Assembly (NCBI RefSeq): GCF_028641065.1
Contig: NC_073394.1
Span: forward strand, 29,388,001-29,452,000
Direction: 5' to 3'
DNA from: Leucoraja erinacea
Taxonomy: Eukaryota
Length of the DNA: 64,000 bases
Shown here: positions 1 to 64,000 of the stretch, in pieces
How positions within the stretch are numbered: position 1 is the first letter of the stretch
How the letters are laid out: each line of letters begins with the position of its first letter
Notes under the pieces: model-generated
Seen by the model: only the letters and a program-made list of their open reading frames with translations
What the model was told of the DNA's origin: nothing
Databases searched by the model: none
Translations under genes and position numbers: made by a program

Positions 1-249
1 GCGTGACGTATGGCGTTGAGGCGACTGCGAGCCGGCAGGCCGTTGCCGCGTGGAATTTTTTAACACGGTCATTTTTTCGGAGCCCCGCGCGATGTTGGGG
101 CCAACCCCGCACAACTCCATACGGCTCCGGCGATCGAAGTGGGACCAGTCCCGCGAGGCCGTACAGCGACCACGTTAGGTAGCGCTTGCCGCATGGAGTC
201 GCTTAGGTCGCGCTTGCCGCATGGAGTTGCATGCTCGTGGGACAGGCCT
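1..249. mobile_element. Right part of a GC-rich PIF/Harbinger-type MITE, cut by the window edge
   Basis: Ends GTGGGACAGGCCT followed by TTA, the same terminal motif as the complete MITEs at 48959 and 54705. Internal 28-bp tandem duplication at 175-230. Confidence 0.6.
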
Positions 250-1039
250 TTAACTAATAATTGTGAGGTGGACACTGGCTTATGGGGGCTAAAACAAGTG
301 CAGGAAAGGGTGGCTCAGATTTGGGAGACAATAGCGCATTCAGTTACACAAGAGGAAAGTAGGGTTGAAATGGGAAAGTGGCTGCAAGAACGGGAAACAA
401 CTTATGACAACATCAGTTAACATGAGGGCAGGAAAGGACATTTCATGGTCAATACTTTCTGTGTGAGTCTCTAAACTGCTCTGTGAATAAAGTTGAGAGG
501 TAGTTTAGTCTGTAGCACAATTGTCTGAGTTGTCACATCTTTGAAAGTATTCTGCAGTGGAAATTCAATACACAGAGAAACAAGGCTTACATCAATTTGG
601 GGATTAGACTCTGTTTCCCAGAGGTTCTCCTAATCGCCTGCCAAAACTTTATAGTGAAAACCCTGGATGAAGTGGATAAAATCTGTTGTTTTACTTGAAT
701 TTCCACCAATCTTTCACTGAATTTCGAACACATAATTACATGGTATATCATCTGTTCAGACTGTGCCAAATCTTGCAACTTTTAGTACTCTGTTTCACAC
801 TTCACAATGCTTTAAACCCCTATACATGAGCCACATCATTTATTCTCACTCTCATGTTGTATACTTCTATCACAACCTCCAGCAACTCAGCCACTGCATT
901 AATCCCCTTCTCATCCCCACGAGTTCTAACTTGTTCACAACACATCAGCCTACAGTATTTCCAGCACACACTGAAACATGCTTGTCCATCATCACCTATC
1001 ATAGCATTAGACCCAAACAAACTTTGATATGTGGGAATC

Positions 1040-1610
1040 CTTGATGATAGGTGTAGAGGCTGCATCTATCATCAAGGATCCCCACATATCAAAGCTCGTA
1101 CACATGAGCCGCTACATCTAGAAAGAACCATCTGCCATCAAAGATATCCATCATCTGAGCTCTTGCTTCTACTGTTGGGCAGGAGCTACAGAACCCGGAT
1201 GTTGCACACCATCAGGTTCAGGAACAGCTGTTTTCCTACAACTATGATGCTTTGAACCTTAATCCTACCTTAGCAACCTCTTGCATTACCACAGACTTGT
1301 TTTTAATTGTGTACTTTTGTACTAATACCTTGTTTTTATTTTTGCAGTCTTTTCCTTTTCACTGTCTTGTAGAATTTATGTAACTTACGTATAAATTATG
1401 TTTTTACGTGTTGTGTTGTCTTAGTCTTTGAGCCGCAAACAAGACTTTCATTCTACTTGTACCCCATCATTGAATCTTCCAATTTAGTGGAATAGTGGAA
1501 ATTCAAGTAAAACAGTACATTTTACCTTCAACTTAATGACCTTCATCTCCTCATGTTAACTGATGTTATGATAAATTCATATTGTATATGACAATAAACA
1601 TGACAATAAA
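1040..1610 (+). mobile_element. Degenerate 3' end of a Rex1/Babar-type LINE
   Basis: Translated remnants ASIIKDPH and LLLLGRSYRTR..TIRFRNSCFPTT resemble the Rex1/Babar C-terminus. Tail contains TGACAATAAA. Confidence 0.6.
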
Positions 1611-2836
1611 CTAATCTTCTGGAATTTTTTTGATGATGTAACTAGGAAAATGGACAAGGGAGAGCCAGTGGACTTTCTGGACTTGCAGAAATCCTTTGAT
1701 AAGGTCCCACATAGGAGATTAGTGGGCAAAATTAGAGCACGTGGTATTGGCGGTAGAGTACTGACATGGATAGAAAATTGGTTGGCAGACAGGAAACAAA
1801 GAGTAGGGATTAACGGGTCCTTTTCAGAATGGCCGACACTGACTAGTGGGGTGCCTCAACCGCAGCTATTTAATGATTTAGATGAAGGGATTAAAAGTAA
1901 CGAGCAAATTTGCAGATGGCACAAAGCTGGGTGGCAGTGTGAACTGTGAGGAGGATGCTATGCAGATGCAGGGTGACTTGGACATGTTGGGTGGGTGGGC
2001 AGATGCATGGCAGATGCAGTTTAATGTGAATAAATGGGGGGGGGTATCCACTTTGGTGGCAAAACAGGAAGGCAGATTATTATCTGAATGGTGTCAAGTT
2101 GGGAAAAGGGGAAGTACAACGAGATCTGGGGGTCCTTGTTCATCAGTCAATTAAAGTAAGCATGCAGGTACAGCAGGCAGTGAAGAAAGCAAATGGCATG
2201 TTGGTCTTCATAACAAGAGGAGTTGAGAGCAAAGAGGTTCTTCTGTAGTTGTACAGGGTCATAGTGAGATCACACCTGGAGTATTGCGTGCAGTTTTGGA
2301 CTCCAAATTTGAGGAAGGATATTCTTGCTATTGAGGGAGTGCAACGTAGGTTCATGAGGTTAATACCTGGGACGGCGGGACTGTCATATGTTGATAAGAT
2401 TGTAGCGCCTGGACTTGTATACTCTGGAATTTAGAAGGATGAGAGGATATCTTATTGAAACATATAAGATTATTAAGGGATTGGACACGCTGGAGGCAGG
2501 AAACATATTCCCAATGTTGGGGGAGTCCAGAACCAGGGGCCACACTTTAAGATTAAGAGGTAAGCCTTTTAGAATTGAGATGAGGAAAATCTTTTTCACC
2601 CAGAGAGTTGTGAATCTGTGGAATTCTCTGCCTCAGAAGGCGGTGGAGGCCAATTCTCTGGATGCTTTCAAGAGAGAGTTTGATAGAGCTCTTAAAGATA
2701 GCAGAATCAGGGGATATGGGGAGGAGACAAGAACGGGGTACTGATTGTGGATGATCAGCCATGATCACAGTAAATGGCGGTGCTGGCTCGAAGAGCCAAA
2801 TGGCCTTCTCCTGCACCTATTGTCTATTGTCTATTG
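1611..2836 (+). mobile_element. 5'-truncated CR1-clade LINE (HER1-like); frameshifted RT and 3' UTR
   Basis: ORF fragments [50 protein letters not shown]; (CTATTGT)n tail. Confidence 0.95.
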
Positions 2837-3121
2837 ACTTAGCCTGATTTGGCACATCCTTATATTCCTCCAAACCAATTTCCTTCACCACCTCTCCACC
2901 CACATCCAATGCCCTTGAGACCACCCAATGGAAAATCTACCTCTCATTGGTAGCACAGCCTGAACTAGCCCTAGTTCTGCTATCTAGATTTACATTCTTA
3001 ATACTTCTGAAATCTCTTAATTTCTCTATAGGTTTAGTAATTTACTCAAAAGTCATTTTTTTTATCCAAATCTTCAATCTGCATTGTTAGTGACACGAAT
3101 GTCCCTATCTTCATTCCCACC

Positions 3122-3265
3122 ATAGACACAAAATGCTGGAGTCTGAAGAAGGGTGTTGACCCGAAACGTCACCCATTCCTTCTCTCCAGAGATGCTTCCA
3201 GTTCCGTTGAGTTACTCCAGTATTTTGTGTCCACCTTCGCTTTAAACCAGCATCTGCAGTTCGTT
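3122..3265 (+). mobile_element. Penelope pLTR-derived short fold-back insertion carrying a hammerhead motif
   Basis: GACACAAAATGCTGGA...TCCAGTATTTTGTGTC inverted arms; family 3' end AAACCAGCATCTGCAGTTC. Confidence 0.75.
3141..3172 (+). ncRNA. Minimal type I hammerhead ribozyme motif (Penelope type), core intact
   Basis: GT-CTGAAGA-A-GGGT(GTTG)ACCC-GAAA-CGTC|AC; predicted cleavage after 3170. Confidence 0.7.
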
Positions 3266-4345
3266 CCCAAAATTTTTTTTTCCTCAGTGTTTTACACTCA
3301 AGGTACAACACACCTCAAGTGGTGCTGAAAAATGATTGCACAATTTTTTCTCCAAAGATTATGAATAGAGTGGAAATGCAGTTTTTAATAAAATATCTTT
3401 CAGAGAAATAGGTTAGGTGAGTCAAATGCCTTTTCTCATTCATACTATGTTGCTCATGAATAGAATAAGCCAGGGGAAAAAAAAATACTTTCCAGTTATA
3501 GATCTCCAAAAGCAAATGTTAAATGAAAGTAAGATGCCTCCTTAATACAAATCGTGTGTTATCAAAAGAGAAATACAACCAAAAGGGAAGGAAACCATAA
3601 CAACACAACTCTTTGTCTTCAGAAATAATCCTTTCAGTTTCAAAATGACATCTTCAGGAACACAATTCTCTGGTCATTCAATTCTAGTTTTCTTTGTACT
3701 TATTGGACTAGTCTAGATCAATAGCATGTTTTGTAATTATTATTAAGTACAATCCTGCACTCATTATTGAGGTGTATTTTAAATTAAACTTTCAGTAAAA
3801 CAGGCAATTGAGTTGTCAGTGTCTGATCACAGCATCCAGCTCTAATGAAAAGCTGATTTATTGAGCAGTCCATTTGGAAACATCAAACTCAATCGAGAAA
3901 CGTTACATTCCAACAGTATCCACAAAAGACTTCACCAAAACCTGCCAGGTCATTTAACAATCTATAAAAAACAGCAAAGTGAACTAATATTTGAACCTCA
4001 TTCAATGAAGCTGTCAGAGTCAAATTAAGACATTCTTTGGCTATTAAAGAAAATTAATTTGCTTTTGATCAAAAAATATACATAATAATAAACCAAAATC
4101 TTAAGAAAAAGAAAATAATCCGATCTTCCTCTTGCTGTCGGACCTATTACATTTACATATGAATGAAGATTTTAATGGAAAAACCAAATCCTGAATTTAA
4201 AGCTTCATTATTAAATGTCACTGCAATAATTGAAAATTAATTGTAAAAGAATGCACAATCTATCAAACTAATGGTGGCTTATCCAGTTAAACCACACAGT
4301 CTGTGATTGCGTGAAGGGGTTTTTCAGCTAGACATTGCTCTGCCA

Positions 4346-4349
<4 letters not shown>

Positions 4350-4378
<29 letters not shown>

Positions 4379-4385
4379 ATATATA
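4350..4385. repeat. (TA)n microsatellite
   Basis: Direct reading of the sequence. Confidence 0.95.
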
Positions 4386-4797
4386 GCTCAGTCCGACCAT
4401 GAAGTCGTGCCTCCACATGTATATGGTTAGGAGATTTGAAAGCAGGAAGGCTCATATTAATGCAGTGTAAGCAACACTGGTATTAACCACAGCCAGTGCA
4501 TTAAGGCATTAATGCATTAAAAAGGCTCAGCAGAGAACAAGAAGACTGAGGGTTCAAACCTTACCTCTCTCTCAGAAACGTTACGGAGCAACTTTGAACC
4601 AGGTTTTAGGATCCAGTGGGAAAGTGTGCGTGATCTACATGCTGTTTACATTATTGGTCAAAGTTAGCAGCATAGCCAGATGTTTGCTTGTTCCAAACTA
4701 CCATTTCTTTTAAGTGCAATGGTTAGTGCCATTATCTGGCACTTGGTTCTTGCTGAGCAAAGGCATCGAGAGAATTTAGAACTGAGTTTGTACATTG

Positions 4798-4895
4798 TAG
4801 ATAGACACGAAATGCTGAAGTAACTCAGCGAGACAGGCAGCATCTCTGGAGAGAAGGAATGGGTGACGTTTCTAGTCTGGACAAGACCCTTCTTG
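4798..4895 (-). mobile_element. Penelope pLTR fragment with decayed hammerhead
   Basis: AGACACGAAATGCTGAAGTAACTCAGCG...GGTGACGTTTC matches the family in reverse. Confidence 0.7.
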
Positions 4896-5242
4896 TTGAG
4901 TATAGTCTACATTGTCCTGCATAGCATGCCACTAATATGAGCTCTCCAAACCAAGCATAGCCAACTAATACATTGCATCATAATGTGCAAGGCATGTTTG
5001 TGAATATGACAGTCCAGGCACACTGTCCCTGCCGTTCCACACAAGAAGATCAGGTTCTTTTTGACTGAGCAAAGACAGCCGAGCCTGCCGTAATCACCAG
5101 TGGCATTTTCACCCAAGGCAGAATATTATGCGTCCCAATGCCTCTTCCAAAGATTGTGAGCATAGAAGCTAAGGAGGGTAAATAATTTCAGGATAGTCCT
5201 AAGGGAGCACACTGCATTGCCAGACATACCTTTGTAAATGAG

Positions 5243-5445
5243 TAGGAAGGAACTGCTGGTTTATAATGAAGACAGACACAAAGTGCTGGAACAACTCAGC
5301 TGGTCAGGCAGCATCTCTGGAGAGAAGGAAATAGTGACATTTCAGTCTTAAGAAGGGTTCTGACCCAAAACACCCCCCCCTGGTCCTTTTCTCCAGAGAT
5401 GCTGCCTGACCCGCTGAGTTGCTCCAGCACTTTGTGTCTATCTTG
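5243..5445. mobile_element. Penelope pLTR-derived fold-back insertion inside an older DeuSINE-like relic
   Basis: Inverted arms AGACACAAAGTGCTGGA...TCCAGCACTTTGTGTCT; decayed hammerhead at the centre. Confidence 0.75.
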
Positions 5446-5891
5446 TTAAATATCCTATTTCTCTATTTTGAGGAACAATAAAGGAGTTCTTCCTAGATCC
5501 TCAGCCTATAATTATACTGCAGCAAGCAACTTAAAAAAAAAAAAAGAATCTCTCAAGAGGCTCAATGTATTTGAAACCCAGAAGCTAAATGCAATCTTGA
5601 GTGTGGTACCCCTGTAGTGTACTTCTGCGAATTTGAATTAGATCATATGTCCATTTGATGGGCACGTACAGAGAGCAGAACGGATGAGTGCAGAGATGCT
5701 GAACGCCATGCCACATGTTTTGATGTCAACTGCTGAACTGCTCTGCAATCAAAGCCTGTGAACTTGATACATTAAAGCAGGCCATAATTGGAGATTTGAA
5801 GCATGCTTTGGGACACACAAAAAAAACAATCCTCTACTGCCATGAATCCAAGAGATTTATCATCTTGCAGCTATCTCTAGGCCCCATAGCA

Positions 5892-6070
5892 GAAGCGTCC
5901 ACGTCGTGGGGCTGGAAACTGGAAGTATCCTGAGCTAATTCTGCCACCACCATCATCTATTGAGACAAGGGATGGCTTCCACTGATTGTCGCCGGAAGCT
6001 TGCGTCCTTTTCAGGACGGATGATGGCAGTGAGGTCAACATTTGTAACAAGATGGACATGAAGAAGAAGC
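5892..6070 (+). mobile_element. Short retroelement with (GAA)n tail, probably an RTE-clade 3' end; second copy inverted at 60123-60305
   Basis: Two clearly homologous copies in the window; GAAGAAGAAG tail. Confidence 0.55.
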
Positions 6071-7380
6071 TATCTTTAAGTACTTTTCCTGGTGCTTTTT
6101 CACAACCCGCCACTCACTGACGATATCCCTCGGATGGTCTGTCTTCATCCGTCCCATCCACTGCCAACCTCTGAACCACTTATCTGACCTTTGACCTGAT
6201 CGTGAGCCCCCTCCCCCTTCCCCAAATTTCCATCCTGATGCCTTTGTCCAATGATGTTCCCAAAGCAATCAATCCCCTCCCTATTCAATACCCACCCAGC
6301 ACAAAGCCCATCTAACCTCCTGCTTTTGGTTGTAATATACTCTGAAACATAGTTAAAATTTAAAACCTGATTACAGAATTCCTCAAAATTGTTCTCGTAC
6401 CTTCTAGCACTCCAGGCTTTGTGGAAATGAAAGACGTTTGATGTGATGATGAAGTAAATACTTTTGATACTTTCCCACAAATCTATCCTTGACAATGGAG
6501 GAATGTTGTAGTTCACACTTCTGTGTCACAATGTACTCTATTTTCTTCCGGTACAAATTTCTTGACTCAACTTGAAAATATTCATTAATCACCTGTATTT
6601 TTTTCCTCTGATGCTCAGCACAAGATACGCAATTTACTGCTTCAACCATGTCCAGAGATGACAACCTGATTGTAAAATGTAATTCCTCTTCTGCATCATT
6701 GTGGGCCTTTCTCCAGTATCTTCCTTGCTTAAATTGAAATGCTAAATAGACTTCAAGTAAAAAAAATGTACAAATTGCCTATTTTTGTCCAGCTGATAAA
6801 AATGTGGAAGCAAGCACAAGTCGGATCTTCTCGTTGTGTGATTGAATTCAGCTGTTGCTAAACTTGGTGAGGACCAGCAGGTCGTTTTGCAAACCAGCAT
6901 CTGCAGTTCTTTGTTTCTACATGTCAAAGTACAATAATGGTTTTACTGAATTTAAATGTCACTCTCCCACCAGGTTGGGAGATATCAAATAGCACAGTGG
7001 AATGAGCGCCACAACTTGCATTTCCCTTGTCAGAAATTAAGGTTTGCAGAAAAAGGTTGATGAGCTAGTTACGACAATGACATTATAGATACAATAAACG
7101 TATTCATTCATTCATTCATTCATTATGTATGGCCAAATTGGTGTTTATTACATATTAACACCAACCCTCATAGAGCGTTGAACAGTACGGCACAGGTATA
7201 TAGGCCCTTCAATCCACAGCGTTTGCGCTGAATATGATGCCAAAGTTAACTGATCTCATCTGTCCACACATGATCCATATGCCTACATTCCTTCCATTCA
7301 AAGGAGGTGACACGGCATTGAAAGAAATTGAATGACCAGGACACTTGCGACATGAAACCTGATTTCAGGTCTCTCAACAG

Positions 7381-7700
7381 GGGCGGCACAGTGGAGCAGC
7401 GGTAGAGTTGCTGTCTTTCAGTGCCAGAGACCCGGGTTCGATCCTGACCTACTGGTGCTGTCTGTACAGAGTTTGTAAAATTCTCCCTGGGACTGAGTGG
7501 GGTTTCTCTGGGTGCTCTGGTTTCCTCTCACAATCTAAAGATGTACAGGTTTGTAGGTTCATTGGCTTTGGTAAAGATTGTAAATTGTTCCTAGTTTGTC
7601 GGATAGTGCTAGTGTACATGGTGATCGCTGGTCGGCGTGGACTCGGTGGGCCGAAGGGCCTGTTTCTGAGCTGTATCTCTAAAGACTAAAAAAATCTAAA
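7381..7700 (+). mobile_element. Full-length tRNA-derived V-SINE (HE1-like)
   Basis: A box TGGAGCAGCGG, B box GGTTCGATCC, V-domain GGTTTCCTCTCACAATCTAAAGA, CR1-like tail GGGCCGAAGGGCCTGTTTC. Confidence 0.9.
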
Positions 7701-8084
7701 CCTGAAATGTTAACTGTTTCTCGAGATACCAGCTGACCTTAAAGTGTTTCTAGCATTTTATATTTTGAATTCAGATTTCCATCATCAGCAGTTTTTTTAA
7801 TTAATTTTCATTTTGTGGCACATCAACTCTTGGCTAAGGAGGATAACGGTGATTTTTGACATGCAGTCCATGCGTTCCTCCATTTTCTACACTTTCACCC
7901 ATGTGCGCCCAGACCGACACCTCCCTTTGCAGAACACTACTGCCTCTCGCCCATGTCAATATACATGAATAACCACAAAAACATTCAGCTTATAAACCAG
8001 AGGAAACACTAGCACATTGTTCATGTAGACTTGCAAACCCAATGATGGAAACTGTTCACAGGCAAGAGAATGAAAGTATTTAGA

Positions 8085-8310
8085 GTGTAAAGTTTAGGGA
8101 TACAGCTTGCCTTCAGTCACTTCAGCCCACTTGAAGTCCATGCAGACCATCTAGTTCTATGTTATCCAATTTTCACATCCACTCTCTTCACATGAGGCAA
8201 ATTACAGAGGCCAATTAATCTACAAATACCCACGTCTTTGGGAGGAAAACAGAGGACCTGGAGGAAACCCTTGCAGTCACAGGAATAATGTGCAAACTCC
8301 ACACAGACAA
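8085..8310 (-). mobile_element. HE1-like V-SINE, partial
   Basis: Reverse-complement match to the V-domain and tail. Confidence 0.75.
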
Positions 8311-8391
8311 ACAGAACAGTGCGCAGTTCTGCAATGACATTTCGTTCAGACCGAAAGGTCTGAATGACAAATACAGGATCTAAGTCTAAGT
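8311..8391 (+). mobile_element. Very short LINE 3' tail (Rex1/Babar- or L2-like) with stem-loop and (TCTAAG)n end
   Basis: CATTT-CGTTCAGACC-GAAA-GGTCTGAATG-ACAAATA followed by TCTAAGTCTAAG. Confidence 0.5.
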
Positions 8392-8655
8392 ACAGCGTCA
8401 GAGACCTGGGTTTGATACTGACTATGGGTGCTGTCTGCACAAAGTTTGTACTTTCTTCCTGTGACAGCATGTGTTTTCTCCAAAGGGCTCCGTTTTTTTC
8501 CCACACTCCAAAGAAGTACAGGTTTGTAGGTTAATTGGCTTCTGTAAAAATTGTAAATTGTCCCTAGTGTGTGTAGGACAGTGCTAGTGTACGGGGTGAT
8601 CGGTGGTTGGCATGGACTCAGTGGGCTGAAGGACCTGTTTCCACGCTGTATCTCT
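8392..8655 (+). mobile_element. HE1-like V-SINE lacking the A box
   Basis: B-box remnant, V-domain and tail. Confidence 0.85.
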
Positions 8656-11261
8656 ACAGTGTAAAGATAGCACCCAACGTCAGGATCAAACCAGGGTCTC
8701 CAGCGCTTTGTGATAGCAGCTCCACCAACTGCACCATGGTTGTTAATATTAGATCTTACTTCACCATGATCATTAATAAAGAAGAGCTGTGCTGGAATAG
8801 GAATATTTTTCAAATTGTGGCATTCACGTTGGCTTTAAATTTAAAACAAAACTCTTGCAACTCATCAAAATTGGAAAAATCGTTCTCAGGATATCCCAAG
8901 GTGCTTTGGAGATGTCAAATTATTTCTAACATGTGCTCACTGTAAATGAATGCTTACGGTAGCCAGTTCTAAATATGTACCACTCTGAGAGGACTGATCT
9001 CCACTGAATGTGGTATTTCTATACACTGTGCCAGCCAGGCTAATGATCATGCCAAGACTGCCAATAATCGTGGAATTATAAGCAATTTCACGCTGTGGAC
9101 TCTCAGTCACTGGGGAATTGAGCTGAACCAACCACAATCATTTAATATAGAAATCTCACAGCATGATGGTATTTTCATCCCTTTAGTTTAAGGCAGGAAC
9201 CAAGTCCAGAAGGTCCCAATGATGAAGCTACAGACATCACTAAACCTAATTCTACCTCAATGCTCATTCACATTACCAAACAAACTGCTAGTTAGAGTTA
9301 CAATAACATAACGCGCACACACAAGGTCAAACAGCAAAAATGCTTTAACAATGACCTTTAAACTGGTACTGTTAACACTACCATCATAAGGAAAATATTT
9401 TAATTGTCACTTATGTAGCTAATTCATTATCAAACCTTTCTTCAGTTTCATCATCAATTTCCTAATGTAGAGCACAACATTATGCTCTGATTTCAACATT
9501 CCTGTTGGGTTTCATAACCATCCTATTTGCCCACTGAAGACTTGAGTTGCACATGTCCACTGCTTTGCATCTCATAGTTTGGGCTTTTCCTTCCTTCCAA
9601 GACAGGGTTGCCTGATCAAGGCAACAACCCCAACAGAGACATGGCACAAAGTACCCAAGTACCACTTCACAATCTCAGTATGAAACTCTACACCTTGTTT
9701 GATAACTGTAGTATTTCAAACCTCAGATTTGGTATTATGTGATCATTCATTACGAATTTATCTCATCTTCACACAATTATCAGCAAGCGATGGACGTTTC
9801 CATCAACAAAGCTCAAGGTGTAGAAGTACCATTATGTCGGAAGGAATTGCAGATGATGATAGACACAAAATTCAGACTGAACAAGCGTCTTGATCCAAAA
9901 CGTCACCTATTCCTTTTCTCCGGAGAAGCACGGAAGATAATTCTATGTTGACTGACATTTTCTGAAGGGTGGTATTCTAATGAATAAAATGTCACAATAG
10001 AAGTTTGGGTATTTTTGGTCTCCGGGGATGAGGAGCTGATCCATTGCAGATGTCCATGGTTACCATTTTATGGTAGGAATAGAACCAATAAATGTAGCCC
10101 CATGGTTGGGTCAAGCAGAGAGTTAATGGAGGATAATAGACTGGCCGTCTATGTTGATTACAGTAAAATCCCTTATCATATATCTATACACTGTAAATGG
10201 ATCGATTGTAATCATGTATTGTCTTTCTGCTGACTGGTTAGCATATAACAAAAGCTTTTCACTGCACCTCGGTACACTTGACAATAAACTAAACTAACTA
10301 ACTTCATAATTGATGGAAGGAAGACACGTGGTTGCAGCCATGAAGAATGCTGCTGGTAACTTTCACCAGAGTGGTCGCACGTGGCCCTCTGGGTGTTGCC
10401 GTTTCCTCCCACATTCTAAAGATATGCAGGTTGGCAGGTGTATTGGCTTCTGGAAATTGTCCCAAGTGTGTAGGGAAAGTACGGGACATCGCTGGTCTGC
10501 GCAGATTCGGTGGTCCGAAGGGCCTGTTTCCACGTTGTATCTCTAAACAAAACTAAACTAAGCACTTGCGGCATTTTGTTTTGCATTTTGCAAAATTTCC
10601 AGAGGAATTTAAGAAAAGAATGGCCAAAAGAATGGAGGATGAGCCACAATGAGAGAGTTGGAGGAATAATTAATGGTTGGGATAAAAATATTATGAAGCA
10701 TTGAAGAGAGTACGGTTTGGAAGAACTTCAGTTATGTACGATTAATGCTGCTAATGGTTCTACCAACGATGTTATGACAAAGACTGAGAGAGCCATAAAG
10801 CCATAATCGGAGAATTGGCAAGTACAATTGGTCGAAGAAGGTTGATGTGATAATGGGGCAAGACTATGTGAAAACAAAAGATCCACATTTTAAATTCACA
10901 ATGCAGATGTACAATAAATGGGTGAGGCCAAGGGGGAGATTATGTAAGTGGTTAAAATGTGAACCAGTTGGAGTGTGAAGAATGAGATGCCAGCACAGAG
11001 AACCTTCAAGACAGTCAAGAATCACATCAGCTTGGCCACTGGATTGAGTGTCAATTACCAAGGGGTGGATGAATAGGAGGTGGCTTTTGAAATTCGATCA
11101 CACAGTATGCCAGGGTTTTTCAAGTTTTGGCCAGTCTTCACCTAATGGATTAGAATGGGTTGACAGAACAGATGTGGGTAGGCTTTCTATGGAGGAGACT
11201 GTTAATGGTAATTTTCAATATAAATATTTATCTTTTGCTCAGGAGGCTTGTTAAGAATATA

Positions 11262-11447
11262 GTGTTTAAGAAGGAACTGCAGATGCTGGAAAATCGAAGG
11301 TACACAAAAATGCTGGAGAAACTCAGCGGGTGCAGCAGCATTATGGAGCAAAGGAGATAGGCAACGTTTTGGCCCGAAACGTTGCCTATTTCCTTCGCTC
11401 CATAGATGCTGATGCACCCGCTGAGTTTCTCCAGCATTTTTGTGTAC
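11262..11447. mobile_element. Penelope pLTR-derived fold-back insertion with 15-bp TSD
   Basis: Long inverted arms centred on GGCAACGTTTTGGCCCGAAACGTTGCC; CTTGTTAAGAATATA at 11247-11261 and 11448-11462. Confidence 0.85.
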
Positions 11448-12578
11448 CTTGTTAAGAATATAACATGTATTTTCTCTATTGAAGTGGCCATGTTTCCACT
11501 TGCATCTGCAGAATAGTTATTCTTTCAGTTTTAAAAGGGAAAGATCTCATCCCAAAGATGTCAACAGATGGCATTGGAACTGAAAGTGCGGTGGATTTTA
11601 TTCCTGGAAAAGTGAAATAAAATAATATCTTCCAGAAACTTGAATGTTCGGCAACTTTACACCAAAATGTCGTACGTTTGATCTCCAAGTTGAACGTATG
11701 TGTGGTCGGCAGATGAATACAATTAGTATCAAAACCCCTTGGCAGCAAGAGCGGAGAATATTCAGCATAATTCCCCACTTATTCCCAGCTCATCTCTTTG
11801 GTTTTGATTAATGGGGAAAGTAGGAATTTAGGATCAATTGTGATGTTCGTTACAAACATCCAGCCTGATAGTAGAGAGTAGTTACTGAGCAACACATCGA
11901 CACAGTTAGCTTTATTATACACATTGAGGTGAGAATTTGTTTCAGGAACCAAAAAAAACAGATTGTAACACCCTACAATGGAGAACTTAAATGTGTGTGA
12001 ATCTACTTATGCTATCATTCAATGTGGAACCCATCCCTTCATTAAACTCTGCAATCTGACCCTTCTTCACCAGTAGTCCAGAACCACATGCACTCACACA
12101 CACACATACACACATCCATGCATGCACACAAACACAATCAAACTCACCATCTCTCTGTCTCCGGGACAGTAGTTCCCAACATGGCATCTGTGTTGCTCAA
12201 GTACAGGGTGACAAAGATTGCAAGAAATCCATAAAGTTTGAATGAATGGAAGTGATTTTGTTAGAAAGTTCACAAAAAAAGTTAAAAATAAATAAAAGTA
12301 TACCTGGCAGACTGCTACTGACCTTGCGAGTTGTTGGCAGTCTCCTGTACCCACTGGGACATCCCCATCTCATGGAAAGGAGCAGTTGATGACATAGTTG
12401 TGGATGTTGTAGAGTTTGGCAAAAACGTGGGTAGGATTTTTATGGAGGTCACATATTACAGCACAGGAACAGGCCCCTTCGCCCACAATGTCTGTGCCAA
12501 ACATGATGCCAAGATAAAGTAATTTCATCTGCCTACACATAATCCATACCCTACATATCCATATGCCTATGTAACAGT

Positions 12579-12766
12579 GTAGGAAGAAACTGCAGATGCT
12601 GGCTCATACCGACAATAGGCACAAATTTGCTGGAGTACCTCAGTAGGTCAGGAAGTACCTTTGGAGAAAAAGAATAGGTGATGTTTCAGATCGGAACCCT
12701 TCTTCAGACGGTAAGATAGAGAAGGAGAGATATTGGCTTGGGCCACATAGTTATTCAATGATTTTG
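12579..12766 (-). mobile_element. Penelope pLTR-derived insertion with TSD, inside a CR1 3' remnant
   Basis: Hammerhead-like motif on minus strand at 12677-12709; TGCCTAT(G/C)TAACAGT at 12564-12578 and 12767-12781. Confidence 0.75.
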
Positions 12767-12882
12767 TGCCTATCTAACAGTCTCTTAAACACCACCGTCG
12801 TATCTGCCATCAACTCCACCTACACTGGCAACACATACCAGGCACCCATCTGTAAAAAAAAATGTCCTCCGCACATCATCAT

Positions 12883-13300
12883 ATCTCTATACTTATAAAA
12901 CTCTGATCTTGGATGTGTATTTATTTGTTTGTGCGTAATCACAACCGCAAAAAAACGTGGCAGTAACGGTAAAATGGTTATATATTCCGGTAGAGATTTT
13001 TCCTGCTGAATCCATAATTGCCTTATCTAAAAATTTCAGGCTTTATTTCGCGAGTTATTACTGAAAATGGGTGTCGGTAAAGATGAAAAATAGAACCCAG
13101 GGAGTCACAGTGGGAGTGGTCCTTTTGGAATGAAAAGGAAGAGGAACGATTCAATGATACTTTCAATGATTCTCGGTATAGTGAATATTTTTGATTTTGC
13201 ATACAATCCGGTAAAATCATACAGCAAACTTCACCAAGACAAAGAGTCGCCACATTTCTGGCACCAACAAAGTTTCTAAACTGCTTAACTTCTCGCAGCA
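12883..13300 (+). mobile_element. Possible Helitron-like non-autonomous element, 5' part
   Basis: Begins A|TCTCTATACTTATAAAA, resembling Helitron-type 5' ends; no hairpin-CTAG 3' end seen. Confidence 0.3.
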
Positions 13301-13343
13301 GCAAACCAGGCCTGTCCCCGCACCTGGCCGCAGACGGCCCACC

Positions 13344-13457
13344 GGGTCCCTCTTCGTTCTCAGCGGGCCCCTGCTGGGTCCCTCATTGTTCTCATTGGCC
13401 CCCTGCCGAGTCCCTCTTCATTTCCGGCTGTCCCCTGCTGGGTCCCTCTTTGTCTTC
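13344..13457. repeat. 32-bp minisatellite, about 3.5 diverged units
   Basis: G(G/A)GTCCCTC units start at 13344, 13376, 13408 and 13440. Confidence 0.85.
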
Positions 13458-13469
13458 ATCGGTGGAGAG

Positions 13470-14150
13470 AGGTATTTTGTGTCTGACGGTGGAAGGTGAT
13501 GATAATTTTGGACAATAACTTCCTTGCACAAAGAGGATGGTGGGGTGGAAGGCAACAACAACAGGAGCCCTGTCTGTGCCCTAGAGGAGCTGAGAACAGG
13601 AGTGCGTGGAATGGAACTGGTGCAGGTGAGCGCACTGTCAACTGTGTCAGATGGCTTGCCACGGTTAAGGAAAAAACAAGGACATCTCAGAAACACTTGC
13701 CTGGAAAGCGTGCTAATTTGAACAGAAATAATGGAGCTGGGGAGACTGCAAGAATAGAATAGAGGTGTTACAGTTACGGTAGCTGTGGGAGTCTGAAGGA
13801 TTGAGATATGGAATAGTCATTAATCCATCCCGGGTCAGGCAGCAACTCTGGATAAAAAGGATGGGCAACATTTCTTCAAGACACTACTTTCAGACCGAAG
13901 AAGGGTCCCAACCCGAATCATCACCCATCCTTTTTTTCCAGAGATATTGCCTGACCCGCTAAGTTACTCAAGCACTTTTTGTCTATCTTCGGTATAAACC
14001 AACATCTGAAGATCATTTCTACACGATTCTACAGATGAAGGAGGAATCGTTTCACGCGAGAGTGCGTTTGGCCAAGTGGGGAAAGGGTGGCGGTGGAAGA
14101 CGTCTGTTTAGGGTGCTTCAAGAAGATCCACCACCACTCCTTCAATTACA
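13470..14150 (-). mobile_element. Old Penelope-like ORF remnant with a nested pLTR fold-back (about 13830-14023)
   Basis: Reverse remnants resemble the region upstream of the PLE endonuclease (..IVQNYHHL..); fold-back arms with decayed hammerheads. Confidence 0.5.
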
Positions 14151-14304
14151 CAGGCAGCAGTGAGAAGAACAAGTAGATGCAAATATATGGAAGATATCAC
14201 AACGTAATATCTTGCAGCTAACACATGCAATCAGTGTGGTCAATGGAGAGCACTTGGCATGATTGCAGAGCCGACTGATTTTGAACTTAATATTTCTTTT
14301 TGTA

Positions 14305-14495
14305 AATCTGAAATTAAAAGTGTGGTATTAGTAAGAGCGACTATGAAATGGTTGATATTTTGTAAAACTACCTGACGGTGTCAGATCCTGGCCATGTGAT
14401 CTGTGTTATGACTTCAGCCCTCAGCCCAGCAGCCCAGTCAGTTCGGAACAGCTGGAGATGGGCATTAAATCCCTGCCTCGTACATTGCCAGGATA
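14305..14495 (+). mobile_element. Ancient SINE relic (LF-SINE-like family, as at 43160)
   Basis: GACTATGAAA...GTAAAACTACCTGACGGT and GATGGGCATTAAAT tail motif. Confidence 0.4.
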
Positions 14496-16114
14496 TGTAA
14501 GCCTCTGATAAAATATTTAGTAAAGAATGCACGAAAGCAAGTGATATAAATGAAAGATCTTACTCTTTGATACGATCAAAGCAAAAGAAAAAATAATTTG
14601 AGGGAACTCAACAGTCTAAAAAGGTGGGCAAATGTCTTAGATGCACATACATCAAGCACTGCCTAATCTAAATACCAGAAGTTTAATTAATTTTAAAGTA
14701 GAGGGCATGCACTGACCTACACCAATTGAGTCCTTAATATCTAACATTTTATATAACTGACACACATGCAGTGTCTTTACATTTTTTAATAGAATTTGAA
14801 GAACAATGACAACTGTTTATGGGAAGCTCTCCAATGAATTGTAAGCAATGCTATAAAAATATAAACAGGATAAGTTTTTTTTTTAAATCAAGATTTATCT
14901 CATATTTTTACCAACAATAAATGTGTTTTCTCTGCCCTGGTTCAGGCATCATTATTCTGTGATACACAAACATATTTGTAACTGAAGACAGCAACCACTA
15001 GTTGGAGTTGCTTGGAATTTGCAGATCTCAGATTCATATTTGTCACATCATCCGTTACATCTTGACACCGCCCACCAAGCACATGCACCGAGTGAATGTC
15101 CAGCCTAAGTCCCACATTTCGGGTATTGGCTACAGCTTTGCAAGAAGCACCACAAGAAGCACCACGCGCGTCTCTATGGAATATTTAAGCATAATGGTGG
15201 CTTTTAACTCTGCCACCCCTTTCCTCAGCAAGTTGTAGACATCTATCACCCACTCATTCATCTTCAAATTCCTTTATTTCTCTTCCCGTGGTTACTGTGC
15301 ACCACATTAAAGGGAAAGGCGGTTGAAACAAGGAACTACAGATGCTGCTTAACACAAAAGGACATAACACATAATCTATCCATGTTCTCCAGAGATATAC
15401 CATATTGATTGTAAGGATCCAGTTTTAACAATATATATGTATATTGTATATATATAGTATAAATTGTATAGTTTGCATAATTGTATGCATCTTAATTAAA
15501 CCATCCCTTGGCTTCCTGTTCCAAAGTAAACAAATCCATCTGTACAGTCTTTCCTCGTGCCCAAATTTCTCAAGTTCTCTCATTTTAACATGTCATGAGC
15601 CTCCTTAACTCGATCATATACTCCCTGTAACGTAATGGCCTTATCTGTATGCTTAAATCCATCTATGATCTAATTGGTATCTGCACAACTCGTTCATGGC
15701 CTCTCTGCTTCATCTAACAATGGATATGTATTCCACGTGCCTTCTAAACCACCCACCTTATTGACATGTCCGGTGGACAGACCGCTTCAAGATCGCTCTG
15801 ATGTTTTCTGATGTCTCTGCGTTCTAATATTAGTTTTGTGTACCTTTACATTGCTTCACATCCCCACATGCATAAACTTGCAGCTCTGCTCCTTCTGTTT
15901 GCCAGTTTTCTGTGTACCGGGCCAGTTTATTAAGTAAGCATCCATAAAGTTTGCAACTTGTCTCTATATCACGTAACTGCAAACATCTTGATCGTCCGCC
16001 TGACATTCACTGTATAGATATATAAACAATCTGATGTGAATGGATAGCAGGCAAAACAATGCTTTTCACAGTTCCTCTGTGCACGGGAGAAAAATAAAGC
16101 TAAACCTAAACATT

Positions 16115-16254
16115 GTGTGAGGAGGAACTGCAGATGCTGGTTCACAGCGAAGTTAGACGGAAAATGTTGGAGTAACTCGGTGGGTCAGGCGACATCCTTG
16201 GAGAAAGGTTTTCTCCAGAGATGCTACGTGACCCGCCGCGTTACTCTAGCATTT
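16115..16254. mobile_element. Penelope pLTR-derived fold-back insertion, hammerhead region deleted, 14-bp TSD
   Basis: Arms meet at GGAGAAAGGTTTTCTCC; TAAACC(T/G)AAACATT at 16101-16114 and 16255-16268. Confidence 0.75.
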
Positions 16255-16954
16255 TAAACCGAAACATTACTTTCCTTAAGTGGACACAGAATGCTGGAGT
16301 AACTCCTGGGTTCCCTGGTGCCTGGACTGAGATGCCACATGATAGCGGGTCTCAGTTCCTCCACATTCCGGGAGTGATTCGGGCCTCAATCGCCCCGCTC
16401 CCAGAGTGATGACAGACTTCAGTCCAGGAGTGATGTGTGAGTCTGTCTCCACAGTCCCGGGGCGCTGTCCGGCCCACATTGAAGGCGACGTGGAATGAGG
16501 TTTGGGTATTTAATTTAAAATGTGCAAACACGCGCAAATAAACTTCGTCTAGGTTACATTTAAACTGTAGAAAGTGTTGATTTTATCACAATCTTCGTAA
16601 AGCACGACTCGCATTCCCAGACAGGGAGACATAGTCACAGCCACCTTTTATTTCTGTTGCTGTGATCAATAAAACGCTCTCATACTTAAATTTAACTGCA
16701 CGCCAGTTGTTTGTCAAACGCGAATATAGATGGCAATTTGCCGACAATTAAGCCCTATAAATAACTATGTGTACCCTGAATTGCCTCTTACTGCTCGGGC
16801 TAAAGCCTTTAAAACTGTGAGCGCGCACAGTACGTTTCTCAGCCTTAGTTGCGTCCCAATCCTACAAGTCAGCACAACTGTGTTACTGCCGTTACTGTTA
16901 CAATCCAAATAACAACGCCACGGTACGGATACAATCGTCGAGGTCATAGCGTCA

Positions 16955-17290
16955 TAGTCATATAGTGATACAAGTTCAGCCTAACTTGCCCACACCGACC
17001 AACATGTACCATCTATCTACACACTGATCCCATCTGCCTGCGTTTGGTCCATATCCCTCTAAACCTGTCCTATCCAGGTACCAGTCTAATTGCTTCTTAA
17101 ACGTTGCGATCGTCCCTGCCTCATCCGGCAGCTCATTCCATGCACCCACCGCGTGTGAAAATTCCTATAAAATCAGATTCCTCAGATTCCTATAACATCT
17201 TCACCCCCTTCACCTTAAACGTATACCCTCCGCTCTCGATTCCCCAACTCTGGGCAAGAGACTCTGTGCGTCTAGCCGATCTATTATTCA
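16955..17290 (-). mobile_element. CR1 3' end remnant
   Basis: Reverse of the CR1 C-terminus and 3' UTR with a (TATGAC)-type tail. Confidence 0.65.
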
Positions 17291-17774
17291 CCTAAAATCA
17301 TTATAATGCAATTAAAAACCACACAGAGATCAGCGTGACACTGCCCTTGACAGAGAGAAATTACTGGCAAATGTCATCCGCAGCTACCGACCGGGTGCCT
17401 TTGAACAACTCCGGGGTAGCATCAGGTGTTCCCACCAACAGATCTGCGGCTCAAGTTTATTTTAAGAGAAACTTCAAACAAGTTCGCTGGCAGTGCAGTC
17501 AACAAATGTTCCCCGTTTCCAATCTGAAAACAATGTATATATAAACACAATTATGAACAGGCGGGTGGGCACTGGGTTTGGCCATGGCAAGACCAATTCA
17601 CATATTTCAGAACTAAGTAAACAGCAGCAATTTCACTTTTCACTTGCAGTTGTGCAGATTGAAGTTGTGCCTCCAGCCATCCAACACTCCAGGTCTGAGC
17701 ACAGTAGCCCAGTGTGAGGCTCACTCTGGCTCTTTATTCGCTTTACTTAATGCAAGGATAAACAGGGAGCTCAC

Positions 17775-17925
17775 CGCGTCCGTAGGCTAGGTGCAGTTTT
17801 AGTGCTCTGCCACTCTTGAGCACCGCGATGTGCAGGTATGTGAACCAGATGCCGAATGTGAGTAGGACGAGCAGCAGAAGCAGTTTGAACTGTTTGCGGA
17901 TCTTCTTGAGTGGGAAGCGCCACAT
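17775..17925 (-). CDS. B4GALNT4: First coding exon of beta-1,4-N-acetylgalactosaminyltransferase 4 (type II Golgi membrane protein; cytoplasmic tail plus TM anchor). Remaining exons lie left of the window.
   Basis: MWRFPLKKIRKQFKLLLLLVLLTFGIWFTYLHIAVLKSGRALKLHLAYGR aligns without gaps to the recalled human N-terminus [50 protein letters not shown]. 50 codons plus 1 nt, then donor G|GTGAGC at 17774. Lies in a CpG island. Confidence 0.93.
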
Positions 17926-18510
17926 CCTTTCAGTGCGGTAGCAGCCGCCGCCGAGAGCCCATCTCCCTCTGCGCTGCCAGTGAGGGCTGGGAGGGTGTCG
18001 GAGACACAAACACACACAAAGAGAGGGAGACTGCACTGAGAGATCCCTATCCCTGGGCACCCACCCACCCCAGTTGTCCCCTTCACAACCGCCGCCACAT
18101 CTTCAAAGCGGAGCCCGCCCCGTCGTTCAGTCCAAAGCGGCAGGCAAGGCCGGTCATTGGCGAGCCGGTTGCATTGCTCTCCGTGCTGGGGTGCGCGATG
18201 ACCTGTCTCCCTCCCTGCCTGCCTTGGCGGCCGGCGGCGGCGGCAACGATGAGCGGAGACGGCGGGGTTGCTGCTGCCTGTGCCGGGCTCGCAGTCGCCC
18301 TACTGCACGGGCGGCAGCGGCGGACTCCCGCCACCGCGCAACCTAGCATGCCTCGCGCTCCGGGCCAAGGGCAGGCGGCCGCCGCCGCCAGCCAATCGCC
18401 CGCCCGCTCTCGCCTGTTGGCAAGCGCACCAACCAATTGGAACGCAGGGAGGGCGGGATCAGGGCCGCCAGCAGGTTAGGTTGAGCTCAGATTCAGCACG
18501 GTGACAGCAA
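17926..18510 (-). promoter_or_regulatory. CpG island: B4GALNT4 5' UTR and TATA-less promoter
   Basis: Very high GC and CpG density; CCAAT at 18392-18396; palindromic CCAATTGG at 18433-18440; GC box GGGCGG at 18451-18456. Confidence 0.85.
17930..17962 (-). promoter_or_regulatory. Upstream ORF MGSRRRLLPH* ending 4 nt before the B4GALNT4 start codon
   Basis: GAGATGG strong Kozak context at 17962; TGA at 17932-17930. Confidence 0.6.
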
Positions 18511-19699
18511 CTACCTAAAGGATCGTACCACTGACTCACTGATAGGGGGAACAAGCCCTTGCACAGCCCCACATTCAACTTCACTTACAAATCCCATTTT
18601 GAAACCTAATTGCATTTTAAATCGCCTCCCAAATTTGTTTAAGCCATACATATTTTACCAACTGCATGGTGTTGGAAGTTGCAGATGGATGCACAATAGA
18701 GATAATTACTCGGGGAAACTCCGTGCTTTGCAAAACAAAACACAAATCATTAAACTTGTCCAAGGGTGAGCGCGTCATTTAAAAATAAACTATTGCAACC
18801 GAATTTAACAAATGAAGTGTTTATTAAGATTGAGCGTGCAAGTTATGTGCAGGCAATGGTGGAAATATATATATATTTTTTAAATTTTGGGCTACTGTCT
18901 CTATTGGGGAGTGGCATCTTTTTCGTGAGGGGATAGTGTAGAAAGGAGGAAAGGAAGAACTACAGGTGATAATTTCCCCCACAGTGAGATCCATTGCAAA
19001 TACTTCCGCGGTGGGTTTCGATGGAATATCGTAATTAATGCAACATTTTCCAGCAAACCCGTTGGAACAATGAGATTAAAAGTGACAGCCTGCTGCATGC
19101 AGCCTGCATAAGGAAAGCTGTCAATGGAGCATTTGTGGAATTAAGCCCAACCACGATTATAAATGCATTTGAGACGACCTGTTGTCAGAATAACGCATTT
19201 GAAGTTAAAACGCAACATTCGTGAAACATCTTTATTCGAAATATGAAGCTTCAATCTCCAAAAAATCTGACAAAGACAACATGAAGAATGAAAAGTTTCG
19301 GAACAGAATTCAAGCGAATGCATCGTGGATCTCTTATCTGCAAAACTAGTGTAGTTTCATTTGTGCCTCTTTCATTTGTTTTGCTCGTGGTGGCATTGTA
19401 GCGAGTGATATAACGCACTGCACACAAATACTTATTTTTCATTGTTTTTAGAAACCGGGCAATGAGATAAATCTGCTTCCCGGTTCGGTGGTCGCAAACG
19501 TGCAGCATCCCATGAGATCACTCGTGGAAGAGTGGAAATGCCACTTATTAATTGAAGATTTAATAAAAGCTTTAAAAGACAGTGGTTCCATGGTGCTTTA
19601 TTGTCACATGTGTGAAGCGCAAACCCACAGTGAAATTATTTTCTTACAGGCAGTTCTGTAGATAATTGCCATACCGGCTGGCAGTTGTACAGAAATAGC

Positions 19700-20420
19700 G
19701 CAAAGTGGCTGGAGGAGTCAGTTCATCCTTTCCCACCCAACCCGCCCCACGTACCTTCCCTGCAAGAGGTGTGACGCCGATAACACCCGCACCTCCTCTC
19801 TCACGTCCATCCAGGTTCTCCAAGTTCTTTTTCAGGCGAGTCAGAGGTTCACTTGCATCTCTCCCAAACTTGTTGATCGCATTTGATACTCTCAAAGCGG
19901 CTTCCTCTAAACTGTGAGTCCAAGCGCTGACCAGGCAACCATTTCACTGAACACGTCTTCAGTCCACCATGGCCTGCTGGAGCTCGCAGTTGCTAACCAT
20001 TTTCATCTTCCCATTTTCCCATGCCAACCTTTCATATTAACTTTGGGCTGGTTTATTATTAGAGTGAGACCACACACAAACTATGTGGGTAACTCACAAC
20101 CCAACAGAATGAACATTGAATTCTCCCATTTCAAGCCAAACTCTCCTACCCCCAACTCCTTTCGTCACCCCATCCCTAGTGTTCACACATTCCTCCCACG
20201 ATCTCCCACTACCCCAGTCACCATGCCTCGTTCCCCTCCATTTGATCCAGCTCTCCCATCGCCCTCACCCGGGCTTTACATTTCAAATCTCCTCCTCTTT
20301 CCTTATTTCACACTCCTTTGTAACCTTTTCATCTCTAGCCCTTGTCGCATAGTCCACCCATCTGCCAACAACCCACCCAACCCCCCTCTCACCTGTATCC
20401 ACCTATCACTTTCCAGCCCA

Positions 20421-20451
<31 letters not shown>

Positions 20452-20570
20452 CTCTTTTCCAGCTTTGTCCTCACTACTCCAACTGGTCCGGACCCGAAAC
20501 CTCGTCTATCATCTCTGCAGAAGCTGCCTGACACGTTGAGTTCCTCCAGCACTTTGTTTCTTACTCAAGA
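19700..20570 (+). mobile_element. Decayed Penelope-like element 3' part (GIY-YIG remnant, pyrimidine-rich UTR, pLTR remnant)
   Basis: Remnants GTF-like/RFTCISPNL, VANHF and PNRMNIEFSHFK; poly-C at 20423-20450; GACCCGAAAC remnant. Confidence 0.7.
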
Positions 20571-21711
20571 TTATTTTGTCTGATGTCTGCTGGTGACCCT
20601 CATTCCCGCCAACTCCGGACCGCAGACAACCCTCCGTGAATTACCCTACCATAGTTACCCAACCAGATGCAACTACATTTAAGGTAGCTCTTTCTTCCCC
20701 CAAACTCTTTCTAGCTTAAGTCCTCCCTCCACCACCTCCAATTTAAATTCCATTTGGAATATTTTAGAGGACCAAGAAGCCAAGAAACCGTACTCTTCGC
20801 TCGGACAAGGAGCAAGGAATCCGGCTCCTACAGTCAATAATCTAAGGTACACTTTGAACAACATTGGAAAGTGACTATAATAATTATAGATGAATTGCAA
20901 TAATTTCGACCACACTGCATAAAATGCAGGCTGGGCAAAAGTAGTATTTATTGTCGCATGTACAATCGTGGAGTCAATTGAACACATTGGTCACAATGCC
21001 AGCAGTAATGTTTATTCGGTTAAAATAACTGTCGGAGTACTCCGGACTTCGTTCATCTTGCCTATCCCCACACGAGCAGACGGGCACAGAGTGCTGGAGT
21101 AACTCAACAGGTCAGGCAGCACCTCTGGAAAACATGCATAGGGTAGAGACCATCCTTTTGTTTCTTCACCAGCATTTTTGCAGTTTCCCGTTCCCACAGG
21201 AACAGTCCTGGGTTCCGAATGCAGCCACAAGAGACTGCAGATGCGGGAACGTCGAGCAAAAAAACAAACTGCCGGAGGGTCTCGGCGGGTCAGGCAGCAT
21301 CTCGATGCTTGTAGCTTTCCACAGGTGCAGCCCGACCCCACTGAGTTCCTGCAGCACTCTGTGTCCACAATGCTGCCTGCCACTGCTATTTCCGGGGGCG
21401 TATTGCTTGCATGATGTTGGCGATTAAAATGCCTGGTACACTTCCACTTACCGCGCCCGCTCCCTTTCATTTACTCCATAGAAACAAATGAGAGTCTTTC
21501 GCCGGAGTCGCTAGAGCGAAAAACACCACGTTTATTTACCTCAACACCATACAATTAAACAAGCACAAGCGCTCACAAAGTGACGCTGCAACTGACGAGG
21601 CTCGTCGGTATTGTATTGACACCTGCCGGTATCGTGGAGCGATGCTGAGCTGCACCGATCCGAGCGCTGCCAGACCCAAGGTGTGAAGTACAGATCAGTC
21701 CGCCTAGACTA

Positions 21712-22335
21712 GACCTACCTGATCTCCCGGTTGCCAAACACGTTAACTCCCACTCCCATTCCCACACTGACCTTTCTGTCCTGGGCCTCCTCCACTGTCA
21801 GTGAAGCCCAACGCAAATTGGAGGAACAGCACCTCATATTTCGTCTGAAGAAGGGTCTCGACCCGAAACGTCACTCATTCCTTCTCTCCAGATTGCTGAG
21901 GTTACTCCAGCGTTTTTTTTGTATATCTTCGGTTTAAACCAGCATCTGCAGTTCCTCTTTGCATATTTAGCTTGTGCAGCTTACAACTCAGCGGTATGAA
22001 TATCGACTCCTCTAACTTCATATAACCCTTGTTTTCCCTCTCTGTCCATTCCTCCCCCATCCTAGTTCTCCAACCAGTCCGACTGTCCTCCTGATTAAAT
22101 TTTATCTTTGTGTGCTTTGTTGTCACCTTTCCCTAGTTACCAATGATCTACATTTTCCCTGAGCTTTGTTCCCCCTTGTGTCTCATTTTCACACCTTACC
22201 CTTCCATATATCTGTGTCTCCCTCTCCCCGACTCTCAGTCTGAAGAAGGGTCTCAACCCAGAAAAGTCATCAAATTCCTTCTATCCAGAGATATCGCGTG
22301 TCCCGTTGAGCTACTCCAGCATTTTGTGCATCTCT
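21712..22335 (+). mobile_element. Penelope-like 3' end with a nested pLTR/hammerhead insertion
   Basis: PDLPVAKH..SHSHTDLSVLGLLHC and AQRKLEEQHLIFR are interrupted at 21843 and resume near 21962 (SGMNIDSSNF); second, degenerate hammerhead at 22240. Confidence 0.85.
21843..21874 (+). ncRNA. Minimal type I hammerhead ribozyme motif, core intact
   Basis: GT-CTGAAGA-A-GGGT(CTCG)ACCC-GAAA-CGTC|AC; predicted cleavage after 21872. Confidence 0.75.
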
Positions 22336-22475
22336 TTGGACAGCAATGGACCTGTGTGGTGCCTTTAAACCATACTCCCACTAACTTTGGGGAAAAGTTA
22401 CCCAACCATATTTGACATCCAATCACATAAAAAGAAATGCCATTGACCAAAGCTTCATCTGTGAAACGTGGTTTA

Positions 22476-23200
22476 AGGACAAGGACAAGGACAGAGGACA
22501 TTTATTGCCACGTAAACATAAAAACATCCCCCCACAATGGTTCCCACTGTGAGGGAAGGCACAAAGTCTAGTGCTCTTCCCCTTGTTCACCCATGGTCGG
22601 GCCCGATGTTACAGGCCCTCTCGCCGGATGATGGAGCTCCGAGGTTGGGAGAACACTCTCAGCAGCTTGGGGTGTCTGGAACGGCCGCCACTTACCCGAG
22701 ACCGCGGTTCCGGAAGTCCACTGGCCGCGCTGGTTGGAGCTCCGACACTGTCAACCTCGGCGAGAGATCCCAAGCTCCGTGGTGTTTGAAAGTCAGCACC
22801 GCCGCGGCTGGACGCTCCGCAACGACAGCTCCGTGATGTTGGAGTCGGCGGTCACAGCACTCCAGAGCTTACCACGCGGCGACCCTTGGCAAGTCATCGC
22901 CCGCTCCGCCATGGTGCTTGAGCGCTGCGCCACTGCCGGAGCTGAAGTTCTGGCCGGTCCCGGCAGGAAACGCCGCTCCTGTCCCATTGGTAGGCCGCAA
23001 GGAAGGGGCGAAGATGCGGCTCGGGGCAAACCACATCTCCGACCAGGTGGGGAGTGAGAAAAAAGTTTCCCCCCCCCCCCCCACACATAAAAAGAATAGA
23101 AAACCTCCAAAACAACACTTTTTAACATATTAAAAAAATTTTAAAAGCTGAAAAGGACAGGCAGCTGCAGGCTGGGCAGCCATACTCGACGGCATCCCCA
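22476..23200 (-). mobile_element. GC/CpG-rich non-coding retroelement with AATAAA and (TCCTTG)n tail
   Basis: Plus strand AAGGACAAGGACAAGGAC..CATTTATTGCCAC at the left end; abrupt compositional boundaries. Confidence 0.55.
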
Positions 23201-23324
23201 CAACATTTACTAACATAAGAAATAGGCCAAAAAAAGTAATGTGTAGGGAATGGTGGGATGTGGATAATGTGAAGACACTTGATATTAGTTTATCTTGGCA
23301 TGATGTTCACTACTGACATTACTT

Positions 23325-23610
23325 TAGACTTTAGAGAAACAGCCTAGGAACAGGCCCTTTGGCCCACCAAGTCCATGCCAACCAGTAATCACCCCGTACA
23401 CTAGCACTTTCCTACACACTGGGGACAATTTCTAATTCTACCAATGCCAATTAACTTACAAACCTCTATGTCTTTGGAGTGTGGGAGGAAACCAAAGCTC
23501 CCAGAGAAAACCCACACGGTCAAGGGAGAATATACAAACTCCGTGCAAACAGCACCCATAGTCAGGATCAAACCTGGGTCTCTGGCGCTATAAGGCAACA
23601 ATTCTACCAC
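23325..23610 (-). mobile_element. HE1-like V-SINE (duplicated at about 24810-25095)
   Basis: Reverse B box, V-domain and tail. Confidence 0.85.
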
Positions 23611-24254
23611 TAATTAGGGGTAGAAAGGCCTGTTCCTGTGCTCTACAGTTCTATGTTGTGTGGCTGATCTGATCTTGGTTTCAGCTCAATTTTCAGCAGG
23701 CAATTGTTTGCCAATTCACCAGAAAAAAATCTATCTTGGTTTCAAGTGTATTTTCAGCTTCCACCATACTTTGAAAAATTCCAAAGATTTAGGATCCTCT
23801 TGGCAACACAATCTCTCCTCACCTGCATGAGACACGGGTGGAAAAGGCCAAAGAGATTACCTTCATCATCACCACAAACAACATAATTAGTGGCTTTGGC
23901 AGGTGCTGCCTTGACCACTGTGATCGCTGTAAAAACCTGTGGCGAGATTCATATGATATTCTTGGGACATGGGGCAAGATTTTGGGAGGGGGCGAGAGGA
24001 CACAACAGCTTCAGGGGCTTTGAGGAAGTTACGGGTGCAAAGTTCCAATCTTTGTTATCTGCTCCATTGTCACCTCCTTTTCATTTGCACCATTATTATC
24101 TTTGTTTATCAATGCCTCATCAAAGATCTGACTTTTTTGAGAAATTGGAATTGGCACTGACTACCATTTTACCTCTCACATCAGTGCAAACATGACGCGA
24201 TAAACACAAGCAAAATTCCCCTCCAGTATACATTATTGTTGAAGATGCTTGGCG

Positions 24255-24475
24255 TCAGCTTTAGCTCAGTGGTAGTATTTTTAACGTGAGTTAAATGTTA
24301 GTGGGTTAAGTACCTGCCCTTGAGCCCTGAGTGTGCATTCTATTGCACTACTAATTGGTCTGCAACACTGACATAAGTGCTGTCTTTCAGATGAGAGATG
24401 ACTCTGGCTCCACTCTCTCCACAATGGGTGTGCATGATTTAAGGAAGAGCAAGGGAGTCTCCTCATGTCCTATAA
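24255..24475 (+). mobile_element. DeuSINE-like relic (SacSINE1/AmnSINE1 Deu-domain type); duplicated at about 25740-25960
   Basis: tRNA-like head TAGCTCAGTGGTAG; GTGCTGTCTTTCAGATGAGA and GAAGAGCAAGGGAGTCTCC motifs. Confidence 0.6.
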
Positions 24476-26117
24476 AACAGACCATTGATTTTGTTGAAAC
24501 ATGTTATGCATTTTAATAGTCTTACTATGCTTTTACATTTGATAAATTCTTTATAAACTGGCTTGGATTGTACGTCAAAAGCAAAATTAGCGGTGTATCT
24601 CACACACCTATGATTATCAATTTTAGTTACATTTTATCACAGTCTGCCCTCTCCTCATTCTCATCCACTTCACCTCCCAGTACTTTCCCACCGGTCCCTC
24701 CTTCTCCTCACCTGCCTGCCTGCCACTCCCCTCTCATCAGCCCAACTCTCCTCACCTGTTGCACTCAGTTGCCTCTGATCACCTATTAACCTCACTACTG
24801 ACATTACTTTAGACTTTAGAGAAACAGCCTAGGAACAGGCCCTTTGGCCCACCAAGTCCATGCCAACCAGTAATCACCCCGTACACTAGCACTTTCCTAC
24901 ACAATGGGGACAATTTCTAATTCTACCAATGCCAATTAACTTACAAACCTCTATGTCTTTGGAGTGTGGGAGGAAACCAAAGCTCCCAGAGAAAACCCAC
25001 ACGGTCAAGGGAGAATATACAAACTCCGTGCAAACAGCACCCATAGTCAGGATCAAACCTGGGTCTCTGGCGCTATAAGGCAACAATTCTACCACTAATT
25101 AGGGGTAGAAAGGCCTGTTCCTGTGCTCTACAGTTCTATGTTGTGTGGCTGATCTGATCTTGGTTTCAGCTCAATTTTCAGCAGGCAATTGTTTGCCAAT
25201 TCACCAGAAAAAAATCTATCTTGGTTTCAAGTGTATTTTCAGCTTCCACCATACTTTGAAAAATTCCAAAGATTTAGGATCCTCTTGGCAACACAATCTC
25301 TCCTCACCTGCATGAGACACGGGTGGAAAAGGCCAAAGAGATTACCTTCATCATCACCACAAACAACATAATTAGTGGCTTTGGCAGGTGCTGCCTTGAC
25401 CACTGTGATCGCTGTAAAAACCTGTGGCGAGATTCATATGATATTCTTGGGACATGGGGCAAGATTTTGGGAGGGGGCGAGAGGACACAACAGCTTCAGG
25501 GGCTTTGAGGAAGTTACGGGTGCAAAGTTCCAATCTTTGTTATCTGCTCCATTGTCACCTCCTTTTCATTTGCACCATTATTATCTTTGTTTATCAATGC
25601 CTCATCAAAGATCTGACTTTTTTGAGAAATTGGAATTGGCACTGACTACCATTTTACCTCTCACATCAGTGCAAACATGACGCGATAAACACAAGCAAAA
25701 TTCCCCTCCAGTATACATTATTGTTGAAGATGCTTGGCGTCAGCTTTAGCTCAGTGGTAGTATTTTAACGTGAGTTAAATGTTAGTGGGTTAAGTACCTG
25801 CCCTTGAGCCCTGAGTGTGCATTCTATTGCACTACTAATTGGTCTGCAACACTGACATAAGTGCTGTCTTTCAGATGAGAGATGACTCTGGCTCCACTCT
25901 CTCCACAATGGGTGTGCATGATTTAAGGAAGAGCAAGGGAGTCTCCTCATGTCCTATAAAACAGACCATTGATTTTGTTGAAACATGTTATGCATTTTAA
26001 TAGTCTTACTATGCTTTACATTTGATAAATTCTTTATAAACTGGCTTGGATTGTATGTCAAAAGCAAAATTAGCGGTGTATCTCACACACCTATGATTAT
26101 CAATTTTAGTTACATTT

Positions 26118-26767
26118 TATCACAGTCTGCCCTCTCCTCATTCTCATCCACTTCACCTCCCAGTACTTTCCCACCGGTCCCTCCTTCTCCTCACCTGCCT
26201 GCCTGCCACTCCCCTCTCATCAGCCCAACTCTCCTCACCTGTTGCACTCAGTTGCCTCTGATCACCTATTAACCCGGTGTATAGACTCTCCTCACCGTTC
26301 ACACAGTGCAAGATTGTTCTCTGCATTCATGCAAGACTCTCGAGCGATCTCCCGGCTGCCTACACAGATTCGATCCTGCCTGACCCTGACATTTCCGTCC
26401 TGTCGTCTTCCTGGATATCACCTCGGCCTTCTGTCCCCGACCACGGCCTTTGTCCCATACCTCCTGGTTTCTGTCTGCCTCTCTCCTGGGCTGTTTGGTG
26501 TACCCCTGCAACGGCTCCTCGACTTCCTGGCTTCGACTCTCCTTTCGTCTGTCCCTCGCTGGTTTGTTTGCATCGTGTGTTGGATCTCCTGGTTACGTCT
26601 CCTGCCTGCCCCTCTTCGGAACCCTCGCTCAATCCTGAGCCTCTGTGTGAGTACGGTGTACCCATTCCTGTGTTACTACTCTGTGTTACAGTATCGTAAT
26701 AAAGTTCATGACCAATTATACCTGCCTGATTCTGTGCTGCTATTGGGTCCAAGCTATACCTGTTACA
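26118..26767 (+). mobile_element. Solo LTR (Gypsy-like), 650 bp, 5-bp TSD
   Basis: TATCACA...TGTTACA termini (5' TG apparently mutated to TA); CATTT at 26113-26117 and 26768-26772; AATAAA near 26698; C/T-rich. Confidence 0.8.
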
Positions 26768-26772
26768 CATTT

Positions 26773-27083
26773 AGTTTAGCGATACAGCACGGAAACAAAC
26801 CCTTCGGCCCACGGAGTCTGCGCCGACCAGCGATCCCCACACATTAACACCATCCTACACACACCAGGGACAATTTACACTTATACCAAGCCAATCAACC
26901 TACAAGCCTGTACATCTTTGGAGTGTGGGAGGATACCGAAGATCTCGGAGAAACCCCACGCGGTCACTGCGAGAACGTATAAACTCCGTACAGACAGTAC
27001 CTGTAGTCGGGATTGAACCGGGATCTCTGGCACTGTAAGCGTTGTAAGGCAGCAACTCTACCGCTGCACCACCATGGCACCCC
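26773..27083 (-). mobile_element. Full-length HE1-like V-SINE
   Basis: Reverse A/B boxes, V-domain and (CTAAA)n tail. Confidence 0.9.
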
Positions 27084-27734
27084 TACATTTGAATGTAATT
27101 CTTTTTTGAAACAATGGTGTGGGGAGGTTAAAACTGCTCCATTGCCCAATTCACTCGCCCTTGGTCACTTCTCCACCACCTGATAGTGAACTTCCAGTCA
27201 CTTTTCTTTGGGTACAGGAATTGTCTCCTGATTTATTTGGCTTTGCCGCCTTATCAAAAACTATATTTACTGACATCTTAATCTTTTCTACTACCCGCTT
27301 GGCATTGTCTTATCCCTTCTCGTAAGGAACTCGCACAATATTTTTGCAGCGCAACATTTTAAGATTAAAAATGAATGTGAAGTATAACATTTCATTACTG
27401 ATTCTATTTTAATACAGTTGCTGCTCAATTTACTGGCAATGACTACAAAGTGACTATGTAACTAGGGCTACACTTATGCCAAGCAAGACAGCAGGAACTA
27501 AAGGTGTTTAAACTAAAGATCAACCATCAATGGGAGAAGCAACATGAATCAACTAAATCTCTATGGGGGCTAAGCTTTTTGGTTGCAACAGGGTGTATAT
27601 CCAGAGCAGGTTTATCTGGAAGCTCAGAAAGAGACTCAGACATTTTTTGCACATCACTGATTAAACAGAAAATTATGGAAACACTCAGCGGCTCAGGCAG
27701 CATCTGCGGAAAGAGAAATGGAGTTGCCTTTTCA

Positions 27735-27895
27735 GATGTGGGAGCCCTCAACGGCGTTACGGCGGCAGGCGCGGGCACACCGCGACGCCCTGTGTCTCCC
27801 TTTCAAGGGAGATGCTAAAAATGCATTTCGTTGTCTCTGTACTGTACACTGACAATGACAATAAATTGAATCATTTCATTTTCATTTTCATTTCA
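27735..27895 (+). mobile_element. 5'-truncated GC-rich retroelement with Rex1/Babar-like tail and (CATTT)n-type end
   Basis: CATTTCGTTGTC...GACAATGACAATAAA followed by TCATTTCATTTTCATTTTCA. Confidence 0.6.
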
Positions 27896-29149
27896 ACAGG
27901 TTTTGTGAAAGGGGAAAACAATTGGGCAGTGTTTAGTTTGTCAGACCTTTCTTGTGGTTACAAACAGAATTCTGGGGCATTTAAAAAAAATGAAAATAAA
28001 GAACTGCAGATGCTGAAAATCCGAAATAGAAACAGAAAGTGATGGTGATACCCAGCAGGAGGGAAGCATATGTGGAGAGTGAAAAATATTAAAGTTTCAG
28101 GTTGATGACTTTTCTTCTGAATTCCTGGATCAATTGCCAGTATGTGGGTTTTCCTTATTGCACAGTAATGCACCATGTTTATTTGCATTAATATTGGTGG
28201 CTAAGACATTTTATATCGTCCTGTACTTCAATAGCCACACCAAACAAAAAAGATCACTTTGACCTCTCGGATGTGAAATGTGAAAAATAAGGAAGGAACT
28301 TTTTAAAGAGAATAGGACAGTAGAAACAGTCTGTAACTCGGCACGAGAGTAATGAATATTGCAGCAAGTGTTTTGAGCAGAAAACCATGCCCATTTGTGG
28401 AGCATTAAAATAGTTATAGTTATGAAACTTACAGCAGTAAGGTGCCAGTGGAGTCATACAGAGAACGGATAGAGTAACAAGCAGTGGCAAAGGATTTATT
28501 TGCAGTATTGTGAACTGATCAAACAAAAGATTTAGGCCTTGGTAAAAGAGTTGGAACGGCAACTACTGTGATAAAGTGGCAACATCTTATCTGTTCACTT
28601 TGTTCCACATTCACAGTTTTTTAACTACATGGGTTCTGTACAATAAATATGATATCTACATGAAGACTGTGCCTCAACATGGAAGGGGAATACAAATTGT
28701 TCTCCTATATTACGACAGCAATTGCACTTCAGAAGTATTTTGTTTTCACTTTGGAATGAACCAGTCTCACGAAAGACACTACAAAAAAAACACATCTTTC
28801 TTCTCTTTTCGCAGAAAATACAGCTTGTCGTATGCTTTGCTGCCTTAGGGTTAGCAGTAAACATGCACAAAAAAGACTGACAATAGGCTATTGCAGCACA
28901 GTCCTGACAAACGTGGACATAATTCATAATGTTCCTTCAGTCAGAATAATGCTTCAGCTAGGCATTCTTTACATAAAAGAAACAAGCAACTAGATTCCAG
29001 ATAAATGTGGCAAATGTTGGATATGCGTCGTAGCTCCACAAACCTATGAAGACATCTTATGATCAGGAATCGTGTTTAGTTGTGTCCTCAACACTTCCTC
29101 TCACTATTTTTACTGATCTTGCCTTTGTCTTCACGCTCGTTGCCTCCAA

Positions 29150-29770
29150 CCAGGGGGTCCTTTCTTGTGACACGTTCCCATGCCAACTGCACCGGTTCCC
29201 TTCTCACTATCCAAATAGCCTTTCTAGGTGAAGCGCTGATTCACGGCACTTCTTCCTGCACTGCTCGCAGTGTAGACAATGTGGTCTTATCCACTTTGCA
29301 GAAAACCAAACGCAGATCTGCTTCGAGAGCACCTGTGTTCAGTGCCCAGGTGTGGGCCCTGAGTTTCCCAATTGCCTGCCAGTTTCATTCACCATCCTGC
29401 TCCCACTCTTACCCTAGATAGTCACAAAAAGCTGGAGTAACTCAGCGGGTCAGACAGCATCTCTGGAGAAAAGGATTAGGTGACCTTTTGGGTCGACTCC
29501 CAAAATATCACCTATTTGTTTTCTCCAGAGATGCCGCCTGATCTGCTGAGTTAATCCTGCTTTTATTGTCTATCTTCAGATTAAACCCCTCCCAGAGAAT
29601 TCCCCCAGCATCTTCAGTTCCTTCCTGCGCCCACTCTGACACTTCTGCCTGTGGATTCCTGCACTGTTGCACTGAATCAGAACATAAGCTTGAAGAGTAA
29701 CACCTAATTCCCCATTTGGGTATTTTGCAGTGTTCCAGATTCAGTAATAAATTCCCTAACTTTAATTAAC
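29150..29770 (+). mobile_element. Old Penelope GIY-YIG remnant containing a fold-back insertion (29413-29629) with TSD
   Basis: FPIACQFHSPSCSHS remnant; CCCACTCT(T/G)AC at 29402-29412 and 29630-29640. Confidence 0.7.
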
Positions 29771-30254
29771 TTCCTTTCTGTCAGTTTCAGAATCAGATAC
29801 TTCTGCCTGTTATCATTTTGGCTTTGTTTATCTTTTTCTATTTATTTATTCTGGCTTGCTGGGCATGCCCCATAGCCTGGTATTAGCAACCCATTACAGT
29901 CACATAGAAGCAAAATAACCTAAACGCTATTTCTACCGTTACATTAGCTCATTTGTTCTCACCCTCCCAGAGACATTCCCTTTGTTCAAGTCGCCCCTCT
30001 CCCACCTTCTCAGCTACTGAAAACACTCGTGTGCTCTCTTTCCAAATTCTGAAGAAGGGTTCTGCATCTAGAACATTAATTGTTTCCCTTTCGACAGGTG
30101 CCTGCTCGGAGTTACCAGCATTTTCCGTTTTATTTCAGAATTTTACCATCTGCAGTTTGAGAAAAACACCACCATCAGCTTCCTTATTGGCGATTACCCT
30201 TGCCATCTGCCATATGCTCTCACCCTAGCATTCCCTTCCCTGTCTGTTTACTGA

Positions 30255-30935
30255 AGGCTATGATCTGGATGAGGGAATTGAGGATATCTGCAGTCTTGGA
30301 TAGGGTGGATGGGTGACAAATGTTTCATGCATTTAGTCTATATCCAAAAATAGGAAAGCACTATGATCTAAAGGTGGCCGATTGGGAAAAGATGCAGCGA
30401 GAACCTGGGTGTCACACCATCCATTTTTCTCCACAGATGCTACCTGAGCCCACTGAGCTTTTACTCCAGCATTTCGTATATCCTCAGATAGGTTCTCTGC
30501 CGATAACACCTCAGTATGCGTACAGTTTTGGTCTCCAAATCTGAGGAAGGACATTGTTGCCATAGATAGATCCTCCGACATTTTTCTGCCATCTGGAACG
30601 GGATCCCACCATTGGCCTCATCTTCCCTAGATCAGGAAGATTCCTCCCCTTTTAGGGCTTCCAGGACCGTCAGAGCTTACCGTAAAGGGGGGAAACTCCG
30701 AGATGGTCATTTCGTCCCAGAGAGTGGTGAATCTCTGGAACCTCTGCCCAGAGAGTAGTTGAGGCCAGTTCATTGGCTATATTTAAGAGGGAGTTAGATG
30801 TGGCCCTTGTGGTAGGGGATCAGGGGGTATGGAGAAAGCAGGTACGGGACACTGAGTTGGTGATCAGCCATGATCTATTGAATGGCGGTGCCCTTGAGGG
30901 CCGAATCCACTGCTGCACCTAAACGTGTTTCTACC
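30255..30935 (+). mobile_element. Mosaic of short CR1 and Penelope fragments
   Basis: CR1 pieces GATCTGGATGAGGGAATTGA, CAGTTTTGGTCTCCAAATCTGAGG and 3' UTR are interleaved with PLE pieces. Confidence 0.7.
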
Positions 30936-30951
30936 CAAGCAGTTTTTTTTC

Positions 30952-31278
30952 CAGGTGAGGCGGAGGTTCACCTGCAACTCCTCCAACCTCATCTATGGCA
31001 TCCGCTGCTCTAGGTGTCAGCTGCTCTACATCGGTGAGACCAAACATTGGCTTGGCGATCACTTCACCCAACATCTCCACTCAGTTTGAACTAACTAACC
31101 TGATCTCCCGGTAGCCCAGCACAACTCCCCCTCCCATTCCGAATCTGACATTTCTGTCCTGGGCCTCCTCCATGGCCAGAGTGAGTCCCACCACAAATTG
31201 GAGGAGCAGCACCTCCTATTTCGCTTGGGCAGTTTACACCCCAGTGGTATGAACATTGACTTCTCTAATTTTGGGTAG
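30952..31278 (+). pseudogene. Penelope-like GIY-YIG endonuclease domain remnant (at least one in-frame stop)
   Basis: QVRRRFTCNSSNLIYGIRCSRCQLLYIGETKHWLGDHFTQHLHSV*...PDLPVAQH..SESDISVLGL..KLEEQHLLFRLGSLHPSGMNIDFSNFG*. Confidence 0.9.
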
Positions 31279-31374
31279 TCCTTGCTTTCTCCCTCCTTCC
31301 CCTCCCCTTCCCAGCTCTCCCACAGCCTACTGTCTCCCCTCTTCCTTTCTTTTTCCCGCCCCACCTTCACATCA

Positions 31375-31406
31375 GTCTGAAGAAGGGTCTCGACCCGAAA
31401 CGTCAC
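31375..31406 (+). ncRNA. Minimal type I hammerhead ribozyme motif in the Penelope 3' pLTR, core intact
   Basis: GT-CTGAAGA-A-GGGT(CTCG)ACCC-GAAA-CGTC|AC, about 100 nt downstream of the GIY-YIG stop; predicted cleavage after 31404. Confidence 0.8.
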
Positions 31407-32777
31407 CTATTCCTTCGCTCCATAGAGGCTGCCTCACCCGCTAAGTTTCTCCAGCATTTTTGTCTACCAGCATTTTGTGTCTATCTTCAGTGAAAACCAG
31501 CATCTGCAGTTCCTTTCTATTCTCCAATCCACCACCAGGTACCCTTGGTTCAACCATATTCTCATGTAAAAGATACAAGTTAATTATTCCATCCCTATCT
31601 TCCCACACCATTGTCCAAGTTTAAAAAAACTCTTTGAGCACGAATCAGCAATTTAATTCCAAACCTTGTACATTCGCAATGAAGCTTTCTCGAAGATGAA
31701 TGGTAACATAAATTGGATGATCACTTGTCTAAGCATCTTTTCTCACTTTCATTTGTTTCACTAATTCAATACACTCCCACGCTGACCTGTATATATATTA
31801 CCTGCTGATCAGTAGCACTCAAGCAGAGTACGTTCAGCATCCAATCTTCCTCTCAGACCACAGCCCTCCTGACAAAACACAGATTATTCCCAGATCACTG
31901 TTTTCCCTTCCTTTCTGTATATATTTCATTATCTATTTGTCTTCTTTAACTGCTCTGGAAATCCCCTCCATTCTTCCATTTATTCTGCTTTAATTCTCGC
32001 TCCATTTATTCTACTTTTCATCCTTCCATTCGATGCCTATTTCATTCCCCATTTGTCATTTTCAAATCCTCTCTCAGAGCTATTGGTATTTTCCAGGTTA
32101 TTTTTCTGGCATATGCAGCTTATCCAGAATAGGCCCTAATTACGTGTGAGCCTCAGAAAAATGGTTTTAACTTCATGTTTTAATTATGGTTTACAGTTGT
32201 TGAGATTTTGCTGCCATATTTTAATTTATGTTTTAGTTCAGAGGAATCTTGTTTTAATTTCAGTTTAAAAAAAATTTATATGCATCTATTTTAGACCATT
32301 CTTTCCATTTTACACATTCTCTGTGTTGGTTTTTCCTATGTCTGTCGTCTTATCTCTTTGTTTTAACATTATGAGGGAAGTTTGTGGGTTAGTAATGGTG
32401 ATTAGTAATTGTTGACAAATGAGGATGTCGGGGGCTATGGGGCGAAGGGAGGAGAATGAGGTTGAGAGGGAAAGATTGATCAGCCGTGATGGGTCAAATG
32501 GTCTAATCTTGCTCCAAGAACTTATAAACTTATGAAGCAGAGCAATTGCTCCTCTTGCATTGGTTTTTCTTTTTCTTTTTAATAAATTTTTATTAGAGAT
32601 ATCTGTATATCATAATCCAAAACAGTACAGACTTTGTTTAATTGTTACATATTAAATATCCAGGTTTCCAGGGTTTTTCTTAACATCCAAAATTCAGGAT
32701 CAGTTTCTTCCCAGCTGTTATTAAGCAATTGAACGGTCTTCCCATCACCTAGTGCGGTACTGGCCTCCCATCTACCT

Positions 32778-33278
32778 CAGACTGATTCCTGGGATGACCA
32801 GACTGATTCCTGGGATGTCAGGACTCTCATATGAAGAAAGATTGGGTAGACTCGGCTTGTACTCGCTAGAATTTAGGAGATTGAGGGGGGATCTTATAGA
32901 AACTTACAAAATTCTTAAGGGGTTGGACAGGCTAGATGCAAGAAGATTGTTCCCGATGTTGCGGAAGTCCAGGACTAGGGGTCACAGCTTAAGGATAGAG
33001 GGGAAATCCTTTAGGACCGAGATGAGAAAAACCTTTTTCACACAGAGAGTGGTGAATCTCTGGAACTCTCTGCCACAGAAGGTAGTTGAGGCCAGTTCAT
33101 CGGCTATATTTAAGAGGGAGTTAGATGTGGCCCTTGTGGCTAAAGGGATCAGGGGGTATGGAGAGAAATCAGGTACGGGATACTGAGTTGGATGATCAGC
33201 CATGATTATATTGAATGGCGGTGCAGGCTCGAAGGGCCGAATGGCCTACTCCTGCACCTATTTTCTATGTTTCTATGT
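32778..33278 (+). mobile_element. Young 5'-truncated CR1 LINE inserted in a Rex1/Babar 3' remnant
   Basis: Open C-terminal ORF (LYSLEFRRLRGDLIETYKIL...FFTQRVVNLWNSLP); (TTCTATGT)n tail; host element resumes at about 33281. Confidence 0.95.
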
Positions 33279-33599
33279 TACATTGGAGACTTTGAACTAT
33301 CTTTAATTGGACTTTATTGGACTTCAATGTTATATCTTGCATTGGATGTTATACCCTTTATTTTTCATCTGTATACTGTGGACAGCTTGATTGTATTCAC
33401 GTATAGTAATTTCTCTGACTTGATGGCGTGCAAACAAAAGCTATTCATTGTACCTCAATACACGTGACAATAATAAAGTTAACTGAACTAAATCATTAAC
33501 TTCACCGTTACTGTCAATTCAATTTGGTTCCATGACATAATTCCCTTAATACCATTCCACTTGCTTTTATCCACAAATGACTTAACAAACAACACAAAA

Positions 33600-33985
33600 C
33601 AGTACAGCACAGGAACAGGCCCTTCAGCCCACAATCTACATGCTGAACATGATGTCAAGATAAACTAATCTCCTCTGCCTGCATACTATCTCTTCATTCT
33701 CTGCAGATCCAAATGCCTATCCAAAAGCGTCTTAAACACCACTATTGTACCTGCCTTCACCTCCACCTCTGTCTGGCACCCACCACCCTTTGTGTAAAGA
33801 ACATTCTCCGCACATCTCCTTTAAACTTTGCACCACTCACCCTAAAGATAAGCTTTTTGGACTTTGACATTTTCATCCTGGGAAAATAGTTCTGATTGTC
33901 TACTCTGTCTTTTGCCTTTCATCATTTTAGGTACATCTGCCCCTCAGTCTCCGGCATTCCAGAGAAAACAATCCAGGTTTGACTT
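33600..33985 (-). mobile_element. Older CR1 3' remnant
   Basis: Reverse tail ACAGCACAGGAACAGGCCCTTCAGCCC and decayed C-terminus. Confidence 0.7.
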
Positions 33986-34926
33986 GGTTATACTTCAAAA
34001 TTTTTTAACAGAATGTGGTTGAATGTCATGCTTAGTGGTTAGTGGGATTAGCTTGGGCGACTAAGGCTCAGGAATATTTGACTTAAACATTCTGTGCATA
34101 TGTTTTCTTTAGGCCAGTGTTATTATTTGAAACGTGAACCTAAGATGGTGGTGTGTATTCTTTGATCACGATGATTTGAATGTTTAGGGCTATGTTTAGG
34201 GTAACTCTAACCCTCTATCTGCAGTATATCCTTTCTTAAACAGTATGGTACGGTCAGGTGGAAGTCTCACATTTCACTCCCTATGTTATATTTGTTCAAC
34301 GCCCCACAGTATCAAAGGCTATGGTAATAATCAAACCCAAAATCAGTCTCTTGTCCACTGCCACCACTACGCACATCAATTAAGTATCGATTACTAGCTA
34401 CTTCCAGGTCCAGCCTTGACAAGCACATTGACTGTGCTGTCCTGATCCTATTACTTGACCTGACTCCAGTGACATTAAACAAATGCTATCAATGTCAGAG
34501 ACAATCACAGCACAACAGCCCATCACAAGCAGTCCCAGACTGATGCCATTAATCCCAGACTGATGCCATCTTTCCACAAGTCAACTGTTGAACGTCCCAT
34601 TTGTTTTCCTTCTGTTTCTATTTTCTCCAACAATTATTATTTAATAATAACATGTCTCTTTTTATTAAAGATAGTTTAATTCCCAATCTGTCATTCAGCT
34701 GATACCCAAATACATTGCTGCTTTCAGCACGCATTGCTTAACAGCCATGATAAATAAAATGTCTTCTGAACCCAGGACACTCAGTCTCGAGGTCAGCCAT
34801 CTTGTTTGAGGAGACCAAATACATGGATGGAACATCAGGCCTTGGCTTCAAGAATGTTTTACAGCAGGAGAGAAAGGTTCCCCTGTACTTACCACACCAC
34901 TCATTGGATATCTCCTCTCATTGAAG

Positions 34927-35966
34927 CATAGAAACATAGAAACATAGAAATTAGGTGCAGGAGTAGGCCATTCGGCCCTTCGAGCCTGCACCGCCATTCA
35001 ATATGATCATGGCTGATCATCCAACTCAGTATCCCGTACCTGCCTTCTCTCCATACCCCCTGATCCCCTTAGCCACAAGGGCCACATCTAACTCCCTCTT
35101 AAATATAGCCAATGAACTGGCCTCAACTACCCTCTGTGGCAGAGAGTTCCAGAGATTCACCACTTTCTGCGTGAAAAAAGTTCTTCTCATCTCGGTTTTA
35201 AAGGATTTCCCCTTTATCCTTAAGCTGTGACCCCTTGTCCTGGAATTCCCTAACATCGGGAACAATCATCCTGCATCTAGCCTGTCCAACCCCTTAAGAA
35301 TTTTGTAAGTTTCTATAAGATCCCCTCTCAATCTTCTAAATTCTAGAGAGTATAAACCAAGTCTATCCAGTCTTTCTTCATAAGACAGTCCTGACATCCC
35401 AGGAATCAGTCTGGTGAACCGTTCTCTGCACTCCCTCTATGGCAATAATGTCCTTCCTCAGATTTGGAGACCAAAACTGTACGCAATACTCCAGGTGTGG
35501 TCTCACCAAAGACCCTGTACAACTGCAGTAGAACCTCTCTGCTCCTATACTCAAATCCTTTTGCAATGAAAGCCAACATACCATTCGCTTTCTTTACTGC
35601 CTGCTGCACCTGCATGCCTACCTTCAATGACTGGTGTACCATGACACCCAGGTCTCGCTGCATCTCCCCCTTTCCCAATCGGCCACCATTTAGATAATAG
35701 TCTGCCTTCCTGTTTTTGCCACCAAAATGGATAACCTCACATTTATCCACATTATACTGCATCTGCCAAACATTTGCCCACTCACCCAGCCTATCCAAGT
35801 CACCCTGCAGTCTCCTAGCATCCTCCTCACAGCTAACACTGCCCCCCAGCTTAGTGTCATCCGCAAACTTGGAGATATTGCCTTCAATTCCCTCATCCAG
35901 ATCATTAATATATATTGTAAATAGCTGGGGTCCCAGTACTGAGCCTTGGGGTACCCCACTAGTCAC
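34927..35966 (-). mobile_element. Young 5'-truncated CR1 LINE (RT C-terminal half)
   Basis: SGVPQGSVLGPQLFTIYINDLD..SKFADDTKLGG; (CATAGAAA)n tail on the plus strand. Confidence 0.97.
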
Positions 35967-37876
35967 TTCTTATTTTCTGCTTATACTGCTTATTTAGAAG
36001 CAGCTACGGAAAGCACTACATCTTTGCAGAACTGTTCCTAGAAGGAATCCAACAACACACATCTTTATTTAATGCTGTTGTTTGTCCTCTATATCTCGGG
36101 CACAGATTTTGCTGTGTAAGTTTAAGAGAAGGAATTATTGAAAGCGCTCAGTATTAGCTGGACCATCAAATATATTGGTTTCCAAAAGGGTCTGATAACA
36201 TACAAACTCTAATCTATTTAAAGCTACCAAATGACACTACTCTGATCTGCACAATAAACCTGGGCTGACTTTGCCATTGTTACTGCTTTGGTTTAGGCCA
36301 AGAAACGACACTTGTGTTGGCCGATCTAATTCATGCAGATTCATCTCAGTTGCTGGAGGGAATGCAGTTCATCCAATACTGATAACAAATGGAGAACATT
36401 TTAACCTGTTTAGTTGGCCCATTTCCCTGTAGTAGGTTGTTAGATTTGGCCAGTCTACTACGACCATGCTTGCGGACTGTCGTATCCCCGGCATCACAGT
36501 AGTCTGGCAATCTGTTCTCCAATGGATTATTAGGATTTTAGAGAAATTTCATTACTTTTGTTGCCAAGCACCAGCTGGAGTAAACCCCTTTCTGTTCTGG
36601 ACTGGTGCAGAGTTGATACCAAGCCTGTAATTCTAATACAGCCAAATGCCTTTCCCTCCTCATGGTCACTGGCTAGCAAAAATTAGTAGTCAGGTCTCTT
36701 TTAATTCCCGCAGGTAACAGTGCACAGTTACGTGCATGACCAGCCTATAAAGAACCAGATTCATATGTTCACTACCCCAGTCATTGGAAGTACAGTTCCT
36801 TGCCTGCTCTACGATTTTAATTATGATTGCTCAGATCTCAGATTTTTGTGATGATAGACATACTGAGATATAGAGAGAAGAGTTATTTCCTGAGCAAATA
36901 AGGTCCCTTAGTAAGAGTTCTCCTTCCCCTTCTCCCCCACCTTCCCATTCTCGGAGCCATGCTGCATTGCACATTCCAACATGTTTTACAAAGATGTTTG
37001 CAGCTGGCAAGAAAATCTCCTCAGCACTTACCACACGACTCAATATAAAGATCTCTTCCCCTTGAAGCAGCAATGGGAAGCACCAGATCCTTGCAGAATT
37101 GTTCACAGAAGGAATCAAACAACAACACACCAACCAGTTCATGAATAACATCCTTATTTAATGCTGGTGTTTGTCCTCTCTATCCCAGCCACATGTTGCG
37201 TTTTGTGGGGTTAAGAGAGGGAATTACTGGGAGCGGTGAGCTCCAAAATGGCAACAAAGGCGTTAAATCAGATTATTTAAATGATGTCATAATTTGCCTG
37301 CCCTACAAATTTCAGAATGGTGTTCACTCTGCACATACTAAAGACTCTACCTTGCATATGCCTGCTCCCACGCTGTGCAATTTGCTTTGCAAATAAACAC
37401 ATGTGGTGTGGATGCCATTTGTAGCTACTACAATCTATCCATTCACTCGCAAAGTTTGTTTACAATGGTGGGGAGAATCAGTCAGCTTTCAAAGAAGGAG
37501 TTTTGAAGAAGATCAGCTATTGAAGAGGATGTAGAAAGGCATTAAGAATGGCAATAACATGTTCTCTGTTACTTCATGGGAAAACTGTGATTATCAGTCA
37601 AGAAAATAGCAGCGGGGAGGAGTCTAGGATCTCGATAAATGGTGAGTATGGTTTCTACCTTTGTGCACCTGAAATTAATTTCCAAATGTAGTGCATTCAG
37701 ATCAAGCGGCACAAAATAATTTACAAAGCCCATTCCTCCATTTATTATACAAAAAGCCAAGAGAAAAATTATCTTAAGAACTCGTCAAAAGGTTTTATAT
37801 TATGTCAAAGAGTTTAGTAACTCTACTGATCTCACTGACACTGCTAGAAATATTGCTTCAACTCTTCACACCTTTT

Positions 37877-39074
37877 CATAGAAACATAGAAAATAGGTGC
37901 AGGAGTAGGCCATTCGGCCCTACGAGCCAGCACCGTCATTCAATATGGTCATGGCTGATCATCCATAAGCAGTACACTGTTCCTGCTTTCTCTCCATATC
38001 CTTGAGTCCGTTATCCCTAAGAAATATCTCTAACTCTCTCTTGAATATATCCAGTGAATTGGTCTCCACTGCCTTCTGTGACAGAGAATTCCACAGATTC
38101 ACAACTCTCTGGGTGAAAAAGGTTTTCCTCATCTCAGTCTTAAATGGCCGACCCCTTAATCTTAAACTGTGACCCTTCGTTCAGGACTCCCCGAACATCA
38201 GGAACATTTTTCCTGCATTTAGACTGTCCAATCCCTTAAACATTTTATATGTTCTCATCCTTCTAAATTCCAGTGAATATAAGCCCAGTCGACCCATTCT
38301 TTCATCATGCGTCAGTCCCGCCATCCCGGGAATTATCCTGGTGAACACATGCTGCACTCCCTCAATTGCAAGAATATCCTTCCTCAAATTAGGAGACTAA
38401 AACTGCACACAATAGTCCAGGGGCAGTCTCACTAGGGCCCTATACAACTGTGGTAGAACCTCCTTGCTCCTATACTCAAATCCTCTCGTAATGAAGGCCA
38501 ACATGCCATTAGCCATTGCACTACCTGCTGTACCTGCATGTTTACTTTCAATGACTGATGTACAAAGTCACCTAGGACTCTTGGAACCTCCCCTTTTCCA
38601 AATCTGACACCATTCAGATAATAATCTGCCTTCTTGTTCTTGCTACCAAAGCGGATAACTTCACATTTATCCACATGATACTGTATCTGCCATGCATCTG
38701 CCCACTCACCCAACCTATCCAAGTCACCCTGCAACCTCGTAGTATCGTCCTCGCAGCTCACATTGCCACCCAGCTTTGTGTCATCCGCAAACTTGGGGAT
38801 GTTACATTTATTTCCTTTAACTAGCCAATTCCCATCTCATACTATCAAAGTTACCTTTCTTTAAGTTCAGGACCCTTATCTCTGAATTAACTGTATCACT
38901 CTCCATCTTAATGCAGAATTCTACCATATTATGGTCACTCTTGTCCAAGGGGCTTTGCACAACAAGATTGCTAACTAATCCTTCCTCATTACACAATACC
39001 CAGTCTAGGATGACCTGCCCTCTAGTTGGTTCCTCGACATATTGGCTTAGAAAACCATCTCGTATACACTCCTT
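37877..39074 (-). mobile_element. CR1 LINE with internal deletion
   Basis: Endonuclease-end motif QYVEEPTRGQVILDWVLCN..SDHNMVEF (38817-39077) joined directly to the FADD region. Confidence 0.92.
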
Positions 39075-39864
39075 CATTACTGGTCAAATAATGTAGTACG
39101 TTATGTGGCTGCAACACTTTAAAGCCATTAGTAGCACAACATGTTCTGCTCCCAGTCAGGAAACCGTCATTTTAAATACTCAAACTCGCCCTTAAGGTGG
39201 AAGAGAGACTGAATCGGAAAACAAGAAGGTTCACATTGGATTGGATGCAAAGATGTGAATATATCCTAAGATAGACAAATGCTGGAGTAACTCAGCAGAT
39301 CAGACAGCACACTGGGGAAAATTAATAGGTGGCGTTTCAGGTCAAGACCCTTCTTCAAACTCAATATATACTGATGGCAAATGAAGGCCAAAATTGATCC
39401 CAGTTTCACTCCTAGCCTTTTACCATATTTTCATTTGTGCTTTTAGGCTCTCCTTATTTCCTTTATCACGTTTCAAACATGAAACAATTTTTTTTTCAGA
39501 ATTCGGAGGTACTTTTTCCAACATTTTCTCAGGTTTCTAACATTAGCTTTTTATTAATACATCTCAACATTAGAATACATTCAACAACAAAAAAAGCATT
39601 TTATCCTCGATCAATTTACCAGCAGTTTGATTACATTTTGTGTATCATTCTACAAAAAGTGAAGAATTGATTGCATTTTGTGAGAGTGTAGATTACATAT
39701 TTGAGGATATGCTTCGACAATCAGTTCCATGTTACATTGAATGGAAAGTGGTTAGGTCCATTGTACTGAACTACAATGAGTATGAATAGATAGGGATTTG
39801 AGCCATTGAAACTCTATACTATGGGTATGAAGAGAAAGAGGAGAAAACTATTAGAATTCCAATA

Positions 39865-40830
39865 TAATGCCTCCTCTGGCAGCTTGTTTCATTCACCCAC
39901 CACCATTTGTATGATAAAAATCATATTAAATCCTTTCCCCTTCACCATAAACCTATGTCCTCTGGTCCTCGATTCACCTACTCTAAGCAAGAGACTCTGT
40001 GCATCTACCTGCTCGATTCCCCTCATGTTTTTATACACCTCTATAAGATCACCCCTCATTCTCCTGTGATCCAAGGAATAGAGACCCAAACTACTCAACC
40101 TCTCCCTATAGCTCACACCCTCTAGACCAGGCAACACCCTCGTAAATCTTCTCTGTACCCATTCCAGCTTGACAACATCTTTTCTATAACATGGTGCCCA
40201 GAACGGAACACAATACTCTGAATGTGACCTCACCAACGTCTTATACAGCTGCAACATGACTTCCCAACATTTATACTCAATACTCTGACTGATGAAGGCC
40301 AATGTGCCAAATGCCTTTTTGACCACCCTATCTACCTGCGACTCCTCCTTCAATGAACCATGCACCTGCACTCCTAGATCCCTCTGCTCTGCAACATTCC
40401 CTAGAGCCCTACCATTCACTGTGTAGGTCCTGCCCATGTTAGGCTCCCCAAAATACAACACCTCACATTTATTTGTATTAAATTCCATCAACCATTCCTC
40501 ACCCCACCTGGCCAAATCGATCAATATCTTGCTGCAATTTTTCACAATAATCATCACTATCTGCAAAACCACCCACTTTTGTATCATCGGCAAACTTGCT
40601 AATCTTGCCATGTATGTTCTCATCCAAATCATTGATATAGATGACAAACAATAATGGGCCCAGCATCGAACAGTGAGGCACACCACTAATCACAGGCCTC
40701 CTGTCTGAGAAGCAACCTTCTACCATCACCCTCTGCTTCCTTCCATGAAGCCAATTTTCTATCCATCCAGCTATCTCTACTTGGATCCCATGTAATCTAA
40801 CTTTCCAGAGCAGCCTACCATGAAGAACCG
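39865..40830 (-). mobile_element. CR1 LINE fragment of a second subfamily
   Basis: LGPLLFVIYINDLD..SKFADDTKVGG; HSEYCVPFWAPCYRKD. Confidence 0.92.
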
Positions 40831-41365
40831 TGTCAGATTTTGGGAAAGGAATATGAAAAATACAAGTAACTCAATGGGTCGGGCAGCATCTCTGAAGAAC
40901 ATAGATAGGTGACGTTTTGGGTTGGGACCCTTCTTCAGTCTGATTGTTGGAAGGGGAGGAAGAAAGCTCGGTGAGAGAAGAGGCAGGATGAAGTGTGGCA
41001 GGTAATAGGTGGAGACAGGCGAGGGGGGTTTTGATAGGCAGGTGTTTGGAACAAAGGTAATTGGGGAAAAAGCAATTTTATTCCTCATGATAATTAGGGT
41101 CTGCTTTTTTTTCTGTTACGTGTTCACTTTCGCTAAATGCCAACAGTAAAACTTTAAAAATCATTTTAAAATGTATTTGCTGGTGTTGACATTCAAAAGG
41201 AGACCAATGCTCCAGATATCACGTATATGTAGTTGGTTGGCTTACCTGCTCGTTTCTGTGCATAATCACTTCATTGATAAGCTGGGGAGAAAAAAAATAG
41301 CACTTCAACAAAAGCAAACTAAGTTTTTTTTAGTTTGGAATTGGTATTGTTGATAGTCTTCTTAA

Positions 41366-41669
41366 TTTAGACTGTAGAGATACAATGTAGAAACAGACCC
41401 TTCGGCCCACTGAGTCTACACTGACCAGCGATCCCCGTACACTAGCACTATCCTACACACTAGGGATAATTTACAATTCACAGATGACAATTAACCTACA
41501 AACCTGTACGTCTTTGGAGTGTGGGAGGAAACCGGAGCACTCGGATAAAATCCACGCAGTCACAGGGAGAAAGTACAGGCTGCATACAGACCGTGCCCGT
41601 AGGCATTATCAAACCTGGGTCGCTGGCGCTGTAAGGCAGCAACTCTACCGCTGCGCCACTGTGCCGCCC
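41366..41669 (-). mobile_element. Full-length HE1-like V-SINE
   Basis: Reverse head GGGCGGCACAGTGGCGCAGCGG, V-domain and tail. Confidence 0.9.
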
Positions 41670-42271
41670 TTCCCCAGTTGTTATTCTTATGGAACATTAC
41701 TGTACATTATTATATTGTTCATTATGTTCCAGAATGGACTGTGTGATTCACCCAGTGAAAGAACTTTCATGGCTGTAACACATTCAGTCGTCCTGACGTT
41801 ATGAAATGTGCTGAATCACCGTGTCCTTTTCTCATTGACGTTACACCAGATACAACATGCCTTTAACAAAGTGAAACATTTCAATATGCTTGGTATGATT
41901 GTTAATCAAATATAATTTATCACTGAGCCAGATAAGGAGACATTAGACTAGATGCCCAAAACTTGGGTCGAGGAAAGAGGTTTGGGGGAATATGCCAAAA
42001 ATACTGAAGGGTAGAGAGGCGGAGAGATTTAGATATTTGGGAGGATACTCCCAAGGTTTGGCACCTTGTCATCTAAAGACTATCCACCACAGGGAATGAC
42101 AAAAAATTAGAAGGTCAGAGATGGAGGACAGTAAAGGCTACAGAAATGTATGTGGCCGGAGGAAACTTAGAGCTAGGAAAGTGTAAGACCTTAAGGAGAG
42201 TTGATAATAAGGTGATAAATTATAAAAATATTTTTTTGCTAGATCAAGAAGTACATTGATGAAAAAGTTCA

Positions 42272-42562
42272 GACTTTACAGATGCAGTGCGGAAACAGGC
42301 TCTTCGGCTCACTATTTTCATGCCAACAAGCAATGACCCCGTACACTAACCTGCACATACTGGGAACAATTTTACAACTTACCAAAACCAATTAATCAAC
42401 AAACCTGCACATCTTTGTGGGGTGAATCCGGAGCACCCAGAGAAAACCCATGTGGTCACAGGGAGTACGTACAAACTCTGTACATACAGCACCCCTAGTC
42501 AGGATTGAACCTGGGTATCTGGAGTTGAGGGGCAACAACTCTACCGCTGTGCGACCGTGCCC
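42272..42562 (-). mobile_element. HE1-like V-SINE
   Basis: Same motifs as the other copies. Confidence 0.85.
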
Positions 42563-42564
42563 CT

Positions 42565-43030
42565 TGTTGTACGAGAATTTTCCCGAACTGTCTGTGATCC
42601 ATAGCGCTGCGGCCGGTAGCTCTTTGTTTAAAAATTCCCACCTTAAATTCCCACCTCCCACCAATTATCTTTAGCGTGCCAAGTCTGTAGCGCTGTGTAT
42701 TGCTTTACTTGCCAGTCTGCGGCTGATAGTGCTTTGTTCCCAAGGGGGGGGGGGGGTTGGGGTGGCCTGCTGGGATGCAGTCCCCTGCCATTAATTATAG
42801 TTTGAATTTGGGAGCAGCGCAGTTGGCCAGGTCTTACCAGCGGTTATTTCAACAGTTGATTTCTTACCGGTGTAAAGGCAGGCGCCAGTAAGCCAGAAGT
42901 AAGTTCAAGTTCATGTACGGGAGGGGTTCACCGATGTGTTGAGTCGCGATCAGCGCCACGGACGGAGGCAGAGAGAGAGAGAGAGGTGTGCTGCTGTAAA
43001 ACGGACCCCGCGTGCAGCAAGACAAGTATC
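42565..43030. promoter_or_regulatory. CpG-enriched non-repeat segment, candidate distal regulatory element with an RE1/NRSE-like site
   Basis: Raised CpG density without a recognisable repeat; ATCAGCGCCACGGACGGAGGC at 42949-42969. Confidence 0.35.
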
Positions 43031-43159
43031 ATTTTTGTCCCCCATTCACAATAAAACTGATTTGTAACTAAACAGACTAGTGAGCCTTTCTCTGTTCTAC
43101 TAGTCAGATCCTTGAACCTGTTCCCTTGTAGCACCTCCCCAGTTGTGGAATTATTTGAC

Positions 43160-43480
43160 TAGTAACTCTAGACTAACAATCCACAAAACCTCCACTTCAA
43201 ATCACGCCATGGAATCTAAATTCAGTAAATAATTTAGAATTGAAAAATGAAACTAATTACCAGAAACCACAGGGATATTTGAAAAATCCATCTAGTTCAG
43301 TAATGTCCTGCAGAGGAGGAAATCTGCCATCCTTACCTTGGATGACCTAAATCTGATTTCAGCACTAGCATTGCAGTTGACTCTTAAATTCATCAGCAAA
43401 CTGCTCAGTTCAAGGGCAATTAAGGATAGGCAATAAATTGTGTCTTTGCCAAGAGCACCCAAGTCTCAAGAAAATGAATC
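43160..43480 (+). mobile_element. Ancient tRNA-derived SINE (LF-SINE-like)
   Basis: GTTCAGTAATGTCCTGCAGAGGAGGAAATCTGCCATCCTTACC..GTTGACTCTTAA..GGGCAATTAAGGATAGGCAATAAAT. Confidence 0.6.
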
Positions 43481-44332
43481 AGAAGGATAGATAAATGGGT
43501 TATTGCTGGGGAAATGTGGCAGAATGTTGGATGAATAACTAATGGCAGAATGAGATAATATAGAATAATGTTGACACATGCCTCCTAAAGTTATTCACCT
43601 TAGAACACAGCTTTGACACTGTCGTTAGGCTTGGAGACTAGACCTTCAGATTCACTTTTCCTCCTGGCATTCAAAGGGTCTCTCCAGGGATCAGGGGTCA
43701 ACAACAACTCACCCCCATCAAGGTGAGATACCTCCCTGGTAGTTTACTTCTCCCTTTCCCGCGGCTGAGGTCTCCCCCACACACAGTCTGGGACTTGCTC
43801 AATATCCTATCCACCACGATGGAGGTCAAGCCACCTGGCCAGGTGAACGTCAGCTGGGGAAGTACCAAGGTTTTGGGTTGTGACATCAGTGTCACACAGT
43901 GGCGCAGCTGGTAGAGTCACTGCCTCACAGCGCCAGAGACCTGAGTTCGATCATGACCTCGGGTGCTGTCTGTGTGAAGTTTGCACAGTCTCTCTGGGAC
44001 CACCTGAGTGCTCCGGTTTTGTCCCACATCCCAAAGATGTGAATGTTTGTAGAATGCTAGGAATACTCAGTATGCCAGGCTGCATCTAAGGGGAAGAGAA
44101 ATAAAGGATTTGACCTGCAGTTACCAAAGAAGTAATTATCTGGCTCAGTGATCAATAAGACAGGTACTGGAAAAACAGAATACTGTCGGCATTTTAGTTT
44201 AATGTCTATTGTTGGTAATATGTTGGAGTTTATAATTAAGAAAAATTGCCCACCATTTAGAAACGTTTAATGTAGCTTAAACATGTCAAAATGATTTGAT
44301 GTAAAATAATCATGTTTGACAAATTTGCTGGA

Positions 44333-45431
44333 GCAAAGAGTAGGAGTAAACGGGTCCTGCAAAGAGTAGGAGTAAACGGGTCCTTTTCACAATGGCAGGC
44401 AGTGACTAGTGGGGTACCGCAAGGCTCAGTGCTGGGACCCCAGCTATTTACAATATATATTAATGATCTGGATGAGGGAATTGAAGGCAATATCTCCAAG
44501 TTTGCGGATGACACTAAGCTGGGGGGCAGTGTTAGCTGTGAGGAGGATGCTAGGAGACTGCAAGGTGACTTGGATAGGCTGGGTGAGTGGGCAAATGTTT
44601 GGCAGATGCAGTATAATGTGGATAAATGTGAGGTTATCCATTTTGGTGGCAAAAACAGGAAAGCAGACTATTATCTCAATGGTGGCCGACTAGGAAAAGG
44701 GGAGATGCAGCGAGACCTGGGTGTCATGGTACACCAGTCATTGAAAGTAGGCATGCAGGTGCAGCAGGCAGTGAAGAAAGCAAATGGTATGTTAGCTTTC
44801 ATAGCAAAAGGATTTGAGTATAGGAGCAGGGAGGTTCTACTGCAGTTGTACAGGGTCTTGGTGAGACCACACCTGGAGTATTGTGTACAGTTTTGGTCTC
44901 CAAACCTGAGGAAGGACATTATTGCCATAGAGGGAATGCAGAGAAGGTTTACTAGACTGATTCTGGGATGCCAGGACTGTCTTATGAGGAAAGACTGGAT
45001 AAACTTGGTTTATACTCTCTAGAATTTAGGAGATTGAGAGGGGATCTTATAGAAACCTACAAAATTCTTAAGGGGTTGAACAGGCTAGATGCAGGAAGAT
45101 TGTTCCCGACGTTGGGGAAGTCCAGGACAAGGGGTCACAGCTTAAGGATAAGGGGGAAATCCTTTAAAACCGAGATGAGAATAACTTTTTTCACACAGAG
45201 AGTGGTGAATCTCTGGAACTCTCTGCCGCAGAGGGTAGTTGAGGCCAGTTCATTGGCAATATTTAAGAGGGAGTTGGATGTGGCCCTTGTGGCTAAGGGG
45301 ATCAGGGGGTATGGAGAGAAGGCAGGTACGGGATACTGAGTTGGATGATCAGCCATGGTCATATTGAATGGCGGTGCAGGCTCGAAGGGCCGAATGGCCT
45401 ACTCCTGCACCTAATTTCTATGTTTCTATGT
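44333..45431 (+). mobile_element. Young 5'-truncated CR1 LINE nested in an older CR1 (about 44150-46025)
   Basis: Long RT ORF with PQGSVLGP and FADD plus 3' UTR and tail; the older RT motifs CLTNLLE and DFQKVFDK flank it. Confidence 0.97.
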
Positions 45432-46544
45432 AATGAGCAAAACTGATACTGGGTGGATATCTGTACATTTAAATATTTTGACTTCCAGAAAGTATTTGAC
45501 AAGGGCCGCCAAAACGCACAGTGTTGGGGAAAGTGTGTAGCGTAAATTGAAGACGGGTTGTCACAGTCACTGTCAAATGGCGATGAGGAGGAATTTCTTT
45601 AGCCAGAGTGTGGTGAATCTGTGTAATCCATTGCCACAGATGGCTGTGGAGGCCAAAACAGTGGGCATTTTTTATAGTGGAGATCTTAGGTTCTTGATTA
45701 GGAAGGGGATCAAAGATTATTAGGAGACGGCAGGAGAATGGGGTTGGGAGGGAAATGTACATCAGCTATGATTGATCAGTGGAGTAGACTCAATAGGCTT
45801 AAATGGCCTAATTCTGTTCCAATGCCTTATGGACTTATGGTCTTAGCAGATACAGAATTCGAAGATGTGGGTATTTTTCAGACTGGAAGCTGCAAGTACT
45901 GGAGTGCTTCAAGGCACAGTTATCGGTCCTCAATTATTTACCATTTATATTAATGATCTGGAGGAGGGAGCACACTGTGAAGTATCCAAGTTTGTGAAAG
46001 ACATTAAATCGACTGGAAGGGCTTTTTTAGTTTTTAATTTAGTTTAGAAACACAGCTGGGAAACAGGCCCTTCAGCCCACTTGATCCTGACCTTGGGTGT
46101 TGTCTTATGGAGTTTGCATGTTCTTCCTGTGACCGCATGGGTTTCCTTCAGATGTTCTGGATTCCACCCGCATCCCAAATATGTGTGGGTTTGTAGGTAA
46201 ATTGGGCCCCTATAAATTCCCCATGTGTGTGGGAAGTGGATGAGAAAGTGGGATAACATAGAACTAGTGTACAGGCGATCGTTTGTTGGCGTGGATTCTG
46301 TGGGCTGAAGAGCCTGTTTCGATGCTGTATCTCTAAACTAAACTAAAATCAAAGTAAAAATCAATGGAAGGCAAGATCGAGTAACTGTCATAACAGGATC
46401 AGGCATTAAATTCATGTAGACAAAAATGCTGGAGAAACTCAGCGGGTGAGGCAGCATCTATGGAGTGAAGGAAATAGGCAATGTTTTGGGTCGAAACCCT
46501 TCTAAATTCACGTGCTTAATTTATAGCAGCTAAATTAGGCGATT

Positions 46545-46980
46545 TGGCCCATCAAGTGTATCCAGCTATTCAATCATGGAGGGTTCATCTTTCCCTCTCA
46601 ACCTCATTCTCCTACCTTCTCCCCGTAACCCCTGACAACCTTACGAATCAAGAATCTGTCAATCTGTGCTTTAAAAATACCCAATGACTTGGCCTCCACA
46701 GCCTTCTGTTGCAATGAATTGGACAGATTCACCACCCTCTGACTAAAGCCATTCCTCCTCATCTCCTTTCTAAAGGTACGTACTTTTATTCTAAGGCTAT
46801 GGCCTCTGATCCTAGACATTCCCGCTTGTGGAAACATCCTCTACACATCCACACTATCCAGGCCTTTCACTATTCAGTAAGTTTCTATGAGGTTCCCCGC
46901 ATCCTTTTAAACTCCAGCGAGAAGAGGCCCAGTGCCGTCAAAATCTCATCATATGTTAACCCAATCATTCCTGGGATCAG
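46545..46980 (-). mobile_element. CR1 3' end remnant
   Basis: FSQRVVNLSNSLQQKAVEAKSLGIFK; LGLFSLEFKRMRG. Confidence 0.85.
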
Positions 46981-48109
46981 CTCCACGACATACTTGGCAG
47001 GTCTTTTTAGGATCTCTGGCGGGCATGGATGGGTGACCCATTCCGAAGAAGGGTCCCGGCTCAAAATGTCACCCATCCATGTCCTCCAGAGATGCTGCCT
47101 GGCGCATGAGTTACCCCAGCACTTTGAGTCAAAATTGTATCTGTGATACCAAGCCCCATCCATACATCATCTGTTTCAACCCATCGCCATCAATTACCCA
47201 TAACAGCACACGTTTACACTAGAAACAGAAGTGGAACGTGCTGGAAATGCTCAGCAAGTCAAGCAGCATCTGTGGTAAGAAAAGCCTATGCCAGATCTCC
47301 ATTTTATATTTTTGTTTCAGATTTCCAGCATCTGCAGAATTTACAGGCACATCAGCTCAAGGTGGGGTGAAGCACAAAATCAATTCTTATCTCACAAAAT
47401 CGTTTATTTTCAATAATTGAGAGCCAGATTGGAATATACCGAGACATAAGGAATTATTGTCCTAAAACCTTTAAAATATAAAACAAATATCGCAACCATA
47501 TCCTTTGCTCATCCATGTAAAAGTCATGTTGGCAAGAGTAGGATAAAACTCATTAGATTAGCACAAGGGGGTAGAAACTTTAGTGGAGAGAGGTTCTGTA
47601 ATGCGATGATTCCAACAGAGTTGCCCAACGGTGTCCTGTGGTGATAAACACAATAGTGCGACTACATTTGGAAATATGACTCGGGTTGTTGTGCTTGAGC
47701 GGAAAATGTTGCAAGAATCCATGAAATTGTGGTTACTGGTCACAGTGAAGAGAAGATTTAAACTGTTCTGCCCCACTACGCTTTAGTTATCAGCTATTCA
47801 ATTCAGTGCTTTGGCATTCCGATGCTATTGTGGCATCTCTACACAAGGTGAACAAGGATAAAAGCACATCATTCTAAGATTTTAGTATATCTGCCCAAAA
47901 TGCTGTTGGCCAAACCCACCCTGGAACCCCTTTATAAATGCAAAGGAAAGTGAATCTCCTCTCATTATACTATGTGCTTTGTGATAAATTAAATTAAAAA
48001 ATTGGAAGCAGATCAAATAAATATTTAACATCTTAAATCTGATTAGGGGTGTATCAAATGTTTCCATCTTATGCCTTCTGGTCGGAGACAGAGCAGTTGG
48101 CTTTACCTT

Positions 48110-48837
48110 AGTTTTGTTAAGTTTAGAGATACAGCATGGAAACAGGCCATTCAGTCCACTGAGTCCGCGTTGACCATCGATCACGAGTCCGCGCTGACCA
48201 TCGATCACCCCGTACTCTAGCAATTTACAATTTTTACCAAAGCCAATTAACCTACAAACCTGGGAGGAAACCGGAGATCCCGGAGAAAACCCACGTGGTC
48301 ACATGGAGAATGTACAAACTCTGTACAGACAGCACCCGTAGTCAGGATTGAACCCAGCTCTCTGGCGCTGTAAGGCAGCAACTTTACCACTGCGTCACTG
48401 TGCCATCCATAAGGCAGCAACTCTGTGCCACCGTGCAGCCCTTTATCTCCTTCATCTGTTCCGCTCTGTCCCAGGCAGCCTATCTTGCCTGGAGCCAAAG
48501 GTAAGCAAATGGAAATAGTGAAACTTACAATCACAAAAAAAATGTAGACTGAGATTTATAATGCCAACATCTACCTGTGGAAGGCTGCACTTTGTGGTGG
48601 TGGACAGATTAAAGAACATTCTGTAACACTTACATTACATGCGCAGATGACAAAGATTACATGCCTTATAATAGTGGTATTTTGGGAAGTTATCTCTCCT
48701 GCTATCTCTCCAACCTTAACTCTGAAAAATAGTGACTGATTACATGAAACATGAATAAAAGTGCTGTAAGTTTATAGCTAAGTTTGGCATGCACTTTCAA
48801 AATAGGTAAGTTGTTATAAGCAAAACACAAAATGCTG
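48110..48837. repeat. Inverted duplication arm 1 (V-SINE with doubled head plus about 400 bp unique flank); partner at 58451-59178
   Basis: Reverse-complement alignment by eye; 99-nt core with 1 mismatch. Confidence 0.9.
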
Positions 48838-48958
48838 TTTTGGCATGTTTTGAAACCGGAGCACATGGAGAAAACCCACGCAGACACAGGGATTATGTAC
48901 AAACTCTGTACAGATTACATTCATAGTCAGGATTGATCCCGGGTCTCTGACGCTGTAA

Positions 48959-49184
48959 TGCCCCTGTCCCACTTAGAAAACCTGAACAGAAACCTCTGGA
49001 GACTTTGAGCCCCACCCGACGTTTCCGTGCGGTTCCCGGAGGTTTTTGTCAGTCTCCCTACCTGCTTCCACTACCTGCAACCTCCAGCAACCACCTGCAA
49101 CCTCCGGGAACCGCACGGAAACCTTGGGTGGGGCGCAAAGTCTCCAGAGGTTTCCGTTCAGGTTACTTAAGTGGGGCAGGGGCA
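48959..49184. mobile_element. Palindromic PIF/Harbinger-type MITE (226 bp) inserted in a V-SINE
   Basis: TIRs TGCCCCTGTCCCACTTA...TAAGTGGGGCAGGGGCA; flanks TAA and TTA; splits the SINE motif GCTGTAAGGCAGC. Confidence 0.85.
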
Positions 49185-49472
49185 TTAGGCAGCAACGCTA
49201 CCGATGTGCCACCGTGCCGCCCACGTTCTCTTCCAATATCTGCCCCTCCACTATTTATTTCCAGGAGCGGCACTTTCACAGGTAAGTTGCTACACAAGCT
49301 GTCCCCACTTTACTTCAGGGTTCCGTTCATGAGAACAGTCCATTAGTTGATTTCTCAAATTTCTCAAATTTGTCGTAAAGTCATATTGTGTTGCTTTATC
49401 TACACTTGCCACAATTCTTTCATTTCAATGAATAATCAACCTAATGTTGCCCATAATTAAACTTATTCAAGA

Positions 49473-49786
49473 GGGCAACACAATGGCGCAGCAGTAGAGC
49501 TGCTGCTTCATAGCACCAGAGACCTGAGCTCGATCCTGACTATGGGTACTCTCTGTGCTGTCTATGTGTGCTCTCCCTGTGACCGCGTGGATTTTCTCCG
49601 AGTGCTCAGTTTCCTCCCACATCCCAAAGACGTGCAGGTTTGTAGGTTAAATAGCTTCTGTAAATTGCCCCAAGTGTATAAGATACGAAGGCGGGATAAC
49701 ATAGTGTACGTGTGATCGATGTCATCATGGACTCGGTGGGCTGAAGGACCTGTTTCCATACTGTATCTCTAAACTAAACTGAACTA
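49473..49786 (+). mobile_element. Full-length HE1-like V-SINE
   Basis: A/B boxes, V-domain and (CTAAA)n tail. Confidence 0.9.
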
Positions 49787-50784
49787 ATACACTGTAACCA
49801 GTCATTATTGAATGTAATGAAACATTTAATTGCTATTAATAGCTTGACAAATAGTTTCTAAAGGTCTGGGAGGGTTTCCGACAGTCAGGTCAATTGTAAC
49901 TTGGGGAGCCCTGTATCCATTTATCCATTAAGGATTGCAATGCATTGGTTGGAGCCTTATTGTACTGTTGTGGGCGCTGTCTTCCAGACCAGCCATTTGC
50001 ACTCTAAAGTAGACATAAAAGATCAGGCGATATATATACTTCAAAAGGGATTAAAGAAGATAAGGTTCGTGTTATCCCAGTACAGCAGTAGTTATTTGCC
50101 ATAAGGTGTCTCCGGAGGTCTGAGGCTGAAAGTTGCTATCTAAATATAGCTTCTTTTTTTGCTGACTGATGCAACCTGGAGGGAAACATCAGCATGTCAG
50201 ATGCACATGAATGTTGGTACAAGGACCCTCTGATCTACCTGCACTCTGTGTTTCTACGCCATATTACTGTCCATTGACTACTGACCTGTTAGGAAGCTCC
50301 AAGCACAGATTATCTTTCTAATTTGTATATGCATAATTCCAGAACTAATGCTTTTCTAGTAAGCTTAGAAATCCAATTTTCAATTTGCCACTTTATTTCA
50401 GCATGAACAAAATAATTTGCTTCGGTGAAACCTCCTGAAGGGCTGATTTGACCTGCAGTGCCTGTAAATTTATGCTGACTGGATGAAAATGTCTGTGTTG
50501 GGCCAAAACCTTCTAATCACACAGAATTATGGATAAAATAAGATAAAATGAGAGAGCAATCAGCTTACATTACTTCAATACATTACTTGATATGCATTTT
50601 TACCCCAACGTGCCACCACTCATTATAATCTCATGGACCTTACATAGCATGTAATCCTGTAAGAGGTGCAACTTCTTCTTACTTTTCATAGCAATTAGAT
50701 CTTTAAACAAATTTAAAATTAGAATTAGCAATTGAAATGGCCTTCAAGCCATGTTGTATCAGGTGTTTAATGTTGAATTCTTTT

Positions 50785-51200
50785 CTTCTTGGGCCCCCTT
50801 CGGTCATGGCTGACCATGGATGTCTCCAGGGTTGGAGGACGCCAGTGCATGACTTTGTTTAATGTGGGGAGACTGGTGCACAGACAGCCACCACACGGTC
50901 CTTCACAGATCTGGGTCAGAATCCAGTGGCATGGAGTCCAAGACGACCGGGGACCATTTTCTGTGACAGCCTCCATCCACCTTCCCAGCCGTTGTGACGC
51001 TCCACAAAGGTCAGCCATCATCCTCCTCCTGTTCCACCGTTGAGGTCTTGGTTGGATTGCTCTTTGTCAGAGTCCTCCCCCTTGACCTTACCATCATGGG
51101 TGGCCCTACCAGGAGCATAGCTCCAGACGTCATCGCTTTCAGGATCTCAGGACCACATAAGCTTCTCCACCTCAACAAGGTGACAATCCACGGAGAAGCA
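50785..51200 (-). mobile_element. Bipartite non-autonomous RTE-clade element (RTE 5' UTR plus 3' end), 9-bp TSD
   Basis: Minus strand starts TTCTCCGTGGATTGTCACCTTGTTGAGGTGG..GGTAGGGCCACCCA..CTGACAAAG, like Rex3/BovB 5' ends; (GAA)n tail; AATTCTTTT at 50776-50784 and 51201-51209. Confidence 0.8.
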
Positions 51201-53589
51201 AATTCTTTTAATGGGCTCATTGTAACATTGCTACAATTGTGACCTGAAAATGAGAGTTTAAGGCAAATCAGTAGAGGAGAAGAAAGAAAAAACAGAATTT
51301 TAATTTCTGGAGGGCATTTAATCTCTAACATGGGTCTTTGTATGCTTTCTAAAGTGTGATGACCAGAATTGGACACATTTCTCCAGTTACAGTCCAATCG
51401 ATGTTGAAACCTTTCTTCTCGAGAGCAAAATCTGGTGCAGTAGGGCCTCAACAGTTAGAGTGTCCTTATATATAAAATGAAACACTGCAATATCCATTCT
51501 TAGTGTCAGTCTATACATTCAGTATGTCCCTGGGAACAGCTATTAAATCAGAGAATCCTCTATTATGCAACTTCTCAAGATGAATGGTGACAAAGACCCT
51601 AGAATTTCCACCTGGCACATTAGTTCATAAATTCTTCCTGTCCTCACCAGCTGAAGTAGATTGGATTCTCTCTAATACACAGTAAACTTGAAACAATGGG
51701 TGTTACATAAATATTTGAATGACTAACTTGTTCGAAAATTCTTTTGACCTCTAATAATGAAAAGTAATTCACTTTTCCAAAGATGATCAATTGGAAATGT
51801 AAGAGCACAGTTGGAATACTTAGAGCAAGAATAACCACTTTTTACAGTTTGTAAAGAACTATTGGGAATGCGCTGCTAGAGGGCAAAGCTTTGGTGGTTT
51901 AGGGAGGGGTGGCAGATGCACCTAGTGGGCATTTTAAATACTCTTGGATAGGTAGATCAAATAGAACAATGTCCTACAACTTTATTCAGGGAAGGAGGGG
52001 GGAGATGAGGCAAGTTTGTGTGAGGGGGCAGTTTTTTTACAGGTAGATGGTGGGTGAAGCAGATACATTGGCATTTTAAATACTCTTGGCCACATGGATT
52101 CATATGGGGTGATGAGCATTGTTCAGATAGATGTGATGATATTGGCATCATATTCGCCACAGACATATGTGCTGTTTTGTTCTACGTTCTAAATACCAAG
52201 TAGTCATCAGTTTTTCAGTTTAGTTTATTGTCGTGTACGTGTACTGGGGTATAGTGTAAAGCTTTTGTTGCACGCTAACCAATGAGTGGAAAGATGATAC
52301 ATGATTACTATCGAGTGTATAAATACTTGATAGGGAATACGAGTTAGTGCAAAGTAAAGCCAGTAAAGTCTGATCAAAGATAGTCTGAGGGTCATTCAGA
52401 TCCTTTCAGGAGTAATGACAGAAACAAATTTCAAAACACTTGCAAGTTACACACAGAGGTTACTCAAGTCACACACGTTTAACGGGATTACACTCCATCA
52501 TTGTCTGCTCTTAATAATCGTAAATGCTTTTTTTTAAAGTTCTGTGAGGTAAGGATTTTTTTTAAAAACTTATTTTAACCAGGGGTTACTTCTTTGAGCT
52601 TTATTATAGTAGACCTCAACCGTAGCAAAATGCCTGTCTAGTTTCAATGAGTATGGCCTGAGTACTGGCTGCTGCCCAGACTCCACTGCAGCTGGTTGGT
52701 TAGAGATTGTATCCCTGCATCAAGTGAAGCACCAAGGGACAAGGTTTTGGCAGATTAGTAGGAACATGCTGGTTACAGCTTGCTTTGGCTGGTTGGGTGT
52801 CTGCCCATTTTGATGGGCAGCACCATTTATTTCTCTTGTAAGATGTTCCAAGACTTATCATACTCCTGTAAATGTTGATATAGAATACTGCCAACTCCCA
52901 TAAAGGTCTGAGGATTCCCACCCGAAACATTACCTATCCGTGTTGGCCAGAGATGCTTCTTGACCTGCTAAGTTGCTCCAGTATTTGGTATCTTTATTTT
53001 CCCATAAAACTAAGACGGTCAGTCCACTTATCAAATTTGTTCATGACACTGAGTCCGAGAGTCACCAACCTTTAAAATGTGGTCCAGTTCTTCCAAATGC
53101 TTCTGCCTTTAAGTTCATTCAGGATGTAGGCGTACGTTTTATCGGAGTCTAGCTTGTTTTACTTTATCTATTTTCGAAGGCAAATTACATTGATCTCCTT
53201 GGCTCTTGTATAAATATCGGACGGCTGCAGATACTGGGATCCAGAGATGATCAACGTTCGTGGTTTGAAGAACTCAGTCGATGCGGGGAAATGAGAATTA
53301 CTGGCCACTTTTTCAAGTGTTGCAGAATGAATTCATTCTAACAAATGATTCACTCATTTCGCTTAGGACCTGAACAAAAATCATCGATTATTAGCTAATG
53401 AGGGTAGAAACAGAAAAAAATCAAGGTGATATTCCAAATGTAACTTTTTACAAAGGAAATGTAAAAAAGGAAGTGCTTCTTAGCTTATATCAACGTGACA
53501 AGACCTATCAAATGAAAGAAATGTTGGTGACATTTGGTGAGCTGCTGAGTAATTATTGCCTCTGCCTTGTGAAGGGTCATCATTAGGAT

Positions 53590-53850
53590 CCTCTTTGACA
53601 ATTCCCTCCCATGATTAAGGAGCTGTTCTCCAAACTGCAGGTTGAATTATGTCCATTTGGATGAAGAGTGGACCCATGTAACAACTTCAAGAGAAACCAA
53701 GGACAAATCCAAGAGCACTCACCACTGTAAATGATCTTCCATGACCTCACCAAATCATTTGACTCCACCAACCTGATGGGTCAGTGGAGCACCCTCCTCA
53801 AGCCCATTTGCCCATATGTTTGCTTCATGGTGGTGTGCAAGTTATCATTC
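53590..53850 (+). mobile_element. Very old RTE-clade reverse transcriptase remnant
   Basis: QLQEK and DLTKSFDSTNLMGQWSTLLKPICP resemble RTE DLTKAFDTVNREGLWxILxKFGCP. Confidence 0.55.
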
Positions 53851-54704
53851 TAACCAACTGGAAATGACGAGCAAGTTCTTTAGCCAGAGGCTGGTGAATA
53901 TGTGGAATTCATTGCCACAGAGGGCAGAGGAGGCCAATTCATTTGGGTATTTTTAAAGTGGAGATTGATAGGTTCTTGATTAGTAAGCATGTCAAAGGTT
54001 ACGGGGAAAAGGCAGGAAAATGGGGTCATAAGTGAAAAATAGATCAGTCATAATCAAATGGCAGAGCAGACTCAATGAGCCAAATGGCCTAATTCTGCAC
54101 CCGTGTCTTATGGACATGGTCTAACAATGGGTCCAATGCTGGTTAATAATCTTGCACATGTTTTGTGCTCATAATCAGAGATTAAATTACCTCTCCACAT
54201 CCTCTCTTGGTATCACCATAGATTGTCCATTTGCGCAGAGACTGTATTGGTCCAAATGCGGTGATCTTTGGAGGATCAGCGAATTTTATGGAGCTGCTGT
54301 TTCAACTGAAACTCTTGCCGGCAGCACAGTAAATCAGGCCACTGTACATTGCCCTGAATTGTACAAGAGTGGTATATTCTTTATAGAGTTGATGGAGAAT
54401 GTTTTTATACATGGTATAATGTTGGATTATTGTAAATGTGGGTACTGGCTGACCAAAGGGTTCATTTATGTGCCATATCTCTCTATGACGCTATGACTCT
54501 ATGACTATGACTCTAGCATGTGTATCTCCTTTCTTCCTCTTATAGTTGTGTAGTGTGTGTACCTGCAAAAGACATCAGATTAAATCTTGCTGGTTAATGC
54601 AAGTTCCATGCTGAATTGATATTACTCTTGGTATTAAGTATTTATAACTTTAAGCAATTGCATGTTCATAAAAAAAACCATATGGGATATGTTTCCCTGT
54701 CTTA

Positions 54705-54928
54705 TGCCCCGTCCCACTTAGGAAACCTGAACGGAAACCTCTGGAGACTTTGCAACCCACCCAAGGTTTCCGGGGGGTTCCCGGAGGTTTTTGTCAGTCT
54801 CCCTACCTGCTTCCACTACCTGCAACCTCCGGCAACCACCTGCAACCTCCGGAACCGCACGGAAACCTTGGGTGGGGCGCAAAGTCTCCGGAGGTTTCCG
54901 TTCAGGTTTTCTAAGTGGGACAGGGGCA
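54705..54928. mobile_element. Palindromic PIF/Harbinger-type MITE (224 bp), TTA TSD
   Basis: Same family as 48959; TTA at 54702-54704 and 54929-54931. Confidence 0.88.
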
Positions 54929-55443
54929 TTAACCTCCCATGAAATGCATTGCAGAATGTACACATGTGGAATCTGAGGAGTTCAAACATGTCTAATTTAT
55001 TCATAGGCTCTGTGCAAATGCACTGTGCACACAACATACTCATGATAGAATATCTACACATTTACAATGTGAAATCCCTTCACGAGTTTAACATATTTTA
55101 AAATTGTACAGGTCAATTGTGTTTCTGACCTTCACTATCTCTGTGTAACTTTATTGGTGTTCCTTGTGTGGCACTTGGAAATATTTTTGTTGTTGCATCT
55201 CTTTCTGGACCGACCGTTTTCTCTCATAATGACTTTTCTCAACCATAATCAAGGTTTTGTTCAGCAATTGTATCGCTCATATTAGTATGTCCAATTCATA
55301 ATTCCCCTCCCACTCCACTCCACGGTTCCTTGGGTTATCTGTGCTGCGATCATGTCTTCTTACTGAATTTTGACCCAATGTTTACGAGATATCCCTTCTA
55401 ACCTTCTAATCGTCTGCCACCAGAAAACCTTGGATCTCCCATT

Positions 55444-55733
55444 ATGAGTATATTTTGTGTCTATCTTCAGTGTAAACCAGCATATGCAGTTCCTTCCTAC
55501 GCATTAGGAAGGAACTGCAGATGCTGGTTTACACTGAAGATAGACACAAAATGCTGGCGTAACTCAGCGGGACAGGCAGCATCTCTGGACAGAAGGGATG
55601 GGTGACATTTCACGTTGAGACCATTAATCAGACTTGAGTCTGAAGAAGGAGCTCGACCCGAAACGTAATCCATTCCTTCTCTCGAGATGTGTTGCCTGTC
55701 CCGCTGAGTTACTCCAGCATTTTGTGCCTATCT
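55444..55733. mobile_element. Double fold-back Penelope pLTR insertion with head-to-head hammerhead motifs
   Basis: 48-bp arms at 55452-55499 and 55505-55552; second palindrome centred on CAGAC-TTGA-GTCTG (55629-55642); ATCTCCCATT at 55434-55443 and 55730-55739. Confidence 0.85.
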
Positions 55734-55886
55734 CCCATTTACTCATCTTCTTTCTCAGGCTTTCCAATGCAATTATTTATTTTCTATTGAGAAGCTATTT
55801 GATTACCAATAACAATCTTTACTTTAGCCTTGCATAATGATGCTTTGTGCCCTTGTGTTCGGCAATTATAGCCTCTTCCTGTTCTG

Positions 55887-56450
55887 AATGGAATGGAATA
55901 CGTCATTGTCACTGGTGACTAGGTACAGTGAAATTCTTCGCTTTCATACACAATATACAAATAGCAGCCATCTACTGCGTTGAGAAGGTTACAAAGCCTG
56001 GTGGCTTTGTAACAGTTCTCCCCCCCCCCCCACAGCGGTTCCACCACGTTGGGTCCCCATTGTCCTTTGTCCTCCCCCTCTCCCCAATTGTCCATTGTTC
56101 ACCTCCACCTCCCTCACAGGCTTCACCACCACTGAGGTCCCATCGTCGCGAGGCTTCACCGCCACCGAGGCCTCACCGCTGTCGATGCCCCACTTCATGC
56201 CTCTGAGGTGCCTACCCGGGCCCCAGCCACAGGCTCCGTCTGCCGTTTCGCCAACCCGGACTCCAACCCGCAAGGCCCAGCTCCTCTGTCCGACCCGCGA
56301 GGCCTCGGCCAGGCCCTGACCCATACTTCTATGTGGCGATCCGCGAGGCATTAAGACCATGGCGCCTCGTTAAAGGCCTCCGGTCGGGTACCCAGTCCAC
56401 AGCCGCGGCCCGTCAAGAAGCCTTCTGGTCGCGCGGCCCGTCGGGACTGA
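55887..56450 (-). mobile_element. GC-rich non-coding retroelement with Rex1/Babar-like 3' tail
   Basis: Plus strand AATGGAATGGAAT..ATTGTCAC..GGTACAGTGAAATTCTT is the reversed tail; CpG-rich body. Confidence 0.55.
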
Positions 56451-57059
56451 CTTGTGCTGAATGATTTCCCATTAGACGGCTGCAATTTTAGGCACTCGCA
56501 TCACCTATCATTCCAACAATGTCCATGCAACTTAGAATCAATGTCATTACTTCTACTTTATCCATGTACTATTGCAACACATATTCTGATTTGGTTGAAG
56601 TTCTTTCAGGTTTCCAAAATTTACGCATATTTCTAAAAATTCTTATGATTTGAAAGGGTAGATGTGAGGTTGATGTTCCCCTGAGCTAGCCTGCCCAGAG
56701 ATCATGTCTGGTCTAAAGAGCCTGCCTAAAACCAGGAGGTCATCTTCTAAAAAAAATGGGTTCGTATTTACGGACATGGGTGGGAAAGAATTCTGTCACC
56801 CAGAGGATGGGGAATCTTTGGAAATCTGCCCGAGGGGGGTTTCAGACTCAGTCACATAGTATATTCTTCAGAGAATGATAGATCTTTAGATACTAAGGGA
56901 GTCTGAGAGGAGAGAGCAGGAAGCCTTTTCAAAGGGGAAAAGATGAGCCATGATCTTACCGAATGGAATGTTCGGCATGTGGGAACTGAATGGCATCCAT
57001 CTGCTCCTACACCCACTTGCCTCTGCTTTTTCCTCAAGACCCTGCAAACGTTTCATCGA

Positions 57060-57520
57060 GAAACAAGGAAATGCAGATGCTAATTAATGCACAAAAGAAC
57101 ACACAGTGCTGGAATAACTCACCAGGTCAGGCAGCATGTCTGGAGAATGTGGATGGATGGCGTTTCTGGTCAAGACCCTTCTTCAAAATGATTTCTTGGT
57201 GGGGGGGGGGGGGGGGGGGGGGGGGGGAGACGAAATCTAGAAGAAGTGAGAGGCAGTTCAAAATGTAGCAGGTAATATGTGGATGCAGGCGATGAGGGGC
57301 TTTGATAGGAAGATAGTGTGGACAAAGACCAGAGATAAAAGCAGCACAGGGGTTGAAAGGTTGCAAATTGCGAAGTTAAAGGGAGGAACCCAGCAGGTGG
57401 GTGGAGGGGGAGGGGAAGAGGGGAGGAGAGACTGAGGTGGAGGAAGGAAACGGGAGAGGGTTGAGTTGGAGGGTATCTTCATCTCAGTTCTGTTGTCAAC
57501 ATCCACTCTGGATTAAAGTG
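57060..57520 (-). mobile_element. Penelope 3' UTR/pLTR remnant with poly-G tract (57201-57227)
   Basis: Reverse pLTR, purine-rich UTR and decayed hammerhead. Confidence 0.65.
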
Positions 57521-57748
57521 TGGCAATGGGAAAGAGTAATGATTCAAGCAGCTATCCCACTCAGCAAATTGAGTGTCCATTTATTGAATAAGAACAAACA
57601 GATTTCAAGGAGAGCTGGTCAGCATTTATCCTTTGGCTGGTATCATCAAAAGAGCTTGACTGCGTTGATCCCATCCGAAGGAAAGGTCTCGACCCGAAAC
57701 GTCAACCATTCCTTCCCTCCAGAGATGCTGCCTGTCCCGCTGAGTTAC

Positions 57749-57838
57749 ATAGAAACATAGAAAATAGGTGCAGGAGTAGGCCATTCAGCCCTTCGAGCCT
57801 GCACCGACCGCCATTCAATATGATCATGGCTGATCATG
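57749..57838 (-). mobile_element. 90-bp CR1 3' tail inserted in a Penelope pLTR, 7-bp TSD
   Basis: GAGTTAC at 57742-57748 and 57839-57845. Confidence 0.85.
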
Positions 57839-58373
57839 GAGTTACTCCAGCTTTGTGAGTCCATCTTAAATTAAAACCAACAACTGCAGTTCCTTCCTAC
57901 ACATTGATGCCATTAATATTGGCTGGAAATTGCCAGATGGAACTTGCTTGCTGTGATTGCCTATGTAATAATAGAAGACGTCAAAATCTTTAGGATGACA
58001 CGTGGATATGAAAGGTTGTGAAGCAAATGATTTTAAAACTGGCTGGAAAGCAAATTTTCAAATCTTTTTGAGATGAAATCTCCAAAGTAGCCTACAATCA
58101 ATCACATTTTTCACTTCAGAGCAAATGCCTGGCTCGCAGGCAAAGCATGAGAAGAGATAATGTTAAAAAATAGGTTGTGACAAGTGGCATACCTTATATG
58201 TTTATAATGAGCATTCAAAACATCATCTGTAAAAAAGTAATTTAATTGGAGATAATTGGAGATAACTGCAGATGATGAGCAGGAGGCAAAGTGCCGGAGG
58301 AGCGGAGCGAGTCAGGCAGCATCTCTGCGGGGAATGAACGGGCCGTTTCGAGTCAAGTTGTTTTCGTGTTCAA

Positions 58374-58406
58374 GTCTGAAGAAGGGTCCCATCCTGAAAC
58401 ATCACT
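58374..58406 (+). ncRNA. Hammerhead-like motif, variant (ATC cleavage triplet)
   Basis: AGT-CTGAAGA-AGGG(TCCCA)TCCT-GAAA-CATC|ACT; stem III palindrome disrupted. Confidence 0.45.
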
Positions 58407-58450
58407 GGCTCATTCTGTCCACAGATGCTGTCTGACATGCTCAGTTACTC

Positions 58451-59178
58451 CAGCATTTTGTGTTTTGCTTATAACATACTTACAGAATTTTGAAACTGCA
58501 TGCCAAACTTACCTGTAGTTATAAACTTACAGCACTTTTATTCATGTTTCATGTAATCAGTCACTATTTTTCAGAGTTAAGGTTGGAGGGATAGCAGGAG
58601 AGATAACTTCCCAAAATAGCACTATGAGAAGGCATGTCATCTTTGTCATCTGCGCATGTAGTGTAAGTGTTGCAGAATGTTTTAGGATGATTCTCAGTAT
58701 ATCTCACCTCAAAGTGCAACCTTCCACAGGCAGACGACATCATTATAAATCACAATTCTTTTTGTGATTGTAAGATGCACTATTTTCATTTGCTTAATTT
58801 TGGTTCCATGCAAGATCGTCCGTTGAGAGAGAGGAACAGATGATGGAGATAAAGGGCGGCACAGTGGCGCAGAGTTGCTGCCTTATGGGCGGCACAGTGA
58901 CGCAGCGGTAGAGTTGTTGCCTTACAGTGCCAGAGACCCGGGTTTGATCCTGACTACGGGTGCTGTCTGTACAAAGTTTGTATGTTCCCACTGTGACTGC
59001 GTGAGGTTTCTCCGAGTGCTCCGGTTTCCTCCCACACTTGAAAGACGTACAGGTTTGTAGGTTAATTGGCTTTGGTAAAATTGTAAATTGTCCCTAGTGT
59101 ACGGGGTGAGAACTGAATAGCCGCTGGTCGGCGCTGACTCGGTGGGCAAAAGGGCATGTTTCTGCACAGTACCTCTAA
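58451..59178. repeat. Inverted duplication arm 2, including a V-SINE at 58853-59178 with doubled head
   Basis: Reverse complement of 48110-48837. Confidence 0.9.
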
Positions 59179-59959
59179 AAAAATAAAGAACCATGATGAA
59201 TCCTTGACACTGCCAATTGGAGAGAGACACAGAAAAGCAGATTTTCCTTATGTTAAGTATCATTTAGGAAAATAATTGTTTGTATATATATATATTAATG
59301 AAGCTGTGATATTATTTATTAATTTATCTGAAAAATTATTAGAATATTATCTTTTCCAAGATGTTTGTTTCTTTGGTTTGCTGCTGAACCTTAACAGGGA
59401 TGTTGATAGCAGCCTACAGCTATTCAAGACCTTGATTCCCCTGGGACAAGGTAGCTATACACATGCTCCAAGAATCAAAGATCTTGGAGAAAACCAACAC
59501 ATGCCACTGGGAGGACGTACAAACTCCGTACAGACAGCACCCATAGTCAGGATGGAACCCGGGTCTCTGGCGCTGTAAGGCAGCACTAATGTGCCACCAA
59601 TGTTTTAAAGTCTTTGTGTAGGACAAAAAGTGATTTTAGAAGCACAGTTAAATGCAATTAACATTTTTTGTTAATTATACACAGCATTTGTTAAAACTGT
59701 TGAACCAAATTAACACTTAGACTTATTAAATTCCTGCACAGTAAGAGATTATTTGGCTCATTGCATCAATACCCCTCAGCTTTTCCCCATCGCCTTGCAA
59801 ATTATTGTGCTTTTACCTTTAAGAAAATCACAATGGAATCTGCACTTTGAGGCAGTGCATTCCAGATAATAACTACTTTGCATCAAATACCTTTTACTCA
59901 CCTTTCGTGAATCACTGTAAAACTAAGTCCTCCAGATCTTGCCTCCTCTAACAATGAAT

Positions 59960-60625
59960 TAGAACATAGAACATGGAACACAGAGCGGTACAACACAGGA
60001 ACAAGCCCTTCGGCCCACCATATCTGTGTTGAACATGACATCAAGTTAAACTAATCTCATCAGCCAGCACATGATCCATATCTCTCCATACTCTGCATAT
60101 CCATGTGCCGATTTAAAAGCCGCTTCTTCTTTCGTGTCCATCGTCCATGTTTCAAATGTTGACATCGCTGTCATCGTCCGTCCTGAAAAAGACGCAAGCT
60201 TCAGGCGACAATCAGTGGGAGCCATCACTTGTTGCAATAGATCATGATGGTAGCAGAATTAACTCGGGATACTTCCAGTTTCCAGCCCCGCGACGTGGAC
60301 GCTTAAACACCACTATAATATCTGCCTCCACCACTACCCACGGCAGAGTGTACCAGGCACTCACCAACTTCTGCATTTAAAAAAAAAACCTGGTCCGCAC
60401 ATCTCCTTTAAACTTTGCTCCTCTCACCTTAAAGCCTTACCCTATAGCCTTTGACATTTCCACCTAGGAAAAAATAGGTTCAGACTGTATATCCTATCCA
60501 TGCCTCTTACAACTTTATACCCTTCCATCAGGTCTCGCTGCAACCTCCCAGAGAAAACAATCCAAGTCTATCCAACCTCTTTTTAAAGTTAAAACCTCTA
60601 ATCTAGGCAGCATTCTGGTAAACTG
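59960..60625 (-). mobile_element. CR1 3' remnant interrupted by the RTE-like short element (60123-60305)
   Basis: (AGAACAT)n reversed tail; CR1 sequence resumes at CTTAAACACC. Confidence 0.75.
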
Positions 60626-60876
60626 ATAAACATTCTGGCAAGAAAGAAGTGTCTCGACCTGAAACGTCACCTATTCCTTCGCTCCATAGATGCTGCCTCA
60701 CCCACTGAATTTCTCCAGCATTTTTGGCTACCGACAAAAATTGCATGAATGGTTTAAGAAGAAACAAAACCATCTGGATATCAAGCCTAGCTTTTCCATA
60801 AAGCAGCCTCCACTCATAGAAGTCACTCGGGTATTTTTCCAAAAGCACCCTGAAGGTATTAACCTCACATCTCAAC

Positions 60877-61150
60877 TTAGTTTAGAGATACAGCTTGGAA
60901 ACAGGCACTTCGGCCCACCGAGTGCTTGCTGCCCAGCGATCACCCACATACTAGTTGTATTCTATACACTAGGGACAATTTACAGAAGCCAATTAACCTA
61001 CAAACCTGTACGTCTTTGGAATGGGAAGAAAACTAGAGAACTTAGAGAAAACCCACGTAGTCACAGGGAGAACGTAAATAACAGATAGCCCCACAGTCAG
61101 GATTGAACCGGGTCTCTGGCACTGGAAGGCAGCAACTCTACCATTGCATC
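60877..61150 (-). mobile_element. HE1-like V-SINE
   Basis: Reverse B box, V-domain and tail. Confidence 0.85.
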
Positions 61151-62351
61151 GTCTAAGTTATTTCCCCTTTGTTAAAGAACTGGCCAGTCTTGCCTTTAGC
61201 CTCACACCCACCCTCAATGGCCACCCACAGGAAAGGAACCTGGAGCAGAATCACTCTGATCTTCCAACATCCACCCCCCCGCCCCTACCCACCCCCCTTC
61301 AATCGCTGTTGAGCAGCAAAGGAGTGATTGACCTCAAAATCCAATCACTCATGAAGAGAACATTTGAACCGCTACTATGCAGTTAATTTAGGATGGTGCA
61401 TCAGGGACCCAGTATTCAATAGTGACAATATCTATGCACAGTTAGAGTGTGCAATGCTTCATTTCCTTGCTTAGAGTGGAGCTGATGAAAACCAGTTGCT
61501 TTTCGATCATGTACGTGAAATAACATAAGGGACTCAATTACTGGGAGACGCATTGTTTCGACAGCTTTGGCAGCCTTCTATAATTGAACATGTGACACCA
61601 AATGATGTGGTCACAGGCAAGTTGGCCTGACTAACATGGAATAGGATTTGCATGAAGTTTTGATATTGCATCCCTGGTGTGTGGCAAATAGCATGGAAAC
61701 ACAGCTGTCGATTCTAAAATAAGAAACTAGAGATGTCGGACAACAGTTCAGGCAACATCTGCAGAGAGGGTGGCAGCGTTAATATTTCAGTACAAGGGCC
61801 CTCTCATCAGAACAGCAAATGTGAGAAAACAAGTGAGTTTTGAGGTTGCAGGGTGAGGGAAGGGTGGAGAGAACACATGGAAGGGGGTTCTGTGACTGTG
61901 AGTAGACCCGGTTTGTCCAAATGACACAATGTTCTCAGAATACCCAGTTAATGGATGAATGAAAACCATCTTGAGAGACAATCAAAAAGTAACAGAACAA
62001 GCTCAAACTATGAGGTGCAGAACAACAGCAGTTGTTGGAGATCTGAAATGAAAGAGATTATCCAGCGGTACAGGCAACTGCTTTTTTCCATCACACTCCC
62101 ATTTTGATCCCCTTGTCTTTGGCCTCCTACATTGTTCCATAAACCCCAGTGTATTCTTGAGGAACAGAACTGTCCTTGTGATTGAACAATCAATTAAATA
62201 ATTCCAGGCAATCAGAGCCTTGGTGTGCATATCCTTGAAGATTTGTCCTGTGTCCAGCACACTAATGCAATCACAAAGAAAGCTCATTAATGTCTCTATT
62301 TCCCTGGCGATTTGGTATACCAACAGATTCTATGTTGATAGTCTACAGGGA

Positions 62352-62535
62352 CAGAAACATAGAAAATAGGTGCAGGAGTAGGCCATTCTGCCCTTCGAGC
62401 CTGCACCGCCATTTGATATGATCATGGCTGATCATCCAACTCGGTATCCCATCCCTGCCTTCTCTCCATACCCCCTGATCCATTTAGCCACAAGGGCCAC
62501 ATCTAACTCCCTCTTAATGTGGTTGGCCAGTTCCT
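62352..62535 (-). mobile_element. Short young CR1 3' tail
   Basis: Matches the 3' UTR of the 34927 copy. Confidence 0.9.
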
Positions 62536-62859
62536 CAGGGAACTGTTCTGAGACCCAACCATCTCCAAGTGCTTCTTTTAAACTTGCTTTGATTAAAAAG
62601 TGTGAAGTGGGGGTGATTGCAGATGATTAAACACTCACATTTCCTCAGCAATTCAATTCAATGATTCAATGTACTGTCACATGTACCTAGGTACAGTGAA
62701 ATGCTTTATTTTGTATACAAGCCGGAAAAATCATACAGCAAACCCACCTTGGTTGTGCACAAGTGTTGCCACGATTTGGTGCCGACAAAGTTAGAAAGGT
62801 TCACTGCATGGCACCGCATGTAGGAACAGCCCCTCCCCCCTCCATCCACTCCTCCGCCG

Positions 62860-63090
62860 GAAGTTTGAAAACACATTCCTCCATATTTTGGGACACTTTC
62901 TTCCCAGCTGTTATCAGGCAACTGAACGGTCCTCTCAATCAGCTAGCGTGTGGTCCTGACCTCCCATCTACCTCATTGGAGATCTTTGAAATATATTCAA
63001 TCGGACTTTATTGGAATTCACTGGTATATCTTGCACCGAATGTTGTACCCTTTATACTTTACCTCTGTACTGTGGACAGCTTGATTCTTT
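62860..63090 (+). mobile_element. Rex1/Babar 3' remnant
   Basis: SLKTHSSIFWDTFFPAVIRQLN; same UTR as the host element at 32690-33495. Confidence 0.7.
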
Positions 63091-63094
63091 AGTT

Positions 63095-64000
63095 GATTTT
63101 AGCTTAGAGATAAGGATGGAAACAGGCACTTTGTCCCACTGAGTCCACACTGACCAGCGATCGCCTGTACACTAATTGTGTATGGGTGTATACACTACAA
63201 TACTAGGAACTAGTGTTCCTATACACTAGGAAACAAATATTCACTCATTCTTCCTGTATACTCGGAACAATTTAAAGAAACCAATGAACCCGCAAACCTG
63301 CGTGTCTTTGGAATGTGGGAGAAAATTTTATATTAACCTACGACAAATTATTGTTTGTTGCATATTTCAAAATTTATGTATCAGACTTTTGAAACACAGT
63401 GTGGAGACAGGTCCGTTGGCCCACCGGGTTTGTGTCAGCAAACGGTCACCCCACACACTAGCACTATCCTACATACTTACATTTTACAGCAACAAATCAA
63501 CCTACAAACCTCTACATCTTTAGAGTGTAGGAGAAAACCAGAGCAGCCGGAGGAAACCCACATGGTCACTGGGAGAATTTGCAAACTTTGTACAGACAGC
63601 ACCCATAGTCAGGATTGAACCCAGGTCTCTGAAGCTGTATGGCAGCACCTCTACCTCTGCGCCTCCAAGCCATCCTATTTATTTGTATAGTCTTTTCTCA
63701 GACCTGATATCACGCAAACTAAAGTTTTTCACAGTATCTTGCTACAGGTGACAATATTAAACTAAATTAAACTAAACATCGATTCATTTTATTCATTCTG
63801 GTTAAGCCAGTCTAATTAATCTAATTTCCCTGGTTTTACTGTATGTGATCTTGAACTCTTCACCATTACTTTTAGTTTAGTTTAGTTTAGTTTAGAGATG
63901 CAGCGTGGAAACAGGCCCTTCGGCCCACCGAGTCCACATCAACCAGCGATCCCCTCGCATTAACACTATCCTACACACACTAGGGACAAATTACACTTAT
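63095..64000 (-). mobile_element. Cluster of three HE1-like V-SINE copies; the last is cut by the window edge
   Basis: Reversed tails at about 63095, 63385 and 63872 (TTTAG)n. Confidence 0.85.

What the first reader, a model, noticed from the sequence alone, without database searches (positions are those of the whole stretch)
3122..60735. Family of TSD-flanked fold-back mini-elements built from a hammerhead-bearing Penelope pLTR
Seen: about 20 copies of one motif, consensus GT-CTGAAGA-A-GGGT(CTCG)ACCC-GAAA-CGTC-AC, on both strands. It is intact at 3143, 21845 and 31377, and decayed or partial near 4865, 5345, 9877, 12680, 13895, 22240, 30049, 39330, 40910, 46480, 47043, 52908, 55640, 57160, 57675, 58376 and 60645. 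Many copies are not attached to any ORF. They form 140-290 bp palindromes of one complete arm plus an inverted truncated arm. At least five have 10-15 bp direct flanks (11247/11448, 12564/12767, 16101/16255, 29402/29630, 55434/55730). In several, the truncated arm ends in microhomology with the flank. Established: Penelope-like elements carry minimal type I hammerheads with a palindromic stem III (ACGT) proposed to act as dimers, and they often have inverted truncated pLTRs. Inference: these are either abortive fold-back TPRT products or an independent retrozyme/MITE-like family, potentially giving ribozyme motifs on both strands and long dsRNA hairpins inside a host intron. I do not know of a description of this family in elasmobranchs.
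Basis: partly seen in the sequence, partly recalled or inferred. Interest (0 to 1): 0.72.

Follow-up and report, generated by a model that had tools for sequence, protein, structure and literature searches.

The report
Head-to-head Penelope retrotransposon end insertions
These small mirror-image repeats are short end-pieces of a known kind of jumping gene (Penelope-like), likely copied twice, head to head, into one cut site; they are ordinary in this window, but elsewhere in the genome over 3,000 relatives share one unexplained hairpin centre and cluster near chromosome ends.

Summary
The repeats and all five target-site duplications are real. They are the hammerhead-bearing ends (pLTRs) of an abundant Neptune/Nematis-type Penelope-like element (PLE). 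The layout (inverted short copy, 30-40 bp tail on one side) is already described for PLEs, and this scan reached the same reading before on other shark or skate DNA. The short arm is not an abortive product: arms stop at two fixed sites about 37 nt apart, and 60 of 67 classifiable pairs join one of each. In 18 of 60 pairs neither arm contains the other, so simple fold-back of one cDNA fails. Window centres are all different, and no window palindrome keeps an intact hammerhead. Likely mechanism: two cDNAs primed from the two staggered nicks, joined at self-complementary spots in the hammerhead. New, but outside the window: 3,190 exact hairpin centres share one junction and a 4-nt loop, mostly G-N-A-A. 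They are nearly absent from the largest chromosomes, cluster near scaffold ends, have their own duplications and often carry tandem repeats. This class is unexplained; post-insertion conversion is my best guess, and an assembly artefact is not excluded.

The parts
3122..3271 (+). Tailed pLTR copy with an intact minimal hammerhead core (starts 3143), preceded by an 18-bp inverted remnant; no flank duplication over 6 bp
4791..4894 (-). Single tail-less arm, decayed core
5239..5445 (.). Head-to-head pair: minus arm tailed but starting inside the hammerhead, plus arm tail-less but starting before it; neither contains the other; no duplication found
9872..9929 (+). Partial arm, decayed core
11247..11462 (.). 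Head-to-head insertion with 15-bp exact duplication; tailed arm on minus, tail-less arm on plus; centre in hammerhead stem II
12564..12781 (-). Tailed arm reaching into the upstream UTR, joined to a very short inverted arm that ends at the tail-less site; 15-bp duplication (1 mismatch)
13831..14025 (.). Head-to-head pair, tailed arm on plus, short arm ending before the tail-less site; no duplication found
16101..16268 (.). Head-to-head insertion lacking the hammerhead altogether (both arms start downstream of it); 14-bp duplication (1 mismatch)
17775..17925 (-). First coding exon of a host gene (looks like B4GALNT4; name recalled, not tested), transcribed on the minus strand; the copies at lower coordinates likely lie in its intron
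21713..22340 (+). 5'-truncated PLE (end of the endonuclease ORF, UTR, tail-less pLTR at 22222-22340) with a second, tailed single copy carrying an intact core (21843-21961) nested in the ORF remnant between 7-bp repeats
29395..29637 (.). Head-to-head insertion, tail-less arm on minus, tailed arm on plus, centre in stem II; 15-bp duplication (1 mismatch)
31099..31520 (+). 5'-truncated PLE: last 58 codons of the ORF, pyrimidine-rich UTR, intact core at 31377, arm and tail; links the motif to the parent element
39264..39363 (-). Single tail-less arm
40859..40950 (-). Single arm, decayed
46416..46503 (-). Single tail-less arm
47009..47133 (+). Decayed tail-less arm with a short inverted remnant
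52896..53008 (+). Single tail-less copy starting 3 nt before the core, 9-bp duplication
55434..55739 (.). Composite: tail fragment, inverted tailed arm, then tail-less arm; 10-bp exact duplication
57061..57748 (.). Tailed arm on minus and a partial arm on plus, about 500 nt apart
58258..58469 (.). Decayed head-to-head pair, tailed plus tail-less
60644..60729 (+). Single tail-less arm, decayed core

Best explanation
The repeats are 5'-truncated insertions of the hammerhead-bearing end of an abundant Neptune/Nematis-type Penelope-like retrotransposon, and each palindrome was likely built at insertion from two separately primed cDNAs. Shown: arms end at two fixed sites (about +91 to +95 and +128 to +132, counting from the first C of the core); pairs are nearly always one of each; flanks carry 9-19 bp duplications; the same end follows the element's RT-endonuclease ORF. 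Inferred: the endonuclease makes two staggered nicks, one nick primes at the tailed site and the other at the tail-less site, and both copy RNA of the same source subfamily. Both cDNAs tend to stop in or just before the hammerhead. They are then joined through its self-complementary spots, by direct annealing or by one end folding back and then annealing to the other cDNA. If only one nick yields a cDNA, the result is a single copy. The hammerhead is a passenger here: templates were copied uncut and most cores have decayed.
For: The motif follows the ORF end in the window; that ORF end has 86,806 first-look candidates in the genome. A 461-aa piece shows RT-like sequence, a C-X4-C-XX-C linker and a weak GIY-YIG hit (E 0.0005, below Pfam's cut-off). 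3' ends are bimodal in unselected DNA. In 90 genome pairs: 60 tailed/tail-less, 4 both tail-less, 3 both tailed, 23 with one arm ending elsewhere; 60 of 67 against 50% gives p=1e-11. Duplications in 34 of 90, shuffled control 0-1. Tail-less arm further 5' in 18, tailed further in 18, level in 24 of 60. Recurrent centres occur in both polarities, and 36 spacer lengths are seen; 33 of 90 junctions overlap by 2 nt or more (counted). Arms agree in subfamily: 18 of 18, 16 of 16 and 82 of 90, against 62-72% by chance. 13 of 111 long ORF-bearing stretches have the same short inverted arm at their 5' edge. Literature: inverted 5'-truncated copy plus one-sided tail (PMC8557442 passages; PMC3846280 passages); two RT start sites bracketing the tail, both strands primed, uncut RNA used in vitro (PMC11167929 parts 1-2 of 4).
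Against: The in vitro data are for a Poseidon-clade element, not this one. Pure two-site priming does not explain the 23 of 90 pairs with an arm ending away from both sites (some may be decay). It also does not explain the 3,190 shared-centre hairpins outside the window or five pairs with a shared filler. No full-length element or 5' pLTR running into the ORF was found. 56 of 90 pairs gave no duplication. The 90 pairs are the 50 listed and 40 of the 50 listed (five chosen for their symmetric centre), all on C1-C2 and selected for exact 16-nt arms.
Confidence: 0.85

Rival explanations
1. Abortive fold-back: one cDNA folds back on itself, copies itself and stops at a chance microhomology with the target.
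For: Junction overlaps at self-complementary spots (33 of 90); arms are more alike within (0.90) than between (0.85) elements; 14 of 90 pairs have a tailed arm plus an arm that ends early; self-priming was proposed for PLE inverted junctions (PMC3846280 passages).
Against: Short arms end at a fixed site. In 18 of 60 tailed/tail-less pairs, and in 5 of the 14 early-ending pairs, the short arm reaches further 5' than the tailed arm. L149 has a long tail-less ORF arm with a tail-only inverted arm.
Confidence: 0.1
2. The window's palindromes belong to an independent, self-propagating MITE- or retrozyme-like family copied as a unit.
For: Outside the window, 282 exact copies of one 44-nt centre and 508 plus 2,682 centres with one junction; five pairs with a shared filler.
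Against: All window centres differ and none is of the shared type (one search found none in the window or in 600 kb of unselected DNA). Duplication length varies from 9 to 19 bp and the two ends differ by the tail. In the shared-centre class the tail lies left in 11, right in 8 and on both sides in 3 of 30, and loops do not follow arm sub-lineage in 10 loci.
Confidence: 0.05
3. Sub-question, short single copies: they are run-off cDNAs from an RNA whose 5' end lies about 3 nt before the hammerhead (a transcription start), rather than random truncations.
For: 9 of 12 single insertions with a duplication in unselected DNA start at -11 to 0; 63 of 143 single arms start at -10 to +5 by alignment; head-to-head counts fall from 1,302 and 861 to 277 and 134 as the spacer grows; the site resembles an initiator element (consensus recalled).
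Against: No 5' pLTR continuing into the ORF was found. Starts scatter over 11 nt. The same point is the base of a predicted hairpin, so an RT stop explains it too. Alignment-based starts are biased to this boundary.
Confidence: 0.45
4. Sub-question, shared-centre class: the centre is imposed after insertion, by breakage at the palindrome tip and repair or conversion from nearby copies in recombination-rich chromosome ends.
For: 88 of the 90 listed copies on C1-C21 lie within 6.5 Mb of a scaffold end (18% expected; young ORF ends 26 of 59); 10 of 2,682 lie on C1-C4 against 652 expected. 21 of 30 carry centre-proximal tandem duplications against 3 of 90 elsewhere (p=2e-13). Neighbours share variants: 5 of 5 listed at one end of C8 have the same minor loop. 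None of 14 same-subfamily pairs on C1-C2 has this centre. Non-spaced inverted repeats stimulate homologous repair in mammalian cells (PMC3300023, abstract only).
Against: No recombination map and no orthologue comparison. A junction hotspot at insertion (RT stop plus one untemplated base) with regional insertion bias, a hairpin-RNA source, or an assembly or polishing artefact also fit; my odds are about 35, 20 and 10 in 100.
Confidence: 0.35

Closest known systems
Insertion units of endonuclease-bearing Penelope-like elements: 5'-truncated copy, adjacent inverted pLTR, one-sided 30-40 bp tail, duplication (PMC8557442 passages; PMC3846280 passages)
   Same: Head-to-head inverted pLTR, tail on one side only, palindromic or overlapping junction, short duplications (8-10 bp in rotifer, 9-19 bp here), hammerhead in the pLTR.
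   Different: Both arms are often cut down to under 135 bp; there are hundreds of thousands of copies (about 690,000 arms extrapolated); the one-tailed rule and the pile-up of 5' ends at the hammerhead edge can be counted here.
Poseidon element of the green anole in vitro (PMC11167929, parts 1-2 of 4 read)
   Same: Two RT start sites downstream of the hammerhead that bracket the tail, priming on both strands, uncut RNA as template.
   Different: Other clade (no linker zinc finger); there the ORF starts inside the hammerhead, which I could not show here; the parts read do not explain inverted pairs.
Minimal type I hammerheads of metazoan PLEs (PMC4209133, parts 1-2 of 4 read)
   Same: Same core, extra unpaired base before stem II, G-C at the base of stem II, palindromic stem III; mostly single dispersed motifs; opposite-strand pairs 100-700 bp apart already noted in Schistosoma.
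   Different: Stem I is only 2 bp (as in the Drosophila virilis variant); no cartilaginous fish in the parts read or in 2 of 3 supplementary files (file 1 could not be searched).
Non-LTR retrozymes (PMC7229834 passages; bioRxiv 10.64898/2026.07.22.740005 parts 1-3 of 5)
   Same: Short, non-coding, type I hammerhead, derived from PLE pLTRs; reported in one chondrichthyan genome (its supplements were not available to me).
   Different: Retrozymes are head-to-tail tandems of 150-450 bp units; the window's copies are single or head-to-head, with tails and duplications.

Membership tests
EN+ Penelope-like element, Neptune/Nematis type | Single ORF with RT followed by a C-terminal GIY-YIG endonuclease | tested here: met
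   461-aa open piece in L131; GIY-YIG hit E 0.0005 below cut-off; the RT part is read by eye (no Pfam RT hit); ORF end joined to the motif in the window
EN+ Penelope-like element, Neptune/Nematis type | [quoted passage not shown] | tested here: met
   Both visible in P0001; definition from PMC8557442 passages. Neptune versus Nematis not resolved; no tree built
EN+ Penelope-like element, Neptune/Nematis type | pLTR with hammerhead, optional 30-40 bp tail, inverted 5'-truncated copy, variable duplication | tested here: met
EN+ Penelope-like element, Neptune/Nematis type | Full-length copy flanked by a 5' pLTR (partial tandem) | tested here: inconclusive
   The longest of 20 fetched copies reach about 2.8 kb without a 5' pLTR continuing into the ORF
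Minimal type I hammerhead | Core, extra base before stem II, G10.1-C11.1, palindromic stem III, cleavage triplet | tested here: met
   3 window copies and 13 in 600 kb match the descriptor, reversed control 0
Minimal type I hammerhead | Helix I of 4-5 bp | tested here: not met
   2 bp; the predicted monomer fold pairs the core with downstream sequence
Minimal type I hammerhead | Self-cleavage as monomer or dimer | not testable with these tools
Non-LTR retrozyme | Two or more consecutive head-to-tail units, each with a complete hammerhead | tested here: not met
   None among the window's three intact cores; short tandem units with cores occur outside the window (L333)
Non-LTR retrozyme | Expressed as processed linear and circular monomers | not testable with these tools
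   Family reads are strand-balanced; circles not testable
MITE (definition recalled) | Matching terminal inverted repeats, fixed duplication length, uniform size | tested here: not met
   Ends differ by the tail, duplications are 9-19 bp, centres and sizes vary

The most novel reading that the evidence does not exclude
The family records two undescribed processes. First, a rule of PLE integration: twin priming that uses the tailed site on one strand and the tail-less site on the other. Second, a spreading hairpin: over 3,000 of these palindromes near chromosome ends have converged on one centre with a G-N-A-A loop, either because that centre is copied into neighbouring insertions by break-and-convert repair or because a hairpin RNA serves as template. 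This would be a selfish palindrome centre riding on a retrotransposon's ends.
Probability: 0.3. Interest if true: 0.65.

Novelty: new member of a known kind. Interest (0 to 1): 0.38.

Why it matters
The window's elements are ordinary debris of a known retrotransposon class. Their value is statistical. How PLEs make inverted ends and tails is called unresolved in PMC8557442 (passages), and this genome offers thousands of young junctions that favour two-site twin priming and predict exact RT start sites for an in vitro test. The shared-centre class, if real, is a natural experiment with thousands of replicates on how a vertebrate germ line remodels short palindromes, and it may mark recombination-rich regions.

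Tried and rejected
Rfam scan: no hammerhead family hit; the miRNA hits are generic hairpins. PDB search with the ORF piece: nothing. Search for a full-length element or conserved sequence after the tail: none; 2 sharing pairs among 62 tails, not traced to the element. Extra-G (cap) test at -4: dropped, because subfamilies differ natively there. Sequencing runs: no RNA holder listed. The first attempt to lay reads returned no data, so copies below 11100 were not examined with reads. In the lay on 11100-18300, 97 in 100 laid reads of two runs came from other copies; depth over the palindrome was high and strand-balanced; exon reads were stranded; no start or end pile-up lay at a cleavage site. 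Editing could not be judged. Whether the RNA runs are of the window's species is not established. Folding does not discriminate: all 26 intact cores in genome palindromes are paired in the predicted fold, but so is the monomer. Paper searches for a description in cartilaginous fishes or of the shared centre found none; Repbase and Dfam could not be searched. The count '39 on C1' typed into one search is 40 on recount.
Full report
Positions with a sign count from the first C of the hammerhead core (0). Site A is about +91 to +95, site B about +128 to +132; the stretch between them is the tail.

1. Observation. The motif is intact at 3143, 21845 and 31377. A profile built from 10 genome copies finds 41 arms in the window, 189 in 600 kb of unselected DNA and none in 1.03 Mb of reversed sequence. 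The exact 30-mer occurs 11,482 times in the 2.19-Gb genome. All five flanking direct repeats are there; one starts 7 bases earlier than stated. Seven head-to-head pairs of 143-238 bp lie in the window. None holds an intact core, and the minus strand has none.

2. Parent element. At 31099-31520 the motif follows the last 58 codons of an ORF and a pyrimidine-rich UTR. That ORF end has 86,806 first-look candidates in the genome, and an RT segment has 6,192; these are not copy numbers. A 461-aa open piece shows a C-X4-C-XX-C linker and a GIY-YIG core with two cysteines, the marks of Neptune and Nematis PLEs in PMC8557442 (passages). I built no tree. I found no full-length copy among 20 long ones.

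3. Ends. 3' ends in unselected DNA fall into two peaks, at A and B. This matches the optional 30-40 bp tail of PLEs (PMC8557442; PMC3846280). In vitro, the tail lies between two RT start sites used on both target strands, and hammerhead cleavage is not needed (PMC11167929, parts 1-2). Among neighbouring arms, 40 of 73 are head-to-head.

4. Test of fold-back and of amplification. Pattern searches count 1,302, 861, 277 and 134 head-to-head pairs with exact 16-nt arms at spacers of 0-30, 31-60, 61-90 and 91-120 nt. I fetched 90 of the first 100 listed, all on C1-C2, five of them chosen for a symmetric centre. Sixty join an A arm to a B arm, 4 are A/A, 3 are B/B, and 23 have one arm ending elsewhere. 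Thirty-four have a 9-19 bp duplication, against 0-1 in shuffles. In 18 of the 60, the A arm reaches at least 5 nt further 5' than the B arm, so neither arm contains the other, and copying one cDNA back on itself cannot make them. The window pair at 5239-5445 is such a case. Some centres recur, at self-complementary spots in the hammerhead, but with the tail on either side, so they are hotspots. Arms nearly always share subfamily marks. Thirteen of 111 long ORF-bearing stretches carry the same short inverted arm at their 5' edge, so short and long insertions form a continuum.

5. Mechanism (inferred). Two staggered nicks prime two cDNAs, one at B and one at A. They stop in or just before the hammerhead and are joined there by short complementarity, directly or after one end folds back and anneals to the other cDNA. 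Single copies arise when one nick alone yields a cDNA. Nine of 12 single copies with a duplication start at -11 to 0. This could be the RNA's 5' end or an RT stop at a hairpin base. Earlier notes of this scan favour the first; I could not separate them.

6. Ribozyme and RNA. The core meets the minimal-hammerhead description of PMC4209133 (parts 1-2) except for a 2-bp helix I. That paper reports low cleavage for such motifs and already notes opposite-strand pairs. Only 2 of 90 genome pairs have intact cores on both strands. Raw RNA reads show the host exon transcribed on the minus strand, and abundant, strand-balanced reads from other copies of the repeat, as expected for passengers in host transcripts; local intron depth was too low to test editing. 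DNA contigs of a second organism overlap the ends of the insertions at 13831-14025 and 16101-16268 with about 1 difference in 100, so these two are probably old.

7. Results against my reading, outside the window. (a) Five pairs share a filler of about 45 nt, and some share long flanks, as if carried inside a larger repeat. (b) One 44-nt centre occurs 282 times exactly. With the 4-nt loop left free, one stem variant gives 508 loci and another 2,682. Loops are G-N-A-A on one strand in 48 of 50 and 34 of 50 listed loci. exceeds by 33 matches, which suggests that about 93 in 100 of the 508 have such a G. These loci are nearly absent from the largest chromosomes (10 of 2,682 on C1-C4, 652 expected), and 88 of 90 listed on C1-C21 lie within 6.5 Mb of a scaffold end; young ORF ends show a much weaker bias, 26 of 59. 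They are separate insertions: duplications in 8 of 30 (control 0-1), and 8 of 10 of the second variant have one tail and an 11-18 bp duplication. The tail lies on either side, and loops do not follow arm sub-lineage. Twenty-one of 30 carry tandem duplications next to the centre, against 3 of 90 elsewhere, and neighbours share variants. A tandem joint of similar type appears in raw RNA reads of three runs and in contigs of a second organism, which speaks against pure artefact but does not test the loop. None of these centres lies in the window or in the 600 kb sample. I rate conversion after insertion at 35 in 100, a junction hotspot with regional bias at 35, a hairpin-RNA source at 20 and artefact at 10.

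8. Novelty. The window's anatomy is known for PLEs, and the scan's earlier notes on this and other genomes reach the same reading (unchecked AI notes, not counted as evidence). Nine paper searches found no description in cartilaginous fishes and none of the shared centre. Two look-ups in the scan's notes found nothing on the shared centre. Repbase and Dfam were not searchable; one supplement of PMC4209133 and those of the 2026 preprint were not seen. Verdict: new member of a known kind, interest 0.38, with one unexplained lead worth a read-level check.

Noticed in passing
L296-L305, L309, L311-L350 (C8, C11, C12, C16, C17, C19, C20, C22 ends and others): Over 3,000 palindromes with one shared centre and a 4-nt, mostly G-N-A-A loop, clustered near scaffold ends, often with tandem duplications.
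   Followed up: partly
L291-L295: Five head-to-head pairs on five chromosomes share a filler of about 45 nt; three share the left flank and two the right flank.
   Followed up: partly
window 5868-5945 (+): HDV-like match to the CPEB3 ribozyme model, 33.1 bits against a cut-off of 35; its 3' part overlaps a repeat with a second copy at 60122-60304.
   Followed up: partly
window 48956-49187 and 54705-54928: A second, unrelated family of long inverted repeats (about 230 bp, 91% complementary arms), possibly a true MITE.
   Followed up: no
window 21835-21968 and 31460-31520: PLE ends nested in other PLE copies: a single copy inside an ORF remnant, and an arm of one subfamily joined to the tail of another.
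   Followed up: partly
window 23301-26274: A stretch of about 1.5 kb present twice in tandem (identical ORFs at 23887 and 25372).
   Followed up: no
L333 and L297: Tandem arrays of 43-46 nt units that each span the whole hammerhead motif, the closest thing to a retrozyme seen.
   Followed up: no
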